Origin: a virus | Length of the DNA stretch: 64,000 bases | Virus record (IMG/VR): IMGVR_UViG_3300036851_000098 | Span: 15,867 to 79,866 of that record | Direction: 5' to 3' (one strand) | Shown: positions 1 through 64,000 of the stretch, one piece after another | How the letters are laid out: each line of letters opens with the position of its first letter | Position numbering within the stretch: the stretch's first letter is position 1 | The notes under the pieces: model-generated | Database searches by the model: none | Told to the model about the DNA's origin: nothing | The model's input: only the letters and a program-made list of their open reading frames with translations | Made by a program: the position numbers and the translations under genes

Positions 1-156
1 AGCGTATCGGTATCTGATCTATATGAGCTTACCGGCATCCAGAGCGGGCACACTGATCACAAGTGGGGCTGGGTGACCCTACGTGGTGCCAAGATCGCTC
101 GGATGCGAAACCAGGGATATTTGTTGGATCTACCAATTCCGGAGCCTCTAGGCTAA
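1..156 (+). CDS. 3' end of conserved phage hypothetical protein (partial)
   Basis: Frame 1 is open from base 1 (SVSDLYELTG...KWGW...YLLDLPIPEPLG*); the TAA overlaps the next ATG. Confidence 0.75.
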   Translation, partial: SVSVSDLYELTGIQSGHTDHKWGWVTLRGAKIARMRNQGYLLDLPIPEPLG

Positions 157-389
157 TGGCTAACGCCGAGCAAAAACGAGCGTTTGTCGCTAGTCTATAT
201 GTTGGCCCAGGTTGGATGCGCCGGGTTGCGAACATGCTTGATGATCAAATCACGGCCATCTATCTAGATCATCAAGGAGAGAAGCAGCACCGTCTTCCGA
301 AGCCCAAGCCGGAACCGGTACAGGAACATCTCGATATTCCACTTGGGCACGGTCCTCACGCCAACGAGGACGAATTCCAAATCATTTAG
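156..389 (+). CDS. hypothetical protein
   Basis: ATG coupled to upstream stop (TAATG); MANAEQKRAF... Confidence 0.7.
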   Translation: MANAEQKRAFVASLYVGPGWMRRVANMLDDQITAIYLDHQGEKQHRLPKPKPEPVQEHLDIPLGHGPHANEDEFQII

Positions 390-398
390 GAGAGTTAG

Positions 399-569
399 AT
401 GGAGGAGTCGACCGAAGAAGAGTTTCGCGTCTCGCGTCCTCTTCCTTGCCCAGAGTGCCTAAGCGCAAAGGGTTTCAACAGAGTGGGTAAGTTCCGCTCG
501 CAATGCCAAAACTGCAACGCGCTGATCCCAAACTCAGCGATTGACCAAGAAGATCAGGAGCCTCAATGA
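399..569 (+). CDS. small zinc-ribbon protein (56 aa, not in ORF track)
   Basis: AGGAG SD; CPEC...CQNC; TGA overlaps next ATG (ATGA). Confidence 0.7.
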   Translation: MEESTEEEFRVSRPLPCPECLSAKGFNRVGKFRSQCQNCNALIPNSAIDQEDQEPQ

Positions 570-1510
570 GATTCGTACCAACCGCGATCAGTCGAAAGGT
601 CGCTTCGCAAGCATTGCTTACCAAGAAGAACTCGCCGACGATCCTGTTCGGCGTGGGCGTCGTCAGCATGGTGGGCTCCACAGTCCTCGCATGCCGTGCG
701 ACTCTTAAAATGGAGGAGGCCCTCGACAAGATCGAGGACGACAAGAATCAGGCCGTGAAGACGAAGGAACTGGTCGACTCAGGTCAGATGAATTCAGATG
801 TCACATATTCGGACAAGGAGCACAAGCGGGACCTCGCCATCATCAGCGTGCGTGGTGTTGGGAGTATTGCCAAGCTGTATGCGCCGTCGGTTATTCTTGG
901 CGGTGTTGGCATTGTCTGTCTGACCAAGTCGCATTCAATCCTTATGGAGCGTAATACGGCATTGACGGCAGCTTACATTACCATCGACAAGGCATTCTCG
1001 GCATACCGAGAGCGAGTGGTCGATCGCTACGGCGAGGACGTGGATCGCGAGCTTCGTTACGGCTCAGAGGAGATCGACGACATCGACGAGGAGACCGGTA
1101 AGGTCAAGACGTTGACTGTGGCGGCTTCTGGAGAGGTCTCGGGCTATGCCCGGTGGTTCGACGACACGAACGCCAACTGGAACGGCCCGGATTTCGATCG
1201 ACACAACTGGCTATTTCTGCGTAATCAGCAGAACTGGGCCAACGACATGCTTCGAGCTCGGGGGCATTTGTTTCTGAACGAGGTCTACTCGATGTTGGGG
1301 CTAACTCATACCTCAGCCGGAGCCATTGTGGGCTGGGTCTACAAGCGAGAGAACGAAGTCGGAGATAACTTCGTCGACTTTGGCTGCTGGGATCAAGAGA
1401 GCGGCCAGCCCAACGAGTTCTACAACGGCCGAGAGGGGATCCTACTCGACTTCAATGTCGACGGCCCCATTTGGGCACTTATCGATGACAGTGTTGCGAG
1501 GAACTCATGA
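566..1510 (+). CDS. conserved phage protein (DUF6353-like)
   Basis: KKNSPTIL plus hydrophobic N-terminus; GHLFLNEVY..LG, GW and LDFNVDG motifs typical of this phage family. Confidence 0.7.
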   Translation: MRFVPTAISRKVASQALLTKKNSPTILFGVGVVSMVGSTVLACRATLKMEEALDKIEDDKNQAVKTKELVDSGQMNSDVTYSDKEHKRDLAIISVRGVGSIAKLYAPSVILGGVGIVCLTKSHSILMERNTALTAAYITIDKAFSAYRERVVDRYGEDVDRELRYGSEEIDDIDEETGKVKTLTVAASGEVSGYARWFDDTNANWNGPDFDRHNWLFLRNQQNWANDMLRARGHLFLNEVYSMLGLTHTSAGAIVGWVYKRENEVGDNFVDFGCWDQESGQPNEFYNGREGILLDFNVDGPIWALIDDSVARNS

Positions 1511-2472
1511 ACAACTCTATTTCAGAGAAGTTCCAGGAGCTCTCAGAGCATATTCTCCCGCATGTCAAGACCGCGGCAAAGGACCAGGTCATCGAGGTTC
1601 TGAACGAAGCTTCGATCGAGGCTTTGGCTGAATCTGCCGCTCAGAAGGATGCTATGGTTCGGATTACCGAGTCCATGAGCAAAATCAAGGTCCAGTTCGG
1701 TCTTCTCGGAATCGCAATGGGTGCGACCGCTGGAGGAATGGCTGCTTTCGCCATCGCATACCGCAAGGCGGAGACAAAGTACTCCAAGATCGCCGATGAA
1801 GAGATCGAGGAGATGCGCGAGCACTACCAGGCGAAGAGTCTGGCGCTGGAAGCCGACAAAGGTAAGGGCGACCTTGAGGAGATCGTCAAGGAGAGGGGAT
1901 ATTCTTCTCCCGAATCCCAGAGTGTCCCTCAGCCAATGGCAATTCAGCCTCCGTTGAAGGTGGTGGAGGAGGCCGCAGAAGCAGTCGAAGGATCAGTAGA
2001 TCTGGATGCTCCTGAGAACGCCTCTATCAAGGCGCAGGTCGGTGAGCCTGAACCTAGAAACATATTCCAGCAGGCTGAGACCACTCACGAGTGGGACTGG
2101 GAAGCTGAGCGACGGAGTCGACGGCCGAATAAGCCGTATGTCGTGCATGCCGACGAGCGCCATGAGATCGAGGAGTACCACGATGTCAGCCTGACGTACT
2201 ACGAGGTAGACGACGTTCTGTGTGACGATCGAGACGAAATCGTCGATCCGGCCGATCGTGACGAACTCATCGGAGAAGCGAACTTGGAGCGGTTTGGCCA
2301 TGGTTCGGGCGATGCGTCTGTCGTCTATATTCGGAACGACAAACTTGAGATCCTCTACGAGGTGATCAAATCGCCGAATTCCTTTGCGGAGGAAGTGCAC
2401 GGAATCAAGCACGAGTCCTATGACCGAGGAAACCTTAGGCGCATGCGAATGAGGGAGATGGATGACGAATGA
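1507..2472 (+). CDS. conserved acidic phage protein with TM segment
   Basis: 321-aa coupled ORF; LTYY..DDVL.D, FG.GS.D..VVYIRN. Confidence 0.75.
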   Translation: MNNSISEKFQELSEHILPHVKTAAKDQVIEVLNEASIEALAESAAQKDAMVRITESMSKIKVQFGLLGIAMGATAGGMAAFAIAYRKAETKYSKIADEEIEEMREHYQAKSLALEADKGKGDLEEIVKERGYSSPESQSVPQPMAIQPPLKVVEEAAEAVEGSVDLDAPENASIKAQVGEPEPRNIFQQAETTHEWDWEAERRSRRPNKPYVVHADERHEIEEYHDVSLTYYEVDDVLCDDRDEIVDPADRDELIGEANLERFGHGSGDASVVYIRNDKLEILYEVIKSPNSFAEEVHGIKHESYDRGNLRRMRMREMDDE

Positions 2473-3004
2473 CCAACTTAGAGAAGACTATCTAGGCTGG
2501 TTAGCGCCTCAACTCGGAATCGAGAACGGTAATCCGGGCAAGACCTATAATGAACTTCTCATTGCAATGTTCGAGAAGGAATTTGGTTGGGTTTTGCCCA
2601 TGGATGAGAATCGAATGGTGGATGGCACTGACTTGCGAGTGGAGTATGCCCGCAAGCATCATATTCGCCCAAACACCTTGGAATTCCTTGGCGGGTGTTC
2701 GTTTCTTGAGGTTTTGATAGGACTTTCTCGTCGTCTGTCTTTTGCCGCAGGGGAGGATGCTCCAGGGTGGGCCTGGCAGCTTATTTGTAATCTCGAACTG
2801 CACAAGATGCCAGATCCACTCACGCGGCACAAGTACCGAAAGGTGCAAGAAATCATGGATGGTGTAATTGGTAGGACGTATGCACCCGATGGCACCGGTG
2901 GGTTTTTTCCTCTGGCTTGGCCGGATGATGATCAAACCACAGTCGAACTCTGGTATCAGATGCATTCGTTTGTCGAAGAATTACATCCGGAGCATCGAAG
3001 ATGA
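2462..3004 (+). CDS. conserved phage hypothetical protein
   Basis: 180-aa coupled ORF; DENR..DG..LR, GGFFPL, ELWYQM. Confidence 0.75.
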   Translation: MTNDQLREDYLGWLAPQLGIENGNPGKTYNELLIAMFEKEFGWVLPMDENRMVDGTDLRVEYARKHHIRPNTLEFLGGCSFLEVLIGLSRRLSFAAGEDAPGWAWQLICNLELHKMPDPLTRHKYRKVQEIMDGVIGRTYAPDGTGGFFPLAWPDDDQTTVELWYQMHSFVEELHPEHRR

Positions 3005-3225
3005 CCAATATAGAGGTAGGGATCAAGAAGGAGAGTTCACACAAGAGGCCGAAAGAAGTTGCTCATGATGAATCACCGGCCGTAGTCAGTAGTCACGCTT
3101 TCGAACCCATCGCAGAATGGTGGTCGAGGTGTAAGCATTGCTCTCTATATGAAGCTGCTCACGCTGAGACCACTCTGCATCATCCGGTTGGGTACGTTTC
3201 CGACGATATGCAAGCCGAGGAGTAG
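3001..3225 (+). CDS. hypothetical protein
   Basis: Coupled ORF with CKHC; start uncertain. Confidence 0.45.
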   Translation: MTNIEVGIKKESSHKRPKEVAHDESPAVVSSHAFEPIAEWWSRCKHCSLYEAAHAETTLHHPVGYVSDDMQAEE

Positions 3226-3227
3226 TA

Positions 3228-3461
3228 GTGGAAGAGAGTAGCACTGAGCGATTTCTTCGTTTGATGAATGAACAAAACATCGCAATCGCTGCCCAGGATG
3301 CTCAGAAAATCAGCAATCGATCTACGCCAGACCCAGTCCGACTACAAAGAGACCAGGAACGTCGAGAAAAATATGGCGAATTGCGAGCTCGTGAGCATCC
3401 TGGTAAACGCCCAAAGCAAGCGCACAGCATATTTCCTTATATAGATCTTTCGAAGGACTAG
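3228..3461 (+). CDS. hypothetical protein
   Basis: GAGGAG SD, GTG start. Confidence 0.55.
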   Translation: MEESSTERFLRLMNEQNIAIAAQDAQKISNRSTPDPVRLQRDQERREKYGELRAREHPGKRPKQAHSIFPYIDLSKD

Positions 3462-3481
3462 ATTAGGAGAGAGGAGGTTTA

Positions 3482-6400
3482 GTGGATTTCTATCAGATCC
3501 TTGCACGCGAAACAAAGGACAAGAACGATCCGAGGTTGGAGTTGTACCCTGACTTCGTGGTCGGGCGCTCTGAGGATCTGATGGTCCAAGGCGGTAAGTT
3601 CTACGCCATTTGGGATGAAGAGAAGGGCCTATGGTCTCGCGATGAATATGACGTTCAGCGTCTTGTCGATGAGGATCTTCGGCAAACGAGAGAGCGGTTG
3701 GAACAGGATACAGGCCAGAAGTACACCGTGAAGTTCATGCGGTCATTCCACTCGAACATCTGGGCGCAGTTCCGGAAGTTCATGGCACATATTTCGGATA
3801 ACAGCAAGCCCTTGGACCGAAAGTTGGTGTTCGCCAACACGGAAGTGAAGAAGAAGGACTACGCTAGCAAGAAGCTTCCCTATGACATCGGTGAAGGTGA
3901 TATTTCCGCATGGGAAGAACTGACATCAACTCTGTATTCTCCAGACGAACGAGCGAAGATCGAGTGGGCGATCGGGTCAATTGTTGCCGGGGATTCAAAG
4001 AAGATCCAGAAGTTCCTGGTGTTCTACGGACCTCCAGGTACCGGGAAGTCAACGATCTTAAATATCATTCAGCAACTGTTCGAGGGGTATACGACTTCCT
4101 TCGATGGGAAGGCCCTTGGGTCATCTAGCTCTCAGTTCGCTACTGAGGCATTCAAATATAACCCTCTGGTGGCTATTCAGCATGACGGCGATCTTAGTCG
4201 TATCGAGGACAATGCGCGGCTGAACTCTATTGTCGCTCACGAAGAAATGACGATGAACGAGAAGTATAAGCCTTCATATTCTTCAAGAATCGATGCCATG
4301 CTGTTCCTCGGATCGAATCAGCCGGTGAGAATCTCCGATGCCAAGTCGGGTATTATTCGTCGACTGATCGATATTCATCCGACAGGAATCAAGTTCGCGC
4401 CAAAGCGCTACCAAACGCTTATGACTCAGATCGGCTTTGAGCTTGGCGCCATAGCGCATCATTGTCATCAAGTATATTTGACGATGGGCAAGAACTTCTA
4501 TAACGGTTATCGCCCGTTGGAGATGATGTTGCAGACCGATGTCTTCTTCAACTTCATCGAAGCTTACTTCGATGTGTTCAAGAAGCAGAATTACACCACA
4601 CTCAAGCAGGCTTACACGATGTATCGTGAGTACTGCGCTGAGAGCGGAATCGAGCGGCCCATGCCTCAGTACAAGATGCGTGAGGAACTGCGCAACTACT
4701 TTGATGAGTTCAAGGATAGAGGTGAGATCGATGGGGAAGCAGTTCGAAGCCTATATATGGGCTTCACGGCCGAGAAGTTCAAGACTCCTACGGATGATCC
4801 GACGCAGTTTTCGCTCGTCCTTGAAGAGAAGACGTCTCTGCTGGATGAGCTCCTCGCACGATTTCCCGCTCAGCTAGCAAACGCTGATGGGATGCCTACC
4901 AAACGGTGGGCAAATGTGACGACAACTCTTTCAGATATTGATTCGCGAAAAATTCACTACGTGAAAGTTCCTGAAAAACACGTGGTTATCGACTTCGATC
5001 TGAAGGACCAAAATGGCCATAAAGCTCTGGAAAGAAACCTGGAAGCGGCATCTCACTGGCCTGCTACTTATGCAGAGATCAGCAAGTCCGGCTCAGGAAT
5101 CCATCTTCATTACAACTACACCGGAGGCGATGTCTCAGATCTCAGGCGTGATTACGCTGATGGGATCGAAGTTAAGGTTTATACTGGTGACGCCTCTCTC
5201 CGTCGACGACTTACTCGCTGTAATAACGTGGGAGTGGCCGAAATCTCCAGCGGGCTTCCGCTAAAAGACAAGAGGGAGCCGATGCTAAAGACAAAAACTA
5301 TGCAGAGCGAACAAGGGCTCCGAGATTTGATTCAGCGGAATCTTCGTAAGGAGATTCATCCTGGAACCAAGCCTTCGGTGGACTTCATCAAGAAGGTCCT
5401 CGATGATGCTTACGAGTCAGGTATTCAGTATGACGTGACCGATCTTCGTAGTCGTATTGTCGCTTTCGCCAACAACTCCTCCAATCAGGCGCAGGCGTGT
5501 CTGAAGACGGTCAACGAGATGCGATGGAAGTCAGAAGAAGCTGGAGAAACCAAGGAGGAAGCCTTCACTTCCGACCATAATGTTGACGTAAAAGACGATC
5601 GCATTGCGTTCTTCGACGTAGAAGTCTATGAGAACCTCTTCGTGATCTGCTGGAAATTCCAGGGATCTGATGAAGTGGTGAAGATGGTCAACCCAAAGGC
5701 CCATGAGGTCGCGGAGTTGTTCAGTCTCAAGCTGGTTGGTTTCTACAACCGTCGATACGACAATCATATTCTTTACGCAGCAGCTATGGGAGCCAGTAAC
5801 GCGGAGCTCTTCACGTTGTCAAAGAAGTTGGTTATTGATAACAACCGATCAGTGTCGTTTGCTCAGGCGTACAATCTCTCATACGCTGATATTTGGGAGT
5901 TCTCGTCTGAGAAGAAGTCTCTGAAGAAGTTCGAGATTGACCTGGGGATCCTGCACATGGAGCTGGATATTCCTTGGGATCAGCCTGTTGACGAGAAGGA
6001 TTGGCCCAGAGTTGTGGCATACTGTGAAAACGACGTGCGCGCAACCGAAGCCGTGTTTGAGGATCGTAAGGGGGACTTCACAGCGCGGCTAATTCTAGCT
6101 GAGTTGTCTGGTTTGACCCCCAACGATACTACGCAAAACCATACCGCCAAGATCATATTTGGCGACAAGGTGAAGACAGCCAACAAAGACTTCGTCTACA
6201 CCGATCTCTCGAAGGAGTTCCCCGGGTACAAGTTCGAGCTCGGAAAGAGCTATTACAAGGGGGAAGAGCCTGGCGAAGGTGGCTATGTGTATGCCGAGCC
6301 GGGTATGTATTCAAATGTCGCCGTCTTGGATGTTGCATCGATGCATCCGATGTCGATCATCAAGCTGAACGCATTCGGTCCTTATACGCAGAAGTTCGAA

Positions 6401-7339
6401 GACTTGATCAAAGCTCGCATCGCGATCAAACGTAAAGATTTTGAGGCTGCCTCCTACATGATGGATGGGCGCCTGAAGCCGTTCCTCCTAAACGAGGACG
6501 AAAGCTATGACGTAGAGGGAGCTGACAAGCTTGCCTACGCACTCAAGATCGTGATCAATATTGTTTACGGTCTCACTTCTGCCAAGTTCGATAATCCGTT
6601 CCGCGATATTCGCAACGTCGACAACATCGTCGCCAAACGCGGCGCCTTATTCATGATCGATCTCAAGCACGCCTTGCAAGAGAAGGGCGTCTCGGTTGTG
6701 CACATCAAGACGGACTCTGTCAAGATCCCGGATACTACTCCGGATATCATCAAATTTGTCACAGAGTTCGGTGCCAAGTACGGGTATGACTTCGAGCACG
6801 AAGAGACATATGACCGATTCTGCCTGGTCAACGATGCGGTCTACGTGGCTGGGATTCAGGCAGTGCCTTGGGAAGAGAACTTCCCGAAGTATAAGTGGAC
6901 TGCTGTTGGTGCACAGTTCCAGCACCCTTACGTCTTCAAGACGTTGTTCTCAGAAGAAGATATTTCGTTTGAGGATTATCGAGAGGGTCGTTCTGTCGTC
7001 AAGGGAGCGATGTATCTCGATAAAGCGGAAATGGAAGAGCCTGACTACACCAAGATGCGCCATATTGGCAAGACTGGCCTGTTCGTTCCAGTTCTGTCTG
7101 GTGGCGGAAAGCTTTACCGCGTCAACAAAGATACAGATGCCGAAGGTCACGATATCGAAAAATACTACGCGGTGAGCGGTACTAAGGGCCATCTCTGGAT
7201 GGATGCCGATGAAGCAAGCGAAGCCAACGAGAAGGGCAATCTCGAAATTGACATGTCATATTTCGAGAAATTGAAAGATGACGCCGTCAAGACGATCGAG
7301 AAGTTCGGTAACTTCGACGAATTCATAGGGAGGAAGTGA
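3482..7339 (+). CDS. DNA helicase (SF3/D5-like)-primase-family B DNA polymerase fusion
   Basis: Walker A GPPGTGKS; prim-pol-like DFD...HLHY; exonuclease FFDVE, YN..YD, YCENDV; PolB motifs DVASMHP, KIVINIVYG, IKTDS. Confidence 0.9.
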   Translation: MDFYQILARETKDKNDPRLELYPDFVVGRSEDLMVQGGKFYAIWDEEKGLWSRDEYDVQRLVDEDLRQTRERLEQDTGQKYTVKFMRSFHSNIWAQFRKFMAHISDNSKPLDRKLVFANTEVKKKDYASKKLPYDIGEGDISAWEELTSTLYSPDERAKIEWAIGSIVAGDSKKIQKFLVFYGPPGTGKSTILNIIQQLFEGYTTSFDGKALGSSSSQFATEAFKYNPLVAIQHDGDLSRIEDNARLNSIVAHEEMTMNEKYKPSYSSRIDAMLFLGSNQPVRISDAKSGIIRRLIDIHPTGIKFAPKRYQTLMTQIGFELGAIAHHCHQVYLTMGKNFYNGYRPLEMMLQTDVFFNFIEAYFDVFKKQNYTTLKQAYTMYREYCAESGIERPMPQYKMREELRNYFDEFKDRGEIDGEAVRSLYMGFTAEKFKTPTDDPTQFSLVLEEKTSLLDELLARFPAQLANADGMPTKRWANVTTTLSDIDSRKIHYVKVPEKHVVIDFDLKDQNGHKALERNLEAASHWPATYAEISKSGSGIHLHYNYTGGDVSDLRRDYADGIEVKVYTGDASLRRRLTRCNNVGVAEISSGLPLKDKREPMLKTKTMQSEQGLRDLIQRNLRKEIHPGTKPSVDFIKKVLDDAYESGIQYDVTDLRSRIVAFANNSSNQAQACLKTVNEMRWKSEEAGETKEEAFTSDHNVDVKDDRIAFFDVEVYENLFVICWKFQGSDEVVKMVNPKAHEVAELFSLKLVGFYNRRYDNHILYAAAMGASNAELFTLSKKLVIDNNRSVSFAQAYNLSYADIWEFSSEKKSLKKFEIDLGILHMELDIPWDQPVDEKDWPRVVAYCENDVRATEAVFEDRKGDFTARLILAELSGLTPNDTTQNHTAKIIFGDKVKTANKDFVYTDLSKEFPGYKFELGKSYYKGEEPGEGGYVYAEPGMYSNVAVLDVASMHPMSIIKLNAFGPYTQKFEDLIKARIAIKRKDFEAASYMMDGRLKPFLLNEDESYDVEGADKLAYALKIVINIVYGLTSAKFDNPFRDIRNVDNIVAKRGALFMIDLKHALQEKGVSVVHIKTDSVKIPDTTPDIIKFVTEFGAKYGYDFEHEETYDRFCLVNDAVYVAGIQAVPWEENFPKYKWTAVGAQFQHPYVFKTLFSEEDISFEDYREGRSVVKGAMYLDKAEMEEPDYTKMRHIGKTGLFVPVLSGGGKLYRVNKDTDAEGHDIEKYYAVSGTKGHLWMDADEASEANEKGNLEIDMSYFEKLKDDAVKTIEKFGNFDEFIGRK

Positions 7340-7665
7340 TGAGGGAAGAACTACAAGAAAAGCTAGTGCTAGGTGGGTTTGTGTTGATTGGGCTTGCCCA
7401 ACTGGCACTCCACCCTCGAAAGACATACAACCTAGTCGTCCATAAAGTCGGCTGGCACAACTGATGGGAATCAACAACATAGGATTTCTTATCTCGGACG
7501 GCGACATTCACATTACGCTGCACCCTCCTGAGAGTTCGAGGATTATTCAAGCTCAAGCTGCATACGCACAAACTCTGATCGAAGCTCATCGCCGCGGAGA
7601 ACATCCGTGGGGAAACATGCGACGAGATTGTCCGTTGTGCCAGCTGAATAAATAGAAAGGAAATT

Positions 7666-7926
7666 TTGTCCCGACATATTATCGAGCAGGGGGAGAAGAA
7701 ATACGTGTTCGGCTGGGATCAGTCGCTCATGAGCTTCTATCTTCAAATTCATGATCTACTCAAAGAGCCAGATCATGAGGATCGAATTCCTGTTTGGTTG
7801 GGGGCTACAGTAAATACTCGCATGTACGAAGTTGAGGAGCTTGTACATGCAGCTCAGAAGTATGGGCTACATATTGATCATCAAACGCAGGTCAAACTCT
7901 ACGGAGAAAAAGATGATGGAGTCTAG
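7666..7926 (+). CDS. hypothetical protein
   Basis: AAAGGA SD, TTG start; FGWD..LMSFYLQ. Confidence 0.65.
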   Translation: MSRHIIEQGEKKYVFGWDQSLMSFYLQIHDLLKEPDHEDRIPVWLGATVNTRMYEVEELVHAAQKYGLHIDHQTQVKLYGEKDDGV

Positions 7927-8209
7927 AATAGAAGCATCTGCTGAGGAGAGGCAAAAAGTTCTTCTTAACATGCTAAACACTCTAGGCTCTTTGACAGTTC
8001 AGAAAGCATGGGAAGTTGGACATAGTGCAGGGTTCTACATCGGTGGCGATGTAGGTCTTGTCAAGGACGATCTAAAGGCGCTCAGTAATCAACGACTGGC
8101 TCGTCGACATGATGGGTTTTGGCGCCACATCAATGAGCCGGATCGTATTCGGCGAAAGTATAAGCGGTGGGCTGATTACTGGACCCCGCTTGGGAAAGGA
8201 GTTAAGTGA
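7913..8209 (+). CDS. hypothetical protein (possible winged helix)
   Basis: Coupled ORF with GGAG SD. Confidence 0.5.
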   Translation: MMESRIEASAEERQKVLLNMLNTLGSLTVQKAWEVGHSAGFYIGGDVGLVKDDLKALSNQRLARRHDGFWRHINEPDRIRRKYKRWADYWTPLGKGVK

Positions 8210-8682
8210 AGTATAGAAAGAAGCCACCTGTCGTCGAAGCCACTCAGTGGTGGAGAAACGGCGATCATCCCCAAGACAAGTCAAAGTCGGTAGACACCGC
8301 TGGTGGAGGAACTACTCTCACCGAAGGTAAGGTCGTCCGATATTTCCGCCGACTCAACGTTCCTGGGAATCGATTCTGTCAGGAATGTGGGCAGATTATG
8401 CAGCGGCACGGTCTCCTTAACGGACTGAACGGAGAAGAGGTCATCTGCCCTGGTGACTATATCGTCACCAACAAGCAGGGGCTTCTCTACCGAATGAGGT
8501 CCGTCGACTTCGAGGCTCAGTACGAGCCGTACGATACGGTCGCTCATCCGTCGCCCAAGATGGATAAGCCCGAGCCGGTCTTGGCGGATGAGGAACAAGG
8601 GAAGAACCCTCCGAAGGAGGATAAATCCCCTCCCAAGAAGCCTGAGCCAATCACAGTCGATCCTGGCAAAGTAAGTTCGTGA
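8206..8682 (+). CDS. KYRKKP...PGDY family phage protein (possible nucleotide-signal sponge)
   Basis: MKYRKKP.VVEA.QW ... PGDYIV...G..Y....FEAQYEP. Confidence 0.65.
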   Translation: MKYRKKPPVVEATQWWRNGDHPQDKSKSVDTAGGGTTLTEGKVVRYFRRLNVPGNRFCQECGQIMQRHGLLNGLNGEEVICPGDYIVTNKQGLLYRMRSVDFEAQYEPYDTVAHPSPKMDKPEPVLADEEQGKNPPKEDKSPPKKPEPITVDPGKVSS

Positions 8683-8888
8683 GGATTAACCAAGATACTC
8701 TGCGTCGAGATACGGTGGTATTGATAACCGAGATCGACAAGCAGATCGAAGAAGCTAAGTCAGCTATGAGAGCCTCTACGTCGACTACGTTGACGCGCAA
8801 CTTCTCAGCTGATTCCACGTATGCCACGTTGCTTGGAGCCAAGGCAACGGCATACAACACACTCGTACTCCTCCAAACCAAGAGATAA
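8679..8888 (+). CDS. hypothetical protein
   Basis: Coupled ORF (GTGA overlap). Confidence 0.55.
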   Translation: MRINQDTLRRDTVVLITEIDKQIEEAKSAMRASTSTTLTRNFSADSTYATLLGAKATAYNTLVLLQTKR

Positions 8889-8890
8889 AG

Positions 8891-9112
8891 ATGGATGAGT
8901 ACCCCATATTCACCAAGGAAGCGTTGAAGGATCAAGATGGTAAAAAGGTCCCTCTGACCAAGTACCCAGGGGGACCGGTCATCGGCGAATGCACTCTGAA
9001 GTACAACGAAGCTGAGAAACGGTTGGACCTTGTTGAAGCCAGCATCACAGACGAGGCGTATCTCAAGTTGCTCAGCAATCCATCCGTGCCCATATCTAAG
9101 AAGGAGAGGTAA
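8891..9112 (+). CDS. hypothetical protein
   Basis: Tightly packed ORF, stop overlaps SSB start. Confidence 0.55.
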   Translation: MDEYPIFTKEALKDQDGKKVPLTKYPGGPVIGECTLKYNEAEKRLDLVEASITDEAYLKLLSNPSVPISKKER

Positions 9113-9600
9113 TGTCACGTGTAGAAGAGCCAGTTGTGATGGAGAATGTGAGGATCATTTTCCGTAACTTCGAAGGCAAGGAAGGCCCGTTCAACAAGCC
9201 GGGAGAGCGAAACTTCGGCGTGGTCCTTCCGCCTGACGTCGCCGAAGCCATGGCGCGCGACGGATGGAACGTCAAATATCTCGACCCGAGAGACGAAGAC
9301 GAGATCGACCCCAATGATCCGTTGGAGGGCCGGACCCCATGGCTATCGGTGAAGGTCGCCTACGACAAGGGACGTCCGCCGAAGATCATGCTGATCACGT
9401 CTCGTGGAAAGACGGCGCTGGACGAGGCCACGGTCAAGGAGCTCGATTGGGCCGACATCACTAACGTCGATCTGATCGTCAGTCCGTTTAACTGGGAAAT
9501 CAACCAGAAGGCGGGAGTCGCGGCCTACTGCAAGTCGATGTTTGTCACGATCGAGGAGGACGAACTCGAGCGCAAGTACGCAGAGATGGACGGGCAGTAA
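9112..9600 (+). CDS. single-stranded DNA-binding protein (phage type)
   Basis: RIIFRNF.G....N..G.RNF, GWNVK, VDLIVSP..W, acidic C-terminus; lies in replication block. Confidence 0.75.
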   Translation: MSRVEEPVVMENVRIIFRNFEGKEGPFNKPGERNFGVVLPPDVAEAMARDGWNVKYLDPRDEDEIDPNDPLEGRTPWLSVKVAYDKGRPPKIMLITSRGKTALDEATVKELDWADITNVDLIVSPFNWEINQKAGVAAYCKSMFVTIEEDELERKYAEMDGQ

Positions 9601-9777
9601 TGGTTCGACAGTGGAACTGGGAACTGATCGGAGTTCTCTTCGCGCTGGCATGCTTCTGGGTCTTTGTGATCTGGAGCTTGATGGAGATCTTCTAACGTGA
9701 TCACCGGCGCCATCATCATGCTTGTGGGGATCCTCGTTGGATGGGCCCTGAAATCTTCTACCACTTCTGACACGTAA
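9600..9777 (+). CDS. two tiny membrane peptides (9600-9695, 9697-9777)
   Basis: MVRQWNWELIGVLFALACFWVFVIWSLMEIF* and MITGAIIMLVGILVGWALKSSTTSDT*, packed end to end. Confidence 0.45.
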
Positions 9778-9810
9778 ATCCGTAAAATACGGAAGGACAC
9801 TGCCGTACAT

Positions 9811-10218
9811 ATGACAGCTGTTACCACAACTCGATACATCAGGAAGCCACTCTACGTCGATGCTGTGAGGGTGACCAAGCAGAACTTCGACGCGATTGCG
9901 GAGTGGTGCCAGGGTGAGATCCTGGAGGAGGATGACAGGAACCAGCAGGAACAGAAGTTCATCCGGGTCCGTGTCCACAATCCGAAGAACACGCGTCAGA
10001 CGCAGGCGTTCGTCGGAGACTGGATCCTCTATACCGAGCGCGGCTACAAGGTCTACACGAACAAGGCCTTCCGAGGTTCGTTTGACCTGGTGGAAGTGGA
10101 GGATCCGGACCTGGACCTCGACGAGGAGCTCTCAGAGGAGGAAGAGGCGACCTTTCAGAACGGCACTAAGCTAGAGGAGAAGACCTTTTCGGAACCCGCC
10201 GATGAGAAGGTGGCGTAG
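9811..10218 (+). CDS. phage protein related to the KKP...GD(W/Y)I family
   Basis: RYIRKPLYVDAV...AFVGDWILY...YKVY...AF..SF, acidic tail. Confidence 0.7.
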   Translation: MTAVTTTRYIRKPLYVDAVRVTKQNFDAIAEWCQGEILEEDDRNQQEQKFIRVRVHNPKNTRQTQAFVGDWILYTERGYKVYTNKAFRGSFDLVEVEDPDLDLDEELSEEEEATFQNGTKLEEKTFSEPADEKVA

Positions 10219-10220
10219 TC

Positions 10221-10571
10221 ATGTCGACAACACCGGATATTTTCGGGGATAACCGGCAAGACATCGCACCGCCGGAGCGTTCGCTCAAGCAACGTATGGA
10301 GGCGTTGCATACCGCCAATCGAATCCGTTCCGCACGAGCGAAGTTGAAGCTCGATCTGAAAGCGGGACGTGAGCGCGTTCACGATATTCTTCTGGAACCG
10401 CCGGAGTATATCGAGACGATGAAGGCTTTCGACCTATTGTTGGCCACACCGAAGTACGGACGAGTCAAGACAAATCGACTCTTGGCTCAGTGCCGGATGT
10501 CTCCCTCGAAGACGATCGGTGGAATGAGCGAACGTCAGCGGAACGAACTCGTCTCAATGCTGAGACGATAG
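10221..10571 (+). CDS. mihF: actinobacterial-type integration host factor (mIHF, H2TH fold)
   Basis: QRMEAL..AN.IR..RA.LK.DLK.G; K.FDLLLA.PKYGRVK..RLL...R.SPSKTIGG.SERQR.EL. Confidence 0.88.
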   Translation: MSTTPDIFGDNRQDIAPPERSLKQRMEALHTANRIRSARAKLKLDLKAGRERVHDILLEPPEYIETMKAFDLLLATPKYGRVKTNRLLAQCRMSPSKTIGGMSERQRNELVSMLRR

Positions 10572-10589
10572 CAGCTATATCTGGTCGAC

Positions 10590-11072
10590 AGCCGGTGACG
10601 ATCTAGGGAATAGGTAGCCACGCATTCAAATAAGTCGTGAGGGTAGAACAATACGCATCGCTTTAACGGATAAGTGATCTTAAGTTATTGCGACTCGTGT
10701 CCCTCGTTGTGTAAATCCTATTAGGGCTGTGGAAGCGGGTAGATCACAAAACCCCCTTCGCCCTAGATGACCGATAAAATAGAGGTCCGGGGGTGATAAA
10801 CCACACCGGTATAAGTCGATTTCTGAGGTCGATCGAAAGGGTGAGTCCTAGGCCACCTTACCTCTATAAACGTGATGGGACACGCCCATCGCCGTAAGTC
10901 CTGCAACGCGTGGAGGCAAATGCCTGCGAAGCTCGTGTCAGTCAGGTAAATCGGCAACACGTGAGGTTCGCCGCTCACGTCAATAGAGCACCCGTTGTGG
11001 TGGACTCGAGTTAAACCCGGGGTAGTGACCTGGTACCAGGGGGAGATCGGCGCCCCCTGGTCATTACATATT
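10590..11072 (+). ncRNA. candidate large structured ncRNA 1 (about 480 nt)
   Basis: No credible ORF; nested helices 10601-08/10761-68, 10633-40/10688-95, 10779-86/10860-67, 10872-92, 10959-80, 11035-43/11053-61. Confidence 0.7.
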
Positions 11073-11095
11073 CCCCCCGGAAAGGAGGTGACAGC

Positions 11096-11275
11096 ATGGG
11101 GAGAAAGTGGGCAAAGGTTGGTTTGACTTCCGACGGAACGCTGTACATCTCTGAGGAAGTTCGTCCGGGAGATGCGATGCGTCTCGAGAAGGCGATGACC
11201 AACCCCGAGAAGAAGGAACAGCTCGAGAAGCGTATGGACGATCTGATCGTCGCTCTCGGGGCGAAGTGGGGATAA
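11096..11275 (+). CDS. hypothetical protein (59 aa, not in ORF track)
   Basis: Strong SD AAAGGAGGTG; MGRKWAKVGLTSDG... Confidence 0.75.
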   Translation: MGRKWAKVGLTSDGTLYISEEVRPGDAMRLEKAMTNPEKKEQLEKRMDDLIVALGAKWG

Positions 11276-11282
11276 GTTAGAA

Positions 11283-11429
11283 GTTGGGAGTCCTAGCGTA
11301 CGCCTATTGGCTGTAACCGCGTATTCTGGCGGCAGAACAGTAGCTTTGCGTGTAAAGAGGACGAAGTTGGATTGGGGAGCGCCGGAGAGTGTCGCTCGAG
11401 GCACAGAAGGTCGGGAAACTCCAACATAT
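11283..11429 (+). ncRNA. candidate structured ncRNA 2 (about 150 nt)
   Basis: Closing helix gttgggagt 11283-91/actccaac 11418-25, internal hairpins, followed by CATAT. Confidence 0.5.
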
Positions 11430-11475
11430 GTACAACACAATTCCTGGGTGGATACCTAGGAGAAAGGATGGGCGG

Positions 11476-11859
11476 ATGCTCACCCGAATCAGGATCGAAG
11501 TAGAAGGCGCCGATTCGGCGGCCGCATGCGAGGAAGAGCTTTCCAAGTACGAACACGCCATGCAAGTAACCGAGGCGCAACGCTATGGCATCGGCTACGA
11601 ATACATCGAAACCGAGAAAGGAATAAATCAGTCCTCAGCCACTCATCGCCCATGGGATTTCTCGGTGGAAACCCGAGACTTCTATAACTCGCAACTCGGA
11701 CGTGAGGTGACCGATGAGGTCATCGAATACGATGCGTCTCTGCCTGGCTACCGAGGTCGGCGAGTGGTGCAGTTCAAGCGTATGGACACGCGTGCCTACA
11801 CATACGGCCGAGCGGATCAGCATGAGGTCGGAGAGGCGGCTCGTCAGAGCCTTGCTTAA
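11476..11859 (+). CDS. hypothetical protein
   Basis: AAAGGA SD before ATG 11476 (MLTRIRIEVEG). Confidence 0.7.
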   Translation: MLTRIRIEVEGADSAAACEEELSKYEHAMQVTEAQRYGIGYEYIETEKGINQSSATHRPWDFSVETRDFYNSQLGREVTDEVIEYDASLPGYRGRRVVQFKRMDTRAYTYGRADQHEVGEAARQSLA

Positions 11860-11867
11860 TAAGTAAT

Positions 11868-12453
11868 TCAGTAGATCGGGAGATCGGGCCCCTTTTGATC
11901 GGGGGTGGATAATACCGGCTGACGCGGGATGATGGAGATCATATCCGAAAGGATAAGGTCGTTGGGACGCCCGCATTACTTTGGGTCAACCTGGGCTCAA
12001 GGGTCGACGAGAGTCGATTGGCTCACTCCGTACGTTATGTCGGAGGACAACAGAGGCCAATGGCGGACTACGCCTGTTCGAAAGCGAGGCGTCGGTTTGA
12101 GAGGGCCGAAGACGTTTGAATTCCTCTCTTGTGTGGTCAAGACCCGATAAGAAGCTTGGTCATAAGGACTAAAAGGCAGACTAAGCTCGCCGCACAAAGT
12201 AGGCCTGCTCTACTATTTCAGGAAGTCCGACTCTAGTGAGAATACCTATGGGCCCTCCTAGATAGGCGCTGCGTCAGAGGTCAGACGTAGAGGGATGGAA
12301 TAGAACCCCACCTCTTATCCAACGATGGGAGACGTTAGGAATCGGAGTGAGCCGATCCTGAACGCGAACCTATTGGCTGCGGCCATGGAAGAAGGATTCC
12401 ACTTTGTATAAGAGTTTCTCTCTGAAAGACCGGTCTATTCGCGATCCCATATT
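11868..12453 (+). ncRNA. candidate large structured ncRNA 3 (about 585 nt)
   Basis: End-to-end helix 11870-79/12430-39; 13-bp helix 12018-30/12343-55; GNRA-capped hairpins at 11942-55, 12004-17, 12070-92, 12093-108. Confidence 0.75.
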
Positions 12454-12479
12454 TAGAGACCCCAATTTAAAGGAACATC

Positions 12480-12575
12480 ATGAAGCTTTTCTTCGTAATT
12501 CTTCTAGCAATCCTCGTCGCATTTGGTGGACTGCTGTGGTTCCTTCGTTGGGCCGCGCAGGATATCGACCAGTGA
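12480..12575 (+). CDS. small membrane peptide
   Basis: AAAGGA SD; MKLFFVILLAILVAFGGLLWFLRWAAQDIDQ*. Confidence 0.6.
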   Translation: MKLFFVILLAILVAFGGLLWFLRWAAQDIDQ

Positions 12576-12991
12576 GCACTAACCGTATCCCAGTTTTGCT
12601 CCTTCCTGGGGTAAATCACACCGAAGATCTTGTGGGATTCGGCGAACTCACAGATGACGGAAAGCTGATCATCACCGTAGAGCACGACCGAGGATATTCG
12701 AGAACTCTATCTGAGTCTCGGGTTTACTCTACAAGACGGCTACCGAACGAGAAGTATATGATGAAGTGGTTGCAAAGGTTTCAACGCAGTAAAGAAGAAC
12801 GTGTTCTCAAAGCAATTCGAAACAATGTCCGATTTACTTTAGAGATCAGCAAGGAAGCGCGCATTGGTATTAGTTCCTTATATCCCATTCTAGCCCGTTT
12901 AGAGAATGACGGAGTCATCGACAGCGCTTGGGGTTGGGACGACAATATCAAACGGCGAGTCTATTACATCAAGGAAGAAAATCATGAGTAA
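12572..12991 (+). CDS. PadR-like winged-helix protein
   Basis: C-terminal EI......SSLYPILARLE.DG.I.S.W......RRVYYI; GTGA coupling. Confidence 0.7.
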   Translation: MSTNRIPVLLLPGVNHTEDLVGFGELTDDGKLIITVEHDRGYSRTLSESRVYSTRRLPNEKYMMKWLQRFQRSKEERVLKAIRNNVRFTLEISKEARIGISSLYPILARLENDGVIDSAWGWDDNIKRRVYYIKEENHE

Positions 12992-13238
12992 TTGGCCAAC
13001 GTTGTCAACTACCTGGCCGATCATCTGGGCGGTAAAGCGGAATGACGGGGAGCCAGGTCTCGTTATCTGTCGGGCTAAGGACAGAGAAGGAGCCAAGCGG
13101 ATTGCAGCAAAGCGACTACTTGGTAATCCGGATCAGTTCATTGTCGAACCCCTCTCTCGAGAAGGAGAGGCGGTCGTATTTGATCTCGAAATTGAAGGGA
13201 AGAAGAATGACACGCGTCTACGAGGTTTTCGTGGTTAG
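12984..13238 (+). CDS. hypothetical protein
   Basis: AAGGA SD, coupled ORF. Confidence 0.55.
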   Translation: MSNWPTLSTTWPIIWAVKRNDGEPGLVICRAKDREGAKRIAAKRLLGNPDQFIVEPLSREGEAVVFDLEIEGKKNDTRLRGFRG

Positions 13239-13305
13239 TGGTTCCACTCGGAACCTACAGGCTAAGACTAGCCTGGTCTAACCACCAACTAGAAGGAGGC
13301 CAGTA

Positions 13306-13458
13306 ATGGCCGAGGGCGCGAACTCCATCGTCGACCTCAAGAAGTACTTGTCGACACCGGAGAACCCGGTGACAATGGAAGAGCTCAAGGAGTTTTGGGA
13401 GTCCTGCTCCGACGAGGAGAAGGAGCAGTTCAAGAACACGGAGCTGCCGAAAAGCTAG
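13306..13458 (+). CDS. small hypothetical protein (50 aa)
   Basis: AAGGAGG SD; MAEGANSIVDLKKYL...EFWESCSDEEKEQF. Confidence 0.7.
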   Translation: MAEGANSIVDLKKYLSTPENPVTMEELKEFWESCSDEEKEQFKNTELPKS

Positions 13459-13467
13459 TGTGTTAAT

Positions 13468-14057
13468 TTGGTTGATAATGATGCCTGGGAGAAGAACGGG
13501 ATTCATTATCAACCTTGGGTGAGAGTGAAGCTAAACGTCGATCTGTGTATGCGCCTGCCATCATCACTGGGTATATACTAGGGAGTTTGGTGGAACGTTA
13601 GGACTACATAGGAACGCGCAATATGTCCTTCTCACCCTAAATAATCGGGGAGCCTCACCGGTGCACCGGGAGAAGGAGGCGATGCTGAATAGGGGAGTGG
13701 GCTAATGATCCACGGGTGACTTCAGCAAAAGTAGTGCTTGTCAGACCCCTGGAGGTCGTGAAACACCTCGGGGCAAGTGGCTGATGAGATCTGGCAGCGT
13801 ACCGGTATTTAAGCCATCTCCCGGATGCGTGGTCAGGGGGCAATGGGGTCTCACCGGGGGGTTGGTATGGATTGCGGATTCCTGATACTGACTCCCCGGC
13901 CCGCCTCAATAAGACTTATATTCAAATAATCAATTGGAGGAATCATGAGCGATTGATCGGTAGGGCGTCGGAATCCGACCCCAATTAAATATCAACCAGG
14001 AACGGTAAAGAGAGTGGGGGTGTCTACGGCGAGAGGGTCGAGGCACCCCTGCATATT
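13468..14057 (+). ncRNA. candidate large structured ncRNA 4 (about 590 nt)
   Basis: Helices 13470-81/13503-14, 13517-24/13630-37, 13683-89/13721-27, 13737-44/13781-88, 13854-68/13885-99, 14014-25/14041-52; no SD-led ORF. Confidence 0.72.
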
Positions 14058-14074
14058 TCAGAAAGGAGGCACGT

Positions 14075-14551
14075 ATGATGAGACCACTACTAGCAGTTCT
14101 AGCAACTCTCTGTACGTGTATCGGGCTGGCAGCGCCAGCTTCAGCGGATTGGCGATGGGCCGATCCAACTATCAAACCGGTCAAACCGAAGATATTTGAT
14201 TGCAAGATAAAACTGTGCCAAAAGAAGGCCAAGCGTGTAGCAACCCTGAAATACAGGTTGAAGGTAGCGAAGTACTCGTATAAGAAGGAGCGCGAGTGGC
14301 AGCGCTGGATCAACCAGTATATTCCGGCCTGTACTTGGTACGGCGAGAGTGGCCCAGGACCTGAATTTGCGGCCTGGCGATACGCCGTACCAAATACAAT
14401 GGGATCATCTGCTCGAGGGAAATACCAGATGATGCCCGGAACTTACTCTTCAAGAGCCAGATATTTCGATTGGAGTCCGCTCGATCAAGAGATCGCGGGT
14501 CATCGAGAGTTCTGGGCAAACGGAACCTCCCCCTGGGAGGCTTGCCACTAG
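14075..14551 (+). CDS. secreted lysozyme-like transglycosylase (Rpf-like)
   Basis: Signal peptide (A-S-A); ESG...N..SSA.GKYQ..P.T, SP.DQ...., W..G.SPW..C. Confidence 0.72.
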   Translation: MMRPLLAVLATLCTCIGLAAPASADWRWADPTIKPVKPKIFDCKIKLCQKKAKRVATLKYRLKVAKYSYKKEREWQRWINQYIPACTWYGESGPGPEFAAWRYAVPNTMGSSARGKYQMMPGTYSSRARYFDWSPLDQEIAGHREFWANGTSPWEACH

Positions 14552-14565
14552 AAAGGAATGTTGGG

Positions 14566-14823
14566 ATGGACGGCGACCTCGCATTGAAGTATCTCGATGC
14601 TACGCCTAAATGCCCTCGAACTGAGACAATTGAAAAAAGCTCTGGTCGAGGCGTTATGGGAAGCAAATCAAAGGTCGAAGTGATGTGTGGCGCCGTCCTT
14701 TCCTGGAAACATGGTGTGAACGGGTTCGGCTCATGGTGGTGCGGCGTTCATGGCCTGATTGACGAGGCTCGTCCAGTTCAACCACTACGCGGAGATTCCC
14801 GAGAAGGTCTTTCAGCAGCGTAA
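14566..14823 (+). CDS. hypothetical Cys/His protein
   Basis: AAAGGA SD; CP...CG...WWCGVHG. Confidence 0.55.
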   Translation: MDGDLALKYLDATPKCPRTETIEKSSGRGVMGSKSKVEVMCGAVLSWKHGVNGFGSWWCGVHGLIDEARPVQPLRGDSREGLSAA

Positions 14824-14832
14824 GGAGAGAGC

Positions 14833-15051
14833 ATGCCTTTCGAAATGACAATGCGTCCAAGCGAGTTGCGTGGTGTTCGTGAAGCAATGCGCACCATGCC
14901 CAAGCTCATACAATCTCTCAACGATGGGGAAGTTGAGAAATATGTTCTTATGAAGCGAGGGCGTGTTGTTGCCGTAATGCTAGATCTGGAAGACTACTCC
15001 GAAATGGTAGAAAGGACGAAGAATGCCGACAGAGTCGAACACCAGCAGTGA
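14833..15051 (+). CDS. Phd/YefM-like antitoxin (orphan)
   Basis: GVREA...MPKLI..L..GE.E..VL.KRGR.VAVML.LEDY. Confidence 0.65.
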   Translation: MPFEMTMRPSELRGVREAMRTMPKLIQSLNDGEVEKYVLMKRGRVVAVMLDLEDYSEMVERTKNADRVEHQQ

Positions 15052-15376
15052 TCTAGGCCCCAATGCTCGGCACAAGCACACACCGACTCCAGTGAAATGT
15101 TTTGACGGCAAGGGAGAAGTGCGTCTTTTGATACCCATCGAAACTCCTAAAGAGCGAATGGCACGAGTGGTCAAGAATATTCGAGAGAAGAAGCGATGAG
15201 AACCAAGAAGGTTCGTAACTATTTCGCCCCTCGGTGGTGGCAATTCAAGCTTCGCTATCGACTTAAAAAACAGGAACGTCGACTAGCTCAACTCGTACAG
15301 CGAAGAAAAATCGATGATATAGAATCTACCATCGATCATCGAATTATCTATGGAACCAAAATAGACAAAGGATAAA

Positions 15377-15631
15377 ATGACTCTTCTTGACGGTGAACAC
15401 TACGTTGGAATTCCTGGGCATGTGCTAACTTCTCGAGAGTGGGCTTCAGATCAGCTTCAAGAAGTATCGGAATACTGTTTCACTGGTAGTTACCCACACG
15501 AAATTAAAGCGTTTGATCTAGGACGTGCCATAGGTCGAGCACTTTCTAACAACAACGAAGACGATTCCTATGGAGAGCTACGTAGAGGAATTGAGCACTA
15601 TCTACATAGCAAAGGGGAGACAGGAGACTAA
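15377..15631 (+). CDS. hypothetical protein
   Basis: AAAGGA SD. Confidence 0.55.
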   Translation: MTLLDGEHYVGIPGHVLTSREWASDQLQEVSEYCFTGSYPHEIKAFDLGRAIGRALSNNNEDDSYGELRRGIEHYLHSKGETGD

Positions 15632-15633
15632 GA

Positions 15634-16068
15634 TTGAAAGCAGATTTCACCATCACGATTCATACGGGGAGAAAGCCTATGGGAGTACGTGTGATCGTGT
15701 ACGAGAACGTCCGAGCTCTTCGAAGCGCGGCTACGCAGCATGACAACCTATATTGGAATCGCCCAGTACGAGGTAAGCCGAAATACGGAGAGTTCAAAGA
15801 CACTCTCGGAATCTGTCATCGCCATCACTGGGATGGAGATTCTGTCTATGCGATTGTCAGAGTGGCTCCACCAAACATAGGAATAGGAATCATCTCTCAC
15901 GAACTGGCCCACGCTGCGATATGGCTGTGGGCAATCGAGAACAAATTCGACGAGAAAGCACTCACATGTGAAAATGACGAATGGTTCTGCTGGGTGCTGG
16001 GAGAATTAGTGCGAGAAACTGTTAACAAATTCTATGAAATAGGAATCTGGGAAGACAAAAACTCGTAA
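15634..16068 (+). CDS. zincin-like metalloprotein
   Basis: HELAH motif followed by distal E (NDEWFC). Confidence 0.55.
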   Translation: MKADFTITIHTGRKPMGVRVIVYENVRALRSAATQHDNLYWNRPVRGKPKYGEFKDTLGICHRHHWDGDSVYAIVRVAPPNIGIGIISHELAHAAIWLWAIENKFDEKALTCENDEWFCWVLGELVRETVNKFYEIGIWEDKNS

Positions 16069-16166
16069 TTTGCAGGGAGAAAAGGCGCCTTCGGCGCGGA
16101 AATCAACTGCCCTTGCATAAGACACACGGTTCAGATACTGGGATATTTAAAAAGAAAGGAATCGCC

Positions 16167-16415
16167 ATGGGACTAGCTCTCACTCGTAAGCGCAATCAGT
16201 CGATCGTGCTTTTTCAAGATGGAGAGACGCTTTGCCGGGTTACCGTCGTGGAGATCGGCGACGGGAAGGTTAAGTTGGGATTCGAGGCGCCCAAGGATGT
16301 GACGATCTTGCGCGAAGAGATCATCGATCGGACTCCGACTGTCGGTCCAGATAAGAACGATAACTCCATCAACGACGATTTCGTCGAGCGCGTCAAGGCA
16401 TATTTGCCTGAATAG
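16167..16415 (+). CDS. csrA: carbon storage regulator CsrA-like RNA-binding protein
   Basis: L.LTRK.NQSI....RVTVVEI..GKVKLGFEAPKDV.ILREEI. Confidence 0.88.
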   Translation: MGLALTRKRNQSIVLFQDGETLCRVTVVEIGDGKVKLGFEAPKDVTILREEIIDRTPTVGPDKNDNSINDDFVERVKAYLPE

Positions 16416-16416
16416 T

Positions 16417-16440
16417 TCGTGGGGTTTCACTGCGCATAAT
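16417..16440 (+). promoter_or_regulatory. phage promoter-like motif P1
   Basis: TCGTG-N5-TCA-N6-ATAAT, matches three other copies. Confidence 0.5.
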
Positions 16441-16468
16441 AGAAGATTTAACCGTCTTCTCTTTTTTT
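16441..16468 (+). terminator. intrinsic terminator
   Basis: agaaga/tcttct stem followed by T7. Confidence 0.55.
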
Positions 16469-16513
16469 AAACAGATATTGGGCTTCCAAATTTAGTCTAT
16501 AGAAAGGGCCATA

Positions 16514-16825
16514 ATGAAGAAGGTAGATGCAGAGAAATTGGTCCGCCATCCCGTTCGCGTCCAGATTGTGGCGCTGCTGGCAGATCAGACAATGTCTCCG
16601 AAGGACCTCGCCGATCAGACTGGGGTCACTCTGGGGACCGTGGCATACCATGTCCGAACGATGGAGAAGTTCGGCGCCATTCGGTTGGCTAAGACAAGGC
16701 CCGTGCGTGGGGCGATCGAACATTTCTACACCTTGCGCACGCCCGCAAGAGAGCCGATCAAGACGGCTTTGACCAAGATGTCGAAGGAACGATCAGCGGC
16801 TGAAAACGCACTGACAATACTCTAG
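16514..16825 (+). CDS. ArsR-like winged-helix regulator
   Basis: HPVRVQI..LL....SPKDLA...G..LGTVAYHVR.....G.I.L..TRP.RGAIEHFY. Confidence 0.82.
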   Translation: MKKVDAEKLVRHPVRVQIVALLADQTMSPKDLADQTGVTLGTVAYHVRTMEKFGAIRLAKTRPVRGAIEHFYTLRTPAREPIKTALTKMSKERSAAENALTIL

Positions 16826-16826
16826 C

Positions 16827-17024
16827 ATGTCCATTGATCCAGTATGCGCGATTCACGGCAAACGCTGGTCAGAACACGACGGTGGACGCTGTCTCTACTG
16901 CTGCATCTGCTTTAAGCCGCTGGAACCCGAAGACTGCGTCGAAGATTCCTCAGGAAAGAAATGGGATGTTTGTAAGGGACAATGTGCAATCGAAGCCGGT
17001 ATACAAGAAAGGAAAATTAAATGA
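16827..17024 (+). CDS. Cys-rich hypothetical protein
   Basis: C..H, CLYCCIC, C..QC. Confidence 0.55.
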   Translation: MSIDPVCAIHGKRWSEHDGGRCLYCCICFKPLEPEDCVEDSSGKKWDVCKGQCAIEAGIQERKIK

Positions 17025-17203
17025 ACGATGCTGACCGAATCGCCAAAGCCGGAGGCATTGTGGATATTACACCAGGATGCTTCGCGCTCAAGGACGGATC
17101 AATTCTCTCGTGGCGAGGAGAGAACTACGTTCCCCAGAAACCTTCTCTATTGGCCCGTTTTCACAATTGGCGCGTTAGGCGCTGGAACAAGAGGCACGCA
17201 TGA
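17021..17203 (+). CDS. hypothetical protein
   Basis: AAAGGA SD, coupled at both ends. Confidence 0.55.
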   Translation: MNDADRIAKAGGIVDITPGCFALKDGSILSWRGENYVPQKPSLLARFHNWRVRRWNKRHA

Positions 17204-17607
17204 ACCCTTTGGACTTGGCCGCGAGCGAATTGCTAATCTGGGGGATTTTCCTTCATCTCGTAGCTGACTGGTTGTTGCAGAACGACTGGATGGCAAACAA
17301 TAAGCAGAGCCCGCTTCATCCTGCAGCATGGGTCCACGCAGGAATTCACGGAATTCTGTTCGCGCTCATCTTCGGCTGGGTCGCGTTCCCTTTGACAATC
17401 GCGCACCTTCTCATCGATACGCGCAAGCCTGTGGTCTGGTGGGCTAGATTCATCAGACAGACTCCGTCAACAGTATTTATGGTTACCAACCCTAATACTG
17501 GTGGTCGTGTGGCTCTGATGGATATGGGGACCATGGTACGAATCTGGGTGGATCAGGTCTTTCACATTTTCTGTGTGGGAATCGCTGCTCTACTGGTAAC
17601 GCTGTAG
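17200..17607 (+). CDS. DUF3307-like membrane protein
   Basis: HLVADW.LQ.DWMA..K, H..IH, HLLID, DQVFH. Confidence 0.8.
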   Translation: MNPLDLAASELLIWGIFLHLVADWLLQNDWMANNKQSPLHPAAWVHAGIHGILFALIFGWVAFPLTIAHLLIDTRKPVVWWARFIRQTPSTVFMVTNPNTGGRVALMDMGTMVRIWVDQVFHIFCVGIAALLVTL

Positions 17608-17644
17608 TTTCTAACGAGACAACCAAAACTAAGGAGAGTTCGTA

Positions 17645-17890
17645 ATGGAATACATCGAATATCGCCGTAAGATCAAGAGTCTGAAAAAGCACAAGACCAC
17701 GATCGCATGTGGTGTAACCGCTGTCGTCACCACCGCCATCACGTGGAAGGTGTCTGGCGTCGTCATGAATCACACGTTCAACCAGCGCTACCAAGCCCTG
17801 CTCCTCCGCGAAGTCGTCTTGCGCGACTTTGTGAGCGCCAAGGGTCTTAAGGAAGAGTTCCTCAACGAGTTCATTCCGTCTTTGAACTAG
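17645..17890 (+). CDS. hypothetical membrane-anchored protein
   Basis: AAGGAG SD; KKHK followed by hydrophobic segment. Confidence 0.65.
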   Translation: MEYIEYRRKIKSLKKHKTTIACGVTAVVTTAITWKVSGVVMNHTFNQRYQALLLREVVLRDFVSAKGLKEEFLNEFIPSLN

Positions 17891-17895
17891 AAGAT

Positions 17896-17928
17896 TCGCG
17901 AAGTTTTCATGGGGTATAATGAGACCCT
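17896..17928 (+). promoter_or_regulatory. phage promoter-like motif P2
   Basis: TCGCG-N6-TCA-N6-ATAATGAGACCCT. Confidence 0.65.
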
Positions 17929-17944
17929 TATTGAAAGGAAAATC

Positions 17945-18154
17945 ATGTCCCAGCCTCCGCTCAATCTGCTTGCAGAAGTGCTTGTCGCCGAAGACGATTT
18001 GCTCAAAGCTCAGCGAAAGATCGCCCGCGTTCAGAAGACCCCCATTGGGAAACTTCCGATCGTTCGATCCAAGTTGAACAGTCGACAGATCAATCTCGCC
18101 AGCAAGCACATTCGCATCAAAGCCGCGAAGCAGTACCTGAATTCCACCACTTAG
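17945..18154 (+). CDS. basic hypothetical protein (cassette gene)
   Basis: AAAGGA SD before ATG 17945; flanked by P2 and a terminator. Confidence 0.7.
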   Translation: MSQPPLNLLAEVLVAEDDLLKAQRKIARVQKTPIGKLPIVRSKLNSRQINLASKHIRIKAAKQYLNSTT

Positions 18155-18162
18155 TTTCAAAG

Positions 18163-18189
18163 AAGAGAATCTTCACGGATTCTCTTTTT
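18163..18189 (+). terminator. intrinsic terminator
   Basis: aagagaatc/gattctctt stem plus T-run. Confidence 0.75.
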
Positions 18190-18221
18190 CGCGAGATATT
18201 CACGCAGCATAATGAGACCCT
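18189..18221 (+). promoter_or_regulatory. phage promoter-like motif P3
   Basis: TCGCG-N6-TCA-N6-ATAATGAGACCCT. Confidence 0.65.
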
Positions 18222-18246
18222 ATTCATCCTTAACAGGAGACTTGTT

Positions 18247-18516
18247 ATGCCCAAGTTTGCCCTCGTTCCTGCATTCCTCGCCGGAGCCATCATCGCAGAT
18301 GCGTACAGGTGTCACCGTGCCAAGAAGGCCATTCTCTGCATGGCAGATGAGATCAACGACGTCGTTCTCGAAACCGTCATCGATCCGCTCCACCAGGAAA
18401 ACGCTCTTCTCGCTGCCACGGTCGACTACCTCGCGTCCAAGATCGCTGACTCCGACATGGAGCTGGACGAGTTCGACCTGATCATCATCAACGATCTCGC
18501 TCAGATGAAGCAGTAA
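18247..18516 (+). CDS. hypothetical protein (cassette gene)
   Basis: AGGAG SD; flanked by P3 and a terminator. Confidence 0.7.
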   Translation: MPKFALVPAFLAGAIIADAYRCHRAKKAILCMADEINDVVLETVIDPLHQENALLAATVDYLASKIADSDMELDEFDLIIINDLAQMKQ

Positions 18517-18524
18517 TCCAAAGA

Positions 18525-18555
18525 GGGAGGCCCTAACACGGCCTCTCTTTTTTTT
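18525..18555 (+). terminator. intrinsic terminator
   Basis: gggaggcc/ggcctctc stem plus T8. Confidence 0.8.
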
Positions 18556-18566
18556 AAAGGAGGGTA

Positions 18567-18896
18567 ATGCAGACACACGAATACGAAGTTGTCAATCCAA
18601 CGCATTACAAAAACAACAGAGCATGTATCGAAGCCTATACCAAGGAAGGCTGGCGACTGGTAGCGGTGATCCCACCCCCCACCCACGGCTCTGGATACAC
18701 GCATTCCATGGTTTTCGAAAAGCCAATTAAAAAGCAAATAGAACTAAAATCACCGGGGACTGTTGAAGCATTAATCGAGAATCTGAGACAATTCGACCCC
18801 AAAGCTTCATATTCGCTGATGATGACCTTAGGTGGAAATCATTCATATCTCATCATTGGGGAAGCTGGTGAGGAAAACGCAGTACCACTAACATAA
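18567..18896 (+). CDS. hypothetical protein (DUF4177-like N-terminus)
   Basis: EYEVV...EGWRLVAV...VFEKP. Confidence 0.55.
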   Translation: MQTHEYEVVNPTHYKNNRACIEAYTKEGWRLVAVIPPPTHGSGYTHSMVFEKPIKKQIELKSPGTVEALIENLRQFDPKASYSLMMTLGGNHSYLIIGEAGEENAVPLT

Positions 18897-18906
18897 AAGG
18901 AGAGTC

Positions 18907-19452
18907 ATGCCTATCAGTGCTCTAACTGGCGAGAGGATGGTCCCCGTGTTGTACTGCGATCTCGACGGTACGATTCGACACGGGAAAGACGAACTGGGTC
19001 GATTTGTCAATGGCCCAGAGGATGTCAAGGTTTTTGACGAGATTCCTGCTCTGTTTCGCGCATACAAGAAGCTTGAATGGCGCATTGTCGGAATCAGTAA
19101 CCAGGGTGGCATCGCTCTTGGCTATATGGACATGAAGACTTGTACCGCTGCGATGATCGAGACCAACAGACAATGCAAGGGTATGTTTGATAAGATCGCT
19201 TGGTGTCAACATCACCCAAATGCCAAGGATCCTGAGATGGCTGTCTGCTGGTGTCGTAAACCCCGCCCCGGTTTGGTTATCGAGTCAGCGTTGGCTCTGG
19301 CTGAGAAAACTGGAGAGATCTATCCTCCGCATCTAGGTTTGTTCGTCGGGGATCGTCCTGAAGATGAATTGTGTGCTCAAGGCGCTGGATTGCGGTTCAT
19401 GCCCGCCGACGAATGGCGCACAGGTGCGCATATCGTTACTCTTGAGAGATGA
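18907..19452 (+). CDS. HAD-IIIA phosphatase (GmhB/HisB/PNKP-like)
   Basis: DLDGT, SNQGG, C.CRKPRPG, FVGDRPED..CA. Confidence 0.85.
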   Translation: MPISALTGERMVPVLYCDLDGTIRHGKDELGRFVNGPEDVKVFDEIPALFRAYKKLEWRIVGISNQGGIALGYMDMKTCTAAMIETNRQCKGMFDKIAWCQHHPNAKDPEMAVCWCRKPRPGLVIESALALAEKTGEIYPPHLGLFVGDRPEDELCAQGAGLRFMPADEWRTGAHIVTLER

Positions 19453-19520
19453 CAGTTCAATCCGTAACATCCCAAGTAAATTCTCATGGGCTTGTAATTC
19501 TCGATTCCAAGGAAATTTTA

Positions 19521-20942
19521 ATGGCTAAATTCGTTGGTCGTCGTGGTGATCTGAAGTGGGGACCATACGATTATCCCGTGACCAAGACGCAGAAGATCAC
19601 GTTGGAAGGACTTCACAACATCATGAAGGGCGTGCCTCGTACCAATCGTGGAAAGATGCCCGCGGGGTATTATGGGTCTCAGCGCCCCAGTGATGGTGGT
19701 ATCATCGTTGGTTTGAACCACTATTCGGTGACCGTGCACCGTAACGGTCGCATTACCAGCAACCGGGAAAAGATCTAGGAGGAAACATGAACGACGAAGT
19801 CATCGAGACTTTACCAGGTCTCTATACAGTTCGGACTCGCTTTCACCACCACGGAGATATGGTCCAAAATCTAGAATTTGTCGAAGCGATTCGACTGGTT
19901 CAAGATCGTTTCGAAAAGAGCAACGGTGCGGTGTTCTTTGCCTCAATCGAACGGCAGGAATAAAGAGCATTATGGATCCTATTTCGAATCTGCGTGAGCA
20001 ATTAGAACTTTCCCGAGATATTATCGCGCTAGTCAACGGTACCCACGAACGCGGTATGACTGAGGAAGAGCGAGCCAAGAATGAAAGCCGCGGCGAACGA
20101 CTCGCCTGGGCTGTACTTGCACTCGATGAATGGCGACGAAATGGTGGGTCTGACCCCTATCAGAATGCTCACCAAGGAGATAACAAAAATTAGAAAACAT
20201 CGGTGGCGATTCAAACCATCTACACAAAACTACATCTGTACAAGATGTAAATGTTGGGACTACGAACTAATACAAATTGACTCTACCGGGCATTTCTATC
20301 CTCCGTGTAGACACCGTCAAACACTCGTTAATTGGATCTTAGCTCTTCTTAGGAAAGGAGCCTAATGGAGGTATCAGTTGGAGAATTCGCAGTCATCGCA
20401 TTTATTATCCTTGTCAGCGTTTTGATCGGCTACGCGCTTGGTGCACCGAAAAAGGATGATGAAAGCTGATGGCTGGGATCGGATGTCGATGCGGTTGGCC
20501 ATTGGATCCCTGTGCCCCACAGCACGCTGAGGGTAAGCCGTGCGGTAAAAAGCGACATGAAGCTGAATTGGCGAAGAGACACAAAGAAAGCATCTGGGGT
20601 CAAGCAGAAATCGCAATCGAGACAGGGGATCTACACAAAGCTGTAGCTTTGTTGTTGGATATCTGTAAAAAGCAGCAAACAGAGATTGAAGCAAACCGCC
20701 CAGACCCAAGAATAGCGTTTATTGGGGGATAGAAAGGAATCAACATGTGGGTTTTAGTGGTTTACAACGAACATTCAGACACAGTTTATGTTTATGGAGG
20801 TACTGAAAAGAAGCCGTGGACTTCTGATCAGGCTAACGAAGCTGCCGCAGAATATGTTCGACGTCACATCAGCAACAAGGGAAACTTCTCCAGCGATACA
20901 TTTCGGATGACGGTCATTCAGATCGAAGCATTGGCAAAGTAG
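19521..20942 (+). other. run of small hypothetical phage genes (19521-19778, 19972-20193, 20469-20732, 20745-20942 and others)
   Basis: Short co-oriented ORFs, several with SD sites; no recognisable domains. Confidence 0.5.
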
Positions 20943-20944
20943 GA

Positions 20945-21403
20945 ATGCCTTCAGAAACTCACGGACATCGTAAAGGCCCTAGGAAACAGAAGTCCAACGG
21001 GCAAAAGAACCAATGGGATCCCACCTACGGATCGTGGCGAGAAATGAAACGGCGGTGTTTAGATCCGAAACGATCAGACTTTCAGTATTATGGCGCCGTA
21101 GGAATTCAAGTATGCCCGCAATGGATTGCAAAACCGGGTGGGTTTGAGCAATTCTTAAAGGACGTAGGTAAGAGACCTGACGGACATACTCTGGACCGTA
21201 TAAATCCGTATGGGCATTACGAGCCGGGAAATGTGCGTTGGGTTCCTACCTTAGAAAATTCTTCTGGGAATCGCCGTTCTGACTGGGATCGTGACTATGG
21301 TCCACCACCAGAGGACAGTTTGTTCCAAATCCAGCCTAAGTGGCCTGAGCTTCTAGTAGATCAAGATAAGCCTGAGACGGACGAAGAAGAGATTCCTTTT
21401 TAG
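20945..21403 (+). CDS. HNH endonuclease-like protein
   Basis: Y.SW..MK.RC......YYG..GI.VC..W...F..F..DVG.RP...TLDRI...G.YEPGNVRW. Confidence 0.82.
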   Translation: MPSETHGHRKGPRKQKSNGQKNQWDPTYGSWREMKRRCLDPKRSDFQYYGAVGIQVCPQWIAKPGGFEQFLKDVGKRPDGHTLDRINPYGHYEPGNVRWVPTLENSSGNRRSDWDRDYGPPPEDSLFQIQPKWPELLVDQDKPETDEEEIPF

Positions 21404-21640
21404 AAAGAAGGTGATGATGGCCGACTGTCCTGCGGGACGAATTCCTAGCACTTGTCCTGATACATGTTCTTGCGCGAGTATCTGCGGGCAGGCGATTATC
21501 GATGGACGCTACACCCTTAAGTGGGAAAAAGGCTTGAATATAGAAAGTAAGCGCTTACGTCGATTGGTCGGTCCATGGTTACTCGATCGTAGTAGTCCAC
21601 AGGTCAAATTGAAGGATCTCTAAGTTAAAAAGGAGGTGTC

Positions 21641-21844
21641 GTGTTAGACGTGAGCAAAATCACGCTAGATGACCTCAATGAAGAGATCGATCGTACAGTA
21701 GACAAATTGGAACGTTTGTTAAAGCTACATGACGCAGTGTCTTCTCAGAATCAGCGCCGAGTTGAGAAACTCATCTCTGAATACAATACCATGCTTAGAA
21801 AACAGTCCAAAGACGCTGGAATGATCGAAATCGCTAGGAGGTGA
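21641..21844 (+). CDS. coiled-coil hypothetical protein
   Basis: AGGAGG SD, GTG start. Confidence 0.6.
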   Translation: MLDVSKITLDDLNEEIDRTVDKLERLLKLHDAVSSQNQRRVEKLISEYNTMLRKQSKDAGMIEIARR

Positions 21845-21941
21845 CGTAATTTCAAAGATCGATCTGTCAACACTATTACCTCCGCTTATCGCAGATCCCG
21901 ACAGCGAAGCCGGACGATTCCTTTCATCACGCGGGCTACCG

Positions 21942-22169
21942 TTGACCTATGAGAACAGACGTGTACTCGGAACTCGCTCCTGTGGGAAAGAAATACTAAG
22001 TCTGTTACCAAGTGGTCCAGTTGTCATAGATTGCCAACATGTCGAAGTAATCAGTCCGACAGTCTTTCACGAATTGCTTCTAAAACGAGATGATCTTACG
22101 TTTGAAGGGATGAACGAAGATGTCCAAGAATCTTTGAAGCTTGTCGAAGAAAGACTAGGTAAAAATTAG
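21942..22169 (+). CDS. STAS-like (DUF4325-like) protein
   Basis: LGTRS.G......VVID...VE.ISP.V.HEL; start may lie upstream. Confidence 0.55.
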   Translation: MTYENRRVLGTRSCGKEILSLLPSGPVVIDCQHVEVISPTVFHELLLKRDDLTFEGMNEDVQESLKLVEERLGKN

Positions 22170-22183
22170 AAAGGAGGTGGCAT

Positions 22184-22492
22184 ATGGTAAATGCTGAATT
22201 GAAGAAACTGACAGCTAAAGAGTTCCGAGCTCAGGGATACCTACAAGAACTCAATCGACGATTTCTTCATCCTCTAGGTCTTGCCCTTGAAGTGACCCTC
22301 CACGAAGACGGCAATGAAACTTTTGGTGAAGTCTGGGATTGCCGAGATGATCCAGAGGGATTGATCTATGGCCCGGGTGTCATCAATCCCAAGAAGGCTA
22401 AATTCGTCTACGACGAGACCGCAGCTCGTTTTCCAGAACGAGTGAAGAGACTCGGATTCGACATCCAACCGGATGGAGAGATAGATACGTAA
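22184..22492 (+). CDS. conserved phage hypothetical protein
   Basis: AAAGGAGG SD; EFR..GYLQE.NR.FLHPLGLALEV. Confidence 0.75.
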   Translation: MVNAELKKLTAKEFRAQGYLQELNRRFLHPLGLALEVTLHEDGNETFGEVWDCRDDPEGLIYGPGVINPKKAKFVYDETAARFPERVKRLGFDIQPDGEIDT

Positions 22493-22904
22493 TGGGAGAA
22501 TTAGAAAGGAATGACGGCATACCACACAAACGGCCCATTTGTCCGCACTGTGGAGAATTAGCTCCTTACGGTGACGAGCGGTTGGCGTGGATAAGCTGGC
22601 ACATCGATCATCCTATTCATGCTTGGTGGTGGAGATGGAAGAACCGTAAGAAAAAGTAGAAAGGATTCGTAATAATGTTTATCATTTACTACTGGGCTTC
22701 ACACCCCTGTGGCGGATGGTATCTAGAAGCAGCACACTATTGGACCGAGAATGGGCGTGGTAAATACGCTCCAAGAAGGTGACATGCTCGGCTGTCATTA
22801 CGATCGAAATACGGGAGCAATGATCTGTTGGTGGGAGGAGAACGGAAAGGTCGTTGCGGTATGGGTAGTCAATCGTAAACAGAGACGGAAAAATTAGAAA
22901 GGAG

Positions 22905-24131
22905 GTGACAGTAATGGGAGAGATTCGAACCGGCGTTAAACTGGCTGAGCATCAGCAGATCGCTCTAGGTAAGTTGAAGGACGGCAATATCCTTTGGGGC
23001 GGCGTCGGTTCGGGTAAGAGTCGAGTTGGTATGGCGTACTATTGCACGACCGAACAAGACGAAGACTTGATCGTCATCACGACGGCCAAGAAGCGTGATT
23101 CTCTGGATTGGGAGACCGAGGCGGCACGATTCGGCGTGGGTAAGGAGAGAGACGCCACTCAGCACGGCACCATTACTGTCGACTCCTGGAACAACATCGA
23201 GAAATACATCGATGTAGAGGGCGCGTTCTTTATTTTCGACGAGCAACGACTGGTGGGAGCGGGTAAGTGGTCGAAGTCGTTTCTTAAGATCGCGAAGCGC
23301 AACCGATGGATCATGTTGTCAGCGACACCAGGAGATACCTGGCTGGATTACATTCCCGTATTCGTGGCAAATGGGTTCTACCGAAATCGCACCGAATTCA
23401 AGCGCGAGCACGTGATCTACCGCCCATTCTCGAAGTATCCCGTAGTGGAGAGATATGTAGGAGTCCAGCGTCTGGTACGTCACCGTAATCAGATACTGGT
23501 GCACATGCCGTATGCAAAGGAGACGACTCGCCACCCAGTTAACATCTGGTGTGAACATGATGAGGTCGCTCTGGCTCGAGTTTCACATGGACTGTGGAAC
23601 ATATTTGAAGAAAAGCCTATCCGAGACAAGGCTGAGCTTTTCCATGTGATGCGCAGGGTTGTAAACTCTGATCCATCCCGTCTAAGGGCTGTCCAAGAAC
23701 TGCTGGACAAACACGACAGGCTGATCGTCTTCTACAGTTTTGACTACGAGCTCGCAATCCTTCGAGAGCTATCTGAATCTTCAAAGCGGGTTTATGCCGA
23801 GTGGAACGGTCACAAGCATGAAGAGATCCCCACGACGGACAAGTGGGTCTACGTGGTTCAGTATGTCGCAGGTGCAGAAGGATGGAATTGCGTCACGACA
23901 AATGCGGTGTGTTTCTACAGTCTGACATATTCGTATAAAATGTGGGAACAAGCCCACGGGCGAATTGACAGGCTCGATACCGACTTCATTGATCTGTATT
24001 ACTACGCGCTCCGGTCGAAGGCTACGATCGACTGGGCCATTTGGCGTTCTTTGAAGTCTAAGAAGTCTTTCCAGACCGAGCACTTCGACATGACAGATGC
24101 CGAGTTTGCGGATTTTTCCTATCAGGAGTAG
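22905..24131 (+). CDS. SF2 DNA helicase
   Basis: GGVGSGKS, FDEQ, LSATPGD, GAEGWN, QAHGRIDR. Confidence 0.88.
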   Translation: MTVMGEIRTGVKLAEHQQIALGKLKDGNILWGGVGSGKSRVGMAYYCTTEQDEDLIVITTAKKRDSLDWETEAARFGVGKERDATQHGTITVDSWNNIEKYIDVEGAFFIFDEQRLVGAGKWSKSFLKIAKRNRWIMLSATPGDTWLDYIPVFVANGFYRNRTEFKREHVIYRPFSKYPVVERYVGVQRLVRHRNQILVHMPYAKETTRHPVNIWCEHDEVALARVSHGLWNIFEEKPIRDKAELFHVMRRVVNSDPSRLRAVQELLDKHDRLIVFYSFDYELAILRELSESSKRVYAEWNGHKHEEIPTTDKWVYVVQYVAGAEGWNCVTTNAVCFYSLTYSYKMWEQAHGRIDRLDTDFIDLYYYALRSKATIDWAIWRSLKSKKSFQTEHFDMTDAEFADFSYQE

Positions 24132-24145
24132 AAAGGTGGCCACGA

Positions 24146-26103
24146 TTGAATAATTGTCTGTGTCTCTGCTCCGCTAACCACCCGGATCAACTCGGTGTCT
24201 GCACGGGCGACCCGACTCGAACGCTTCGGTTCAGCGACTTCCCAAAGGACTCACCTCTTCACGGACTAGATCATGTAGATATACACATGTGTGAATCGTG
24301 TTTTCTAAGAACAACAGCTAGGAGAAAAGATGGAAGCTCTTAGAATCATCCCTGATTTGGAACGTCATGGTATTCGCGACGAGCCGTATAATGTCGTGGA
24401 ATACGATAACGGTCCTATTATCATCGGTGGAATGTCCAAGGGCACCGAGAACGGAAAGCCGGTTGTCATGATCGCTATCGATACTGATGACGGAGATGTC
24501 ATGGTCATTCAGACCACGTTGGCTTTATTCCTCAGTGCTGCCGATGCGCTCAAAGCTTACCATGGTGATCCCAGATAGATGGAGAATCGTCGATGAGCGA
24601 TGAAACCGAGAAGATGAGTCAAGAAGAGTTATTGCGTTGGAACCTGGTTCGAGCCGAGCAGCACGCGTCTCAAGCTTTAGACCTGATCTATGGAAACAAA
24701 GCAGGTGGGATCCGGGTTCCGCGCGGTTTCTGGTGGCGTAGAAGACTACTAGCTGCTCAGAATCATCTAATGACTCTGACAGTAAGAGAATTGAATAAAA
24801 AAGGGTGACAGATGTCTGATCTCGTCTCATTTACTATCGAAGTCGATATGGAGAAACGTTGGGTACCACACTTCCTGGGTATGTTACAGTCAATGGAACA
24901 TCTAGGTCGTCTAGGTTTGTCACGAGCGCTTACGTTCTTCTCAGATGGAGACGGAGACTTCCATCCGCGATTCAAATGGAATATCGAAGCACAACCAATT
25001 CAGCCAGGTGAGGAATATTCATGGGATGCAGGATGAAAGATAGCGGATACGAACAACTCGTCACCAACATACGAACTGAGGCCGATAACCTAAAGGCACA
25101 TCAAGATGCATCCCCCCAGCAAGTGAGAGCTCTTCGGCAATTCGCTGATTTCATCGCAATGGGACGTTGGGGCAACAACAATCGTGAAACGGAGGTGAAA
25201 AATTGCTAGAATATCGCGCTATCGTGCGTTTCGAAGATCGCCATGACACTTGGTCTTTTTCCCCACACGTTACCAAGTGGAATCCAGATCGACAAGCAGC
25301 ACTCATTTACATTGAGATTTACAGAGGTATTCCTTCATATAGGTCAGGTAAGATCGAAAAACGAGAAGTTGGGTTCCCAAAAGACGATGAGCTGTTCCCT
25401 AAGGAGGTGAAAGATGGCAGCAAAGCGACTGAAAACGAAGATAACCCCCGATGATCAGCTAACTGAGTACTTGAAAGTTGCAGAGGAGGCCCTCATAGGG
25501 GCCGTAAAGCTCTTCTCAGAGCATAAAACGCTTAATCGAAGGGTTGGGTACCTAACACGGCTCGTAAGGGCTCAGGAGGGCGTTACGGGCCTTCATAGGG
25601 AGGAATTGGTGCGTGCGCTGGCTACGAAAGGTAGAAAAGGGCGGAAAAAGGCTTAAAAGGGGGTCTAAATCGATGGAAGAGACCATCACAAACCTGGATT
25701 CGTACGTCAATGGCTATAAAGTCGTGTCCTCGGATGAAAAGACGGTTACTTTGGAGGATGGGGTAACCGTTGAGAAGGCGAAATGTGAGTATGTAGGGCG
25801 TTTGTCCGAGTCTGGGGCAACATTGTATCACTGCGATGATCTTAGAGAAGAGGGCGATCAACTGTGATCAAGCTTATATTCCCTCCTGGGTTCCCCCATG
25901 ATCTGGAAGTTCACATCCGGCCAGACTCTATTGAATACTGGAGATGGGGCGGAAAGATCCTGGAGCTCACTCCCCCACAATACGGGATGATTCACAGGGC
26001 TATAGAAGAGAAGCTACGCTCTATAGAGGTGGATCAGCTGTTTGTGCCGTATAAGCCGGAAAAACTCGAAAATCGGGTAGATTCAGATACTGGGATGCCC
26101 TAA
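24146..26103 (+). other. run of small hypothetical genes (24146-24343, 24330-24578, 24593-24808, 24812-25036, 25203-25454, 25414-25656, 25672-25867, 25864-26103)
   Basis: Co-oriented, overlapping or abutting ORFs with SD sites. Confidence 0.55.
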
Positions 26104-26545
26104 AACAAGCTAAAAACGGCTTGCCAAGCTTTTTGCCAAGATTTTCTTTGGCAAGATTTTAATGCTGAATCACCTGCAAATAAGCGGTTTTGTGTTGCGA
26201 AAACGCTTGCCAAGAAATTTCGTAAAAAGTTTTTTAATATTTTACGACTTCAATATCTGATTATACCTATGGTATTCCTTATATATCTACGCGGGCGCGC
26301 GGAAAAATAGGGGGTTCCATACAAGGAATCAGATACTGGGATGCGTTTTTATAAAAACTTTTTGTCCTCAAAATCTTGGCAGACAAATTCGGCCTAAAAA
26401 GTCGCTGTTTGCGGAGAATCCCAGTATCTATTTGGTCTATTTGCCAAGATTTGCCAAGATTTAGGATAATGTGGACCGCGAAAACCCATGCTGTAGGGGT
26501 ACTCTAATATCTGAAAACGGGTGCCAAATCGACAGATATTGACTG
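26084..26545. repeat. putative replication origin: AT-rich region with TTGCCAAG and CAGATAYTG iterons and a ~175-bp imperfect palindrome
   Basis: TTGCCAAG at 26121, 26133, 26207, 26441, 26451 (+) and TGCCAAG at 26375-81 (-); CAGATAYTG-like copies at 26084, 26251(-), 26330, 26418(-), 26533. Confidence 0.65.
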
Positions 26546-26554
26546 AAAGGAAAA

Positions 26555-27475
26555 TTGATGGCTTCATTGGTGAACGCTGAGTTTAGATACTGGAGGACAG
26601 ACACCAAGCGTCACAGTCGGGAAATCTACGCGCTTGTGTACAACGATCCGGCAAAGCCCTCGCCTCATGATCCATTGATCGGGACGATGGAGACTGCCGA
26701 TTTGGCTGAGATCGTGGTGGAAGTACACAACAACGCTATCCGGAAGTACGGAAAGCGGTATCTGAAGGTGCTGCAATCAGATGGATGAAGAGAGATTGGT
26801 TGAGATTCGTGGATTTGCGCTTGATCTTGTCGAAGAACTATTCGCGACTGGTAATTACAACCATCTCGATGGGTACGGCGGCGCCAGTCTCGTTATTGAT
26901 CTCGAAGAAGCTGTGACGGCGCTTCATAAAAAAGGGTGGGCGATCGCTCGAGAGCTCGGGGATGGTTAGTTTTCCTATGCTGAATCATGTGTGGTATTAC
27001 GTGATTCGGAAACCAGATGAAATGTTCAGGTTCATCGATAGGAAGGCAGTCATAACATACTACCGACCATGGCATACTGTTGTCTATCTAGAAGGCGCCT
27101 TTGAGTCGGATGACAAAGAAGAGCTCATGCAAGAGGTGTATCGAGCAGCAGCTTCAAAACTCAACTGAAAGGATTCCTATGATGGTTAGCGATTACACGT
27201 ATGAGGCTTCACGCATGGCGAACTTCGGACGGGACACCGCCAAGGCGCATTCTACATTTACTCGATCGACTGAGAAGTTGGCTGCTGAAATCAACGCCGC
27301 AATCGACAACGGCATCAAGCCTATCAAGGTTGCACACGATGTCATGGGGCGGTGCTCATCAAGAGAGATGCAGATCGAACTTCTGTCATCTTTGATGGCA
27401 TTGGCGCAGATGAACAAGATTCCGCAGTCGGTGGTGGACCCCTTCGAGGGAGGTATCCGTGTTAAACGAGTCTGA
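26555..27475 (+). other. small hypothetical genes (26555-26788, 26781-26969, 26962-27168, about 27179-27475)
   Basis: Coupled ORFs with SD sites. Confidence 0.55.
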
Positions 27476-27769
27476 TGTTGAATGTGGACGGAGACTTGTT
27501 TTAAATCTTCGGAACGCATGCCATGATGCCAATTCTCCGATTGTCCCAACGCCCATTGCTGAAGCAATCAGAGCGTTGGTAGTGTGGGCAGAGAAGGGAA
27601 AAGAAAATGAAAGAGAATGATAGATCTCAGGATACGAAAGTGTTTCTTGGTGGACGAGCTTTGTGTTCTCCTATGTTTAGATGCTTTCCTCCTCAACCTA
27701 CCATCTGTCTAATTTGTCAAGGAACTACGACTGAGTTTTGTTTGCTGGTAGAGAAATTGGAGAGAGCTG

Positions 27770-28273
27770 ATGATAGAGAATGATGGATGGAGGCCGGTGG
27801 AAGGATTTCCTGGTTATAGCATAAACGCCCTAGGCCAGATTGCAAGAGACTCTACTGGTCGGTTGCTGCGTCCAAGGTATAATCAGTATGGTGTCCCCTA
27901 CGTCGGACTTATGCGAAATTGGCAACAGTGTATTCGTTCTCTACCCCGATTGGTGGCGTTGGCGTTTCTAGATAATCCATCGGATATTTTCGATACTCCG
28001 ATTCAAATAGATGGGGATCCGGCTAACTGTCGAGCCGACAATCTGATGTGGCGTCCTCGGTGGTATGCGGTGCTTTACAAGAAGCAGTTTGAAAAGGAAG
28101 GTCGATATGAGAATCCTATCGATTCTCCTGTGCATGCTGTGAACGAAGGAGAGCGTTTTTCAAACTCTTTGGAGGCAGCGTGCCGGTATGGTCTTCTAGA
28201 ACGTGAGGTCGTGTTGTCTATTCTTAATAAGACACCAGCATGGCCTACATATCAATTCTTCGAGATGCTGTAG
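27770..28273 (+). CDS. NUMOD4-domain HNH-like endonuclease
   Basis: WRPVEGFPGYSIN..G.I, RLVA.AFL, DGD..NC...NL.W. Confidence 0.78.
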   Translation: MIENDGWRPVEGFPGYSINALGQIARDSTGRLLRPRYNQYGVPYVGLMRNWQQCIRSLPRLVALAFLDNPSDIFDTPIQIDGDPANCRADNLMWRPRWYAVLYKKQFEKEGRYENPIDSPVHAVNEGERFSNSLEAACRYGLLEREVVLSILNKTPAWPTYQFFEML

Positions 28274-28280
28274 GGGTCAA

Positions 28281-28454
28281 ATGGAATCCGAGATTTTGGT
28301 AAACCTTAGTTTGCGTCTGCCTCAAGCGGATCGGCGAGCATTAGCTGACCATTTGGCCCCAGTTATCAAGGAGGCAATCATTGCTGGAGGAGACAGTGTA
28401 GTTGTTTCGTTGCAACCGTATGATCCAGACAAAGACCCAGAAGGCGAGGAATAG
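28281..28454 (+). CDS. hypothetical protein
   Basis: ATG after AGGGG; MESEILVNL... Confidence 0.5.
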   Translation: MESEILVNLSLRLPQADRRALADHLAPVIKEAIIAGGDSVVVSLQPYDPDKDPEGEE

Positions 28455-28500
28455 AGCCAAATAGTGAGCAAATCACTCCTTATTTTTTTCAGATACTGGA

Positions 28501-28525
28501 TCGTGGAGAAATCGCGCCATATAAT
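28501..28525 (+). promoter_or_regulatory. phage promoter-like motif P4
   Basis: TCGTG-N6-TCG-N6-ATAAT upstream of the nuclease/RNAP operon. Confidence 0.55.
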
Positions 28526-28586
28526 AGAAGGAGGGTACAATATCCCTTCTGCTTCTTTCTTTTTTCGGCGATCGGAAGGAGGTTTT

Positions 28587-28904
28587 GTGGCTGAGAACGC
28601 CTATCAGCGAAAATTGATCCGTAAGTTGAAGAGAATGTTTCCTGGCTGCGAAATCCTCAAAAACGATTCGCAATATCTTCAAGGAGTGTTGGATCTTACA
28701 ATTTTGTGGGGTCCTTTGTGGGCAATGCTTGAGGTTAAAACGTCTCGTGATGCTCCATTTCGTCCAAATCAAGAGTACTACATCAAGCGGTTTGATGAGA
28801 TGGCGTTTGCGTCTTCTATCTGCCCCGAAGATGAAGAGGAGGTGCTAACTGCGCTTCAACAAGCATTCGCATCTCGAGGGGCAGCATGCGTTCCTCAGTC
28901 CTAG
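28587..28904 (+). CDS. VRR-NUC-like (PD-(D/E)XK) nuclease / resolvase
   Basis: E..YQ.KLI..LK, QG..DL, LEVK, RPNQEYY; AGGAGG SD before GTG 28587. Confidence 0.78.
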   Translation: MAENAYQRKLIRKLKRMFPGCEILKNDSQYLQGVLDLTILWGPLWAMLEVKTSRDAPFRPNQEYYIKRFDEMAFASSICPEDEEEVLTALQQAFASRGAACVPQS

Positions 28905-29409
28905 TTCGTATCACTGGATCAACTACGACGAAGAAAAACTTAGGTTTCGCTATAAGACTCTTCGTGCGGCGCTCGAAGGAATAGAGCAGCATCGCTACGC
29001 AGCGATTTGTATCGCCGAAAGGATTGTCCAAGATGATGAAAGAACAACCCTGGGACTGTACATCAATCAATGCATTCAATACAGAATGCACCCAGAAATT
29101 GTCCTGTTTTATTCTCCTAATGCATTCGGAACAGTTGACGCCATTGCGTATCGATATCGAGTGCTTAGGATCTCAGATCTCAAGACAGGAGCCACTCGAG
29201 TCTCAGAACATCAGCTGGAAGTATATGCAGCGTTTTTCTGTCTCGAGTACGAAATTAGTCCTTTCCACATGAGAGGAATTGAGCTTCGTATTTACAAAGA
29301 CGGCAAAGTACAGGTGTACGATGCTGATCCCCACTACATAAAGGGGCTCATGGATAAGATCGTTCGTTTCGACGGAATTCTCAACATGCTTCGAGAGGAG
29401 GTGTCGTAG
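28849..29409 (+). CDS. Cas4-like/PD-(D/E)XK exonuclease (probable CTG start)
   Basis: Frame open from CTG 28849: (M)RFNKHSHLEGQHAFLSPSSYHWINY...PE..L.YS...FGT.DAI...ISDLKTG...QLEVYAA. Confidence 0.75.
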   Translation: MRFNKHSHLEGQHAFLSPSSYHWINYDEEKLRFRYKTLRAALEGIEQHRYAAICIAERIVQDDERTTLGLYINQCIQYRMHPEIVLFYSPNAFGTVDAIAYRYRVLRISDLKTGATRVSEHQLEVYAAFFCLEYEISPFHMRGIELRIYKDGKVQVYDADPHYIKGLMDKIVRFDGILNMLREEVS

Positions 29410-32273
29410 TGCGCGTTACTGAAGAAGACTACTTGATGCATTACGGCATCAAGCGTAAGTCAGGTCGGTATCCTTGGGGATCTGGTCAGAATCCTCTACA
29501 ACGTTCAAAGACGTTCCTAGGAATAATCGAGCAACACAAGAAAATCGACAAAATGACTGAGTCCGAGATTGCTAGGGCATACTCGGATAATGATCACAAA
29601 CTCAGTGTCGCTGACATTAGAGCAATGAGGTCTATTGCTGGTGCAGAAGTCAAGATGGATCAGATTCGTACTGCCCAACGTCTAAGAGATAAGGGTATGG
29701 GCGCGTCTGCGATTGCAAGGCAGATGGACCTAAACGAGTCTACTGTCCGTTCGCTTCTGGAGCCAGGTAGGCAGGAGAAGTTGGACATTCTCATGAATAC
29801 CGCCGACATGCTCAAGCGGCAGGTCGAAGAAAAGGGTATGATTGACGTCGGTTCAAACGTCAATCTAGATCTTCCGATTGGCGACAATCCTGCCACCCGA
29901 ATCGGAATTAGTCCAGATAAGTTTGCTACTGCTCTTTCCATGCTCAAGGAAGAGGGCTACCAAGTTCATACTTTCAACGCCCCTCAGGTTGGAACTGGAG
30001 AGATGACCAAGTACAAGGTGCTGGTCAAGCCTGGGGTTACGCAGAAAGAAGCTTGGTCCAATCGTGACAACATTCGTCTGATCTCGGAAAAGACCGACGA
30101 TCGTGGCAGAAATTTCACCGATTTTGGTATCCAGCCTCCGTTGAATGTCTCCTCCAAGCGAGTGGGCATCAACTATAAGGAGGATGGTGGTAGTGACGCG
30201 GACGGCGTGATCTATGTTCGTCCTGGTGTCCCTGATATAACGCTTGGTAAATCTCGTTATGCTCAGGTTCGTATTGCGATTGATGGTTCACACTATCTCA
30301 AGGGTATGGCTGTCTACAAAGACAATCTACCCCCTGGCATGGATCTTCAGTTCAATACGAACAAGTCCAACACGGGCAATAAGCGTGACGCTATGAAACC
30401 CCTGAAGAGGGACCCTCAAACGGGTGAGGTCGATAAGGATAACCCATTTGGTGCCGTCATCAAGAAGGATGGCCAGATCCTAGATAAGAATGGGAAAGTC
30501 AAGTCGGCGATGAATCTCATCAACGAAGAGGGTGATTGGGATACATGGTCAAGAAACTTGTCCAGTCAGGTTCTCTCGAAGCAGAAGCCTGAACTAATTA
30601 AGACCCAATTGGATCTTACTCATGATCGGCGTAGAGCTGAGCTTGAAGAAATTCGCTCGCTCACTAACCCGCAGATCAAGAGAAAGCTTCTCGAAACTTT
30701 CGCTGAAGAGACTGATGCTGCAGCTGTGCATCTCAAAGCAGCAGCTATGCCTAATCAGGCTACTAAAGTCATTCTTCCGTCGAACAAAGTAAAGCCTAAT
30801 GAGATCTTTGCTCCTACTTTCAGGGATGGAGACAAGGTTGCTCTTGTGCGATTCCCTCATGCGGGAACGTTCGAGATTCCAGAACTGACTGTTAACAACA
30901 AGTCACGTGAAGCAAAGGCTCTAGTTGGACTGAACAAGGGTGGGACAGCAAGAGACGCTGTAGTCATTCACCCCAAGGTAGCAGAGAGACTATCTGGTGC
31001 TGACTTTGATGGCGACGCTGTCGTTGTCATTCCAAACAATCGTGGGCGGATTACCCATAAGCCCCCGTTGGAGGGACTTAAGGGATTTGATCCTCAAAGC
31101 GAATTTGCTCCCTATCATGGTATGAAGACCATTGATGGAGGAACGTACAACGCTACTACAAAGAAGATCGAATACCCTAAGGACAAGGACGGTAACGAAC
31201 GCAGTCCCAACAAGTCGAGAAAACAGCATGAGATGGGTAACGTTACCAACCTAATCTCTGACATGACCATTCGTGGTGCTAACAACGACGAGATAGCTCG
31301 TGCAGTGAAGCACTCTATGGTGGTTATCGATTCTGAGAAGCATGTTCTCGACTTCAAGGCTTCGGAGAGAATCAACGGAATCACAGCTCTTAAGAAGAAG
31401 TATCAAGGCGTGCACCCTAAGACAGGGCAAGCACGTGGTGCTTCTACGATCATTACTCGTGCTACTGCACAGACTCATCCTGTACAAAGGAAGGACGCAT
31501 CAGCTGGTCCTGGCAGAACTAGGATCTCTAGTGGTACGGTTGACAATCGTACAGGTAAGAAGCTGTATGAACCTACGGGTAAGCGTAAGCGTGACGGTAG
31601 TCTAGCTACGTTTAAGTCTCAGAAGTTGGCTGAGACAGATGATGCCTTTGAGTTGGTGTCAAAAGGTAGGGGCACTACGGAAGAACAGCTCTATGCTGAG
31701 CATTCTAATCGGCTTAAGGCTATGGCCAATGAGGTACGTAAAGAACTAATCCGTATCAAGCCCATCCCCTACTCGCCCTCAGCCAACAAGGTGTACAAGC
31801 ATGAAGTGGATTCGCTTACAGCGAAATTGCGTAAGGCTGAAAAGAACGCCCCCCTCGAACGGCAGGCCCAGGCTGTAGCCAGGCGGATCGTTGCGGATCG
31901 TAAACGCGCAAACCCAGGGATGGAGAAGGACGAGGAGCGGAAGATCAAAGGTCAGGCGTTGACCGAAGCTCGACGTAGAACAGGAGCGGGTAAAGTACGC
32001 CTAGGTTCTGATGAATCCCCCATTACTGATCGTGAGTGGGAAGCTATTCAGAATGGTGCGATCTCGAATCACATGTTGGATAACATCTTGAAGAACTCTA
32101 ACATAGACAAGATCCGTGAGCGCGCAACACCTAGAGAGAAGCCTGTGATGAGTAATGTCATGACAGCTAGGGCCAGGCAGATGATTGCGTCTGGGTACCC
32201 ATTGTCGGTCATTGCTGAGCAACTGGACATTCCTGTGTCCACCCTTAAGTCTGGGCTTGAGGATGGGGGGTGA
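29409..32273 (+). CDS. single-subunit two-barrel (YonO/QDE-1-like) RNA polymerase with N- and C-terminal HTH
   Basis: DG..Y...AQVRI...YLKGMAV; LVRFPH; LSGADFDGD (30996-31016); MGNVTN; VIDSEKH; HTH motifs SAIARQMDLNESTVR and SVIAEQLDIPVSTL. Confidence 0.8.
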   Translation: MRVTEEDYLMHYGIKRKSGRYPWGSGQNPLQRSKTFLGIIEQHKKIDKMTESEIARAYSDNDHKLSVADIRAMRSIAGAEVKMDQIRTAQRLRDKGMGASAIARQMDLNESTVRSLLEPGRQEKLDILMNTADMLKRQVEEKGMIDVGSNVNLDLPIGDNPATRIGISPDKFATALSMLKEEGYQVHTFNAPQVGTGEMTKYKVLVKPGVTQKEAWSNRDNIRLISEKTDDRGRNFTDFGIQPPLNVSSKRVGINYKEDGGSDADGVIYVRPGVPDITLGKSRYAQVRIAIDGSHYLKGMAVYKDNLPPGMDLQFNTNKSNTGNKRDAMKPLKRDPQTGEVDKDNPFGAVIKKDGQILDKNGKVKSAMNLINEEGDWDTWSRNLSSQVLSKQKPELIKTQLDLTHDRRRAELEEIRSLTNPQIKRKLLETFAEETDAAAVHLKAAAMPNQATKVILPSNKVKPNEIFAPTFRDGDKVALVRFPHAGTFEIPELTVNNKSREAKALVGLNKGGTARDAVVIHPKVAERLSGADFDGDAVVVIPNNRGRITHKPPLEGLKGFDPQSEFAPYHGMKTIDGGTYNATTKKIEYPKDKDGNERSPNKSRKQHEMGNVTNLISDMTIRGANNDEIARAVKHSMVVIDSEKHVLDFKASERINGITALKKKYQGVHPKTGQARGASTIITRATAQTHPVQRKDASAGPGRTRISSGTVDNRTGKKLYEPTGKRKRDGSLATFKSQKLAETDDAFELVSKGRGTTEEQLYAEHSNRLKAMANEVRKELIRIKPIPYSPSANKVYKHEVDSLTAKLRKAEKNAPLERQAQAVARRIVADRKRANPGMEKDEERKIKGQALTEARRRTGAGKVRLGSDESPITDREWEAIQNGAISNHMLDNILKNSNIDKIRERATPREKPVMSNVMTARARQMIASGYPLSVIAEQLDIPVSTLKSGLEDGG

Positions 32274-32277
32274 AACA

Positions 32278-32568
32278 GTGGCTCACGAACCTGAATACAT
32301 GTTGACAACGGTAGACAACCCATTTGATCCTTGGACACAGTGGGATGAATGGTTCGCTTACGATCAGAATTCTGGGTACAATACCCCCGGCCTCCTGGCC
32401 AGGGTAGCTCTTGCCTCTAACGAATTAGCTGAAGTGGATCAAGATCATGCTATCCAGACAGCTATCCAAGAGATCGTGCGCGAGAATGTTTCTGGTGTTC
32501 ATACGAAAGTGAAAGAAGGAGAAGTACAAACACTTTCTAATCAGAACGAATCTGAGACCGAGGCATAA
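32278..32568 (+). CDS. conserved phage hypothetical protein
   Basis: MLTTVDNPFDP.TQ.DEW..YD...GY.T...LAR. Confidence 0.75.
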   Translation: MAHEPEYMLTTVDNPFDPWTQWDEWFAYDQNSGYNTPGLLARVALASNELAEVDQDHAIQTAIQEIVRENVSGVHTKVKEGEVQTLSNQNESETEA

Positions 32569-32910
32569 GGTTTATGTTAAATCTCAGGTATAGAAATTAG
32601 GTATCTCACATGAGTGAAGCACGACCCCCCTACCTCCACCTACCATGGATAGATAGTTAAAGAAAAACTTTTTCATACATGTTCTTTTCTTTTTTTTTGT
32701 AAAAGATTAGAAAAGAAATTTTTAGAACGGGTAGGGGGGAGGGGTCAAAAAAATTTAACCCCCCGTGTGCATCGCTCGGCTCCCAAAAATATCCCCGGGG
32801 GGATTTTTTCTGGGAACAATCTGGTATGGTACCCGGCATAAACCCCTTGGTAAGCGCGAAGAAGCCTTACTCATCAGTTCGAAACATAGTGCAAAAATTT
32901 TCAGATAAGA
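32569..32910. other. putative genome-end / packaging (cos-like) region
   Basis: 340-bp non-coding stretch with T/A and G/C homopolymer tracts between the RNAP block and the start of the virion/lysis genes. Confidence 0.4.
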
Positions 32911-32922
32911 AAGGAGGCACCG

Positions 32923-33609
32923 ATGGGCATCCATGTCAAGGGTGTTGAACAGCAGTACTCCAATCTGGGCCGCCAGATGGTTCATGATTCCAAGTCGCGT
33001 GCCTTCCCAACCGATGTCATCATCGACAAATCGAAGTGGGTTGATAAGAAGGTTCGTATCTACGACCCTGAGATCAATCCGAATCAGTGTCACGGCGAGT
33101 GCACGGGTTGCGCGAAAGCGATGGAGATGAATGCGCTTGGTAATCGGGTCGCCGGTGTTGTTCTCGGAATGAACAAAGCACACGAACTGTATTCGGCGGC
33201 AACTAAGATCGATCCATTCGAAGGAACGTGGCCGCCTGAAGATACTGGGTCGTCTGGTCTCGCTGCAGCGAAGGCGGCAAAAGCCTTAGGGCTCGGTGGG
33301 GCCTATCGTCACGTATTCGGTGGAGCAAACGAAGTTGTGCAGTTGATCATGCTCGGCCGCGTTGTCAACATCGGGACGTGGTGGTACGAAGGTATGTTCC
33401 ACCCGAACTCATACAAAGTCATCGTGCCAACTGGCGACATTGTTGGCGGCCATCAGTACATCGCAAGAGGGTACGATGTCGACACCGACCGTGTCATGAT
33501 TCGCTGCTGGTGGGGCTCGTTCCGAGATGTATGGATCAAACGGTCGGACCTTCATAAGCTTTTACTGGATGGTGGGGATGCTCACATCCAGGATCGACTC
33601 AAGCCGTAG
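32923..33609 (+). CDS. papain-like (C1) cysteine peptidase
   Basis: NQ..G.CTG, ELY..A...D, DTGSS, GGHQY...GYD, WWG.. Confidence 0.72.
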   Translation: MGIHVKGVEQQYSNLGRQMVHDSKSRAFPTDVIIDKSKWVDKKVRIYDPEINPNQCHGECTGCAKAMEMNALGNRVAGVVLGMNKAHELYSAATKIDPFEGTWPPEDTGSSGLAAAKAAKALGLGGAYRHVFGGANEVVQLIMLGRVVNIGTWWYEGMFHPNSYKVIVPTGDIVGGHQYIARGYDVDTDRVMIRCWWGSFRDVWIKRSDLHKLLLDGGDAHIQDRLKP

Positions 33610-33751
33610 CTTATGACTGTCCTGTTTAGTGTGATAAACATTCATTCGGGTGCAGTCATATCCACCGTGACATACGTTGTCGGGCTGAAGTCCGATCGCG
33701 TACTATCGGTATCGTCAGGTAAGAGATAGTACACACAACTAAGGAGGCATC

Positions 33752-33964
33752 ATGGCCCCTATCGAAGACGAGAATGTCCCGCACGAGGCTGAGCACGCTG
33801 CTGCAACCGATGCTCAGATGCGCCGCACTTCAGATCACGCGGCCATCGCAGATCTCGCGGCCCCGTCCGCGGCATATGTGGAGGCTGAGCAGATCGCACA
33901 GACCAACGCGATCAATGCGATCCTCGACGTCCTCCGAGACGCCGAGCTGATCCCGAGCGCGTAA
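33752..33964 (+). CDS. head-fibre/decoration-like small protein
   Basis: AAIADL...INAILDVLRDAELI C-terminal motif; GC-rich codons like the capsid gene. Confidence 0.55.
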   Translation: MAPIEDENVPHEAEHAAATDAQMRRTSDHAAIADLAAPSAAYVEAEQIAQTNAINAILDVLRDAELIPSA

Positions 33965-33970
33965 ACTTCT

Positions 33971-34012
33971 GTGACGTGGGGTAGGCGCTTACTCAGGTCT
34001 GCCCCACCTCAC
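33971..34012 (+). terminator. GC-rich hairpin (terminator/stabiliser)
   Basis: gtggggtaggc/gtctgccccac stem. Confidence 0.5.
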
Positions 34013-34033
34013 GAAGAGGAAGGAGGTGAGTGT

Positions 34034-34279
34034 ATGAACGCTACCACTCACGAAGCAGTGGGAACCGTGATCGAGTATGTTGATCCGGTCGGTAAGAGTC
34101 ACGATGCGCTGGTCACCGCTGTTTGGGGACCAGATCTTGGTGTGAACTCCATTAACTTGGTGTTCGTTTCGGATAATCATGCGAAGACCGACTCGTGTGG
34201 TCGCCAGATTGTACGAGAAACTAGCGTCTCGCCCGAAGGACCAAACACAGCATACGGTAGATTTTACCGAATCAAGTAG
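34034..34279 (+). CDS. hypothetical protein
   Basis: AGGAGG SD; ALVTAVWG...INLVFV. Confidence 0.7.
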   Translation: MNATTHEAVGTVIEYVDPVGKSHDALVTAVWGPDLGVNSINLVFVSDNHAKTDSCGRQIVRETSVSPEGPNTAYGRFYRIK

Positions 34280-34347
34280 TCTCAATTGGGGTGGCGCCGA
34301 CGAGGTACCTCAAAGCCCCGAGGCCATATACAAACAGGAGAGACATT

Positions 34348-34581
34348 ATGCATCTTACAAAGGATGAACTCGCGCATCGGTTCCAGTTCCATCCGGCCGA
34401 CGCACAGAACAAGAAGGAAGCTCATGAGGAAGTTCGCAATGTGTTGCTCGAGGCTGCCGACAAGATTGTTGACCTTACGGGTGCTCAGTCACGTGAACAA
34501 TCGCTTGCGGTGACCCATCTCGAGGAAGCTATGTTCTGGGCAAACGCTGCCATTGCACGCGGCGATGGACCGAGGACGTGA
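34348..34581 (+). CDS. Acb2/Tad1-like helical-hairpin anti-defence sponge protein
   Basis: RF.FHP...HE.VR...SRE.SLA.T.LEEAMFWANAAIAR. Confidence 0.65.
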   Translation: MHLTKDELAHRFQFHPADAQNKKEAHEEVRNVLLEAADKIVDLTGAQSREQSLAVTHLEEAMFWANAAIARGDGPRT

Positions 34582-35024
34582 GCGCACTTCTCATGATTCC
34601 GCGACTTATTGTCGTGGACCGGGAGAACTTCACACTCGACATCTATCGATGGCGTACGTTCAAACAACGTTACGATACTCAACATCGATATATGGTCACC
34701 GTAGGCAAGGAAGGCAATGAGACTCCTCATGGTCTGTACTTTGTCGAGCGTAAGACACGAGAAGCAGACTGGCGTATTCCAGAAGACCCGGACTATTCCG
34801 AAGAAAGCTGGGGAAGCATCGTTCCACACGGCGCCCCAGGCAATCCGTTCAAAAGCGGATTCATATCTCTGGGTGGAGATGTATCGGGCATTGGCATTCA
34901 CGATACGACGTTTGAACCTCGAGTGGGTACAGCGTCTAGTCATGGGTGTATCCGGATGAGAACTGAGGATTTTCTGGAGATCTATGATAGGTGCAAGATC
35001 GGAACACCAGTCTATCTACACTAG
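34578..35024 (+). CDS. L,D-transpeptidase (YkuD domain)
   Basis: V.VG...ETP.G, W..P, P.NP, IGIH.T...G...SHGCIRM, GTPVY. Confidence 0.88.
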   Translation: MSALLMIPRLIVVDRENFTLDIYRWRTFKQRYDTQHRYMVTVGKEGNETPHGLYFVERKTREADWRIPEDPDYSEESWGSIVPHGAPGNPFKSGFISLGGDVSGIGIHDTTFEPRVGTASSHGCIRMRTEDFLEIYDRCKIGTPVYLH

Positions 35025-35066
35025 GAGAGTTGGCTAACAGGACTGTAGGGGACCTGGGAGGCAACA

Positions 35067-35387
35067 ATGTATTTCGTTGTACCACAGACGTGGGTTACTC
35101 CGGCGATAACCGCCGCGGCTCTTCATTTCGGGCCAATTGGCCAACCTGTGGAAGTTAAGTATCGGGCTCTCGATTGGGGGATAGGTACGATCGACAGACC
35201 GAACGTGATAATTGTGGATAAGCGACCAAGATGGGATTGGTCTAGAGTAAAAGCTCAATGCACGCTTGTTCATGAGTATGGACATTTGACAGGAAATAGA
35301 CACTCAGACAATCCGAAATCAGTAATGTATCCGGTTTACAGATACCGGGTTTGCAAACGATGGCTAATACGCCATGGGGTGCTGTAA
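35067..35387 (+). CDS. matrixin-like zinc metallopeptidase
   Basis: HEYGHLTG.RHS..P.SVMYP (metzincin Met-turn). Confidence 0.8.
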   Translation: MYFVVPQTWVTPAITAAALHFGPIGQPVEVKYRALDWGIGTIDRPNVIIVDKRPRWDWSRVKAQCTLVHEYGHLTGNRHSDNPKSVMYPVYRYRVCKRWLIRHGVL

Positions 35388-35403
35388 AAGAAGGAGAGAT
35401 AAA

Positions 35404-35784
35404 TTGACCAACGCACGGCCGAACACAAAGTTCTTGGACAATCTTGACGAGGCTACTCTTCGCCAAGTGTGTAGCAGGCTAGATGCGCTTGAACCTTATA
35501 TTGCGGAGCATCGAGATCTTGTCAAACGTCGCCGTGCGTTGGAGATTCGCCTGGGCAAAATTTCAAAGTCGGATCGAGTGCGACAACTTCTTGCTCATCA
35601 TCCTAATGGGCTTACACGAGCAGTGATAGGAGATAAACTTGACATAACAGTCGGACTGTCGGGAGTGTTGGGTGAACTTAAACGACAAGGGCATATCGAT
35701 CAGCCTGGGAAAGGACTCTATCGGCTCACTGACCTTGGCCATCAGGCCACGAGTTCAATGGTGGTTAACCAAAACGCAACCTAA
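35404..35784 (+). CDS. winged-helix DNA-binding protein
   Basis: AGGAG SD before TTG; coiled coil then HP.GLT...I...L......G.L.ELK.QG.I....G.Y.LT. Confidence 0.6.
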   Translation: MTNARPNTKFLDNLDEATLRQVCSRLDALEPYIAEHRDLVKRRRALEIRLGKISKSDRVRQLLAHHPNGLTRAVIGDKLDITVGLSGVLGELKRQGHIDQPGKGLYRLTDLGHQATSSMVVNQNAT

Positions 35785-36418
35785 TCGACAAGATCATGAA
35801 GATCTTGTAAGCGCGGTGATGATTCAGCTTTTAGAGGCTGAAGTAAGATTTACCGGTACTCCAGAAACTTGGCCAGCATATGCTTGGCCTAGAATCAAAG
35901 GCACTATTCTTGACGAAATTCGTAAAACTAAACCAAGAGGGTTTCGTCGACGGCGACACGATGATACACCTGTGATCGTGTCTATTAACGAATTCATTGG
36001 GGAAACCGATCAGACTCTAAGCGATACGATTCCTGATATAAAAGCGATCATCGATCATGATCCGGTCGCAGAACAGAAATTTGCTGATGCTATCTCCGCA
36101 CTTTCTGTTAACGAACGGGTTGTGGTTGAGTTAATGATTGACCAGGATCTGTCATCAGCCGATATAGCAAAAGTCCTTGGCGTAACTAATGGGCGAGTAA
36201 GTCAGATGGCGAAAGCTATTCGACATCAACTAGTAGAGAGTCTTGCGCACCCAATGCTACGCAAGGAGGCTCTTTGTTCTCTACGCTCTGAAAGCTTTCT
36301 CCGTGATCGAGTCCGGAGTGGTCACAGCGTAAGAGAGATAGCAGACGAACTAGGTGTAGCTCGAACCAGCGTTCGAGAATGGATGAGGCTATACCAAATT
36401 CAACCAGTCAATCGCTGA
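35672..36418 (+). CDS. sigma-70 family factor (FliA/WhiG-like) with extra C-terminal HTH
   Basis: EDLVS....LLEA..F; AYA.PRIKG.ILDEIR; L...ER.V.......L...DIA.VLGVT..RVSQ. Confidence 0.82.
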   Translation: MNLNDKGISISLGKDSIGSLTLAIRPRVQWWLTKTQPNRQDHEDLVSAVMIQLLEAEVRFTGTPETWPAYAWPRIKGTILDEIRKTKPRGFRRRRHDDTPVIVSINEFIGETDQTLSDTIPDIKAIIDHDPVAEQKFADAISALSVNERVVVELMIDQDLSSADIAKVLGVTNGRVSQMAKAIRHQLVESLAHPMLRKEALCSLRSESFLRDRVRSGHSVREIADELGVARTSVREWMRLYQIQPVNR

Positions 36419-36459
36419 AGTAAGCGGTCAAACTAACACTAAAGAAAGGAGTGTGACTA

Positions 36460-36789
36460 ATGGCCAGATCAAGATCGTCTGATCGTAAGAACAACCCAGC
36501 GCGCACTCCTGAAGCGCGGGAGCTACAACTTGCCTCGGCGGCTTACGACCTAGCTGAGGAACAGCTCAACGCTGGCACAGCCTCATCGCAGGTAATCACC
36601 CACTTCCTGAAGATGGGGTCAACAAGGGAACGTCTCGAGCAGCAAAGCATCCAGCACGACATCGAACTCAAGAAGGTGAAGGCCGAGCAGATCGAAGCGC
36701 AGAAGCACATTGAGAGCCTCTTTGTCGAGGCCATCAGTGCGATGCGGTCGTATCAGGGTGGGGAGCCAGTCGAGTCTCCGGACGAGTAA
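36460..36789 (+). CDS. conserved phage protein, possible terminase small subunit
   Basis: PARTPEARE.QL...AYDLAE.QL..GTASSQVITHFLK; precedes the HNH and virion genes. Confidence 0.55.
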   Translation: MARSRSSDRKNNPARTPEARELQLASAAYDLAEEQLNAGTASSQVITHFLKMGSTRERLEQQSIQHDIELKKVKAEQIEAQKHIESLFVEAISAMRSYQGGEPVESPDE

Positions 36790-36794
36790 GTTCT

Positions 36795-37205
36795 ATGCGA
36801 ACTCGAACCTATAGAGAGCTTCGACGTATTGGAACCTTTGAAGAGCGCTTCCAATATCTCTCGCTTTCTGGTGAAGTCGGAGCAGCGACTTTCGGCTTTG
36901 ATCGTTGGGTCAATCAGCAGTTCTATCGTTCCAGAGAGTGGAAGCAAGCTCGCAACTATGTTGTTGTAAGAGACAACGGTTGTGATCTGGGAATTCCTGG
37001 TTTAGAAATTCAAAATGGGTATGTGGTTCACCACATGAATCCACTGACTCCAGAAGATTTGGAACGAGGTGGCGATTGGATTCTCGATCCAGAGTATCTG
37101 ATCACCACCACACATCGCACGCACAACGCCATTCACTACGGTGATGAGAGTTTACTCCGCAGAGCGCCTGTTGAAAGACGACCTGGGGATACAAAGCTGT
37201 GGTAA
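36795..37205 (+). CDS. HNH endonuclease (packaging-associated type)
   Basis: FYRS.EWK..R..V.VRDNGCDL...VHHMNP...THNAIHYG. Confidence 0.85.
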   Translation: MRTRTYRELRRIGTFEERFQYLSLSGEVGAATFGFDRWVNQQFYRSREWKQARNYVVVRDNGCDLGIPGLEIQNGYVVHHMNPLTPEDLERGGDWILDPEYLITTTHRTHNAIHYGDESLLRRAPVERRPGDTKLW

Positions 37206-37332
37206 CTCATCCACAGTAAAGGATCGTGAACGACCCGGCTTCGTAGGAGCTGAAGCGAGATGAGCGGGGAGGGCGATGGCCCCGGTTGAGTCGTCCAACC
37301 GTCGACCCGTTGAATAGACATAAAGGAGAGTA

Positions 37333-38052
37333 ATGTCAAGATTTATCCTCGATACGAGGCTGAGTGAAGCTCACTACGTTCTTTGTACGGAAGCCATTCG
37401 TCGTGGCATCATCACGCCGAGCGATCTTAACGAAGGTCGCCGGACAATGGACGAACAGTGGGCATTCTATAACAATCAGCCCCCATTGGCTGCATATCCT
37501 CGTCCGACTGCCCCACACATCTGGGCAGGTAAGGCGAATCATGCAATTGATGCCAACTCCTGGAATGGCGCGGCGCGACGTCTGGCCAACTTCTACGAGA
37601 GTCAAGGCGTTGACGTCGTTTTCAACGTTCCGGGTGAGAATTGGCACTTCCAGCCTACATCTGAGTCGCAGCTTCTCAATGCTGCTAATCGGATTCGGGA
37701 TCGCCGCGATCTCCTAATTTCCAAAGTTGGAGAGACCGAGCCACGTATCAACTTCTTCAAGTTCCAGCTGCACTACATTCACGATCCGGATACTGGGAAG
37801 TCATATTTCCAGCCTGGTCAGAAGCGCCCTGACGAAGGCTACGGAGACAAGTTCACTCCGGAGCTTGAAACTTCAGTTAAGAAGTTCCAACGAGATCACG
37901 ATCTCAAGGCTGACGGCGTCATCGGGCCGATCACCGATCGTAAGATCGATGCCGCGTATACGCGCGCGAAGAACAACCGTACACTCAAGTCTGTTGAGCT
38001 GCATGCCAAGGAGCGTAAGGCTCGGGTCGAGGCTGGAAAGGCGGCGATGTGA
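37333..38052 (+). CDS. endolysin-like protein: M15-type peptidase plus peptidoglycan-binding domain
   Basis: R...EQ..., H..A.D, ENWHF; VKKFQRDH.L.ADGVIGP.T. Confidence 0.75.
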   Translation: MSRFILDTRLSEAHYVLCTEAIRRGIITPSDLNEGRRTMDEQWAFYNNQPPLAAYPRPTAPHIWAGKANHAIDANSWNGAARRLANFYESQGVDVVFNVPGENWHFQPTSESQLLNAANRIRDRRDLLISKVGETEPRINFFKFQLHYIHDPDTGKSYFQPGQKRPDEGYGDKFTPELETSVKKFQRDHDLKADGVIGPITDRKIDAAYTRAKNNRTLKSVELHAKERKARVEAGKAAM

Positions 38053-38844
38053 ATGACACTACCGAGTAGTCCGCCAATTTATCGGAGTTGGACGGAGCTA
38101 GTTGCACCGATTCGTTTTGGCGAAGGTCTGTCCAGCCATGGTTGGGAAACAGGTACCTGGCGTGTTTATGCATTGCAGACGGGCTTGAAGGCCGTTGGTC
38201 GTGACACTGTGCCAGATGGAATGTTTGGTGAGTATACCAAGAAGCAAGTGATCGGATTCCAGGCTAATAATGGGCTTACAGCAGATGGAATCGCTGGACA
38301 GCTAACACAACGTGCACTTGTTAAGAAGGCTGCAACGCGCTTGCGTGACATGTTTTACCCGCGCGTGCCTGAGGGCATGATGTTTGGTATTGCAATCAAG
38401 GAAACATCCGGTTTTGTCGGAGCGACCAACGACTTCGATCCGAGTCTGTCAGATCTGGGTTGCGATTGCGGTGTGATTCAGCGTCGGGTCAAAGGTCCGC
38501 CATATTCCATGGAAACTCTGTTGCTCGCGTTTGATGTTGCCCAGGCATTGATCTGGGGAGCGGTTGACGACGGCGGCGGCGATCCAGGAAAGATGAAGGG
38601 ATATTTGCCGCGTTACGATCGGCTTACTCGCGCACAGCCGACTCTTTCTGAGCTGACTAAGCGTAAAGCCGTGATCATCGCTCACAACGCACCGTTCATG
38701 TATGAGCAGTTCGTTGACCACGGGCGTTTGACGACTCCGAATGCGCTTGCGAAGTGGACACTCAAGCCTGGTGGCGGTCACTATACGCATGCCGAGTGGC
38801 TAGAAGTCTACACGAGCGAAGTTCTTTCATTCGTGACTGGGTAA
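38053..38844 (+). CDS. peptidoglycan-binding protein with putative lytic domain
   Basis: V.ALQ..L...DG.FG..T...V..FQ.NNGL.ADGIAG..T; lysozyme-like KETS...D.G..Q. Confidence 0.7.
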   Translation: MTLPSSPPIYRSWTELVAPIRFGEGLSSHGWETGTWRVYALQTGLKAVGRDTVPDGMFGEYTKKQVIGFQANNGLTADGIAGQLTQRALVKKAATRLRDMFYPRVPEGMMFGIAIKETSGFVGATNDFDPSLSDLGCDCGVIQRRVKGPPYSMETLLLAFDVAQALIWGAVDDGGGDPGKMKGYLPRYDRLTRAQPTLSELTKRKAVIIAHNAPFMYEQFVDHGRLTTPNALAKWTLKPGGGHYTHAEWLEVYTSEVLSFVTG

Positions 38845-38877
38845 CTACTTAGAACGCTAACCAAGGAGGCGATTTTC

Positions 38878-39231
38878 TTGGCACAGACCAAGGCAGAGCG
38901 TAGTGCAGCAGCGAAGAAGGCTGCCGCAACTCGGAAGAAGAACGCCAAGGCCACTGAACGAGGGGTCGAAGCAAGGAAGGCTCGGGCTATGCAGGCCACG
39001 GCCGAGGATGTCGCGTCGATGGAAGAGCCCCAGCAGGCTGAGGGTCTTTCTGAGTACCGACCGAAGCACAAGGCTCTTCAGGCTGCTGGTTTGGATCAGC
39101 AGGCCGCACATAAGGTGCGGGAGGCCGAGCGGCAGGCGGAACGTGACAGGCATCTTGCACTCACTGGTGATGTCAGTCGCGGTCTTGTTCGTAAGAGCCG
39201 TGGGATTCCGCGCAAGGGCCGGAAGAACTAA
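38878..39231 (+). CDS. basic Ala/Lys/Arg-rich protein
   Basis: AAGGAGG SD; RSAAAKKAAATRKKN. Confidence 0.65.
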   Translation: MAQTKAERSAAAKKAAATRKKNAKATERGVEARKARAMQATAEDVASMEEPQQAEGLSEYRPKHKALQAAGLDQQAAHKVREAERQAERDRHLALTGDVSRGLVRKSRGIPRKGRKN

Positions 39232-39261
39232 CATTCAACATATTTCGAAAGGGGGTGGAGA

Positions 39262-39687
39262 ATGGAACAGAGCATTCTAAAGAGTACCAAGAAGTATGTG
39301 GGTCTTGATCCTGAAAACACAGCATTCGATCTTGACATCCTCACCCTTATTAACTCGGCGTTCTCCACCATCCACGATCTGGGTGTGGGTCCTGATAGTG
39401 GCTTCGCTATCGAAGACGAAGAAACGGTGTGGCAGGATTTTCTTGATGAGGACCCCGTGCAGCTTGGGCATATCAAAATCGTCGTCTGGACTCGGACACG
39501 GCTGGGATTTGATCCTCCTACTCAGCAATTCCTTATCGAGGCAATCAACAAGCAGCGTGAGGAAGCTGAGTGGCGACTCAACACGAACCGCGAAGCAGTC
39601 GCGTGGGTCGATCCTGATCCGGCTGATGTCGTAGATGAAGACGAATTGGTCGTCCTCGACGGCGGCGACGCGGAGGATTCACCATGA
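39262..39687 (+). CDS. head-to-tail connector/adaptor
   Basis: SIL.STKK..G......FD.DI...INSAF..I..LGVGP..GF.I; RL.FDPP; EWRL. Confidence 0.75.
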   Translation: MEQSILKSTKKYVGLDPENTAFDLDILTLINSAFSTIHDLGVGPDSGFAIEDEETVWQDFLDEDPVQLGHIKIVVWTRTRLGFDPPTQQFLIEAINKQREEAEWRLNTNREAVAWVDPDPADVVDEDELVVLDGGDAEDSP

Positions 39688-42512
39688 GTCGAATCGTTTT
39701 CAAGCTTCGACGAGATTTCGCCGCAGATTGGACTGCGGCAAATCCTGTCCTTTCTGATGGCGAGCCTGGATTGGAGATCGATACCGGGAATCTGAAGGTC
39801 GGCGATGGAATCACCGCTTGGAATGAGCTGGATTATTTTGTCGAAGCAGGATCGGTTGGGCCAGCAGGCCCGGCAGGTCCCGAAGGCCCGGCAGGTCCCG
39901 AAGGCCCGGCAGGTCCCGAAGGCCCTGCAGGCGCCGATGGCGCAGATGGCGCACCTGGTCCGGCAGGTCCAGCTGGTGAACCGGGTTCAGCAGGAGCTGA
40001 TGGCGAAGACGGTGCCACAGGTCCGCAGGGCGCAACTGGCCCCGCAGGGCCGCAGGGTGTTGAAGGACCGCAAGGCGGGCAGGGGCCTCAGGGTGCTGAC
40101 GGCACTTCCTTCATTTACCAAGGTGAATGGAACAATACCGATACATACAATCCTCTTGATGTTGTTCGCAGTCCAATTTCTTTTGATACGTATATTGCAG
40201 TTCAAGAGAATACTGGAGTAAACCCCGACACCGATACGACGAACACGTATTGGGATCCGATTGCTATTGAAGGCGTTATGGGTCCCGAAGGCCCGCAAGG
40301 TGAGCAGGGGGCAACCGGTCCTGCGGGTCCTCAAGGTATTCAGGGGATTCAGGGTGAGCAAGGCGAAACTGGTCCTGCTGGTCCCGAAGGCCCCGAAGGT
40401 CCCGAAGGACCTCAGGGTGAGACCGGCCCTATGGGCCTACCCTCTCCTGGTGCTGTGTTGTTCTTCGAAACGTTCGACGTGGATCTTTCCAACTATTCAC
40501 AGCCCTCACGGGGTGCTGTGTCTGGTGGATTGTTCAACGCGGTTACGCCGTTCAATGTGGACACTGTTATGTCAACAGTGCTCAAGTTCCCGTACGGCGT
40601 CATCATGCATGAAATCAAGTATGTAATCGGTTCGGGTGGCACCACTCCTAATGGCGTTGGCGTCATGCTTCGATATCTTGACGATAACAACTACGTCTTC
40701 GTCAGGCATGAGTATATTGCCAACCGTCTTGGTGTGTACAGGAAAATTGGCGGCGCTTCGCCCGCACTTGTTGGTCGAATCAATGTTGCGGCGACGGCTG
40801 TCGGAGCTACTCGTTGGCTGAGAGCTTGGCTAACGCCAGATGGCTATGCGCATGCTGCACTATTTTCTTCTGACCCCAACGTCGATACTCCTCCGGATCC
40901 AATCTCGGTTACCTCAGAACAGGGAACGGTTCTCAGTTCGAACGCCACGTTTGGCGCTATGCGCAACGATTTGGCGGCTGGTCTATATTTCAATCTGCCT
41001 TCGGCTACGACGAAGATCGACCATCATAAGGTCTACGTTGCATCTCGCGGGCCTAAGGGTGACACTGGTTCTACGGGAGTAACTGGTGCTACTGGGGCTA
41101 CCGGAGCAACTGGTGCCACTGGGGCTACCGGACCTGCCGGGCCGACTGGTGCTGAGGGCGATTCGGCCTATGAGGTTGCTGTCGCGAATGGGTTTGTGGG
41201 AACTGAGGAAGACTGGCTCGAGTCGTTGGGCGGTATCCAAGGTCCTGCGGGCGAAGATGGTTCGACATGGCATTCTGGAACAGGCGCTCCTTCTGGGGCT
41301 ATCCATGATGTCGGCGATTGGTATCTGGATGATTCCAATGGCAATGTCTATGAGAAAACTGGTGCTTCTTCGTGGACGCTTCGAGATAATTTGACAGGTC
41401 CACAGGGTATTCAGGGTATTCAGGGTGATCCTGGTGAAGGTGGAAGCGCCGCTGTTTGGCGTTCTGGTACAGGAGCTCCTTCGGGTGCTCTCGGTAATAT
41501 CGGCGACTGGTATCTGGATGATGCTAATGGCGATGTATATGAAAAGACCGGATCGTCCACTTACACGCTTCGTGACAACATTATGGGGCCCGCTGGTGCT
41601 GATGGTACTATTGGTGCCGATGGCGCGGATGGATCAGTTTGGCGTTCGGGTTCCGGAGCTCCTTCGGGAGCTCTAGGAGTAATTGGTGATTGGTATCTTG
41701 ACACCGCTAATGGCGATGTGTATGAGAAGACTGGTTCTTCTACTTACACTCTGCGTGATAACCTTACTGGCCCAGCTGGTGCAGATGGAACTGACGGGTC
41801 GGTTTGGCGATCTGGTACTGGTGCACCTTCTGGTGCGTTAGGTGTAATTGGAGACTGGTATCTGAACGACGCTAACGGAGATGTTTACGAGAAGACTGGC
41901 TCTTCTACGTATACTCTGCGTGACAACCTTACTGGTCCTACGGGTGCGGCTGGTGCCGATGGCGCTGACGGAGCCGATGGATCGCCTGGCGCAGCCGGTG
42001 CGGATGGTGTTGATGGATCAGTTTGGCGTTCGGGTTCCGGAGCTCCTTCGGGAGCTCTGGGGGTGATTGGCGATTGGTATCTTGACACCGCTAATGGCGA
42101 TGTGTATGAGAAGACTGGTTCTTCTACTTATACACTTCGAACCAATATTACTGGGCCGCAAGGTCCTGCTGCATCAAACGTCTATTACCACACGTTTAAT
42201 TTCACAGTCATGGGCACTGTGGCTGATGGAATCACAGTTCCTGATGTTCGTATTAGGTTGGCGACGGGACAGACAGCTCGTCTAATTGTTGTGGAAGCGA
42301 ATATTGTTACCGGCTCTATCACCATTCAACCGCGTATCAATGGTTCTAATGCAGGCTCTTCGTTCTCCACCGATTCGGATGCAGCTTGGGAAACGAGTGC
42401 AACATTGAACACCTCGCTATCTGATGGTGATGTGCTCGATTTTACAACCGCTTCTGGTGCATCTTCTCCGGCGAACCTGACTGTCGCATTTGTGGTGGAG
42501 TATACGATCTAA
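39684..42512 (+). CDS. collagen-like fibre/minor tail protein with five ~45-aa repeats
   Basis: N-terminal RR..A..W...NPVL..GEPG.E.DT...KVGDG...W; Gly-X-Y tracts; W.SG.GAPSGA.G.IGDWYL....GDVYEKT repeats. Confidence 0.88.
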   Translation: MSRIVFKLRRDFAADWTAANPVLSDGEPGLEIDTGNLKVGDGITAWNELDYFVEAGSVGPAGPAGPEGPAGPEGPAGPEGPAGADGADGAPGPAGPAGEPGSAGADGEDGATGPQGATGPAGPQGVEGPQGGQGPQGADGTSFIYQGEWNNTDTYNPLDVVRSPISFDTYIAVQENTGVNPDTDTTNTYWDPIAIEGVMGPEGPQGEQGATGPAGPQGIQGIQGEQGETGPAGPEGPEGPEGPQGETGPMGLPSPGAVLFFETFDVDLSNYSQPSRGAVSGGLFNAVTPFNVDTVMSTVLKFPYGVIMHEIKYVIGSGGTTPNGVGVMLRYLDDNNYVFVRHEYIANRLGVYRKIGGASPALVGRINVAATAVGATRWLRAWLTPDGYAHAALFSSDPNVDTPPDPISVTSEQGTVLSSNATFGAMRNDLAAGLYFNLPSATTKIDHHKVYVASRGPKGDTGSTGVTGATGATGATGATGATGPAGPTGAEGDSAYEVAVANGFVGTEEDWLESLGGIQGPAGEDGSTWHSGTGAPSGAIHDVGDWYLDDSNGNVYEKTGASSWTLRDNLTGPQGIQGIQGDPGEGGSAAVWRSGTGAPSGALGNIGDWYLDDANGDVYEKTGSSTYTLRDNIMGPAGADGTIGADGADGSVWRSGSGAPSGALGVIGDWYLDTANGDVYEKTGSSTYTLRDNLTGPAGADGTDGSVWRSGTGAPSGALGVIGDWYLNDANGDVYEKTGSSTYTLRDNLTGPTGAAGADGADGADGSPGAAGADGVDGSVWRSGSGAPSGALGVIGDWYLDTANGDVYEKTGSSTYTLRTNITGPQGPAASNVYYHTFNFTVMGTVADGITVPDVRIRLATGQTARLIVVEANIVTGSITIQPRINGSNAGSSFSTDSDAAWETSATLNTSLSDGDVLDFTTASGASSPANLTVAFVVEYTI

Positions 42513-43858
42513 TGCCTGCGCCTCCGACACCCACTACCATTGGCGATGTTCTTTCAACAGTTAACTCAGCATCAGTGATTATTACAACCACTGATGCTGT
42601 AGCAGCTGGTGAATCGATTATCGTTGCGGCCATGAGAAAAACTAATGGTTGTGATTTGGCTCATGTTCAAGATTCTGGCGGAAATATTTATGAGATAGAA
42701 GGCACAACCACAACGGGTCTAGCGGGCGGAATTGCTGTTGCTACTGCTAAAACAGCATTACCTGTAGGATCGACAATTACAGTGACTTTCACTGTAACTG
42801 CTAATACGGATCCAAAGTATGCAGCAGCATATAAAACTTCGACAGCTGTTGTAATTGATCAAAGAGCACTAGCAACAGGCGCTGCTACAACTGCTTGGTC
42901 ATCGGGCGCTACTGGGACTACTAGCCATGCCAATGAGTTAGTATTCACAATGGCGGCAACTAATACATCACCTGTTTCTTCAACTCCTGATGGTTCTCAG
43001 ATTGAACTGTATGACAATTCAACTACCGGTGCTGCTTTTGTAGCCCAATACGAATTGATTAGTTCTATTGGTACGCCAAGTGGTTCCGGAGTTTGGTCTA
43101 CGTCTGCGACAAACTGGCTTGCTGTTTGTGTGACTTTACGTGACGCATCGACAGGTATTACCAGAGAAACAGTCGGTACGCCTACCGCCGTTACCACATT
43201 TGGCCAGGGTGGACAAGGATTGACCTCGACAATTACAACCACTGGAGCTATTCCATCTGGAGCTACAGCATTTCTTGTTGTTGGTAGTTCGGTTGTTGGC
43301 GCGGGTGTTCTTTCCGTTAAAGATAACGACGGTAATCTATGGCATAGAGTCGCCAATCAGACATCAGCAAATTCCGTTAATGCTTCAATTTTCGCTCGTT
43401 ATATGCGAGCTGGGTTGGCTTCTGGGAAGATTATTACAATTACGTATGCCAGCGGATCATCTAAGACAGCACAAGCGGTTATTGGCTATATGACTGGGCG
43501 TGCTTTAGTAGATGCGGTTGCTAGCGCTGGTGGAGGATCTGGAACAGCGTGGTCCACAGGAGCGAGTGGCGCGACGGTCTTGTCTGATGAGCAATCGGTT
43601 GCCGTTGCGAATGCTAGTTCGGCGACATCGAATTCAAACACAACTGGTTCGTCTCCAGCAATGACTGAGATGAATGACATTAGTGGTAACTCCCGAGCTA
43701 CGGTGCTTACCCGAGCAAGTTCGTCTATTGGCTCAGGTACTGCTGTTACTGCAGCAGGAACATGGGCTGCTGGGTCTACTTGGAACGCAGCGGTGGCAAC
43801 ATTTGCTGGCGTACTTGATGGTGTGGAGCCGTTCACGAACTTTAATGTGATTGGCTAA
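42512..43858 (+). CDS. beta-rich virion/fibre-associated protein with internal duplication
   Basis: Two similar halves (TITTT.A...G, V.D..GN.Y/W, AWS.GA.G.T...E). Confidence 0.7.
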   Translation: MPAPPTPTTIGDVLSTVNSASVIITTTDAVAAGESIIVAAMRKTNGCDLAHVQDSGGNIYEIEGTTTTGLAGGIAVATAKTALPVGSTITVTFTVTANTDPKYAAAYKTSTAVVIDQRALATGAATTAWSSGATGTTSHANELVFTMAATNTSPVSSTPDGSQIELYDNSTTGAAFVAQYELISSIGTPSGSGVWSTSATNWLAVCVTLRDASTGITRETVGTPTAVTTFGQGGQGLTSTITTTGAIPSGATAFLVVGSSVVGAGVLSVKDNDGNLWHRVANQTSANSVNASIFARYMRAGLASGKIITITYASGSSKTAQAVIGYMTGRALVDAVASAGGGSGTAWSTGASGATVLSDEQSVAVANASSATSNSNTTGSSPAMTEMNDISGNSRATVLTRASSSIGSGTAVTAAGTWAAGSTWNAAVATFAGVLDGVEPFTNFNVIG

Positions 43859-43905
43859 TGTTCGAAGCTATTCGTCAGCAATTGAAAAGGAGGTGAAGCT
43901 TCAAA

Positions 43906-45114
43906 ATGGGTAGTAATCTTGTCGTAGTGGCTATCCCCGATGAGAACGATCGTGTATGGAAGGTCTCGAGCGAAAAGATTCCTCATCTCACCGTCCTCTT
44001 CCTGGGTGATGTGGACGAGGTTTCAAATCTCGATCAGATCGTCCAGTTCGTGGAGCATGCGGCCGAGCAGACGCTGCGGCGGTTCTATCTTCCGGTGGAC
44101 CGTCGCGGTGAGCTTGGCGCCGACAAAGCGGACGTTCTCTTTTTCAAGAAGGGACGTTACGACTTCAAGGCGATTCGAGACTTCCGAACGGCGCTTCTTC
44201 AGGACAGCAACATCAGGAAAGCGTACGATTCTACAACACAATTCGAAACGCCGCCTGCGGTTGGTTCTCCTGGGCAGTCCTGGATCCCTCATCTGACTCT
44301 CGGCTATCCGACGTCGCCAGCCAAGCCTGAGAAGGGAGATCAGTATCCCGGATTCTACGACGTCTGCTTCCACAAGATCGCTGTGTGGGTGGGAGATTAC
44401 GAGGGCTCCGAGTTTCTGTTGAAGGATCAGTGGGAAGAGATGGAGCTAGCTGAGGTTGCGCCAATGGACGTAGCTATGAGCGATCTGGTAAGTCGGAATC
44501 AGGCTCGTATTGCTCTCGGCCTTAAGGAGATCGAAGCCGAGCTCGAACACTATGGCGTGAAGGGTATGCGTTGGGGACAGCGTAGGTCGGAGCGTCAGCT
44601 TGCTGTGGCTCAGAAGCGAAGGAATGACGCTAAGACTCTGGAAGAAGCTGCTGCTCGTAGAGGCGAAGGGGCTACTCGTGGAATCCTTGAGCGACTCGCT
44701 GCTCAAGAGCGAAGCGGAGCGCTTAAGCTTGAAGCCAAAGCTAGGTCAAGACAAGAGAAATTGGCTGAGAAAACGGCTACAGTAGAGCCTACCGCTAAGT
44801 CTGTTGTTCCTCCTGGGTCGAAGCGTAAGACTAAAATCGATGTTGAAGGTGGAGAAAATCATCCGGCTACGGAAGACGCGCTTAACGTAGCTAAGGCTCA
44901 AGTTAAATTGCAAAAGAGTGGTGCTGCTGCTCTCTCTAATAAAGAGCTTCGTGAAGTTGCTAATCGGCTGCAACTAGAGCAACAAGTCAAGCAGCTGTCT
45001 ACGTCTGGTGGACGTAAGTTTGTAACTAACCTGTTGAGAGAACAGGGCAAGCAACAGACTCAAAGTCTTATCAACGAGCAGATCAGAGACTTGCGGCGTC
45101 GCCAGGCAGCATAA
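43906..45114 (+). CDS. 2H phosphoesterase fused to HYGVKGMRWG head-associated domain
   Basis: Two HxT motifs (PHLTVLFLG, PHLTLGY); ELEHYGVKGMRWG; LSN.EL.....RLQLEQ. Confidence 0.78.
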   Translation: MGSNLVVVAIPDENDRVWKVSSEKIPHLTVLFLGDVDEVSNLDQIVQFVEHAAEQTLRRFYLPVDRRGELGADKADVLFFKKGRYDFKAIRDFRTALLQDSNIRKAYDSTTQFETPPAVGSPGQSWIPHLTLGYPTSPAKPEKGDQYPGFYDVCFHKIAVWVGDYEGSEFLLKDQWEEMELAEVAPMDVAMSDLVSRNQARIALGLKEIEAELEHYGVKGMRWGQRRSERQLAVAQKRRNDAKTLEEAAARRGEGATRGILERLAAQERSGALKLEAKARSRQEKLAEKTATVEPTAKSVVPPGSKRKTKIDVEGGENHPATEDALNVAKAQVKLQKSGAAALSNKELREVANRLQLEQQVKQLSTSGGRKFVTNLLREQGKQQTQSLINEQIRDLRRRQAA

Positions 45115-45128
45115 GAAAGGAGGGGTAC

Positions 45129-46874
45129 GTGGCACTGTCCAACAAAGCAGTCCCGGTGTATTACGGGCAGTTCCGCGATGCGGTGATGCGGGGCGACATT
45201 CCGGTCAACCGGGAAATCTCACTAGAGATGAACCGGATCGATTCGCTCATCGCAAACCCCAACATCTATTACGACGATCAGGCAGTGGAGGGCTTTCTCC
45301 GCTTTTGCGAGGGCGAGATGACCCTTACAGATGGAAACGATCTCCACCTCCTATTCACATTCAAGCTATGGGCCGAACAGATCTTCGGCTGGTATTACTT
45401 CGTTGACCGGTCGATTTACGTCCCCTCTGATGGTAATCACGGGGGTCATTACGAGACTAGGACGATCAAAATCCGGTTGATCAAGAAGTTCTACCTTATC
45501 GTAGCCCGAGGTGCGGCCAAATCGATGTTCGCTGCATTAATCCAGGCATACTTCCTAACCGTCGATACGGCGACTACTCATCAGATCACAGCGGCCCCGA
45601 CCATGAAGCAGGCAGAAGAGGTCATGTCCCCCTTCCGTACTGCCATCACCAGAGCTAGAGGTCCGTTGTTCAAGTTCCTTACCGAGGGATCTCTGCAGAA
45701 TACTACCGGAGATCGGATGCTTCGGCAGAAGTTGGCAGCAACTAAGAAGGGAGTCGAGAACTTCCTTACTGGATCACTGCTTGAAGTCCGTCCAATGACC
45801 ATTAATAAGCTTCAGGGTCTTCGAACCAAGATCGCTTCAATCGATGAGTGGCTTTCTGGTGACCTTCGAGAGGATGTAATTGGCGCAGTTGAGCAGGGTG
45901 CTTCTAAGCTTGATGACTATTTGATCATTGCTATCTCTTCTGAGGGCACTGTTCGAAATGGTTCCGGTGACACAATCAAAATGGAACTTGCTGACATCCT
46001 CAAGGGTGAGTATGCAGCTCCTCACGTTTCAATCTGGCACTACAAACTGGACGAATTGGAGGAAGTTGGCGATCCGTCTACGTGGTTGAAGGCGAATCCT
46101 AATCTTGGGCAAACAGTTACATACGAGACTTATCAGCTCGATGTCGAAAGAGCTGAAAAAGCTCCAGCTGCTCGTAACGATATTCTTGCCAAGCGTTTTG
46201 GTATCCCGATGGAGGGTTACACATACTTCTTCACGTATGAAGAGACTCTTCCGCATCGTGTTCGTGAGTTCTGGCAGCTTCCGTGTTCTCTGGGTATGGA
46301 TGCTTCACAGGGTGACGACTTCTGGGCGTTTACTTTCTTGTTCCCGCTAGGCGGAAGCCGATTTGGTGTAAAAACTCGCAGCTACATCACCGAGCGGACG
46401 CTCATGATGTTGCAGCCTGCCATGCGCCAGAAGTATGAAGAGTTCATCCAAGAGGGAAGTCTTCATGTAATGCCGGGAACCGTTCTCGAATGGGAACAGA
46501 TCTATGATGACATGGATGCGTTTATCATCAAAGCAGAGTACGACGTTCGATGCTTTGGTTACGACCCGTACAATGCTAAAGAGTTCGTTACTCGATGGGA
46601 AGCTGAAAATGGCCCATTCGGTATTGAGAAGGTGATTCAGGGTGCGAAGACTGAGTCCGTGCCGTTAGGAGAGTTGAAAAAGCTTTCAGAAGATCGTTTT
46701 CTCATATTTGACCAGTCTCTGATGTCATTCGCCATGGGTAATGCTATTACTCTGGAAGATACAAATGGTAATCGCAAGCTGCTTAAGAAGCGCCAAGAGG
46801 AGAAAATCGACAACGTGGCGGCCATGATGGATGCTTACATCGCGTTCAAGGCAAACACAGAGGCATTCGAATGA
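45129..46874 (+). CDS. terL: terminase large subunit
   Basis: ARGAAKS Walker A, IDEW Walker B, G.D.SQGDDF, YDPYNA, KIDNVAA.MDA. Confidence 0.93.
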   Translation: MALSNKAVPVYYGQFRDAVMRGDIPVNREISLEMNRIDSLIANPNIYYDDQAVEGFLRFCEGEMTLTDGNDLHLLFTFKLWAEQIFGWYYFVDRSIYVPSDGNHGGHYETRTIKIRLIKKFYLIVARGAAKSMFAALIQAYFLTVDTATTHQITAAPTMKQAEEVMSPFRTAITRARGPLFKFLTEGSLQNTTGDRMLRQKLAATKKGVENFLTGSLLEVRPMTINKLQGLRTKIASIDEWLSGDLREDVIGAVEQGASKLDDYLIIAISSEGTVRNGSGDTIKMELADILKGEYAAPHVSIWHYKLDELEEVGDPSTWLKANPNLGQTVTYETYQLDVERAEKAPAARNDILAKRFGIPMEGYTYFFTYEETLPHRVREFWQLPCSLGMDASQGDDFWAFTFLFPLGGSRFGVKTRSYITERTLMMLQPAMRQKYEEFIQEGSLHVMPGTVLEWEQIYDDMDAFIIKAEYDVRCFGYDPYNAKEFVTRWEAENGPFGIEKVIQGAKTESVPLGELKKLSEDRFLIFDQSLMSFAMGNAITLEDTNGNRKLLKKRQEEKIDNVAAMMDAYIAFKANTEAFE

Positions 46875-47110
46875 ACAATACTTACAGAGCACACATTTTC
46901 AAGCAATGTCAAGTCGGGCTACGTGAGGAAGTAAAGCTTAGATTGTTTACTACATTAGGTGATCCAATTGACCTATGTGGTAACGATGAAGAAGATCCCG
47001 ATATTCCCATCCCGGAGGATCTCTCTGAGCATGTGAATTCGGAAACTCCACATCCTATCTACGATGACGGGCCGTCTCTTGTCCTCCTTTATGAGAATGC
47101 GAAGGTTTGA
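46871..47110 (+). CDS. hypothetical virion-associated protein
   Basis: Coupled ORF; H....TPHPIYD. Confidence 0.6.
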   Translation: MNNTYRAHIFKQCQVGLREEVKLRLFTTLGDPIDLCGNDEEDPDIPIPEDLSEHVNSETPHPIYDDGPSLVLLYENAKV

Positions 47111-47112
47111 TC

Positions 47113-47766
47113 ATGTCGCTCCAAACCCGTCTAAGTGACCTGATCACTGCGGTCGGCACTGATTACAAGCAGCTTCGAACCTGGCTTACCGGATCTGCTT
47201 CTGGAGATCTTACTGGTCTTACAACCACGGACAAGACTAGCGTTGTGGCGGCCATTAACGAGGTTGATGCGCAGTCCAGTGCTCCTCCGGATGCCAGTAC
47301 TACGGTCAAGGGGCTCATCGAGATTGCTACATTGGCTGAGGTAAGTACAGGCACGGATTCTGATCGTGCAGTTACGCCTGCGGGTGTTAAGCAGGAGACT
47401 GATGCCGTAAGAGACGCAATTCTAGGTGTCGGAGTTCCTGCCGCATTGGACACTTTGGACGAGTTGGCTGCCGCTTTGGGCGACGATGCCAACTTCGCTT
47501 CGTCAGTTACTACCTCTCTGGCTGGAAAGCAGCCGCTTGACACAGATTTGACAGCCATTGCAGCGCTAGTATCGGCTGCAGACAAGTTCCCGTATGCTAC
47601 GGGAGCAGGTACCTGGACGTTGGGTGACGTGTCGGCGTTTGCCCGAACGTTGCTCGACGATGCTGACGCAGCGACTACTCGTGGGACGCTTTCGGTTTAC
47701 AGCCAAGTCGAGCTTGGTAACCCTGATACCGATCTTGCAGCGCTCTACGCAACCGCTAAGGCGTAA
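47113..47766 (+). CDS. fibre-like structural protein
   Basis: L.TTDKTS.VAAINE; ASTTVKG..EIAT; PAALDTL.ELAAALG.D.NF. Confidence 0.75.
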   Translation: MSLQTRLSDLITAVGTDYKQLRTWLTGSASGDLTGLTTTDKTSVVAAINEVDAQSSAPPDASTTVKGLIEIATLAEVSTGTDSDRAVTPAGVKQETDAVRDAILGVGVPAALDTLDELAAALGDDANFASSVTTSLAGKQPLDTDLTAIAALVSAADKFPYATGAGTWTLGDVSAFARTLLDDADAATTRGTLSVYSQVELGNPDTDLAALYATAKA

Positions 47767-47768
47767 TC

Positions 47769-48353
47769 ATGGCCTCGCTGGCCACTCGCATCAGTGAGCT
47801 AATCACAGCTATTGGTGCGGATATTAAAGCGTTGCAAACCAGGGATACAAGTTACAACGCATCGACATCGGCGCAATCTGGAATCAGCGGCGATACATAT
47901 TTGGCGGGGTCTAGCATTGCGATTCCACAAGGTAAGATAAAAGCTGGAACGATCTACCGATGCAAGTTCAACGTTGTTAAGACTGCAGCCGGAACTGGCG
48001 CGCCGGTTATATCTGTTCGAGTCGGAACAGCGGCATCAACGGCTGATACCGCTCGGGCCACGTTGACATTTGCTGCGCAGACTGCGGTAGTCGATGAGGG
48101 TATATTTGAGGTAGATTGTGTATTCCGTGCTGCTGGGGCTTCGGCGGTGATTCAGGCTATAGGTCGACTGATTCATCGGTTGGCTACTACGGGTTTGAAT
48201 GTTACAGCGATCAATACCATTGTATTGAATACAGGAGCTTCGTTTGATATTACCGGATCTAATCTGAAGATTGATCTTTCGGTTAACGCACCGAATCCGT
48301 CTTCATGGACGGTTAGCCTTGTCTCTGCAGAGTTGATCAACTTGACACCATAA
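47769..48353 (+). CDS. fibre-associated structural protein
   Basis: N-terminus SL.TRIS.LITA.G.D.K.L shared with the upstream gene. Confidence 0.7.
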   Translation: MASLATRISELITAIGADIKALQTRDTSYNASTSAQSGISGDTYLAGSSIAIPQGKIKAGTIYRCKFNVVKTAAGTGAPVISVRVGTAASTADTARATLTFAAQTAVVDEGIFEVDCVFRAAGASAVIQAIGRLIHRLATTGLNVTAINTIVLNTGASFDITGSNLKIDLSVNAPNPSSWTVSLVSAELINLTP

Positions 48354-48368
48354 ATAGGAGGCGTTTGA

Positions 48369-48803
48369 ATGAGGGAAAAACCCTTCGCGTCTCCTGGAGA
48401 GGCGCTTGCTCATATTTCGGAGACACCTTGGAGCGCGTATTCCAAGTCGGATTACACTCTTGAGCAATGGCATGCTGCGTGTTTGATCCATATTCATGAT
48501 GGAGAGGTCACGTCCAAGAGCGAGTGTAAGTTACCGGTCAAGACGCCTGATGGGGTTCTGAATCGCAACGGTGTACATGCTGCCGCAGCAGCTCTAGCAG
48601 GAGCTCGAGGCGGGCTTAAGAATGTGTCTAAGGAACAAAGAGAGAAAGCAGCAGCTGCTCTACGGAGGTACTACTCTCAGCTGGATGAGGATCCTCCAGA
48701 ATCGCTGGCTGAGCATGGCGCGGTTAAGGGCAATATTCTTAAACAGTCTTTTGCATCGCCTAAGGAGGCGTTAGAACACTATGGCGTTAAGGTCACGCGC
48801 TGA
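48369..48803 (+). CDS. head-associated protein (KLP..PDG.LN.NGV.AA domain) with decayed C-terminal tag
   Basis: FASP.EAL.H occurs twice; ends EHYGVKVTR*. Confidence 0.65.
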   Translation: MREKPFASPGEALAHISETPWSAYSKSDYTLEQWHAACLIHIHDGEVTSKSECKLPVKTPDGVLNRNGVHAAAAALAGARGGLKNVSKEQREKAAAALRRYYSQLDEDPPESLAEHGAVKGNILKQSFASPKEALEHYGVKVTR

Positions 48804-48863
48804 AGTGTTCGAAAAGAAGAACATGGAGTATCGATACGATGAGAACTAGAGAGGAGGTGATGT

Positions 48864-50210
48864 ATGGCAATTACAGATCGCCTGAAACACGCTTGGAATG
48901 CGTTCACAGATAGTGAAAGCGCAAACAATCGTCCGTTCGAGATGGCGGGCATGGGCGGGTCATATTTTGGCGTTCGACCCGATCGTAACCGACCCCGAAT
49001 CTCGAATGAGCGGTCGATCATCGCCTCGATCTACACTCGTATCGGCATCGATGTGGCTGGTGTACCTATGCGCCATGTTCGAAAGGATGAGCAGAATCGA
49101 TATTTGGAAGACATTGATAGTGGTCTAGACAACTGCCTGACGGTTGAGGCCAATGTTGATCAGGCTGCTCGGGCGTTCCGGCAAGACATCGCAATGACCA
49201 TGATGGACGAAGGTGTTGTAGCTATCGTTCCTGTGGATACGACGATATCTCCTGAGGAATCGGGCGGGTACGACATCAAAACCATGCGAGTTGGTCGAGT
49301 CGTGGGCTGGTTCCCAAGACATGTTCGTGTTTCGGTATATAACGACGATCCGAACATTATTGGCGGAGGATCTCGTCAAGAGATTACGCTGTCCAAGAAG
49401 GTCGTAGCAATTATCGAGAATCCACTATATTCCGTGATGAACGAGCCGAATTCGACGCTTCAGCGTCTGATCACGAAACTCAATCTATTGGATGTTGTGG
49501 ATCAGGAGTCATCTTCGGGTAAGTTGGACATGATAATCCAGCTTCCGTATGTAATTAAGTCGGAAGCACGTCGACAGCAGGCCGAGCAGCGACGAAAGGA
49601 TATTGAGTTCCAGCTCAAGGGAAGCCAGTACGGAATCGCTTACACAGACGGTACTGAGAAGGTTGTTCAGCTTAATCGTGCTGTGGAAAACAATCTTTTG
49701 CCTCAGATCGAATCACTCAAGACGCAGCTTTACAGCGAGTTGGGTCTTACTCCTGAGGTCATGAACGGCACGGCTGATGAAAAGGTCATGCTGAATTACT
49801 ACGCTCGGACAATCGAGCCTATGCTGGATGCGATCGTTGAAGCCATGATTCGAGTCTTTCTCACAAAGACAGCTCGAACTCAGGGTCAGTCGATCATGTA
49901 TTTCCGAGATCCGTTCAAGTTCGTGCCGATCGGTGGCGAAGGCGGGATTGCTGACATCGCCGACAAGTTCTCTCGTAATGAGATTGTATCGTCTAACGAG
50001 ATTCGACAGGCTATCGGAATGAAGCCTCGACCCGAAGCTAAGGCTGATGCGTTGATCAACTCCAACATGCCAGTACCCGACACAGGAGTTACGATCGATT
50101 CAACAGCTGAGGAAGTAATCGAAGATGTAGAAGATCCGGAAGTCGTTCAGTTGACTGAAGGATTGGCCACTTCAGCTGCTGAAATCGACGAAGCATTGGC
50201 GGGTGGGTAA
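48864..50210 (+). CDS. portal protein
   Basis: 448 aa between terminase and capsid; GKLD.IIQLPY, YGIAY.DGTE, NEIR..IG. Confidence 0.88.
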   Translation: MAITDRLKHAWNAFTDSESANNRPFEMAGMGGSYFGVRPDRNRPRISNERSIIASIYTRIGIDVAGVPMRHVRKDEQNRYLEDIDSGLDNCLTVEANVDQAARAFRQDIAMTMMDEGVVAIVPVDTTISPEESGGYDIKTMRVGRVVGWFPRHVRVSVYNDDPNIIGGGSRQEITLSKKVVAIIENPLYSVMNEPNSTLQRLITKLNLLDVVDQESSSGKLDMIIQLPYVIKSEARRQQAEQRRKDIEFQLKGSQYGIAYTDGTEKVVQLNRAVENNLLPQIESLKTQLYSELGLTPEVMNGTADEKVMLNYYARTIEPMLDAIVEAMIRVFLTKTARTQGQSIMYFRDPFKFVPIGGEGGIADIADKFSRNEIVSSNEIRQAIGMKPRPEAKADALINSNMPVPDTGVTIDSTAEEVIEDVEDPEVVQLTEGLATSAAEIDEALAGG

Positions 50211-50803
50211 TGCTACGACCACCCAATGATCTCGAGCTGGATCAGCTGATGCATCGTTACGACCCGGTCAAGGCTCATGAGTACTATGAGAGGACCAAGA
50301 AGTTAAAGGGTCGAAAGCGAGGACAACGAAAGGTCGGAGCGGTTACTCGTCCTGGTCAACAGCCGGTTGGGTTTGCTCGATCCAATGCACGACGACAAGA
50401 GGAAGCCAAGCCTAGGCAACGTCGAGAATTGGCGCAGCGTATCAAACTCCTAGAAGGCAAGCTTAAGGAGCTTGAAGAGCGGATCCGAGAGAAGGAACGG
50501 GAGGCACGCCAAGAGAATCGAAAGGCGAAGGCTAAGAAGGAGCGTGCGGCTAAAGAGCGTGATAAGCCGAAAACCGCTGCCGAAAAAGCAGAGGAAGCTC
50601 GAGAAGCTAAGAAGTATCGCGACAAGAATCAGCAAAAGCTGAAGAACAAGGCGAAAGCAGCCAGCTCAAAGTCTGGCGGAAGCAGTTCTTCCTCTAGTAA
50701 GAAGTCGGAATCGAAGAAACGTTCGATCTCTGATCTCAAAGCTCTTGCCACCAAGGTTAAGGGGCAGATTGCAGTCGCCAAACAAAAGCTAGCTGCGCTC
50801 TAA
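50210..50803 (+). CDS. basic head-associated protein
   Basis: LMH.YDPVKAHEYYERTKKLKGR, then Lys/Arg coiled coil. Confidence 0.7.
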   Translation: MLRPPNDLELDQLMHRYDPVKAHEYYERTKKLKGRKRGQRKVGAVTRPGQQPVGFARSNARRQEEAKPRQRRELAQRIKLLEGKLKELEERIREKEREARQENRKAKAKKERAAKERDKPKTAAEKAEEAREAKKYRDKNQQKLKNKAKAASSKSGGSSSSSSKKSESKKRSISDLKALATKVKGQIAVAKQKLAAL

Positions 50804-50840
50804 GAGCGCCGGAGATCAAAAGACGAAAGGAACAGTCAAA

Positions 50841-52931
50841 ATGGGAGCAAAGTCCCGCCGACTGGACTTCGGTGACTCTTCGCCGGAGAACAGCCTGATG
50901 CATTCGGCCATTGCGGCTAAGAAGCCTGACTTCAGTGGTTGGGCCTCTAAGTACGGCCTCAAGTGCACAGACGGAAGGACGATCCTGAACGGTGCTTTCC
51001 AGCACCAGGATGGCGATCAGCTGCCGCTGGTGTGGCAGCACGGGCACGATTCGCCCGAGAACGTCCTGGGTCACGTGGTTCTCGAGCACAAGGCCCAGGG
51101 GCCTTACTGCTATGGGTACTTCAACCAGACGACCCAGGGGAAGAACGCAAAGACCCTAGTAGAGCACGAGGATGTCTCGTCGCTTTCCATTTTCGCCAAT
51201 GCGCTGGTCGAGAAGGCCAAGCAGGTCTCACACGGCATGATCCGGGAGGTCTCGCTTGTGCTGGCGGGTGCCAACCCTGGCGCCTTCATCGACAATATCG
51301 AGATCGCGCATTCCGACGGAGAAGTCACGACGGTCGCCGACGAGGCGATCATCTACACCGGTCTCGAACTCGAGCACGCCGAAGGCGACGCTGCCGAGAC
51401 CGAGACGACTGAGACGGATGAAGGCACGTCGAATGACGACGAGTCTCGCTCTGTCCAGGACGTCTTCGATTCGATGTCTGAGGAGCAGCAGGAAGTCGTC
51501 CACTACATGGTGGGTGCGGCACTTCAGAGCGTCGAGAGCAAAGACAGCAGCACCGACGAAGAGACCGGTTCCTCCGACGAGGAGGGCATCACCCACGAGG
51601 ACAAGGACGAAAACGAGATGAGCGGACGAAACGTCTTCGAGAGCGCCACGGGCGGGGAGGCCACCAAGGGCAAGCCCCGTATGACGCTTTCGCACGACGC
51701 GATGCAGGGCATCGCTGCCGACGCGGTCAAGCGCGGCTCGCTGAAGGAGGCGTTCCAGGACTACGCCTTCAAGCACGGGATCGAGGACATCGATCTGCTG
51801 TTCCCGGATGCGCGGGCCATCACCGAGACCCCGGAGTTCGACAGCCGTCGGACCGAGTGGGTCGCCGGGGTCCTCGGGGCGGTGCGTAAGAGCCCCTTCT
51901 CGAGGATCAAGTCCCTGACAGCCGACATTACCCACGCCGAGGCGCGGGCAAAGGGCTACGTCAAGGGAAACCTGAAGAAGGAAGAGTTCTTCGGGTTGAT
52001 GCGACGCATCACCACCCCGAGCACGGTCTACAAGAAGCAGAAGCTCGACCGTGACGACATCATCGACATCACGGACTTCGATGTCGTGCTGTGGCTTAAG
52101 GCCGAGATGCGTCTCATGCTGGACGAGGAGGTTGCGCGTGCCATCCTGATCGGGGACGGCCGTGACGTCGACGACGAGGACAAGGTCCGCGACCCCGCTG
52201 GGGCGACGGACGGCGCGGGCATCCGCTCCATCCTCAACGACGACGACCTCTACGCGGCGACGATCACGATCGACGTCAGCGGGGACCTGAAGGACACGGA
52301 CCTCACGGACAAGATCCTCGAGTCCATGCGCTTCTACAAGGGCTCCGGTTCGCCGACGTTCTACACGACGCAGTACGTCATGACGCAGATGTTGCTGGCC
52401 CGAGATGGCGACAACCGTCGCCTGTACCGCACGGCGAGCGACTTGGCGGCCGAGATCGGTGTCAGTGCCATCGTGACCGTTGACCCCATGGAGGACGAGC
52501 CCGACCTGGTCGGCATTATCGTCAATCTCCGAGACTACACGGTCGGTGCGGACCGTGGTGGCGAGGTGTCGTTCTTCGACGACTTCGACATCGATTACAA
52601 CCAGTACAAGTACTTGACCGAGACGCGCGCTTCCGGAGCTCTCACCAAGATCCGATCGGCACTGGTCATCAAGCAGGCCGCCGAGGGTGCGACCAAGGTC
52701 ACCCCGGCCGAGCCGACGTTCGATGCGGAGACCTCGGAGATCACGATCACCGACACGACTGGCGTCACGTACCGTCGCAGCGACACCAACGCCGCCGTGA
52801 CCAACGCGGGCTCGCCGTACTCCGTCGACGAGGGCGTGGACCTCACCATCTACGCAGTCGCCAACTCGGGCTACTTCTTCGACAACAACGTCGAGGACGA
52901 GTGGACCTTCCGCGGCACGGCGGGCGCGTAG
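50841..52931 (+). CDS. prohead protease-scaffold-major capsid fusion protein
   Basis: DFSGWA..., PLVWQH.H....VLG, LSI.A, IREVSLVLAGANPGA; acidic linker; capsid body (SPFSRIK, FDIDYNQYKYL.ETR.SGAL); C-terminal Ig-like domain. Confidence 0.92.
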   Translation: MGAKSRRLDFGDSSPENSLMHSAIAAKKPDFSGWASKYGLKCTDGRTILNGAFQHQDGDQLPLVWQHGHDSPENVLGHVVLEHKAQGPYCYGYFNQTTQGKNAKTLVEHEDVSSLSIFANALVEKAKQVSHGMIREVSLVLAGANPGAFIDNIEIAHSDGEVTTVADEAIIYTGLELEHAEGDAAETETTETDEGTSNDDESRSVQDVFDSMSEEQQEVVHYMVGAALQSVESKDSSTDEETGSSDEEGITHEDKDENEMSGRNVFESATGGEATKGKPRMTLSHDAMQGIAADAVKRGSLKEAFQDYAFKHGIEDIDLLFPDARAITETPEFDSRRTEWVAGVLGAVRKSPFSRIKSLTADITHAEARAKGYVKGNLKKEEFFGLMRRITTPSTVYKKQKLDRDDIIDITDFDVVLWLKAEMRLMLDEEVARAILIGDGRDVDDEDKVRDPAGATDGAGIRSILNDDDLYAATITIDVSGDLKDTDLTDKILESMRFYKGSGSPTFYTTQYVMTQMLLARDGDNRRLYRTASDLAAEIGVSAIVTVDPMEDEPDLVGIIVNLRDYTVGADRGGEVSFFDDFDIDYNQYKYLTETRASGALTKIRSALVIKQAAEGATKVTPAEPTFDAETSEITITDTTGVTYRRSDTNAAVTNAGSPYSVDEGVDLTIYAVANSGYFFDNNVEDEWTFRGTAGA

Positions 52932-52948
52932 TTCGCTGAGCTGATCTA

Positions 52949-53275
52949 ATGGCGAGGTTCCACGGAAAGGTCGGGTTCGGCGAATCTGTCGAGACCGCAC
53001 CGGGCGTGCATGCTGACGTCATTGTGGAGCATCTCTACTATGGCGATGTAATTCAAAATAGGAGAAATCTCCAACAAGGTGACAGCCTGAACAAGGATGT
53101 CACTGTCAGCAACACGATCAGCATCGTGGCCGATGCTTACGTAAGTGAGCATTTCTTCGCCATTAAATACGTTGAATGGGCGGGGGTGCTTTGGACTGTG
53201 ACAGGTGTCGAAGTCCAGGCCCCCCGTCTACTTCTTCAGCTAGGGGAGGTGTACAATGGCCCGCTCCCGGCTTGA
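52949..53275 (+). CDS. head-to-tail stopper
   Basis: F.GKVGF....E..PGV, YYGDV, ISIVAD, W.V..VEV..PRL.L.LG.VYNG. Confidence 0.75.
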   Translation: MARFHGKVGFGESVETAPGVHADVIVEHLYYGDVIQNRRNLQQGDSLNKDVTVSNTISIVADAYVSEHFFAIKYVEWAGVLWTVTGVEVQAPRLLLQLGEVYNGPLPA

Positions 53276-53558
53276 ATTCCAAACCCTCCTCGAGGGTATT
53301 ACGGAGAACGTTTATTTTCAGCCTCCTTCGACTTTCCGAATGGAGTACCCGTGTATTAGGTATGAGCGGGACGGAACATCGAAGGACCATGCGGACAACG
53401 AGCTGTATCGTCACGCCAATCGGTATCAGGTCACGGTCATTGACCGAAATCCCGACACCGAGCTCAAGGATCAGGTCGAATTGCTGAAATACTCGAATTT
53501 CGAGCGTTTTTTCCCAGCAGACGATCTCAACCACTACGTTTTCAGCGTTTACTTCTGA
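53256..53558 (+). CDS. tail terminator / completion protein
   Basis: NVYFQPP....YPCI.Y, YQVTVIDRNPD, D.LNH.VF. Confidence 0.75.
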   Translation: MARSRLEFQTLLEGITENVYFQPPSTFRMEYPCIRYERDGTSKDHADNELYRHANRYQVTVIDRNPDTELKDQVELLKYSNFERFFPADDLNHYVFSVYF

Positions 53559-53575
53559 AAAGGAGCCCTTAAGTA

Positions 53576-54457
53576 ATGACTGCCCTAACGTGGGATGGTG
53601 TGGGAGAGCGCCTGTACGAGACAGGTGTCGACCACGGCGTCCTCTACCAGCTCAACGAGGCTGGCGAATACGTCGACGGAGTGGCTTGGAACGGTCTCAC
53701 GACCGTCACTGAGTCTCCGTCTGGCGCAGAGTCCAACAAGCAGTACGCGGACAACATCGTGTACGTGAACCTCATTTCCGTCGAGGAGTTCGGCGGGACC
53801 ATCGAGGCCTTCACGTATCCGGATGAGTTCGGCCAGAACGACGGAACGGACGAACCCGCTCCGGGCGTGCAGATGGGTCAGCAGGGACGTCGTCCCTTCG
53901 GTCTCGTCTACCGCACTCTCGTCGGCAACGACGTCGATGGCCAGGAGCACGGTTACAAGCTGCATCTGCTCTATGGCTGCCTGGCTTCGCCTTCGGAGAA
54001 GGCGTACAGCACGGTCAACGATTCTCCCGAGGCGATCGCGTTTTCGTGGGAGTTCACGACCACACCGGCTGGCTACACGGATGGAAAGCCGACATCACTG
54101 ATCGTGGTCGATTCCACCAAGGTCGATCCGACGGATCTGGCTGCCCTGGAGGACATCCTGTTCGGTACGGTCAGCGATGACCCCAGTCTGCCCGCTCCGG
54201 ATGCGATCGTCGATCTCTTCACCACCGGTCTGACCACGGTCGATCTCGGTACCGCCGCAAATCAGCCGACGTACAACGCAGGTACCCATGTCGTCACGAT
54301 TCCGGTGGTTACCGGTGTTACGTGGACGATCAACGGTGTCGAGGTTGCCACGGGCGCTCAGCCCGCGATGTCAGTCGGCGAGACCTCCGAGGTCCAGGCC
54401 CATGCCGACGCGGGCTACAACCTCGAGGGCAACGACGAGTGGACGTTCGACTACTAG
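53576..54457 (+). CDS. major tail protein
   Basis: L.WD..GER.YETGVDHGVLY, AWNGL..V.ESP.G, YADN, EAFTYP, YKLHL.Y; C-terminal Ig-like domain. Confidence 0.9.
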   Translation: MTALTWDGVGERLYETGVDHGVLYQLNEAGEYVDGVAWNGLTTVTESPSGAESNKQYADNIVYVNLISVEEFGGTIEAFTYPDEFGQNDGTDEPAPGVQMGQQGRRPFGLVYRTLVGNDVDGQEHGYKLHLLYGCLASPSEKAYSTVNDSPEAIAFSWEFTTTPAGYTDGKPTSLIVVDSTKVDPTDLAALEDILFGTVSDDPSLPAPDAIVDLFTTGLTTVDLGTAANQPTYNAGTHVVTIPVVTGVTWTINGVEVATGAQPAMSVGETSEVQAHADAGYNLEGNDEWTFDY

Positions 54458-54607
54458 TCGAGTAAAACTGCATGGGGTCGTGACTCCCAGGTGAAGGTCG
54501 CGGGGAGCAGTTGGCGAGGCCTTTTCAACTCTCCGGGGCCTTTGTTAGCTGTGGGAGGGACATAACCGGACTACCAACATGCAGACAGAATGAAAGGAGG
54601 CCAGAGA

Positions 54608-55150
54608 GTGCTCACACTAACAGTTGGAGCCACCGATGTCTATGACGAAGAGTCCGAAACATTCGGTACTCAGGGTGGGTTTGAGCTCCAGCTGGAGCAT
54701 TCTCTGGTTTCCGTTTCAAAATGGGAGTCAGAATTTGAAAAGCCCTTTTTGGGTAAATCTGAGAAAACGGCGGATGAGACTCTGGCATACATTCGCTATA
54801 TGGTTGTGAGCGAAAACCCCCCGGAGGATTTTCTGGAACAACTTTCAAATGAGAATCTAGAAGCGGTCAACGCATACATCAACCGCAAGATGACTGCTAC
54901 TTGGTTTTCAGATCAGCCAGGTACGCCAAAAACGCATGAAGTAATCACGGCAGAACTCATCTACTACTGGATGACGGTGTTCAACATCCCATTTGCCTGT
55001 GAAACTTGGCATTTGAACCGGCTGTTTACGTTGATCCGTATTGCTAACATCAAGCAAGCTAAGCCAAAGAAGATGAGCCGCGCTGAAGTCGCTCGACGTA
55101 ACCGGGAACTCAACGCTCAGCGAAAGGCGCAACTAGGTACAAAGGGCTAA
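54608..55150 (+). CDS. tail assembly chaperone
   Basis: LEHSL.S.SKWES...KPF, ITAELIYYWM, WHLNRL.TLI; AAAGGAGG SD before GTG. Confidence 0.75.
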   Translation: MLTLTVGATDVYDEESETFGTQGGFELQLEHSLVSVSKWESEFEKPFLGKSEKTADETLAYIRYMVVSENPPEDFLEQLSNENLEAVNAYINRKMTATWFSDQPGTPKTHEVITAELIYYWMTVFNIPFACETWHLNRLFTLIRIANIKQAKPKKMSRAEVARRNRELNAQRKAQLGTKG

Positions 55151-55159
55151 GGAGATGTT

Positions 55160-55315
55160 GTGCCACTGAAAAAGGGGCATACCAAGAAGGTCATCGAGGA
55201 GAACATTCGTAGAGAAATCGCGGCCGGTAAGCCCCAAAAGCAAGCGGTAGCAATTGCTCTTTCGAAGGCAGCAGAATATAGGAAGGAACAGGCTAAGAAA
55301 AAGCGACGGAAGTAG
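55160..55315 (+). CDS. small basic protein (51 aa, not in ORF track)
   Basis: MPLKKG..KKVI.ENIR.EI.AGKPQKQAVAIALS. Confidence 0.72.
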   Translation: MPLKKGHTKKVIEENIRREIAAGKPQKQAVAIALSKAAEYRKEQAKKKRRK

Positions 55316-55331
55316 ATAGAAAGGAGGCTGG

Positions 55332-55970
55332 ATGACCGCGCTTGTCTGGGATCAGATAGGTGAACGTAGGTTTGAGACAGGCGTCGATCATGGCGTTCTA
55401 TATCTATCAACAGGAGAAGCCGTTCCCTGGAATGGTCTGGTCTCTGTCAACGAGATCACCGGCCGAGAGACGAAGCCATTCTACATCGATGGCACCAAAT
55501 TTCTAGATCACAACGTCCCGGGATCGTATGCGGCAAAGCTGACTGCGTATACATATCCTGACGAGATGGACGAGTTTGTGGGAAACAAGGAATACGTGTC
55601 TGGCGTATTCGTCCATGATCAACCTATTTCAGAATTCTTCCATCTTTCATATCGGACTGGTGTCGGCAACGATGTCGACGGGATGGATCATGCCTACAAG
55701 ATCCATATTCTTTACAACCTCATGGCAGTTCTCGCCGATACAACACTGGGCACCATTGGACAGACTGCTGCAGCAGAAGCATTCGAATGGACGATCTTCG
55801 GAACACCATCAGTGGCAACGGGATTGCGCCCTACGAGTCATATTTCGCTGGATTCGCGTCGAATTGATCCAATTGTACTGGCGGCTGTTGAAGAGCGCCT
55901 ATATGGATCAGTATCAGATGATCCAGACTTGCCAACATTAATCGAGTTGTTGGCTCTCGTCGACGTATGA
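55332..55970 (+). CDS. second major-tail-like protein (paralog)
   Basis: MTALVWDQIGERRFETGVDHGVLY...WNGL, AYTYPDE, YKIHILYN. Confidence 0.82.
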   Translation: MTALVWDQIGERRFETGVDHGVLYLSTGEAVPWNGLVSVNEITGRETKPFYIDGTKFLDHNVPGSYAAKLTAYTYPDEMDEFVGNKEYVSGVFVHDQPISEFFHLSYRTGVGNDVDGMDHAYKIHILYNLMAVLADTTLGTIGQTAAAEAFEWTIFGTPSVATGLRPTSHISLDSRRIDPIVLAAVEERLYGSVSDDPDLPTLIELLALVDV

Positions 55971-56347
55971 TCAAGCTTAAGACAAGCGGGTCCTTCGCCA
56001 ACGCGCAAGCATTTTTGCAACGTATGAAGAATCGAGACCAGTTTAAAATCTTAGACAAATACGGAGCACTGGGTGTAGCGGCACTAAAGTCGGCTACCCC
56101 AATAGAGTCTGGTGAAACCGCCAGCTCTTGGTATTACGAAACAGTGAGCAAGCCGGGATATTTCGCTATTCACTGGTACAATTCTCACGTTGAGGACCCT
56201 GGGAGAATCCCGATCGCCATACTTCTCCAGTATGGCCATGCCACCCGAACCGGGGGCTATGTCCAAGGGCGCGACTATATCAATCCTGCTCTGCAGTCTA
56301 TATTTGACCAAATGGCAGCCGACATGTGGAAGGAGGTGACCAAGTAA
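55967..56347 (+). CDS. tail completion / neck protein
   Basis: GV.AL..ATP..SGETA.SW.Y, IAILLQYGH.T..GGYV.G.DYINPA. Confidence 0.72.
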   Translation: MIKLKTSGSFANAQAFLQRMKNRDQFKILDKYGALGVAALKSATPIESGETASSWYYETVSKPGYFAIHWYNSHVEDPGRIPIAILLQYGHATRTGGYVQGRDYINPALQSIFDQMAADMWKEVTK

Positions 56348-59300
56348 TGCCGAGTATTGACGAACGCGTAGTCTCAATGGCGTTTGAGAATCAGGTTTTC
56401 GAGCAGCGTGTGTCGATAACGATGAACACGCTGTCTAAGCTGGATACGGCCGTCAAGAATCTGGGCAACACCTCCGGATTCGAGAATATCGAGAAGGCAG
56501 CTAACAAAGTCACTCTCGAAGGTCCCATGTCGGCTCTGGAAAAGCTCAAAGCTAGACTGAGTCGTTCTGGAGAAGGCGCCGAAGCGCTTGGAGAGATTGA
56601 CAAGGCGGGTAACAAGGTCACACTTGAGGGTCCAGTTCAGGCGCTTGACAAGGTTCAGGGAAAGATGGATCAGCTTAATGCTGGTTCAACTTTTACAGAT
56701 ATTGAGAAGGCTGCAGGAAGAGTTGAGCTTCGTGGGTTACATCATGCGATAGATAGTGTCACTGCCAAGTTCAGTGTTCTTCAGGGTGCTGCCACCGTTG
56801 CATTGGGTAACATTACCTCTCAGGCAGTACTAAAGGGCGGAGCGTTTGCCAAGTCGTTCTCCTTTGGTCCGATTCAGCAAGGTCTCGAGGAGTATTCGAC
56901 CAATCTTGGTTCGATCCAGACGATTCTGGCCAACACCGAGGGGCAGCAAGTCACCGGTCTGAAGAACGTCAACAAATATCTTGGTCAGCTGAACGATTAT
57001 TCCGATCAGACAATTTACAACTTTGGCCAGATGGCCAAGAATATCGGTACCTTCACGGCTGCCGGTGTAGATCTTCCGAAATCAGTCGAGTCGATTAAGG
57101 GTATTGCCAACTTGGCGGCCCTCTCTGGCTCAAACTCGCAGCAAGCTGCCACAGCCATGTATCAGCTGTCTCAGGCTATTGCCTCAGGTAAGGTTGGTCT
57201 GCAAGACTGGAACTCAGTGGTCAATGCTGGTATGGGTGGCGCCGTGTTCCAGAAGGCGCTTCTGCGTACAGCAGATAATATGGGGGCTATTGAGAAGGGC
57301 GCTCTCAAGATCGATAAGGCCACGGGCAAGGCGACTGTCAACGGACAGTCATTCCGCGAGTCGATCATGGCCAGGCCTGGCGAACAATCTTGGCTTACCT
57401 CCGATGTTCTTACCAAGACGTTGGGCCAGTTTACCGGCGATTTGACGGATGCCCAGCTGGCTGCAGAGGGATTCAACGCAGAACAGATCAAGGCCATTCA
57501 GGCAACCGCCAAGAGTGCTAAGAATGCTGCTACTGAGGTCAAGACGCTTCCGCAAGTCTTCGATATTGCTCGGGAGACGATCGGTTCTGGTTGGGCTAAG
57601 ACTTTTCAGAACATATTTGGCGATTTCGGTGAATCCAAGAAGACATTCACAGAAATGTCGAACTTCATCAACGGGTTCATCAATAGGGCCTCCGATGCTC
57701 GTAACAAGATGTTGGAGGATTGGAAGAAGCTTGGCGGTCGTGCTGAGTTGATTGAAGGGGTCAAGACAGCTTTCGAAGCGCTGATGAGCGTGGTCAAGCC
57801 GATCAAGGATGCCTTCCGGGATATCTTCCCACCGCAGACAGGTAAGACTCTCTTTGATCTGACTGTCAAGTTCCGCGATTTCATGCAGAGCCTCAAGATC
57901 GGTCCTGAGACTGCAGATGGTCTTCGAAGGACCTTTAGAGGCTTCTTCGCTGCTCTCCATATTGGCTGGACCATTGTTAAGCAGGTCGTAGGGGTCTTCG
58001 CCGACCTCTTTGGTGTGCTTGGAAAGGGCTCCGGCGGTTTCCTGAACTTCACAGGAAGTATCGGCGATTTCGTTGTGTCTCTTGACGAAGCCATCAGCAA
58101 GGGTGGAGCACTCAACGGATTCTTTGCAGGCTTGAAGGCTGTTCTCGAAGTTCCAGTCAGTCTTCTGGGAGCTTTGGCGGATCTTCTTGGCGGTTTGTTT
58201 GGTGGGCCTGAGGCGGACAACGCCAACAAGTTTGGCGACTCTATGGACAACGTGGGTAAGTCACTCAAGCCTGTCAGTGGAATTCTCGATAGTCTCAAGG
58301 AAGCTTGGGACGGGTTTTTGGATCTGTTGGGGAGAATTGGCTCAGCTGTTTCGCCGCTTCTCACTGATATTGCCGAAGAGATCTCAAATTTCGCAAATCT
58401 TATCAAGAATGCAATCCAGAATGCCGATTGGGATAGTGTATTCACAGCTCTACAAGCTACTTTCATTGGCGGAATCTTCCTGACGATCAAGAAAGCGATC
58501 GGCGGAGGAGTTAAGGATATTGGTGGAGGAGTTCTCGGCAATATCAATGACATGCTGGGAGCTTTCACCGGCAATTTGCAGGCTATGCAAAACAAACTTA
58601 ACGCGCAAGCACTGTTAGCTATTGCTGCGTCCATTGCGGTTCTCGCTGCGGGTATATTTGTCCTTTCCACGATCGACGGAGATAAGCTTGCAAAGGCCAT
58701 GACGGCAACTGCTGTTGGTCTTGCTCAGCTTGTTGGCGCGCTGAAGTTCCTGGCCGCAGGCACAGGTAAGGCTGGAATCTTACTTCTTCCGGTTATGGCC
58801 GCAGGTTTGATTGGTGTTGCTACAGCATCGCTTATTTTGGCCGGAGCTGTGAAGATATTCTCCACTATGGATTGGGAAGAGCTTGCTCAGGGGCTTGCTG
58901 GTCTGGGCGGAGCTTTGGCCGCGGTTGGGCTTGGTGTCAAGCTAATTGGCCCTGGCATCCTCCCGGCAGCTGTAGCCATGATTCCTCTAGCCATTGGTCT
59001 GAATATTCTTGCCGTCGCGGTACGACAGTTCTCCAGTATCAAATGGGAAGATCTGATTAAGGGTCTTGTGGGTGTTGGTGGAGCTCTGGTGGCCGTTGCT
59101 CTTGGTATGACTCTCATGCCTCCGACGATGATTGTCACCGGTGTTGGCCTGGTTGCTGTGGCTGCGGGGCTCACCCTGCTTTCTGCAGCCGTCGCCACTT
59201 TTGGAAGCCTGAAACCAGAGAAGCTCATTCAAGGAATCCTTGGAATTGCAGGGACTTTGGGTGTTCTTGCCCTTGCTGTTTCTGCCATGCCACCTACAAT

Positions 59301-62169
59301 GGCTCTATCGGCAGCTGGGCTGGTCGTCGTAGGTGTCGCTCTGACTACTATCGCAGGCGCTGTTGCTCTATTCGGATCGATGGATATGGGACAGTTGGCC
59401 AAGGGTATTGCCGCAATTGCCGGAGTGCTTGTGGTTCTAGCAGCTGGCCTAACTGCAATGACATTGACCCTTCCGGGGTCAGCCGCGTTGCTGGCTGCGG
59501 CAGCTGCCTTTGCCGTTCTTGGCCCGACCTTGGCCTTCATGGGTACGCTCGAATGGAAGACCATAGCCAAGGGTCTCGCGGTCATTGCCCTATCTCTGGG
59601 TACACTTGCTGTCGTTGGTGTGGCAGCAGCAGTTCCGTTGACAGCACTTGGCGCCGCTTTAGCTGTACTTGGTCTGGGTATGCTTTCTATTTCGGCGGCA
59701 GCGTATCTCTTGGCCAAGGCGTTTGCTCTTCTGGGCGACGTTGGCACCAAGGGCGTCACCACATTGCTCGTAGCGCTTACGGCGTTTATTGCCATATTGC
59801 CGACGATTGTCATCAGCTTTATCAAGGGGTTAGTGGAGATTGTTGAGGGTATAGCGAAGATCGCCCCACAGGCTACGGTGGCTCTAGGAAAGGTTCTAGG
59901 TACGATCATCCAATTCGTTGTCGATCAGGCACCGAAGTTGGCTTTGGCTGTCTCAGCATTGCTCAAGGCGTTCATTGATGTCATAAATACGAACGCTGGT
60001 CCGATAATCAACGCCGGACTCAATTTAATCAAGAATCTGCTTAGTGGGATAGCAAATAACATTGAGCCGATCGTTCAGACAGCAGCTACGATCATCACTA
60101 GGTTCCTTGAGGCGCTGTCGACTAAGTTCCCGCAAATTATCGCTGCGGGGGCAAAGGCAGTTGTTAGTTTCCTTACTGGAATCGCAAACCAAGCCCCGAA
60201 AATTCTTGCCGCAGCTGGAAAGCTAGTAGTCAAGTTCCTTGAAGGCATTACGCAACAGGTGCCCAAGGTAATTGCTTCGGCAGCCAAGCTTATTGGTACA
60301 TGGCTAACTGCCATCGCTAATGAGTTGCCTAAGGTGCTCAAGGCTGGTGTGAACATTATTATTAAGTTCATCGCTGGTATTGGCGATGCTATTCCCAGGA
60401 TCGTTAAGGAAGGTACTCGAGTTGTTCGTAAGTTCCTGAGTGCCATCGCTGAGGCGATTCCGGATCTGGTTGATGCGGGATTCAAGGCCGTCATCAAATT
60501 CCTAAATGGTATCGAACGAGCAATTCGACAGAATACTGACGAGTTGATCGATGCTGGCTTCGGTATTGCCGATGCCATCGTCGATGGTATGGTTAAGGGT
60601 TTTGAGGAATTGGGCCACAGAGTTTGGAAAGCTGCAGATAAGCTTGCGCTTGGTATCCCTGGCACGGTCAAGAAGGCTCTGGACATTCTTTCACCATCTA
60701 AGGTGATGTGGGGTCTTGGTCGATGGACTGCGTTAGGTTTGGCTTGGGGTATTCGAGATAACGCGAAGGCTCCAGTTGATGCAGTTACCGCCACAGTCAA
60801 CGGTATGGTCGCTGAACTCAAAAAGATTCGTGGACCTAATAATCCATCTGAGCTCACAAAGCAGATCGGTAAAGATATTTCAACTGGATTTGCCAAGGGG
60901 CTTACCGGTTCGGAATCTGAGATTAGGAACGCGTTCTCTGATTTGAGAAGTAACCTGAACGACCAAATCAAGGAAACTAGAGCGCAGGTCAAGGCCGATA
61001 AGGAGGCTCTGGAACAGGAGCTTGCCAAGAAGCAGAAGGATCAAGATCCTCAAGCGATCAACGACCTTCGTGCGGCAATCTCGTTGAACACTGCCGATCT
61101 GGCCAAGATGGCGACTACTCGTCGTTTTCTTAACCAGGGGCTCAAGGAGGAGCGCGCGCAGTTGCTCAGTCTTTCCAGTTCGTACAAGAAGATATCCGAG
61201 CGATTGGAGACGGCCAAGGAGGCGCTCAAGGCTATCATCGCAGAGCGTGATCAAGCGGCAAAGGCGTTTACCGATAAATACGCGGTTACACCAACCATAT
61301 CCGAAGACACGTCTCTCGAAGATTACAACAAGCAGCTACAAGAACGAATTGCCGCTGTCCAGAAATATCATGCCACGCTTCAGGCGTTGCGTGCTGCTGG
61401 ACTCGACGATACGACATATCGGCAGCTCCTCGAGCAAGGTACTGAGGGGCAGAAATTTGCCGATCAGTTGCTAGCTGCTGGTAAGCCTGCGATTGAGCAG
61501 ATTGGTGCATTGGATAAGGAACTCCAAACTGCAGCCAAGACGCTCGGCGACGCTGCAGCAGAGAATCTATATGCCGCAGGCATCAAGGCTGCAGATGGTC
61601 TTGTGAAGGGGCTCAGGGCGCAGAAGAAGAGTCTCAAGAAGCTCATGCATGAGCTCGCTAAAGAGATGATCAATGCGCTTAAGGAGAAGCTGCAGATCAA
61701 GTCGCCATCCAGGGTGTTCGAGGAAATTGGTCAGCTCGTCAACAAGGGTCTCGCTAGCGGTTTGGAGGAGACCACTGCTGCTACCAGAGCAGCAGAACAG
61801 CTCGGAGAAAATCTGAGATCGGCGATGTCAGAAGCCCTCGCGGGCACTATAGACGCTAATCCAGTTATATCTCCGGTGCTAGATCTCACACAAGTGGAGC
61901 AGAAGGCCGGGGAACTGGCCGGAATGCTTCCGGATCCTACACTCTCCGCGGCTACGTCCACGGATCAAGCAGGGCGAGTATCGAATCAGATGGCTGCGCT
62001 GCAAGAGGCGGCTCAGGCCGCTCTGGAAGCTCAGACAACGCCTGCTCCATCCATTAAGTTGGAGCAGAATAACTACTCGCCGGATCCGCTATCCAATATC
62101 GAGATCTATCGACAGACGAACAACCAGATGTCGCTCCTCAAGAGCGCACTTGGGATTCCAACAACATAA
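56347..62169 (+). CDS. tape measure protein
   Basis: 1940 aa; IDERVV.M.F.N..F; LN.YSD.TIYNF.QM..NIG.FTAAG; long Ala/Gly/Leu helical repeats. Confidence 0.93.
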   Translation: MPSIDERVVSMAFENQVFEQRVSITMNTLSKLDTAVKNLGNTSGFENIEKAANKVTLEGPMSALEKLKARLSRSGEGAEALGEIDKAGNKVTLEGPVQALDKVQGKMDQLNAGSTFTDIEKAAGRVELRGLHHAIDSVTAKFSVLQGAATVALGNITSQAVLKGGAFAKSFSFGPIQQGLEEYSTNLGSIQTILANTEGQQVTGLKNVNKYLGQLNDYSDQTIYNFGQMAKNIGTFTAAGVDLPKSVESIKGIANLAALSGSNSQQAATAMYQLSQAIASGKVGLQDWNSVVNAGMGGAVFQKALLRTADNMGAIEKGALKIDKATGKATVNGQSFRESIMARPGEQSWLTSDVLTKTLGQFTGDLTDAQLAAEGFNAEQIKAIQATAKSAKNAATEVKTLPQVFDIARETIGSGWAKTFQNIFGDFGESKKTFTEMSNFINGFINRASDARNKMLEDWKKLGGRAELIEGVKTAFEALMSVVKPIKDAFRDIFPPQTGKTLFDLTVKFRDFMQSLKIGPETADGLRRTFRGFFAALHIGWTIVKQVVGVFADLFGVLGKGSGGFLNFTGSIGDFVVSLDEAISKGGALNGFFAGLKAVLEVPVSLLGALADLLGGLFGGPEADNANKFGDSMDNVGKSLKPVSGILDSLKEAWDGFLDLLGRIGSAVSPLLTDIAEEISNFANLIKNAIQNADWDSVFTALQATFIGGIFLTIKKAIGGGVKDIGGGVLGNINDMLGAFTGNLQAMQNKLNAQALLAIAASIAVLAAGIFVLSTIDGDKLAKAMTATAVGLAQLVGALKFLAAGTGKAGILLLPVMAAGLIGVATASLILAGAVKIFSTMDWEELAQGLAGLGGALAAVGLGVKLIGPGILPAAVAMIPLAIGLNILAVAVRQFSSIKWEDLIKGLVGVGGALVAVALGMTLMPPTMIVTGVGLVAVAAGLTLLSAAVATFGSLKPEKLIQGILGIAGTLGVLALAVSAMPPTMALSAAGLVVVGVALTTIAGAVALFGSMDMGQLAKGIAAIAGVLVVLAAGLTAMTLTLPGSAALLAAAAAFAVLGPTLAFMGTLEWKTIAKGLAVIALSLGTLAVVGVAAAVPLTALGAALAVLGLGMLSISAAAYLLAKAFALLGDVGTKGVTTLLVALTAFIAILPTIVISFIKGLVEIVEGIAKIAPQATVALGKVLGTIIQFVVDQAPKLALAVSALLKAFIDVINTNAGPIINAGLNLIKNLLSGIANNIEPIVQTAATIITRFLEALSTKFPQIIAAGAKAVVSFLTGIANQAPKILAAAGKLVVKFLEGITQQVPKVIASAAKLIGTWLTAIANELPKVLKAGVNIIIKFIAGIGDAIPRIVKEGTRVVRKFLSAIAEAIPDLVDAGFKAVIKFLNGIERAIRQNTDELIDAGFGIADAIVDGMVKGFEELGHRVWKAADKLALGIPGTVKKALDILSPSKVMWGLGRWTALGLAWGIRDNAKAPVDAVTATVNGMVAELKKIRGPNNPSELTKQIGKDISTGFAKGLTGSESEIRNAFSDLRSNLNDQIKETRAQVKADKEALEQELAKKQKDQDPQAINDLRAAISLNTADLAKMATTRRFLNQGLKEERAQLLSLSSSYKKISERLETAKEALKAIIAERDQAAKAFTDKYAVTPTISEDTSLEDYNKQLQERIAAVQKYHATLQALRAAGLDDTTYRQLLEQGTEGQKFADQLLAAGKPAIEQIGALDKELQTAAKTLGDAAAENLYAAGIKAADGLVKGLRAQKKSLKKLMHELAKEMINALKEKLQIKSPSRVFEEIGQLVNKGLASGLEETTAATRAAEQLGENLRSAMSEALAGTIDANPVISPVLDLTQVEQKAGELAGMLPDPTLSAATSTDQAGRVSNQMAALQEAAQAALEAQTTPAPSIKLEQNNYSPDPLSNIEIYRQTNNQMSLLKSALGIPTT

Positions 62170-62173
62170 AACG

Positions 62174-62240
62174 CTTGGCCGGGTCCTGTAAGAGAGAATG
62201 ATATTGTTCCTCCCTGGCATCCCGCGGGACCCGGCCGAGT
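62174..62240 (+). other. long intergenic hairpin
   Basis: cttggccgggtcc/ggacccggccgag stem between tape measure and distal tail genes. Confidence 0.55.
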
Positions 62241-62266
62241 AATACCCAAGAAAGGAGGCATGAAGC

Positions 62267-63148
62267 TTGATCACTCAGATGGAAGCTAGTAATACACAGC
62301 CTGATATCCCAGAGCTTCCTCTGGGTGGTTTCGTGCCGGGTAGTTCTGCTGCAATTCAGGTCCGCAGCATAGAGGGTTTGGGGCCGGTCAAAGGAGCCGT
62401 TTCGTCCACTCCGTACGCTACGGGTCGAGGCGCACTGTTCCAGGGTATCGCGATCGAGACTCGAAATATCGTTCTTACCTTGGGTCTAAACCCGGACTGG
62501 GAAGATCAGTCCATGACGTCACTTCGGCGTTTGCTATACCGATATTTCATGACTGGTCTGTGGGTCCGACTTCGCTTCCTATGTGACGATATGGATCCGG
62601 TGTATATCAACGGTATCTCTGAGTCGTTTGAGCCCAATATATTCGCTCAAGATCCTGAAATCCAGGTTTCGATCATCTGCAACAAACCAGATTTCATCGA
62701 TGAAGCTACTACGCTGATCGAGAGTGAAACCCTCGATATTGCTTCAGTAGACTTCAACGGTATCACATACGAATCAATGACAGATCCAAATATTACGGAT
62801 CTCGATTACATAGGGACTGCCCCTGCGGGCTTCGAGGTAATCATCGAGGAACCCTATACGGGTACCCTAGCTTTCGTTAACGCCACCCCAGATGGTGTGC
62901 AATATTTGGAGATGGAAGCAGTTGTCATCGACGGAATTCAACGTTTCCACTTGAACACCGTGCGAAGCACACGATATGTGCGCAACGTCAACATAATTAC
63001 TGGTGCTGCTGTCAATATTTTAGCAAAGATGACCAAGGAGTCTGACTGGCCGGAGTTCAGCCCTGGAGCAAACCGGTTCGCCGTATATTCCACGGGGGGC
63101 GGTCTCGCATGGACCTTGGGCTACCTCGTTCGGTACGGTGGTCTCTAG
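62267..63148 (+). CDS. distal tail (Dit-like) protein
   Basis: I.GLGPVK, RNIVLTL, R..LY.YF, E.NIF...P..Q.SIIC..P.F, PG.N.F. Confidence 0.78.
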   Translation: MITQMEASNTQPDIPELPLGGFVPGSSAAIQVRSIEGLGPVKGAVSSTPYATGRGALFQGIAIETRNIVLTLGLNPDWEDQSMTSLRRLLYRYFMTGLWVRLRFLCDDMDPVYINGISESFEPNIFAQDPEIQVSIICNKPDFIDEATTLIESETLDIASVDFNGITYESMTDPNITDLDYIGTAPAGFEVIIEEPYTGTLAFVNATPDGVQYLEMEAVVIDGIQRFHLNTVRSTRYVRNVNIITGAAVNILAKMTKESDWPEFSPGANRFAVYSTGGGLAWTLGYLVRYGGL

Positions 63149-64000
63149 ATGGAACTTTACACCCTTACGAGTAAGTTCCTCCCAAAAGAACGAGTCAACG
63201 ACTTCACCTCTGCCATTTGGACGGAGAGATATTTCACAGCTGGTGACGTTCAGCTAGTCGTTGCGCCTACGCCAAAGAACATCGAGATGCTCAAGCCGGG
63301 CACGTTTCTTTGGAGGCGTGGCGGTAAAGAGGTCATGTACCTTGATACGCATGAGATTAAGGACAATCTCCTAACCGTCACCGGATATTCCGTTCTGAAG
63401 TTCCTAAACGAACGACAGATTTGGTACACAAATCCAGATTATACCGGGGCTGACCCAAGTGTGGCCGCGTATGGGGAGCTGACTTCTGATGTTTTGACGG
63501 CTGGGGCTCTCATTTCCCAAGCTGTGAATCAGATGGTCATCTCCGCTTCAGCATATGGCGCTCCTTGGAATACAATCAATCTGGATTGGACTGCAGATGA
63601 TTTTCCAGGTCTTACCTTGGGCCCTATCGATACAAATGGACCTGTTGAGCGATTCTCAATCCCTAACGGACCATTATTCGATGGGATTCAAAGGTTGGCC
63701 CAAGATGAGGGCGTAGGACTCAAGCTATATCTGCAGTCGGCGAGCTATGACTCCGGATTTGTATTTAAGTTCGCCACTTATCGGGGCAAGGATCGTACGA
63801 GCGACAACCCTAATCCGTTGATGCTGGTCCGGCTTACACCCAAGATGGACGCTCTGACAGATGTTCAAGAACTTCGATCCATCGCGAATTACAAGAACGT
63901 CTTCTATGTCCAGTATCGAAACGAGATCACCACGCACTACATCACGGGCGTCGGTGTTCCTACGGGTTTTAACCGGCGAACGATGCTGATTCAAGCACCG
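63149..64000 (+). CDS. minor tail protein (Gp37-like), truncated by window end
   Basis: MELYTL...F.SAIWTERY..AGD.QL; frame appears open to the window end. Confidence 0.75.
   Translation, partial: MELYTLTSKFLPKERVNDFTSAIWTERYFTAGDVQLVVAPTPKNIEMLKPGTFLWRRGGKEVMYLDTHEIKDNLLTVTGYSVLKFLNERQIWYTNPDYTGADPSVAAYGELTSDVLTAGALISQAVNQMVISASAYGAPWNTINLDWTADDFPGLTLGPIDTNGPVERFSIPNGPLFDGIQRLAQDEGVGLKLYLQSASYDSGFVFKFATYRGKDRTSDNPNPLMLVRLTPKMDALTDVQELRSIANYKNVFYVQYRNEITTHYITGVGVPTGFNRRTMLIQAP

Follow-up and report, generated by a model that had tools for sequence, protein, structure and literature searches.

A candidate accessory array of structured RNA modules in an uncultured soil actinophage

The island and its coding content

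We analysed a stretch of 64,000 nucleotides of phage DNA (the window), in which an island of tiny ORFs and ORF-free gaps lies between a mIHF-like gene and a gene for a secreted protein. The features of the island are as follows.

10221–10571, plus strand: mIHF-like gene, upstream anchor of the island (Pfam H2TH_5, E = 6e-7)
10572–10846, plus strand: 5′ part of gap 1, non-coding, with stops in most frames; homolog not found
10847–11091, plus strand: module G, predicted multi-helix RNA of ~240 nt (nhmmer E = 8e-55)
11096–11275, plus strand: p59, a 59-aa ORF with a strong SD (GGAGGUG)
11350–11432, plus strand: module M copy 1, ~80 nt, with a covarying helix P1
11424–11859, plus strand: 436-nt cassette consisting of a 50-nt leader and the 127-aa ORF p127 (11476–11859)
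11866–11985, plus strand: module A, ~115 nt, predicted long bulged hairpin followed by a GCGGG/CCCGC stem
11986–12194, plus strand: A–B spacer, non-coding and not conserved, containing the GNRA hairpins of the sequence-only reading
12195–12275, plus strand: module B core, ~80 nt, with invariant GUAGGCCUGCUCUAC-NAW-UUCAGGAAGUCCGA, then a variable hairpin P2, then (A)UAGGC
12262–12460, plus strand: B 3′ extension, predicted multi-branch domain common only to the window, L008 and L018
12480–12575, plus strand: 31-aa hydrophobic ORF with an SD
12758–12991, plus strand: PadR-like wHTH ORF, 77 aa from the first ATG (Pfam PadR, E = 7.8e-7)
12984–13238, plus strand: p84, an 84-aa ORF kept in L008 and L018 (tblastn, 50–60% identity)
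13306–13458, plus strand: p50, a 50-aa acidic ORF with nine homologs of 46–52 aa (Logan/JGI)
13459–14074, plus strand: gap 4, with a 12-bp hairpin (13470–13514), module M copy 2 and a hairpin (~14013–14053) just 5′ of the p158 SD
13668–13733, plus strand: module M copy 2 (nhmmer E = 2e-8), with a compensatory P1 (GCUGAA/UUCAGC)
14075–14551, plus strand: p158, a secreted protein of 158 aa that anchors the island downstream

Both anchors recur in other phages. Homologs of the mIHF-like gene (64–72% identity) hold the equivalent position in L002, L007, L010, L013, L014 and L018, and homologs of p158, which has no Pfam match above cutoff, were found at 16 metagenome loci with 44–69% identity. Between the anchors, neither p59 nor p127 matches Pfam or PHROG, and p59 has no tblastn match in the relatives’ loci. 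In the window the p127 cassette separates M from A; in L018 it sits between B and G, and there its protein (L018 2641–3015) is 80% identical and its leader 88% identical. The neighbouring proteins are 49–70% identical. In six genomes the next element downstream of p50 is M or A, 8–70 nt away in five of them and 214 nt away in the window.

The sequence-only reading had described gaps without ORFs downstream of the mIHF-like gene, and our own gene calls and stop-codon check bear this out. The calls leave ORF-free gaps at 10572–11095 (524 nt), 11276–11475 (200 nt), 11860–12479 (620 nt), 12576–12757 (183 nt) and 13459–14074 (616 nt). All three stop types (TAA, TAG, TGA) occur in most frames of the gaps; stop-codon recoding therefore cannot rescue coding, and an alternative genetic code is rejected. 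When plus-strand open frames of at least 50 codons were mapped over the whole window, the only uncovered stretches of at least 150 nt were 10607–10964 and 12151–12361, both within the island. A 225-aa minus-strand ORF (10763–11440) was treated as spurious because it overlaps an SD-led plus-strand gene and module G. The four gaps at 10572–11095, 11276–11475, 11860–12479 and 13459–14074 are non-coding.

Searches for known RNAs and folding energy

A cmscan of the whole window against Rfam 15 gave no matches at the gathering score, and at E ≤ 10 the region 10400–14300 gave only two chance matches, to unrelated families. Among the relatives, fourteen searched at the gathering score yielded a tRNA only, and seven searched at E ≤ 10 yielded nothing relevant. 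The proposed novelty of the cluster thus stands against Rfam. A DNA search with the whole region found no match in 50,697 cultured-phage records, word searches of the literature turned up no account of the motifs, and no RNA run is listed among public runs as containing island sequence.

The sequence-only reading saw no tRNA cloverleaf, and we agree: according to ARAGORN, neither the window nor the relatives’ islands contain a tRNA or tmRNA gene, and the Rfam tRNA model is unmatched in the window. One tRNA-Met lies 3.7 kb from the modules in L021; otherwise there are no tRNA neighbours in the clade. A tRNA on the minus strand of the B core was rejected (the would-be D stem is unpaired and the flank is not conserved).

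Several other identities were tried. Known self-cleaving ribozymes (hammerhead, twister, twister-sister, pistol, hatchet, HDV-like, hairpin and glmS) have no Rfam match at E ≤ 10, and a hammerhead reading of M fails because GAAAC occurs in two copies only, the others having GUGAC, GAGAC or GAUAC, so that core positions vary. The sequence AGGAAGUCCGA resembles CR-I of RNase P RNA. There is no Rfam RNase P match to support such an identity (CR-I to CR-V, P4 helix), local alignments of the modules to E. coli rnpB are at chance level, and the B alignments contain no conserved P4 3′ strand. Known riboswitch classes likewise have no Rfam match, and the modules have no terminator-like platform and varying downstream elements. 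Covariance models for ROOL, GOLLD, OLE, HEARO and raiA gave no match.

The folding excess over shuffles was weak. Whole-gap MFE z-scores for the four gaps were −2.2, −1.25, −2.8 and −4.3, the last for gap 4 (13459–14074). In 150-nt windows, the mean z of the gaps (−0.89) did not differ from that of the flanking coding sequence (−0.82). Because folding energy fails to separate the gaps from neighbouring genes, the case for structured RNA rests on covariation.

Four module families with covarying helices

A search with nhmmer found homologs for parts of the gaps, and their alignments contain compensatory pairs in four module families, named G, M, A and B.

In module G, the hairpin GAYGGG/CCCRUC is accompanied by a GCCG..CGGC junction, where UAAGUCC and GGUAAAUCGGC are invariant, by a second, variable hairpin, and by a 3′ domain whose GGGUAGUG..GGUACC is likewise invariant. 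Homologs were found in L008, L018, L021, L023 and L024. Eleven of its 38 consensus pairs are compensatory, and 91.6% of cells are paired (30–48% in slid controls). A 21-mer from G also occurred in one Comamonas contig among the prokaryote genome representatives; the flanks are dissimilar and we read this match as chance.

Module M is shorter, with a purine-rich 5′ tail (GUAAAGAGGACGAAG), a 6-bp P1, an internal loop (UUGGGGA / GGGAAAC) and a variable hairpin. Ten copies were found across eight genomes. P1 is 100% paired, with three of its six pairs compensatory, compared with 13–38% paired in slid controls. The second copy in the window lies in gap 4, the rest of which has absent or weak homologs in the relatives searched; the stretch 13715–13866 is weakly similar to L018 4322–4468.

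In module A, the GCGGG/CCCGC stem encloses AUGAYGGAG, an optional hairpin and GGGAC, the last resembling the internal loop of M. Its homologs are in L002, L010, L012, L015, L018, L023 and L024, and in L010 the stem reads GCGGA/UCCGC. The alignment has three compensatory pairs and two invariant G·U pairs, with 95% of cells paired (29–50% in slid controls).

The B core is present in eight genomes, with about 33 of 35 positions invariant, and 38 nt are 100% identical to L002. Every whole record that has it (four in all) contains a single copy, and the B-core pattern is absent from the prokaryote genome representatives. Five of the six P2 pairs are compensatory, and 98.8% of cells are paired (24–42% in slid controls). 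The 3′ extension has 19 of 60 consensus pairs compensatory over three sequences, and a consensus energy of −52.3 kcal/mol on the plus strand compared with −45.0 on the minus strand. Additional viral scans with sub-patterns of G and A gave chance partial matches only (L031–L035).

Across all modules, 92–100% of cells in helices kept by compensatory change are paired, compared with 13–50% in slid controls, although these statistics are biased towards structure because the alignments are small (3–10 sequences) and partly fitted by RNAalifold. The plus strand is favoured both by the 61 G·U cells against 10 A·C cells and by the consensus energy, which is lower on that strand in all five alignments. 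The alignments demonstrate base pairing and support plus-strand RNA helices in four module families.

This pattern also bears on whether the modules act as DNA, as recombination or regulatory cassettes like the PeSLs of T4-type phages, promoters, an origin, attP or MITE-like repeats. The modules do lie at gene-shuffling junctions: the p127 cassette meets a different module in each of two genomes (M in the window, B in L018), both times at a CAUAU-like end. The 3′ end of B and the leader of the 31-aa ORF (12480–12575) are similar to leaders behind promoter-like sites at 17895 and 18188. Yet the compensatory changes and the excess of G·U, including invariant G·U pairs, fit RNA rather than duplex DNA sites. 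The modules are present in one or two copies per genome and diverge with it, and they are not an origin because they are dispensable in L013. Neither promoters nor terminators are in excess (three sigma-70-like promoter sites against 2.7 expected, and no intrinsic terminator excess). A helix followed by CAUAU as a fixed end or −10 box was rejected, as the flank is merely A/U-rich and the spacing to a −35-like element is wrong. We consider a DNA-level role very improbable.

These results alter the units that the sequence-only reading had drawn. Its overall observation of non-coding, structured gaps holds; its unit borders do not, the folding excess is weak, and the gaps are not all mutually dissimilar. 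It had proposed four large, end-closed ornate RNAs of 480–590 nt, one per gap. The conserved modules are instead 80–260 nt long, gap 3 holds two modules (A and B) that are separable in relatives, and gaps 2 and 4, said to be dissimilar, both contain motif M. Its plus-strand helices with G-U pairs are upheld by covariation in G, M, A and B; in about half of the gap sequence (10572–10846, 11986–12194 and most of 13459–14074), which has no detectable homolog, they are candidates only. For 10572–10846, no blastn or nhmmer match was found in any relative. The GNRA tetraloops of its third element sit in the A–B spacer, which has no homolog among the relatives, the A–B distance being only ~80 nt in L002. 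Its long-range pair CGGACU/AGUCCG does use the invariant B core, but the partner is absent from L002. Its central proposal, an undescribed cluster of structured phage RNAs, fared better: at least four predicted structured families show covariation and match no Rfam 15 family, and on this comparative evidence they appear to be new.

Arrangement in related phages

The comparison set comprised about fifteen related metagenomic phages and contigs, whose flanking proteins are only 44–72% identical. About a dozen related phages carry the modules in shuffled form. A is found without B in L010, L012, L015 and L024, and B without A in L007, L008, L014 and L021. M is the lone module in L009 and A in L010, while L013 retains the flanking genes and has no modules at all. 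The element after G may be p59, p84, p158 or A, and that after M may be p127, A or B. In L018, genes lie between A and B, the order being B, p127, G, p84, p50, A. The modules thus assort independently and are dispensable in some relatives. They stand head to tail with short, A/U-rich linkers, in one or two copies per genome, with divergence that tracks the genome.

The order M, A, B is kept in eight of the nine genomes bearing at least two of these modules. This constancy counts against independent RNA genes and fits a single composite RNA too.

Such a composite would be one large RNA (M–A–B, with or without M′ and G; ~0.5–0.9 kb) with optional domains, split by ORF insertions in the window and analogous to the modular, self-assembling, phage-associated RNAs GOLLD and ROOL. 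Besides the constant order, direct abutment speaks for it (M to A in L002, L012 and L023; G to A in L024), as do the ORF-free gaps of 850–965 nt in L002 and L021. RNA-only oligomers are known for GOLLD, ROOL and OLE (PMC12286853), and manA, a short motif associated with phages, builds a 60-mer cage (bioRxiv 10.64898/2026.07.01.735769). Against it, SD-led ORFs separate G from M and M from A in the window, L018 has its own order with intervening genes, single modules stand alone in L009 and L010, we found no conserved long-range pairing between modules, and nothing matched Rfam, GOLLD and ROOL included. We regard a composite as unlikely.

The same arrangements weigh on cis-regulatory leaders (riboswitch-like, translational, antitermination or stability elements) controlling adjacent small ORFs or p158. 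The island is always 5′ of expressed ORFs on the same strand, a hairpin adjoins the SD of the p158 gene, and sequence after M in L007 and L014 can pair with the 3′ strand of M P1 (ACUCCA/UGGAGU), which hints at alternative pairing. Yet one module precedes various ORFs and modules, L021 and L024 carry modules without p158, L013 has the flanking genes without any module, and no terminator-like expression platform is present. Leaders of this type seem improbable to us.

Proposed function

In L002, the array M-A-B-M occupies ~500 nt with no ORF between modules; therefore the RNAs themselves look like the product. The reading that we prefer, with confidence about evenly divided for and against, is that of novel RNA genes or domains, transcribed together as an accessory array, in a hyperplastic island of an uncultured soil actinophage. 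The island would consist of tiny ORFs interleaved with at least four compact plus-strand RNA families (G, M twice, A and B), each with a closing helix, highly conserved purine-rich loop or junction nucleotides, and a tolerated variable hairpin. Since no promoter or terminator could be recognised for the individual modules, we infer that they are made within the rightward polycistronic transcript. They would then be released or stabilised as discrete RNAs by processing at the A/U-rich linkers, by analogy with phage tRNA and stable-RNA clusters. Once released, they could act in trans as accessory RNAs, with the invariant loops binding either one another or some conserved factor of host or phage (as decoy, sponge or self-assembly); we rate this function at only about one in three. 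The phage genome offered no antisense target for the invariant loops that exceeded shuffled cores.

A live alternative to decoy or self-assembling RNAs, which we judge rather unlikely, casts the modules as processing elements of the polycistronic early transcript, either self-cleaving ribozymes or sites recognised by RNase. Clusters of hammerhead, twister, pistol, hatchet and RAGATH motifs are known among small phage ORFs, and the island likewise packs several distinct, compact motifs into a few kb of tiny ORFs, every one on the gene strand, with near-invariant junction nucleotides, variable hairpins, and A/U-rich linkers after the closing helices. The phage also encodes a 2H phosphoesterase/LigT-like domain (E = 5.6e-5), a fold class that acts on 2′,3′-cyclic phosphate ends; the match is weak, however, and the domain has other known roles. 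No known ribozyme family matches even weakly, we could name no cleavage site in the modules, and four modules in a row without ORFs, as in L002, would be needless for mRNA processing.

It is possible, if doubtful, that one or more of the four modules represents a new class of functional RNA, active in its own right (as a new ribozyme that cleaves itself, a core that binds a ligand or protein, or a short RNA that self-assembles), the array then being a set of exchangeable ‘RNA morons’. The best candidate would be B, with its invariant loop of ~35 nt beside a freely covarying hairpin; the internal-loop motif shared by M and A is also possible.

The non-coding RNAs of phages have been charted much less than their proteins, and the few ornate ones studied (GOLLD, ROOL and manA) turned out to be RNA-only cage builders. 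Here, four unrelated, predicted structured families, none of them in Rfam, appear to pass between uncultured soil actinophages as gene cassettes do, and G and B have apparently crossed into an unrelated phage, the 59-kb L021, where they sit together in a 965-nt gap. This suggests that accessory ‘moron’ islands can consist of RNA genes as well as ORFs. The four candidates are well delimited, short and synthesisable, and thus suited to cleavage, binding and assembly assays.

Comparison with known systems

The tRNA region of T4, with its species 1 and 2 RNAs, is a co-transcribed, accessory cluster of tRNAs and stable RNAs. The island resembles such clusters in its tandem small structured RNA genes among tiny ORFs, variable between relatives, but its modules have no cloverleaf, with ARAGORN and the Rfam tRNA model unmatched. 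PeSLs of T4-type phages combine a promoter with a simple stem-loop in many copies per genome. Like them, the modules are short conserved intergenic elements flanking shuffled small ORFs in a hyperplastic region; unlike them, the modules are elaborate and covarying, have invariant loops and are present in only one or two copies, with no promoter signal and a 3′ flank that is A/U-rich only, and we do not class them as PeSL-like cassettes.

The manA, wcaG and RAGATH motifs of comparative-genomics surveys are small and phage-associated, occur in genomes and metagenomes, and are often clustered with other kinds, with a closing helix, invariant loops and variable hairpins. Our modules are similarly compact and share this layout, but they have no Rfam 15 match, belong to four new candidate families concatenated head to tail, and include an unusually long invariant stretch in the B core. 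Compared with GOLLD and ROOL (RF01998, RF03087; PMC12286853), for which one would expect a contiguous RNA of ~600–800 nt with its domains always together, the modules are 80–260 nt, match no Rfam model at E ≤ 10, and are found singly, recombined or interrupted by ORFs, assorting independently. They are nonetheless like GOLLD and ROOL in being phage- or prophage-associated, non-coding and multi-helix, with variable domains and accessory regions, and the ORF-free arrays of L002 and L021 (0.5–0.9 kb) fall in the same size class.

The phage and its RNA island

The window covers bases 15867-79866 of an IMG/VR viral record totalling 79,866 bp, and its + strand carries almost all of the long ORFs. 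Phage genes present include those for a D5-like primase/helicase, an ssDNA-binding/annealing protein, an mIHF-like protein, a sigma factor, terminase, portal, and tape measure protein. The cultured phages closest to it are those of Arthrobacter, Gordonia, and Streptomyces, whose ssDNA-binding proteins are less than 50% identical in amino acids. A soil metagenome is the sole public run containing the sequence; no RNA-seq run contains it. Because a DNA search of the region against 50,697 phage records gave no match and cultured relatives are distant, we read the virus as a putative uncultured soil actinophage. Pfam matches among 39 ORFs also include a 2'-5' RNA ligase/2H phosphoesterase-like domain (E=5.6e-5), an Mtd_N domain, and a NUMOD4 motif.

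Gene calls in the island rest on SD-led starts (p, ORF named by amino-acid length).

SD-led gene calls
10221-10571, mIHF-like gene
11096-11275, 59-aa ORF (p59)
11476-11859, 127-aa ORF (p127)
12480-12575, 31-aa hydrophobic ORF (p31)
12758-12991, PadR-like ORF
12984-13238, 84-aa ORF (p84)
13306-13458, 50-aa ORF (p50)
14075-14551, 158-aa secreted protein (p158)

These calls leave gaps of 524, 200, 620, 183, and 616 nt, confirming the ORF-free gaps that a sequence-only reading had placed after mIHF; its remark that no tRNA cloverleaf was visible also holds, with no tRNA or tmRNA genes in the window. In each gap most frames contain TAA, TAG, and TGA, so coding cannot be rescued by recoding, and alternative-code genes were ruled out. 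When + strand open frames of 50 codons or longer are taken as covered, the 64-kb window keeps just two uncovered stretches of at least 150 nt, both here. The + strand also lacks open frames of 70 codons or more at 26104-26542, 7340-7647, and 27476-27751, none with an Rfam match at gathering score.

Whole-gap folding z-scores were -2.2, -1.25, -2.8, and -4.3, and a 150-nt sliding scan gave a mean z of -0.89 in gaps versus -0.82 in adjacent coding sequence. The dense nested helices that the earlier reading took as its signal therefore do not exceed background by themselves, and folding energy is a weak witness for structure here. The top local signal in the scanned 7 kb (14250-14474; z about -5, + and - strands alike) lies within the p158 coding sequence.

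Conserved modules

Relatives were collected from viral contigs using the mIHF and 158-aa proteins (L002, L003), from metagenomes using an alignment of the 158-aa protein (16 loci), and with RNA patterns (L021-L024); about 15 distinct genomes were left after duplicates were dropped. Their common gene order is ssDNA-binding gene, 135-aa gene, mIHF, a variable island of 0.2-3.8 kb, and the 158-aa gene, whose protein has no Pfam match above cutoff. ORFs resembling Rpf-type transglycosylases by eye (L003 1-142; L024 8334-8693, - strand) adjoin the RNA island or the 158-aa gene.

Using blastn and nhmmer, we found that conservation covers modules within the gaps, in four families, instead of entire gaps.

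Module families in the window
10847-11091, +, module G; also in L008, L018, L021, L023, and L024
11350-11432 and 13668-13733, +, module M (second copy M'); ten copies in eight genomes including the window, two of them in L002
11866-11985, +, module A; also in seven other genomes
12195-12275, +, module B core; also in seven other genomes
to about 12460, +, B 3' extension; shared only by L008 and L018

The intervening 10572-10846, 11986-12194, and most of 13459-14074 had no homolog among the relatives by either search. A picture of four end-closed large RNAs thus gives way to four smaller families with unconserved spacer. The B core shares 38 nt with L002 at 100% identity, against 53-65% for the flanking proteins of that genome, and the segments GUAGGCCUGCUCUAC and UUCAGGAAGUCCGA are almost invariant in eight genomes. 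Four whole phage records carry B, each of them once, and the window genome has no additional copies of any module. Two further conserved elements were seen in relatives: a non-coding block directly 3' of mIHF, missing from the window (L002 8308-8410, L010 1491-1593, L012 7-110, L007 71-114), and a hairpin abutting the 158-aa gene SD (L002 8960-9149, L012 303-487).

Pairing was compared with slid controls. The 6-bp closing helix of M is paired in all ten copies (controls 13-38% of cells), with both-sided changes at three positions (GCUGGA/UCCAGC, GUUGGA/UCCAAC, GCUGAA/UUCAGC, GCCGGA/UCCGGC). The B hairpin, between invariant segments, differs in sequence in every genome and keeps its pairing (98.8% of cells versus 24-42%; five of six pairs compensatory). 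G has 38 consensus pairs in six helices, eleven of them compensatory (91.6% versus 30-48%), and the B extension has 19 of 60 compensatory in three sequences. In A, a bulged hairpin (95% versus 29-50%) with two invariant G.U pairs is followed 3' by a second stem, GCGGG/CCCGC (GCGGA/UCCGC in L010), holding AUGAYGGAG, an optional hairpin, and GGGAC; the last resembles the M loop (UWGGGGA...GGGNNAC). The covariation sought in homologs is therefore found in M, B, G, A, and the B extension, though since alignments were small and two structures derived from RNAalifold, the pair statistics are biased in favour of structure. The cleanest structural evidence comes from the M and B helices, which were derived by hand. 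Because pooled helices hold 61 G.U against 10 A.C cells and the + strand folds better in five of five alignments, the modules are + strand RNA structures, not duplex-DNA sites.

Arrangement and interpretation

Order of modules and ORFs
Window: G, p59, M, p127, A, B, p31, PadR, p84, p50, M', p158
L002: M, A, B, M', p158; no ORF in 850 nt
L007: M, B
L008: G, p84, p50, M, B
L009: M alone
L010: A alone
L012: M, A
L013: no module
L014: p50, M, B
L015: p50, A
L018: B, p127, G, p84, p50, A
L021: G and B within a 965-nt gap, unrelated genes either side
L023: p50, M, A, B, ..., G, p158
L024: G, A, then Rpf-like gene

L021 is a complete 59-kb phage with none of the flanking proteins in common; it has a tRNA-Met (CAT) at 5467-5542, 3.7 kb upstream of its G and B. 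Each module is an autonomous RNA unit on the gene strand that is dispensable and has been exchanged horizontally. The modules do not serve as leaders of one particular gene, nor are they an origin or an attachment site; cis-regulatory and DNA-level elements both fit poorly. A composite, in which the modules form one large RNA, draws support from the conserved order of M, A, and B and from modules that abut directly. Many lie 1-10 nt apart, joined by A/U-rich linkers.

The analysis showed no enrichment of sigma-70-like promoters or of intrinsic terminators. At 12438-12482, the module B 3' end and p31 leader (TTCGCGA..CATATT..GAGACCCC..AAAGGAAC-ATG) resemble promoter-like sites at 17895-17945 and 18188-18240 (TTCGCGA-N14-TATAAT/CATAAT-GAGACCCT..), minus about 10 nt between the upstream and -10-like boxes.

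A 436-nt cassette at 11424-11859 (50-nt leader plus p127, without Pfam or PHROG match) has a counterpart at L018 2591-3016, elsewhere in the island. The two are 80% identical in amino acids, adjacent genes only 49-70%, and the cassette may be a 'moron' that is mobile or has changed genomes recently. Ultra-small mycobacteriophage mobile elements are similar in size.

Since L002 runs four modules without an intervening ORF, the RNAs themselves are suggested to be the product. On that ground, and because the modules are autonomous, dispensable, and exchanged, our preferred reading is an accessory array whose members, small RNA genes or domains, would be co-transcribed. The purine-rich loops hardly vary, which suggests that they meet a conserved partner or form a tertiary or catalytic core. 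Ribozymes, with the modules as candidate self-cleaving or processing elements, are supported by genomic context and the weak 2H phosphoesterase match. For the accessory array, our best guess at function is trans-acting decoy or self-assembling RNAs.

Comparison with known families

Rfam 15, including large ornate RNAs, tRNA, RNase P RNA, known ribozymes, and riboswitches, gave no family match at gathering score or E<=10, whether to the gaps and their surroundings or to the relatives. An apparent similarity between the B core and RNase P CR-I failed on alignment to E. coli rnpB. The proposed cluster of structured phage RNAs is real and previously undescribed, with unit boundaries that need redrawing. 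In layout, the array is comparable to phage tRNA/stable-RNA clusters. In possible mode of working, the closest analogues are GOLLD and ROOL (PMC12286853) and manA-like short phage motifs, of which manA forms a 60-mer cage (bioRxiv 10.64898/2026.07.01.735769), although no Rfam model of these families matches the modules.

Follow-up and report, generated by a model that had tools for sequence, protein, structure and literature searches.

The 620-base gap between open reading frames (ORFs) at positions 11860-12479 of an uncultured soil actinophage sequence appears, from comparison with related phages, to be a real, conserved, sense-strand structured RNA region. It is made up, patchwork-like, of separately inherited RNA modules, which differ in distribution and are shuffled among small genes. 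By the explanation we favor, it would be a composite of independently folding units on the sense strand, namely module A, insertion X, the P helix with the central domain, and the 3′ domain, which most likely ride on a rightward polycistronic transcript. They would act at the RNA level as autonomous units, gained, lost, and rearranged over evolution along with small gene cassettes. Our best guess at a mechanism is cis action on the transcript, that is, processing, stability, read-through, or translation of the neighboring cassettes. On balance, we hold this account of cis-acting, co-transcribed modules within an operon transcript to be the probable one, its structural part being more secure than its functional part.

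A non-coding gap in an actinophage genome

The window, meaning the whole 64,000-nt stretch of DNA that was analyzed, comes from a complete IMG/VR virus record of 79.9 kb, in which it spans bases 15867-79866. Genes run rightward throughout, and the gene set is that of a siphovirus-type phage (primase-polymerase, a YonO/QDE-1-like single-chain RNA polymerase, terminase, portal, and collagen-like tail fibers). The RNA polymerase has 250 actinophage relatives among Arthrobacter, Gordonia, and Streptomyces phages, each at <60% identity. The gap opens at the TAA TAA of the upstream gene (11857-11862) and closes at a gene with its own SD and an ATG at 12480. It is one of several ORF-free stretches of a larger non-coding “RNA island” (10572-14074) bordered on the left by an mIHF-like gene and on the right by a secreted-protein gene, from which the element studied here is separated by five ORFs. 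Judged by a C-terminal motif, the secreted protein looks Rpf/transglycosylase-like; Pfam and PDB searches returned no confirmation of an Rpf fold. Neither flanking gene (tblastn) nor the region 11400-13000 (blastn, distant setting) had a match among 50,697 GenBank phages, so the locus has no cultured relatives there. The upstream ORF gave no relatives as an IMG/VR query, and ARAGORN detected no tRNA or tmRNA gene over the window.

Several neighbors deserve mention. The upstream 156-aa ORF (11389-11859) has a GTG start inside a copy of module 0, and a likelier start is the ATG at 11467 behind AGGAG, which gives 130 aa. Directly downstream of the gap lie a 31-aa hydrophobic peptide (12480-12575) and a PadR-like winged-helix protein (12578-12991; Pfam E = 1e-6, above the curated cut-off). 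A conserved counterpart of the island's first gap (10572-11095) is present in the related contig G006 (locus L121, 11139-11445; 86% identity over 49 nt).

The gap is non-coding. TAA, TAG, and TGA interrupt all six of its frames, so a reassigned stop codon cannot restore a gene, and recoding was rejected as the cause of the gap. The one longer ORF, of 73 codons, had been flagged in the initial annotation as a danger to its RNA reading should the protein prove conserved. It had no homologue among 5.8 billion clusters and belonged to no PHROG family. Moreover, its ATG lies inside the conserved string GGGAUGAYGGAG, behind which the window, G001, L059, and L057 carry inserts of 26, 26, 25, and 0 nt; the conserved bases downstream are therefore read in different frames, and the frame of the ORF is not kept. 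Substitutions relative to G006, the closest homologue of the 3′ domain, fall on the three codon positions 16, 15, and 17 times and show no 3-periodicity. A much shorter mini-ORF, AUG GGC CCU CCU AGA UAG (MGPPR*), sits in a central hairpin. Its counterpart in G006 is AUG CCU CCU CGA UGA (MPPR*; L121 12147-12161), and G001 and G002 have none; the two versions differ in the Arg and stop codons and by a 3-nt indel, a codon-consistent difference, and a leader peptide is possible. A hairpin and UAUUUCAGGAAG precede it, resembling the initiation region at 14054.

Beside the gap, we found no consensus for a promoter or a terminator. A repeated promoter-like motif, TCGCG-N14-TATAAT(GAGACC), occurs at genome positions 4429-15096, before the window, and at window positions 16417, 17896, 18189, and 28501, with positions that align, and there is none between window positions −770 and 16417. 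The sequencing runs comprised one DNA run with the sequence, which may be that of the source sample, and no RNA run was listed. In the window as in L059, only 12-14 nt separate module A from the preceding stop codon; with neither a promoter nor a terminator close by, co-transcription with the operon would be the simplest reading.

Table 1. Features of the gap and its surroundings (window positions unless a locus is named; L118 belongs to G001 and L121 to G006)
Feature	Position	Strand	Description
mIHF-like gene	10221-10571	+	left border of island
Module A	11874-11978	+	two hairpins, A1 and A2
Hairpin A1	11882-11920	+	encloses CCCC/GGGG at 11889-11905
Hairpin A2	GCGGG 11924-28 / CCCGC 11970-74	+	conserved internal loop AUGAYGGAG...GGGAC
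Variable tip of A2	11938-11963	+	carries the GAAA-capped stem
73-aa ORF	11929-12150	+	judged spurious
GAAA loop	11947	+	5-bp stem, 11942-46/11951-55
Insertion X	11983-12127	+	145 nt, window-specific; two GAGA hairpins, 12016-30 arm, CGGACU 12064-69
GAGA loop	12009	+	7-bp stem; hairpin 12002-19
GAGA loop	12099	+	7 bp, three G-U; hairpin 12092-109
P helix (ttgtgtgg/ccgcacaa)	12129-36/12190-97	+	encloses 53-nt hairpin; pairing probability 0.84-0.97
38-nt block	12196-12233	+	AAAGUAGGCCUGCUCUACUAUUUCAGGAAGUCCGACUC; 100% identical in G001
Central domain	12234-12322	+	hairpins 12234-60 (variable), 12269-75/12284-90, 12291-93/12313-15; GAUAGGC 12261-67
Mini-ORF MGPPR*	12248-12265	+	in central hairpin
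3′ domain	12324-12446	+	helices H1-H5
H1	12324-29/12369-74	+	3′ domain
H2	12333-45/12352-64	+	loop RGUGAG; four compensatory changes
H3	12375-77/12382-84	+	3′ domain
H4	12387-96/12416-23	+	3′ domain
H5	12432-35/12443-46	+	3′ domain
End-closing pairing	11870-79/12430-39		initial annotation
13-bp pairing	12018-30/12343-55		initial annotation; extends to 15 bp with one G-U, 12016-30/12343-57
3′ arm of long-range helix	12343-12357	+	loop and 3′ strand of conserved hairpin H2
cggact/agtccg pairing	12064-69/12224-29		initial annotation
Module 0 copies	11363-11428, 13681-13729; L118 4474-4540, 4907-4958; L057 157-219; L121 11991-12056		
Module B	L118 4997-5031; L116 5079-5117; L057 341-373; L059 (− strand); L121 12393-12430; window 13937-13957		window copy a variant
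Module C	14016-14050; L118 5090-5125; L116 5163-5200		
Secreted-protein gene	14075-14551	+	right border of island

Conserved modules and their separate inheritance

The RNA polymerase led us to related virus contigs, among which a DNA search located parts of the region in G001 and G002. Two soil-metagenome fragments, L057 and L059, came from a degenerate pattern built on the hairpin of module A, and a neighboring-motif pattern gave G006. These five phage contigs were compared with the window, and the family numbers ~6 contigs from a small clade of uncultured soil actinophages. Of the 22 hits in the metagenome scan, only L057 and L059 were new true homologues; L067 and L074 re-found G001 and G002, and the others were chance hits in GC-rich coding DNA. 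All 36 hits of a GTDB genome scan were due to chance, exact or degenerate DNA patterns matched only G001, G002, and G006 in IMG/VR, and three loci found via the mIHF-like gene (L117, L119, and L120) had no non-coding gap. A soil contig (L062) and a Binatia MAG (L088) have ~100 nt in common around a chance pattern match (GCGGGAUGAUGGAGGAGGUGAGGGGAGAGG...GACGCCCGC), and this stretch may be another conserved non-coding element.

One structural signal lies in the 3′ domain, which occurs in the window and G006 only (covariance model R1: E = 3e-50 in G006 and no match in 20 other related virus records). All 33 pairs are kept between the two, 9 of them changed on both sides and 7 with G-U. Slid controls gave at most one such compensatory pair, and none of 500 shuffles reached nine. 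The RGUGAG loop of H2 is conserved at 100%. The central domain is common to G001, G006, and, in diverged form, G002; 5 of its 28 pairs changed on both sides, vs. at most one in slid controls, and it carries no thermodynamic signal (z = +0.9). Here, GCCUGCUC (12203-11) could alternatively pair with GAUAGGC (12260-67). The P helix has a counterpart at the same position but of different sequence in three relatives: CUUUGCCaGAGG/CCUCGGCAAGG in G001, UUUGGAGUA/UACUCCAAA in G002, and L121 12067-78/12093-105 in G006. Counting the window, four genomes thus have a helix abutting the conserved block, and its sequence differs from one genome to the next. Helices kept by compensatory change, as expected generically of conserved structured RNAs, were therefore present in the 3′ domain, the central domain, and the P helix, at an alignment depth of 2-4 homologues per module, three of which are close relatives, so that the covariation statistics are thin, and with structures derived from the same sequences.

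Unpaired sequence is also conserved. The 38-nt block is unchanged in G001 and ~85% identical in G006, while the mIHF-like, RNA polymerase, and secreted-protein genes of G001 are 67-75% identical to those of the window and the encoded proteins are only 61-78% identical between the window and its relatives. The region is thus conserved at least as well as genes. Module A is 80-83% identical in G001, L057, and L059 (80% vs. G001), and G002 retains only its hairpin A2. The RNAalifold structure of module A has G-U pairs in all sequences and little covariation (z = −2.1). Hairpin tips differ in length; that of A2 is replaced or missing in relatives, with the unequal inserts described above being unrelated in sequence. 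Both module A and the 38-nt block are single copy in the genome, and a reading of either as a multi-copy promoter was rejected on that ground. G001 and G002 lack insertion X, and their P helix begins 7-8 nt after module A; the insertion had no match in any locus compared, and its folding z-score is −0.7. Whole-region folding gave a z-score of only −1.9, with the modules ranging from −2.1 to +0.9. The G-U pairs in the conserved helices speak for the plus strand, since the opposite one would have A-C mismatches in their place.

The modules do not travel together. In L059, modules A, B, and C take up 275 nt, which is the whole interval from the mIHF-like to the secreted-protein gene. G001 has module 0, module A, the P helix with the central domain, a second module 0 copy (0′), and modules B and C, all within an ORF-free 850 nt. 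Module A is missing from G006, which has module 0, the P helix with the central domain, the 3′ domain, and module B, and G002 has hairpin A2 alone followed by the P helix and central domain. Nothing of the studied element beyond module A is present in L057 or L059. In the window, small ORFs are interleaved between the modules. The genes that follow the central and 3′ domains differ between the window and G006, so the modules seem to be autonomous units not tied to any single gene. This difference speaks against dedicated control of one gene and leaves room for a role in trans.

Other modules of the island lie outside the gap. Module 0 has the form GAAGCUGGAUAGGGGA-[variable hairpin]-GGGUGACUCCAGCA, is multi-copy within a genome, and has no Rfam match. 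Its closing stem varies by compensation (GCUGGA/UCCAGC, GCUGAA/UUCAGC, and GUUGGA/UCCAAC), and among the small motifs of the island it seems to have the best support. G006 carries the 12-mer GGGGTGAGCCGG in two places, within module 0 (L121 12003) and on the loop side of H2 (12255). Module B consists of a strong SD (AAAGGAGG) and a 3-5-codon mini-ORF (MGR*, MGRTR*, MGWSD*, or MGWKH*; MSD* in the window) within a hairpin, UGGGCC/GGCCUA, that covaries to GGGGC/GCCCU in L057. Module C, a long GC-rich hairpin, lies 15-25 nt ahead of the secreted-protein gene's SD. The G002 version is a canonical terminator with a U7 tail, suggesting that this gene is controlled by attenuation.

Known RNA classes and a possible large RNA

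None of 4,227 Rfam families matched the window at gathering score. At E <= 10, the stretch 11700-12650 gave only a chance lncRNA hit, and four related loci gave nothing at E <= 1. Size and GNRA loops invite comparison with group I and II introns and RNase P RNA. However, group I models (P3-P9 core) failed to match at gathering score or at E <= 10, as did the domain V/VI and D1-D4 models of group II. The two stop codons ending the upstream gene, together with the downstream gene's own SD and ATG, mean that no gene is interrupted. For RNase P RNA, GGAAGUCCG resembles CR-I GGAAAGUCC, but no bacterial type A or B model matched. CR-I and CR-V form the P4 helix of RNase P RNA; here, the sole CGGACU partner of GGAAGUCCG belongs to insertion X, which is specific to the window, and neither G001 nor G006 has it. 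Riboswitch aptamer models, including ydaO, and models for ROOL, GOLLD, OLE, HEARO, and raiA were likewise without a match in the window and four related loci (E <= 1 for the related loci). A structured, non-coding, plus-strand RNA region outside the canonical classes, as the initial annotation had proposed, thus agrees with these searches and with the compensated helices, and the modules are candidates for one or more new RNA families whose known distribution is narrow.

Some known systems nevertheless offer useful comparisons. GOLLD and ROOL are large, ornate RNAs carried by phages and prophages (PMC5737381; bioRxiv 10.1101/2024.12.08.627333). Our region resembles them in being phage-borne, ORF-free over several hundred nucleotides, and rich in helices, with GNRA-capped hairpins in the window copy; it differs in having no covariance-model match, no inheritance as a single unit, no tRNA neighborhood, and a distribution of ~6 contigs of one clade. 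Among cis-acting RNAs, the put elements of phage HK022 are processive antiterminators. By description, they and other operon-internal RNA elements resemble our modules as sense-strand paired-hairpin modules within a long phage operon with no promoter of their own, and module 0 is multi-copy; unlike the case of put, no terminators were identified downstream of the studied element. Actinobacterial rpf and other cell-wall hydrolase genes carry long structured leaders, such as the ydaO-type c-di-AMP riboswitch. The likeness is that the island closes, in every relative, with a hairpin placed immediately ahead of the SD of the secreted-protein gene, for which Rpf is our assumption. By contrast, our element has no riboswitch match, and it is the five intervening ORFs and the lack of Pfam or PDB confirmation of the Rpf fold that set it apart.

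Next after the cis-acting modules, we rank a free-standing, stable, trans-acting large ncRNA, consisting of the element or a 0.3-0.85-kb island, processed from the operon transcript, and representing a new class comparable to GOLLD and ROOL that would serve as a scaffold or as a decoy for proteins or ribosomes. The ~850 ORF-free nucleotides of G001 are consistent with such an RNA, as are the complete conservation of loops and single strands (the 38-nt block and the RGUGAG loop), the independence of the central and 3′ domains from one downstream gene, and the GNRA hairpins and improbable 15-bp pairing described below. Still, we consider it unlikely. The modules occur separately, ORFs break up the island in the window, the large-RNA families gave no covariance-model match, no promoter or terminator of its own was found, and the GNRA loops and long-range helix are not conserved. 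In a bolder version, the whole island from the mIHF-like to the secreted-protein gene would be a large, modular ncRNA of a new actinophage class, with a factor of the host or the phage binding to its conserved single strands and loops; in this phage, insertion X would have become a 15-bp clamp or switch onto H2. This we regard as similarly doubtful.

A more mundane possibility is that the region is non-functional debris of decayed genes and translation-initiation regions, looking conserved only because of recent shared ancestry or recombination. Insertion X, with no homologue and a z-score of −0.7, would be the main part concerned; a string resembling a translation-initiation region (hairpin plus UAUUUCAGGAAG) and mini-ORFs do occur, and phage mosaicism is evident across the region. 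However, the region is conserved at least as well as the genes, a 38-nt block is unchanged, and H1-H4 and the P helix show compensatory changes, making this explanation improbable for the gap as a whole.

The closed fold and its helices

The model of the initial annotation was a compact 585-nt RNA, ribozyme-like or self-assembling, with its two ends paired and a 13-bp helix as a second closure. The four pairings drawn for it are all literally present in the sequence, yet only the P helix was upheld by folding and comparison: pairing probability was 0.97 for this helix, vs. 0.2 for cggact/agtccg, 0.02 for the 13-bp helix, and 0.009 for the ends. By our comparison, it is also the sole one of the four with comparative support. 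Forcing all four together gave −206.7 kcal/mol vs. −214.7 kcal/mol for the MFE structure, a cost of 8 kcal/mol. The end-closing helix scored 21, below the mean best chance helix (P = 0.99), and its best partners in the relatives were A/U- and G-U-rich or lay inside other hairpins, so it was judged a chance pairing. Of the cggact/agtccg helix, AGUCCG is conserved in G001 and G006 and its CGGACU partner is found in neither.

The 13-bp helix is a less simple case. In its extended form, it scored 37.5 vs. a mean of 25.2 for the best helix in 1,000 dinucleotide shuffles (P = 0.003), and only 2.4% of natural 621-nt window tiles scored as high, so its statistical improbability stands. As an element of a conserved fold, however, it did not hold. 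Its 3′ arm is shared with the loop and 3′ strand of H2, which makes the two mutually exclusive, and its 5′ arm lies in insertion X and has no counterpart in G006. Single-sequence helices can mislead, since even this improbable pairing was contradicted by comparative data.

Similarly, three of the four GNRA-capped hairpins claimed are real and enriched, and the fourth (GAAA at 12080) has no contiguous closing stem. Five GNRA hairpins with stems of at least 4 bp were observed vs. 0.58 expected (P = 0.0005), and three with stems of at least 5 bp vs. 0.23 (P = 0.0015), placing the region in the top 0.5% of window tiles. All three real hairpins fall within window-specific sequence, and no relative has GNRA hairpins or the 13-bp, end, or cggact helices. 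A search by eye for the canonical 11-nt GAAA receptor (CCUAAG/UAUGG) found UAUGG at 12245 and no CCUAAG partner.

The existing pairings, the unusual repeat, and the GNRA enrichment speak for a single closed molecule. Against it stand a closing helix at chance level, the exclusion of H2 with its four compensatory changes, 5′ arms of two helices in an insertion that all relatives lack, and the separate occurrence of the parts, with G006 lacking module A and L057 and L059 lacking everything past it. We therefore consider one compact, end-closed molecule very improbable. The modular reading in turn leaves the 15-bp repeat and the GNRA enrichment in insertion X unexplained.

Finally, a DNA-level element, such as an origin or operators for the mIHF-like and PadR-like neighbors, is the least credible of all: the conserved helices contain G-U pairs, their stems change by compensation around fixed loops, and a repeat search found no iterons or dyad operators, even though both genes adjoin and GATCGGG is repeated in module A. 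We thus favor the cis-acting modules first and the free large ncRNA second, with the closed fold, debris, and DNA element behind.

To our knowledge, almost no RNA biology has been described for phages of the soil Actinobacteria type. Phage genomes leave little space unused, so an island with several hundred to 850 nt free of ORFs and conserved as well as the neighboring genes is probably doing something. If its modules are autonomous RNA devices, they would constitute a new set of phage RNA elements, which may serve as stabilizers, antiterminators, translational controls, or decoys.

Follow-up and report, generated by a model that had tools for sequence, protein, structure and literature searches.

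A putative polymerase gene at the end of the replication module

Within the window (the whole stretch of viral DNA analysed here, 64,000 nt), a 954-aa open reading frame with a GTG start lies on the plus strand at 29409..32273 and is predicted to encode a single-chain two-barrel RNA polymerase of the PHROG 4291 family, the family of orf75 from Lactococcus phage 1706. The match to the phrog_4291 profile is full-length (E=0, 1173 bits), with residues 3-952 aligned to positions 6-907 of the 909 in the profile. Directly 3′ of it is a small conserved gene (32305..32568, plus strand; phrog_4303, E 2e-30) whose product starts M-L-T-T-V-D-N-P-F-D-P, and a phrog_4303 gene occupies this same position at 42 IMG/VR loci and in five cultured phages. 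A predicted complex between the polymerase (residues 36-948) and the phrog_4303-type protein gave an ipSAE of 0.00, which is no evidence either way. Next comes a non-coding stretch of 354 nt (32569..32922) that contains runs of C and of G and a hairpin with a T-run behind it, and which is probably the genome-end (cos) region; relatives have their physical genome end 300-560 bp past the polymerase gene, and the ReqiPepy6 record includes an annotated 3′ cos overhang. The polymerase gene closes the replication module, where it adjoins genes for a helicase, a VRR-Nuc protein and an exonuclease, the last of these upstream, and the DNA polymerase gene of this phage carries a primase-like domain. When the genome is joined end to end, the genes that come next on the same strand, after the polymerase gene, are those for peptidase, lysis, tail fibre, terminase, portal and capsid. 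Scans for Rfam families and tRNAs over the 64,000-nt window were empty.

The family is already known from computation, in the literature as well as in PHROGs and RefSeq. Koert et al. 2021 (bioRxiv 10.1101/842583) described it, via HHpred, as a signature gene, "HTH protein / putative RNA polymerase", and its name in RefSeq and PHROGs is 'RNA-dependent RNA polymerase'. It comprises 250 phage records and forms at least 2,091 clusters when grouped at 50% identity; the sequenced phages infect Arthrobacter, Gordonia, Streptomyces, Rhodococcus, Microbacterium, Curtobacterium, Lactococcus and Faecalibacterium. An earlier note on this DNA, made from the sequence alone, had forecast that annotators would probably see no more than an HTH protein in it; this holds, with HTH DNA-binding protein or transcriptional regulator as the label in the majority of the 250 phage records and in the metagenome sources. 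The literature yielded no biochemical, bench or transcript work on any member of the family, the supplements of PMC10770324 do not name it, and a search of sequencing runs returned no RNA data set, its sole match being the probable source soil metagenome. The family itself had thus been flagged before, and what is new here is the promoter, the N-terminal leader and the virion hints described below.

The closest cultured relatives are the 1706 orf75 and actinophage proteins, among the latter gp93 of Gordonia phage Gill and gp88 of Arthrobacter phage Gordon, which give full-length HMM matches at 34-52% identity over 99-100% of the length and are alike in leader, HTHs, catalytic motifs and promoter architecture. 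Their genomes share the same synteny, in the order VRR-Nuc, exonuclease, polymerase, small gene and genome end. No cultured-phage protein is more than 52% identical to the present one, and the phage, from a soil metagenome, has about 50% G+C and a genome of 79.9 kb, larger than those of the relatives.

Conserved catalytic motifs

When the translation was read, every polymerase motif that the earlier note had listed was there, and in the same order: D265-G266, Q286-V-R288...K298-G-M300, R481-F-P483, L528-SGADFDGD-536, M609-G..T613-N614 and V639-I-D641..K644. In an alignment of 64 homologues (42-62% identity), Q286, R288, K298, G299, R481 and P483 are unchanged, as are S529-G-A-D532, D534-G-D536, M609, G610, N614, D641, K644 and H645, and judged by this alignment such invariance is well beyond chance. 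The putative Mg-binding catalytic loop, D532-F-D534-G-D536 (31002..31016, plus strand), is unchanged in all 64 and identical across six cultured and uncultured phages. Similarly, the catalytic motifs are identical in the Lactococcus phage 1706 homologue, whose overall identity is 34%. This pattern bears directly on the idea that the protein is a DNA-binding regulator with a catalytically dead polymerase-like core, as might be supposed from the HTH domains being the only ones to pass Pfam thresholds and from the HTH annotation of most records. A dead core would not stay conserved like that, with all catalytic motifs and the three aspartates unchanged both in the 64 homologues and in a Lactococcus phage protein of 34% identity, and we therefore consider this idea exceedingly improbable.

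At the level of sequence the protein stands apart from named polymerase families. Pfam RdRP (PF05183) aligned with residues 523-648 only, at 14.4 bits and E 0.015 against a cut-off of 23.8 bits; this score is sub-threshold, and the QDE-1-like similarity is structural and does not amount to family-level sequence membership. Searches of PDB sequences with the single protein and with the 64-sequence profile returned HTH look-alikes and no polymerase. An hhalign comparison of the same profile with YonO of the Bacillus prophage SPbeta alone gave no relevant match, and with a 26-sequence YonO alignment it paired 27 columns around R-x-P-H at a probability of 1.1%, which is not significant. The earlier note had likened the motifs to those of QDE-1-type RdRPs and of YonO; the fold is like that of QDE-1, but by sequence the protein belongs to neither the YonO family nor Pfam RdRP.

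Predicted fold and domain layout

The AlphaFold model of the polymerase (pLDDT 86, pTM 0.78) has as its top fold matches only two-barrel RNA polymerases, namely QDE-1, RDR2, Thermus phage gp62/gp64/gp96, crAss gp66 and multisubunit beta-prime. The structure-comparison Z-scores are 15.4 over 383 residues for QDE-1 and 13.6 over 373 for RDR2 (PDB 7y7p, 2j7n and 7w84 for the two proteins), 13.7 for gp62 of Thermus phage P74-26, with 362 of 592 residues aligned, and 9.9 for gp96. The QDE-1 and RDR2 alignments cover both barrels and the helices that follow, at 11-14% identity. In a Foldseek search, one of the checks proposed beforehand, both QDE-1 (E 3e-9) and crAss gp66 were retrieved, the latter among the weaker matches. 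The initial reading of the gene as a two-barrel RNA polymerase is thus supported by a confident model whose top matches share that fold and no other.

The features of the model are given here from the N terminus onward, all on the plus strand. A helical/HTH region at residues 36-142 (29514..29834) is seen as model helices and contains a Pfam HTH_7 match above cut-off at residues 82-113 (E 6.5e-7), and the recognition helix of this HTH, E-S-(S/T)-V-R, is kept in six phages including 1706. It is followed by a winged-helix-like domain at residues 143-225 (29835..30083), and residues 119-222 match TFIIIC extended winged-helix domains with Z 7-8. The first barrel, a beta-like DPBB (residues 240-395; 30126..30593), holds Q286-V-R288 and K298-G-M300; the alignments with QDE-1, gp62 and RDR2, which begin at 242-244, extend over it and the second barrel. 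Folded alone it reached pLDDT 86 with QDE-1, RDR2, gp64 and other DPBB proteins as best matches, at scores that are insignificant (Z ≤ 3.5, E ≥ 0.065). The second barrel, a beta-prime-like DPBB (residues 444-553; 30738..31067), holds R481-x-P483 and the DFDGD loop, and matches both isolated DPBB domains (Z 8-9, rmsd about 2 Å) and the largest subunits of multisubunit RNA polymerases (Z 9-10). The two double-psi beta-barrels expected of such an enzyme can be recognised in the model, the second clearly and the first, weak when folded alone, through the alignments of the whole model. As modelled, both barrels of the two-barrel superfamily are present, with the DxDxD loop in one and the invariant R288/K298 in the other. 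Helices at residues 602-666 (31212..31406; H602-621 and H626-645 in the model) carry M609-G..N614 and D641..K644-H645, fall within the range aligned with QDE-1 and gp62, and may by their position be bridge-helix-like. Finally, two C-terminal HTH modules occupy residues 874-954 (32028..32270), as indicated by model helices and an HTH match in the PDB profile search; residues 908-954 match the DNA-binding domains of Tc3 transposase and GcrA with Z about 7.

QDE-1 and RDR2, polymerases of RNA silencing in eukaryotes, use mainly RNA or single-stranded templates and have no HTH modules. That QDE-1 is the best structural match, that RefSeq and PHROGs use the name 'RNA-dependent RNA polymerase', and that the gene comes last in the replication module near the helicase, VRR-Nuc and exonuclease genes could together be taken to mean an RNA-templated, QDE-1-like RdRP acting on phage RNAs, or an enzyme making replication primers at the origin. 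However, the name stems from the sub-threshold Pfam similarity (14.4 vs 23.8 bits), the characterised phage relatives of the fold (YonO; P23-45 gp64, gp96) are DNA-dependent, the three or four DNA-binding modules fused to the core suggest double-stranded DNA as the target, and the DNA polymerase gene already has a primase-like domain of its own. The earlier note had regarded an RNA-templated role as unsupported, we likewise found nothing in its support, and we hold both the RNA-templated and the primer-making role to be very unlikely.

A proposed tripartite promoter in the early region

A non-sigma70 promoter, TCGCr-N14-TATAAT-GAGACC, is present in at least 12 same-strand copies in the early region of the genome. 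Its layout is tripartite and roughly 38 bp long: TCGCr, about 5 nt, TTCAyG or TTACACG, about 3 nt, and TATAAT-GAGACCC. Scanning this genome with a position weight matrix gave 13 sites that exceed 14 bits, each of them on the plus strand (shuffle maximum 16.7), and a foreign matrix, trained only on 32 sites from the cultured actinophages Gill, Gordon, HazuAndZazu and ReqiPepy6, found 9 sites at 20-32 bits (shuffle maximum 11.5). For example, the copy TTCGCG-N14-TATAAT-GAGACCC at 17891..17930 (plus strand) scores 44.6 bits with the first matrix and 32.5 bits with the foreign one, and has one small gene and then a terminator downstream; the second copy in the window, at 18184..18223 (plus strand), scores 50.4 and 25.0 bits, respectively. 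Weak promoter-like variants at window positions 16417 and 28501 were below the thresholds of both matrices. A hairpin in the promoter spacer was also considered and dropped, since by eye the pairing is inconsistent among copies.

Gill, Gordon and HazuAndZazu each contain 9-11 copies of the same architecture, the scanned part of ReqiPepy6 has at least 3, and Lactococcus phage 1706 has 11 of a variant; in the actinophage relatives the promoter cluster sits directly after the tail genes. The middle block is TTCAyG in the present phage versus TTACACG in the relatives, and the first block TCGCG versus TCGCA. In all, gene and promoter co-occur in phages of five host genera plus the present phage, a co-occurrence that could be mere shared ancestry of the phages. 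The distance from the upstream block to TATAAT is exactly 14 nt in the present phage and five others, no TTGACA-like block stands at the canonical sigma70 distance from TATAAT, and sigma70-like sites are depleted in a consensus scan (12 found vs 21 expected from shuffles). Judged by its spacing, the repeated element is not a sigma70-type promoter, whose hexamers would lie 16-18 nt apart. The present phage encodes a sigma-like protein, but the five relatives have no homologue of this gene, so that no conserved reader of the promoter other than the polymerase is apparent.

Where the promoter blocks are conserved, so are the recognition helices of the HTHs. We infer, as had been proposed from the sequence, that the fused HTHs recognise promoters, and the tripartite element now offers a concrete candidate target. 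Two observations count against a polymerase that reads it. Firstly, the TATAAT block is a perfect sigma-A -10 element, so that host RNA polymerase with another factor could read these promoters. Secondly, the promoters in the window each lead into one gene and a terminator, and the replication and polymerase genes have no assigned promoter; for the same reason, a 'chicken-and-egg' scheme, in which the polymerase gene would depend on its own promoter alone, was dropped.

A leader shared with head-module proteins

Residues 9-26 of the polymerase (29433..29486, plus strand) form a leader, L-x-H-Y-G-x-x-R-x-S-G-R-Y-P-W-G-S-G, in a disordered stretch for which the model has pLDDT <50 (residues 12-34). 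In the 64 homologues G13, S18, G19, R20, G24 and G26 are unchanged, and H11 and Y21 nearly so. The leader matches DUF7211 weakly (E 0.006 to 0.001), its prefix is the same as in head-module proteins of ReqiPepy6, and in each relative it is common to 5-9 genes between terminase and portal. In the present phage, the gene just upstream of that for the large terminase (43906..45114, plus strand) encodes a 402-aa protein with a 2H phosphoesterase (2H/LigT matches), an internal leader, E-H-Y-G-V-K-G-M-R-W-G (DUF7211, E 1.8e-11 at residues 208-229), and a C-terminal domain. Similarly, a 144-aa protein encoded just upstream of the portal gene (48369..48803, plus strand) has at its C-terminal end the first half of the leader, A-L-E-H-Y-G-V-K. 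A literature text search for the promoter strings, the leader strings and 'DUF7211' found them in none of the papers covered.

Further hints of the virion come from relatives. The original record of 1706 labels orf75 a 'structural protein', as a database annotation, and the polymerase is fused in one relative to a portal domain and in two to a 2H enzyme. The portal fusion is one predicted protein on one contig, and an IMG/VR search with it returned ordinary-length relatives only. In fused forms of ~1800 aa the leader is missing, as are the N-terminal HTHs and the last HTH, so these HTHs are not indispensable to every relative. Taken together, the promoter, the leader and the virion hints suggest a virion-delivered early transcriptase.

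Comparison with other phage polymerases and timing of transcription

For virion delivery, crAss-like phi14:2 gp66 and N4 vRNAP provide the model, as both are packed in the capsid and injected, and carry out early transcription from phage-specific promoters. They are podovirus proteins of about 2,200 and about 3,500 aa, respectively; of the two, N4 vRNAP is T7-like and gp66 two-barrel. For the present family, virion residence is putative. Also comparable are gp64 of Thermus phage P23-45, gp62 of P74-26 (both non-virion) and gp96, all compact single-chain two-barrel RNA polymerases of the QDE-1 major clade, and gp96 is a tape-measure-fused virion polymerase, by which a siphovirus virion can deliver such an enzyme (PMC10770324). 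These Thermus phage proteins are 14-16% identical to the present one and have no HTH flanks and no leader. While gp96 is fused to the tape measure protein, the present polymerase is free, and its fusions in rare relatives are to a 2H enzyme or a portal domain.

YonO offers a different precedent, as it is likewise a single-chain two-barrel siphovirus RNA polymerase with R-x-P-H ... D-x-D-G-D whose gene lies directly upstream of late genes, and it is a proven processive DNA-dependent RNA polymerase for the late operon (PMC5467207). By analogy, the present enzyme could be a non-virion one, made from the replication-module transcript and transcribing the late structural and lysis genes after circularisation, with the tripartite promoters left to host RNA polymerase or another factor. 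The gene order is as in SPbeta, where yonO directly precedes the late operon that it transcribes, the late genes follow on the same strand after end-joining, and the TATAAT block resembles a sigma-A -10 element. Yet no repeated phage-specific motif was found ahead of the late genes, and the only strongly conserved promoter-like element sits in the early region, is kept across phages of Actinobacteria and Lactococcus, and has a 14-nt spacing unfit for sigma70; moreover, the 1706 homologue is labelled a structural protein and the leader is common to head-module proteins. YonO itself differs in having FDNDGD, no terminal HTHs, no leader and no defined promoter (PMC5467207). Late transcription of this kind seems to us rather unlikely.

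In our favoured reading, the protein is probably a single-chain DNA-dependent two-barrel RNA polymerase whose HTHs read the tripartite promoter and whose timing is that preferred below. We infer its catalytic activity, DNA template, promoter reading and timing from the motifs, fold and genomic context. The two double-psi beta-barrels (about 240-395 and 444-553) would form the active site, in which D532, D534 and D536 would hold the catalytic Mg. The N-terminal HTH and winged-helix and the two C-terminal HTHs would most likely stand in for a sigma factor, these flanking modules reading the family-specific promoter, which in the early region begins at least 12 cassettes, each made up of the promoter, a small gene and a terminator. 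As to timing, with the balance close to even, the enzyme may be made late, loaded into the capsid via the leader, injected with the DNA, and afterwards transcribe the early cassettes. More tentatively, and at a little under an even chance, it would be capsid cargo in the full sense, loaded into the head by the leader and, once injected, firing the dozen or so cassettes without host RNA polymerase.

Annotation of this very large family seldom goes beyond a plain HTH protein. If active, its members would rank among the smallest relatives of cellular RNA polymerase that work on their own, recognising promoters with the same chain, and they would bear on the evolution of multisubunit polymerases and could give an orthogonal transcription tool for Actinobacteria. 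If the enzyme is indeed capsid cargo, sigma-free virion-delivered early transcription would be widespread in siphoviruses, among phages of both Actinobacteria and Firmicutes. Furthermore, if the leader marks it as virion cargo, the same leader would pick out a whole set of injected proteins, one of which, the 2H phosphoesterase, might counter host defence signalling.

Predicted fold of the polymerase

The putative polymerase gene (29409-32273, + strand) opens with a GTG start and comprises 954 codons, and all of the motifs that an earlier note had claimed for it are present in the order claimed. In an alignment of 64 representatives at 42-62% identity, Q286, R288, K298, G299, R481, P483, S529-G-A-D532 and D534-G-D536 are invariant, as are M609, G610, N614, D641, K644 and H645. 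The prediction that such a protein would be annotated only for its HTHs was also borne out: most databases label it an HTH regulator, because only HTH models exceed threshold in Pfam (for example, HTH_7 at residues 82-113, E 6.5e-7) and the Pfam RdRP model falls under it, at 14.4 vs 23.8 bits, a score that rules out membership of that Pfam family by sequence. Membership of the YonO family by sequence is ruled out as well, since profile-profile comparison with YonO aligned 27 columns around R-x-P-H at a probability of 1.1%.

An AlphaFold2 model of the polymerase, with the 64-sequence alignment as input (pLDDT 86, pTM 0.78), was compared to the PDB with Foldseek, as the earlier note had proposed. 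QDE-1 was the top match (E 3e-9), followed by RDR2, Thermus phage P74-26 gp62, P32 gp64, P23-45 gp96, crAss gp66 and multisubunit beta-prime, so that QDE-1 and crAss gp66, two of the comparators that the note had named, were both recovered. VIA-align, a structure comparison independent of Foldseek, aligned 383 residues with QDE-1 across model residues 242-780 (Z 15.4) and gave Z 13.7 for gp62 and 13.6 for RDR2. Cellular and viral RNAP largest subunits scored Z 9-10 over residues 441-765, and isolated or designed double-psi beta-barrels Z 8-9, with an rmsd of ~2 A, on residues 444-553. In the flanking modules, residues 119-222 look like extended winged-helix domains (Z 7-8), and residues 908-954 like the HTH domains of Tc3 or GcrA (Z ~7).

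These fold matches support the identification that had been put forward, a compact RNA polymerase with two barrels in a single chain and fused HTHs. The full-length alignments span both barrels, but the first (residues 240-395), when modelled alone with 51 homologues (pLDDT 86), retrieved QDE-1, RDR2, gp64 and classic double-psi beta-barrel proteins as its top matches with insignificant scores (Z at most 3.5, E at least 0.065). Therefore, support for the first barrel comes from the full-length alignments. Based on the model, we consider it very likely that the polymerase adopts a two-barrel RNA polymerase fold.

Family distribution and fused forms

The polymerase matches PHROG 4291 ('RNA-dependent RNA polymerase') along its entire length (E=0), and the family is already known computationally. 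It was described under the name 'HTH domain-containing protein' and presented as the signature gene of an actinophage supercluster and of a Lactococcus/Faecalibacterium group, with an HHpred match to Pfam RdRP, a DxDGD loop and an HTH at each end (Koert et al., bioRxiv 10.1101/842583). A literature search for biochemical studies of a PHROG 4291-family polymerase found none. By tblastn, full-length homologues at 34-52% identity were present in 250 phage records, including phages of Arthrobacter, Gordonia, Streptomyces, Curtobacterium, Rhodococcus, Microbacterium and Faecalibacterium, Lactococcus 1706-like phages and gut viromes, and an exhaustive search (E <= 1e-3) returned 2,091 clusters at 50% identity.

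Several homologues carry additional regions. In two clusters, P0140 and P0144, a 2H phosphoesterase is joined exactly at the leader, the N-terminal motif of the polymerase, and is followed by the full enzyme. The 1,789-aa P0179, known from one contig, consists of a Pfam portal domain (E 3e-29), ~650 unassigned residues and a polymerase core without the leader, the N-terminal HTHs or the last HTH. There are three more long forms: P0192 and P0393, in which ~1,050 residues of no assigned domain precede the core and which share parts of the N-terminal region of P0179 without its portal domain, and the 2,020-aa P0394.

Genomic surroundings of the polymerase gene

The IMG/VR virus contig is 79,866 bp long and judged 100% complete, the only sequencing run listed for it comes from a soil metagenome, and nearly all of its genes lie on a single strand. 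Tail genes come first, then many small genes, with the DNA primase/polymerase gene at 3482-7339 and the helicase gene at 22905-24131; HNH endonuclease, VRR-Nuc-like nuclease and exonuclease genes occupy the interval between helicase and polymerase. Right after the polymerase gene lie an 87-aa phrog_4303 gene (32305-32568) and a 354-nt non-coding stretch (32569-32922), followed in order by peptidase, sigma-like gene, endolysins, tail fibre and large terminase, and then by portal, capsid-protease fusion, major tail and tape measure genes. The tail-fibre gene (39684-42512, 942 aa) contains long collagen-like G-x-y repeats and five ~184-nt tandem units, which is ordinary for such phages.

In the cultured relatives, the VRR-Nuc, exonuclease, polymerase and small genes form the extreme right end of a linear genome, 300-560 bp from the cos end. 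With the cos ends of the relatives so close behind the polymerase gene, the 354-nt stretch here probably corresponds to the physical end region of the genome; it is AT-rich and shows C and G runs as well as a CCCCGGGGGG hairpin that precedes a T-run. The 87-aa protein matches no known family; it has an invariant N-terminal motif, M-L-T-T-x-D-N-P-x-x-P ... W ... D ... G-Y, and its gene directly follows the polymerase gene at 42 IMG/VR loci, as it does in every cultured relative.

Two further features were observed upstream. The exonuclease frame (28849-29409) is open from 28849, directly after a TAA at 28846-48, and aligns at 48% identity with Gordonia phage Gill gp92 (residues 2-178), with no ATG, GTG or TTG ahead of 29086; the gene would either use a non-canonical start (CTG at 28849) or be joined to the upstream VRR-Nuc frame. 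A 450-nt non-coding region at 26050-26600 holds five or six TTGCCAAGA copies, as well as GAtTCAGATACTGGGAT at 26080, 26326 and, inverted, near 26440 (a further copy lies at 16128, just ahead of a gene), and resembles an origin or a second type of regulatory site.

A leader shared with the head module

The leader (residues 9-26, L-x-H-Y-G-x-x-R-x-S-G-R-Y-P-W-G-S-G) is invariant across the family, though it lies within a disordered segment of the model, and is a derived form of Pfam DUF7211. For example, seven consecutive terminase-to-portal genes of ReqiPepy6 begin D-D-F-L-A-H-Y-G-V-K-G-M-K-W-G, and its polymerase begins D-E-D-D-Y-L-A-H-Y-G-I-L-R-R-S-G-R-Y-P-W-G. All five relatives (Gill, Arthrobacter phage Gordon, Streptomyces phage HazuAndZazu, ReqiPepy6 and Lactococcus phage 1706) have head-module DUF7211 matches, two to nine per genome. 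In the original 1706 record, orf7 and orf75 (the polymerase homologue), both leader-bearing, are annotated 'structural protein', a label that the ReqiPepy6 record repeats. The conservation of the leader, its sharing with the head module, the structural annotation and the fused forms are all hints of residence in the virion.

Just upstream of the large terminase gene, a 402-aa protein (43906-45114) combines a 2H (LigT-like) phosphoesterase, an internal DUF7211 leader and a C-terminal domain; its Gordonia phage relatives are labelled 'RNA ligase', and their genes fall in the terminase-portal interval. The 402-aa protein may be a phosphodiesterase that is delivered by the virion. Separately, a 144-aa protein encoded directly upstream of the portal gene (48369-48803) ends in A-L-E-H-Y-G-V-K-V-T-R, the first half of the leader, and the nucleotides encoding this half recur at 44527 and 51738.

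A candidate tripartite promoter

K-mer counts in intergenic DNA revealed TAATGAGACCCT. A promoter matrix built from seven strict copies scored 13 sites in the genome at 14 bits or more, against a shuffle maximum of 16.7, and all 13 were on the + strand, at 4.4-15.1 kb and 33.8-34.1 kb of the genome; the last two are at window positions 17891 and 18184. Behind each in-window promoter lie a single small gene and then a hairpin with a T-run. The architecture here is TTCGCG, exactly 14 nt, TATAAT and then GAGACCC, with a middle block TTCAyG, and in four of the relatives it is TCGCA, ~5 nt, TTACACG, ~3 nt and TATAAT-GAGACCCC. There are 9-11 copies each in Gill, Gordon and HazuAndZazu and at least three in the scanned part of ReqiPepy6, always on the coding strand, right behind the tail genes and ahead of small genes. 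A foreign matrix made from 32 sites of these four phages only found nine sites here at 20-32 bits, where shuffled sequences reached at most 11.5. A variant (CACA, TTTACA, TATAGT-AGAAAG) is present in 11 copies, all on the same strand, in Lactococcus phage 1706. In HazuAndZazu each small early gene at 26.1-30.7 kb forms its own cassette of promoter, gene and sequence-conserved hairpin (ACCCC, loop, GGGGTTTGGGTTTCG), which hints at a dedicated termination signal.

The TATAAT block could be read by host sigma-A; the 14-nt spacing is not that of sigma70-type promoters, and sigma70-like sites around the polymerase gene are under-represented (12 vs 21 expected). The phage also encodes a sigma-like protein of 248 aa (35672-36418), between the polymerase and lysis genes, with Sigma70 regions 2 and 4 and an extra C-terminal HTH. 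A search of the five relatives found no homologue of it, and it therefore cannot be the conserved promoter reader; it may, in this phage alone, steer the host polymerase to a different class of genes. Like the promoter blocks, the recognition helices of the polymerase HTHs are conserved in six of six phages, and from such comparisons between phages we infer that polymerase and promoter are paired.

Taken as a whole, it is moderately likely that the polymerase is a sigma-free phage transcriptase that would read the tripartite promoter. We also propose that the virion would carry it into the cell to initiate early transcription, for and against which we consider the chances roughly even.

Follow-up and report, generated by a model that had tools for sequence, protein, structure and literature searches.

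The DNA analysed here, termed the window, is a stretch of 64,000 nt from an uncultured, actinophage-like virus (IMGVR_UViG_3300036851_000098, positions 15,867-79,866), and all coordinates below are those of the window. The phage is a member of a large lineage that includes Streptomyces BI, Arthrobacter AM/AU, Gordonia DJ, ReqiPepy6 and Lactococcus 1706-like phages, in which an S78 prohead serine protease, an acidic spacer and an HK97-fold capsid protein form one chain. Several genes in the window carry all or part of a short peptide described by the Pfam family DUF7211 (PF23847), designated here the tag, which consists of an acidic leader, [L/I]-x-H and then (Y/F/H)-G-V-K-G-M-K-W-G-V-R-K. The genes and features concerned are the following.

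29409-32273, + strand: single-chain two-barrel RNA polymerase (RNAP) candidate of 954 aa with HTH modules (phrog_4291, E=0; AF2 model)
29430-29486, + strand: variant tag YLMH-YGIKRKSGRYPWGSG, RNAP residues 8-26 (partial DUF7211 match, 16.3 bits over 10 positions)
[quoted passage not shown]
43981-43995, + strand: PHLTV (H27), first 2H H-x-T/S motif of the 402-aa protein
44287-44301, + strand: PHLTL (H129), second 2H H-x-T/S motif of the 402-aa protein
44527-44592, + strand: canonical DUF7211 tag EIEAELEH-YGVKGMRWGQRRSE in the 402-aa protein
44539-44577, + strand: ELEH-YGVKGMRWG in the same gene
45129-46874, + strand: TerL (Pfam TerL_nuclease and TerL_ATPase; phrog_9)
48369-48803, + strand: 144-aa ORF, orf144 (partial DUF7211 match, 14.1 bits)
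48699-48737, + strand: decayed tag ESLAEHGAVKGN in orf144
48756-48800, + strand: truncated tag EALEH-YGVKVTR* (H137), in which YGVKVTR are the last 7 residues of orf144
48864-50210, + strand: portal protein (phrog_12)
48876-48905, + strand: portal N-terminus DRLKH-AWNAF, also with L-x-H
50210-50803, + strand: 197-aa K/E-rich protein in the scaffold position between the portal and capsid genes (phrog_12541)
50841-52931, + strand: protease-spacer-capsid fusion gene, 696 aa
50922-51266, + strand: prohead serine protease domain, residues 28-142 (Pfam Peptidase_S78; phrog_3270 and phrog_3244; confident AF2 domain)
51267-51776, + strand: acidic spacer or scaffold-like part, residues 143-312, with [LIVF]-x-H at H157, H179, H221, H252, H285 and H312
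51777-52928, + strand: predicted mature major capsid protein, G313-A696, HK97 fold with a C-terminal beta domain (Foldseek)

Protease-capsid fusions of this kind have been reported, without proteomics, in a paper on Arthrobacter phages. In the fusion of the window, Peptidase_S78 gives no match when the whole 696-aa chain is scanned and 23.3 bits (E 8.1e-5; cut-off 21) when residues 27-157 are scanned alone, and H67, H109, H131 and S116 of this domain are invariant in 34-78 homologues. The spacer that follows is acidic and His-rich (4.5-4.7% of residues), and the AF2 model has its residues 143-203 and 231-280 disordered. The capsid part is matched by Foldseek with probability 1.00 to the capsids of a GTA and of Gordonia and Mycobacterium phages, to the HK97 prohead and to encapsulins (E down to 9e-10). 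Sequence searches found no solved structure, and the only solved structure reached by profile was 9sz9, a weak capsid match (E 1e-3), so that these searches yielded no experimental mature N-terminus.

The fusion is punctuated by sites of the form hydrophobic-x-His, namely SLMH (H21), EIAH (H157), ELEH (H179), GITH (H252), TLSH (H285) and AFKH-GIED (H312). L/I/V/M/F stands at -2 of 13 of its 15 His, compared with 33% in the proteome (binomial 3e-5), and across the spacers of 78 fusions the same holds for 520 of 608 His (85.5%) against 21.7% +/- 1.7 in shuffles. The bias is specific to His, all other residue types being at or below 43%, and these two results rule out chance as the origin of the sites. 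The mature capsid part, where His makes up 0.8% of residues, has no -2 bias at His. Three of the spacer His are conserved in nearly all homologues (H157 in 78/78, H312 in 75/78 and H285 in 71/78), and H312 marks the domain boundary exactly, just before the N-arm of the HK97 fold. Proteases of the same clan as S78 read a hydrophobic P3, as in T4 gp21, (L/I)-x-E, and herpesvirus assemblin, (V/L/I)-x-A|S, and the hydrophobic residue at -2 therefore counts in favor of cleavage after His by the S78 domain. On the other side of the His, residues at +1 are small (A/G/S in 55%) and Asp occurs at +2.

The pattern could instead be a structural or chemical feature of the scaffold, for example metal or pH sensing through His set beside hydrophobic anchors, in which case it would be no cleavage code and its likeness to the tag would be coincidental. 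Compatible with this are the acidic, His-rich composition of the spacer, the placing of H221 and H285 in predicted helices among sites that otherwise fall in the AF2 model at disordered or helix-end positions, and the bias at -2 of the protease domain's own His (63%), for which beta-strand patterning may be a partial cause. However, the bias persists in the stretches predicted to be disordered and in lineage-specific insertions (78 of 102 spacer His in rarely occupied columns), the +1 and +2 preferences resemble a protease subsite pattern, the nearly invariant H312 sits at the boundary itself, and (E/A)-L-(E/A)-H on the P side is the same in tags and spacer sites. We regard a purely structural origin as very improbable.

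Sites of this form need not all be cleaved. L-[KR]-H-AWNAF is kept in most portal homologues among the 45 matches listed, and this conserved L-x-H may be structural. The neighboring 197-aa protein has an N-terminal leader ending ...DQLMH-RYDPVKAHEYY (H15), and a hydrophobic-x-H just ahead of YDP[VI]KA.EYY occurs in 14 of 16 homologues from related loci among the matches listed, as well as in Bing gp13 and ReqiPepy6 gp023. Both the 197-aa protein and the capsid fusion have only the L-x-H part of the tag, without the YG..WG block.

The initial annotation had proposed a tag common to the RNAP, a 2H enzyme and head proteins, and each motif string that it named is present where it had been placed, in the coding frame of + strand genes. 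The core HYG[VIL]K (HYG[VI]K in the copies found) occurs three times in six frames compared with 0.03 expected from composition, each time inside a real + strand gene, while in 200 shuffles the mean was 0.065 and three copies were never reached; chance is thereby ruled out as the origin of the copies. Over the whole 79.9-kb genome the DUF7211 profile finds the same three places and nowhere else (47.8, 16.3 and 14.1 bits). Only the copy in the 402-aa protein passes the gathering cut-off of 27 bits (43.6 bits at residues 208-229; 47.8 in the genome search), and those at the RNAP N-terminus (16.3 bits) and orf144 C-terminus (14.1 bits) lie below it and cover profile positions 5-14 only. The latter two have L-x-H-Y-G-[VI]-K in common, to which the RNAP copy adds W-G. 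The tag is full in the 2H protein and a variant on the RNAP, and the orf144 copy, which the initial annotation had counted among the tags, is a truncated remnant.

In the 402-aa protein an N-terminal 2H-phosphoesterase-like domain precedes the internal tag, which is followed by a C-terminal part that is basic and helical; ReqiPepy6 gp013 has the same architecture. Its matches to the corresponding Pfam families are below the cut-offs (2_5_RNA_ligase2 23.7 vs 27; LigT_PEase 22.6 vs 23.3). The product of orf144 has a leader, FASPGEALAH (H15), and an N-domain without Pfam or PHROG matches, for which the protein atlas returned unnamed viral clusters only. In a homologue that is 77% identical (L012:3350-4798; 482 aa), the sequence goes on to a full tag, a membrane helix and an HEMGH domain, and another relative (L068:265-1464) has two tags. 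Judged from these sequences, orf144 is what remains of a tagged protein that is longer in relatives, and corresponds to its N-domain. Neither a frameshift nor a concealed extension accounts for its truncated tag, as GMKWG is absent from all frames, and at the DNA level the search for a duplication of the FASP..EAL.H leader gave a 14-nt repeat only.

In relatives the tag heads nearly every gene between TerL and portal in addition to the gene before TerL, the latter being tagged in the majority of related loci in which such a gene was found. The scan of 76 tagged ORFs (the 2H protein of the window and 75 from related loci) gave a DUF7211 match in all 76 and a 2_5_RNA_ligase2 match in nine (best E 8e-9). 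Putative cargo types on tagged ORFs are 2H, GNAT, a glutamine-deamidase toxin fold and an M90-like peptidase, and many tagged proteins have membrane helices. Library-wide, at least 39,139 protein cluster representatives contain the tag. [L/I]-x-H is invariant in the tag, and [L/I/F/V/M]-x-H was present in 463 of 463 tags that had been anchored on G..G.xWG only. The conserved block downstream of the His is basic. A majority of tags (60/90) are N-terminal on single-domain proteins, with leaders of 5-20 residues, and the multi-tag proteins among the best matches have 3-5 tags each, located between domains at a median distance of 206 aa in a polyprotein-like arrangement.

The tag opens with the same Leu-x-His site as the piece that would be excised from the capsid precursor, and tagged proteins would for this reason probably be loaded into the virus head and trimmed there, a plausible reading of the sequences at hand. 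The S78 protease would cut after His at [L/I/V]-x-H sites, dividing the spacer into pieces of 20-35 residues and freeing the mature capsid protein at G313. Through the DUF7211 tag, the same site and the conserved basic block behind it would come to sit on products of genes around TerL and portal, the carriers here being the 2H-phosphoesterase protein and, with a variant, the two-barrel RNAP. These proteins would enter the procapsid and be cleaved at the tag, whereby the 2H domain would be freed and the RNAP would lose 11 residues, and the processed proteins would exit with the DNA, such that the host would receive preformed enzymes. Direct findings are the tag with its distribution, the statistics of the sites, the folds and the boundaries between domains; we infer His cleavage, tag-driven loading and delivery to the host alike, and give this mechanism as a whole an even chance of being correct.

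What had initially been read as a capsid-loading and processing code is supported in part. DUF7211 is real, very widespread and present on head-module proteins and, as a variant, on the polymerase; its invariant [L/I]-x-H agrees with a conserved, His-specific pattern that is confined to the removable spacer of the S78 fusion and includes H312 before the N-arm; and there are the 'structural protein' labels in phage 1706, described below. Two features fit less well. P1' is Y/F/H in the tags and A/G/S in the spacer sites, and because of this difference the tags may not be cut. In addition, since it follows the His, the conserved block would remain on the product, unlike the T4 targeting sequence, which is removed. 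In an alternative reading, [L/I/V]-x-H sites are cut by the protease and the tag serves as a polyprotein junction. The YG-KGMKWG-VRK block would then be no loading signal and would act after cleavage, with DNA, the portal channel or the host membrane as a possible binding partner; the proteins would enter the head through other contacts, or would not be packaged at all. The basic character and downstream position of the block are in line with this, as are the junction-like spacing of 3-5 tags about 200 aa apart in the multi-tag proteins and the membrane helix that follows the tag in many tagged proteins. A junction alone, however, hardly explains why most tags are N-terminal on single-domain proteins behind such short leaders, and the tagged genes are restricted to the head module. 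We regard processing without loading as an unlikely explanation.

The family of the RNAP candidate was described as a putative RNAP (bioRxiv 10.1101/842583). The AF2 model (pLDDT 73.6) matches QDE-1 at E 7e-7 and further matches the Thermus-phage RNAPs P74-26 gp62 and P32 gp64, RDR2 and the largest subunits of Pol II/IV, and GADFDGD at 30996-31022 (residues 530-536) contains the DxDGD metal-binding loop, with DFDGD invariant in 41 homologues. By its modeled fold and this loop, the 954-aa protein is a member of the QDE-1/YonO kind of two-barrel RNA polymerases, and a candidate polymerase. Its copy of the tag is a half match, L-x-H-Y-G-I-K ... W-G, that forms a low-confidence, flexible tail in the model and is kept in about 113 of 120 homologues and in orf75 of Lactococcus phage 1706, which begins SLQH-YGTKRHSGRYPWGSG. 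The phage also encodes a sigma-70-type factor. In the record of phage 1706 (EU081845), orf75 and orf7, a protein with two tags, are labelled 'structural protein' by the depositors, unlike predicted functions, which are marked 'putative' there.

The RNAP might nevertheless not be a virion protein. The N-terminal HYG...RYPWGSG would then serve the enzyme itself, for example in contacts with DNA, the HTH or a partner, and be DUF7211-like only in part, with the enzyme being an early product of the genome end that is first to enter. The low score of the partial match (16.3 bits over 10 positions) is consistent with this; so are the continuation of the motif into the conserved QRSKTFLD helix of the polymerase family, the position of the gene, which is the last at the right end in isolated relatives and thus compatible with early expression, and the sigma-70-type factor. 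Against it stand the depositors' label for orf75 and the motif L-x-H-Y-G-[IVT]-[KL], which has the same form and N-terminal position as the head-module tags and is kept from phages of Actinobacteria to those of Lactococcus; a match of this type by chance in one protein is estimated from composition at about 1e-4. An RNAP that stays out of the virion thus appears improbable.

The tag, the RNAP and the fusion travel together within one lineage. All three follow that lineage, their co-occurrence may reflect descent and not function, and it was rejected as functional evidence. The literature yielded no paper with 'DUF7211' or the motif strings and none naming the tag, no paper on the processing of protease-capsid fusions, and no proteomic N-terminus, cleavage assay or packaging assay for the tag or the His sites.

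A wider proposal, which we consider possible but rather doubtful, is that siphophages of Gram-positive hosts have a lineage-wide, protease-gated cargo system, in which the tag docks at the capsid-borne S78 domain, cleavage at His frees the cargo and the cargo is ejected with the DNA. Each capsid subunit would carry its own S78 protease domain into the procapsid, and the tag would dock there through [L/I]-x-H as a substrate or pseudo-substrate. The set of freed proteins would change, comprising 2H phosphoesterase, GNAT, deamidase toxins, membrane-helix proteins and the preformed two-barrel RNA polymerase, and with their ejection transcription and counter-defence would start before any phage gene is expressed. 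Were this correct, the head cargo of phages from soil, gut and dairy, a very large group, could be recognized by a single peptide of 20 residues that occurs in no fewer than 39,000 protein clusters; a compact RNA polymerase and likely anti-defence enzymes would be part of that cargo. A new prohead-protease specificity (after His) would follow as well, together with a simple handle for putting foreign proteins into phage capsids.

The closest comparison is with phage T4, in which capsid-targeting sequences on the internal proteins IPI-III and Alt are removed by the prohead protease gp21 at (L/I)-x-E. As in T4, otherwise unrelated enzymes and internal proteins, whose genes lie with those of the head, have a short peptide in common, the site has a hydrophobic P3 for a protease of the same clan, and host-directed enzymes are among the putative cargo. 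The differences are that P1 would be His here and is Glu in T4, that the conserved block here follows the site and would stay on the product, that tags here also occur between domains, with up to five per protein, and that the protease here is fused to the capsid protein. With HK97 and its gp4-type protease and delta-domain there are in common the S78 domain, the HK97-fold capsid and an N-terminal scaffold-like part to be removed, whereas here protease, spacer and capsid are one chain and the spacer has a repeated His site pattern. The RNAP candidate has the two-barrel fold and DxDGD loop of the single-chain enzymes YonO, QDE-1 and P23-45 gp64, and the labelling of its phage 1706 homologue as a structural protein recalls the virion-packaged RNAPs N4 vRNAP and gp66 of the crAss-like phage phi14:2. 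At 954 aa it is much smaller than either of these, and what sets it apart from the virion and two-barrel RNAPs compared are its terminal HTH modules and its N-terminal tag variant. The cargo-loading peptides of encapsulins are mostly C-terminal, uncleaved and unrelated in sequence to the tag, but encapsulins are among the fold matches of the capsid part here, and in both cases a short flexible peptide would direct enzymes into an HK97-fold shell.

The window spans bases 15867-79866 of a 79.9-kb IMG/VR virus record. All genes in it lie on the + strand, in the order listed below, and the relatives of this phage (Streptomyces BI, Arthrobacter AM/AU, Gordonia DJ, Rhodococcus ReqiPepy6, Lactococcus 1706-like and gut phages) form the group termed a "supercluster" (bioRxiv 10.1101/842583).

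Gene order in the window
29409-32273, +, YonO/QDE-1-like RNA polymerase (RNAP) candidate
after the RNAP, +, lysis/regulatory genes (sigma-70-type factor, HNH endonuclease, two with peptidoglycan-binding domains)
39262-43858, +, connector protein and two fibre-like proteins
43906-45114, +, 402-aa 2H/DUF7211 protein
45129-46874, +, TerL
between TerL and the 144-aa ORF, +, three small genes without the tag
48369-48803, +, 144-aa ORF (orf144)
48864-50210, +, portal
50210-50803, +, K/E-rich 197-aa protein
50841-52931, +, 696-aa protease-capsid fusion
after the fusion, +, major tail protein

The lysis region also encodes, at 34578-35387, a protein with a YkuD L,D-transpeptidase domain (72.8 bits) together with a small HExxH protein of matrixin-like type; they adjoin the two proteins with peptidoglycan-binding domains (37333-38844). 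One fibre protein (942 aa, 39684-42512) combines an Mtd_N (major tropism determinant N-terminal) domain and five collagen-repeat stretches with four near-identical C-terminal repeats (SVWRSG.GAPSGALG.IGDWYLD.ANGDVYEKTGSSTYTLR).

The tag, a short peptide catalogued as Pfam DUF7211 (PF23847; a model of 25 positions with no assigned function), carries an invariant [L/I]-x-H and is placed in the head module. The motif strings quoted in the initial annotation, which had proposed a tag shared by the RNAP, a 2H enzyme and head proteins, are each in frame at their coordinates. Translation in six frames yields the string HYG[VIL]K three times (0.03 expected; 0 of 200 shuffles reached three), and the DUF7211 model, searched against the whole genome, found exactly the same three places at 47.8, 16.3 and 14.1 bits. 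Of these copies only the one inside the 2H protein is a full tag; the other two are partial (16.3 and 14.1 bits). The RNAP version, YL(A/M)H-YGI(L/K)RKSGRYPWGSG, begins at about residue 8, in a low-confidence tail of the AF2 model, and, of the 120 best homologues, about 113 retain it, as does Lactococcus phage 1706 orf75 (SLQH-YGTKRHSGRYPWGSG).

Among relatives, the tag heads seven consecutive genes of ReqiPepy6 that lie between TerL and portal (gp015-021) and lies inside gp013, a 2H plus tag protein built as in the window; the ReqiPepy6 RNAP half-matches it. Streptomyces phage Bing has the tag at the head of gp06 and gp08-11. In related viral-contig loci with TerL and portal, the gene directly upstream of TerL was tagged in most cases where found, as were most genes of the variable TerL-portal gap. 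The tag is N-terminal in 60 and internal in 30 of 90 cases, and its logo reads as an acidic leader followed by [L 84%/I/F/V]-x-H-[F/Y/H]-G-[V/I]-K-G-M-[K/R]-W-G-V-R-[K/R]. All 76 tagged ORFs scanned (the 2H protein encoded here plus 75 others taken from related loci) passed Pfam DUF7211; most had no other domain, the remainder including 2H phosphoesterase (9), GNAT acetyltransferase (4), M90-like peptidase and papain-fold glutamine-deamidase toxin domains, and many tagged proteins have a membrane helix downstream of the tag. A profile search of 1.84 billion cluster representatives found the tag in at least 39,139 at E <= 1e-3, the best of which hold 3-5 tags per protein at a median spacing of 206 residues; in the tags of these best hits, anchored on G..G.xWG only, both His and L/I/F/V/M at -2 were present in 463 of 463. 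Three library proteins (P0121, P0122 and P0132; 760-1569 aa) have 4-5 DUF7211 tags about 200 residues apart (DDFLEH-YGVKGMKWGVRK repeated) and are polyprotein-like strings of unknown domains.

The RNAP matches phrog_4291 (E = 0) with an invariant GADFDGD, and its AF2 model (pLDDT 73.6) matches QDE-1 (E 7e-7), the Thermus-phage RNAPs gp62/gp64, RDR2 and the largest subunits of Pol II and Pol IV, which together point to a candidate two-barrel single-chain polymerase with HTH modules. The family was previously proposed as a putative polymerase (bioRxiv 10.1101/842583). A small 127-aa ORF (32185-32568), closely linked to the polymerase gene, shares about 90 nt with the end of the RNAP reading frame; its conserved part probably begins further in (MLTTVDNPFDPW...). 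Since the phage also encodes a sigma-70-family factor (35672-36418; with regions 2 and 4 and one additional HTH), it may rely on the host polymerase as well as on its own candidate enzyme. The depositors' annotation of phage 1706 (EU081845) puts plain "structural protein" on orf6, 7, 11, 12, 17, 20, 21, 71 and 75, in contrast to "putative ..." for predicted functions; among these are the RNAP homologue, orf75, and the protein with two tags encoded ahead of TerL, orf7. As annotation, these labels hint that both may be present in virions.

A His-specific site pattern is limited to the removable spacer of the S78 fusion, with a domain boundary at H312. The AF2 model of the fusion (34 sequences) has a confident protease domain (28-142), disorder (143-203 and 231-280), helices (205-232 and 285-311), then, starting near residue 330, an HK97 fold, confirmed by Foldseek, and a C-terminal beta domain; the N-terminal domain scanned alone scores 23.3 bits against Pfam Peptidase_S78 (cut-off 21). 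All 15 His lie within residues 1-365, 13 of them with L/I/V/M/F at -2, versus 33% in the proteome (P = 3e-5), and H312 (AFKH|GIEDIDLLFPD) lies where the last spacer helix ends, immediately before the N-arm.

Conservation of fusion histidines in homologues
H157, 78/78
H312, 75/78
H285, 71/78
H179, 62/78

Across the 78 homologues a hydrophobic residue stands at -2 of 520/608 spacer His (85.5%), against 21.7 +/- 1.7% in shuffles (0/2000 reach the observed value), a figure that overstates independence because the homologues are related. Two controls are unaffected by kinship: in columns with His in <=25% of sequences (independent gains) the bias holds in 78/102, and among other residue types it reaches 43% for Tyr and <=29% for the rest. 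In the mature capsid part His makes up 0.8% of residues, only 21% with a hydrophobic -2. At spacer sites +1 is A/G/S in 55%, and Asp is commonest at +2 (32%).

Similar leaders occur elsewhere. Members of the 197-aa protein family have an invariant YDP[VI]KA.EYY..R.LKGR; hydrophobic-x-H directly precedes it in Bing gp13, in ReqiPepy6 gp023 and in 14 of the 16 homologues listed from the loci. The portal N-terminus (DRLKH-AWNAF, 48876-48905), absent from the initial annotation, keeps L-[KR]-H-AWNAF in most of the 45 homologues listed; this L-x-H may be structural and cautions against taking each L-x-H for a cut site.

The orf144 product is what remains of a longer protein after truncation, and it still has three L-x-H sites. 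In a close relative (L012:3350-4798, 77% identical) its domain makes up residues 1-110 of a protein of 482 aa, where it is followed by a full tag (PESLAH-HGVKGMRWG), then by a membrane helix and an HEMGH metallopeptidase-like domain; in another related locus, L068, it sits ahead of two tags. At the matching position orf144 has a decayed tag (PESLAE-HGAVKGN), and it ends in EALEH-YGVKVTR*; neither a continuation of this cut-off tag in other reading frames nor a DNA duplication at orf144 was found. The TerL-portal gap (47107-48353), which in relatives holds tagged cargo genes, contains two untagged paralogues whose common N-terminus, SLxTR(L/I)S(D/E)LITA(V/I)G, resembles tail-fibre N-terminal domains at the ReqiPepy6 left end.

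Prohead proteases of the S78 clan recognise a hydrophobic residue at P3; examples are T4 gp21 ((L/I)-x-E) and assemblin ((V/L/I)-x-A|S). In T4, a targeting sequence at the N-terminus, which is cleaved, serves to load IPI-III and Alt. In the mechanism proposed here, the S78 domain would cut after His, and tagged proteins would enter the procapsid, be cut at the tag and then be ejected; cleavage in the window's phage would release the 2H domain (1-215) and shorten the RNAP by 11 residues. Two points sit poorly with this proposal: tags have an aromatic residue or His at P1' where spacer sites have a small one, and the conserved basic block of the tag would remain on the product. Tag, RNAP and fusion co-occur in nearly identical phage sets, along one lineage, which says little about function. 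As a speculation, if it enters the host along with the DNA, a 2H enzyme might repair RNA ends or, like T4 Acb1, which destroys cyclic-nucleotide immune signals, act against such signals. A literature search found no papers mentioning the tag peptide, which is catalogued solely as a DUF. T4 and phiKZ-like phages already exemplify the pairing of a targeting peptide with a prohead protease; the proposed His site, persisting tags repeated within polyproteins, a capsid-fused protease and a tagged candidate two-barrel RNAP would, taken together, be a new variation on it.
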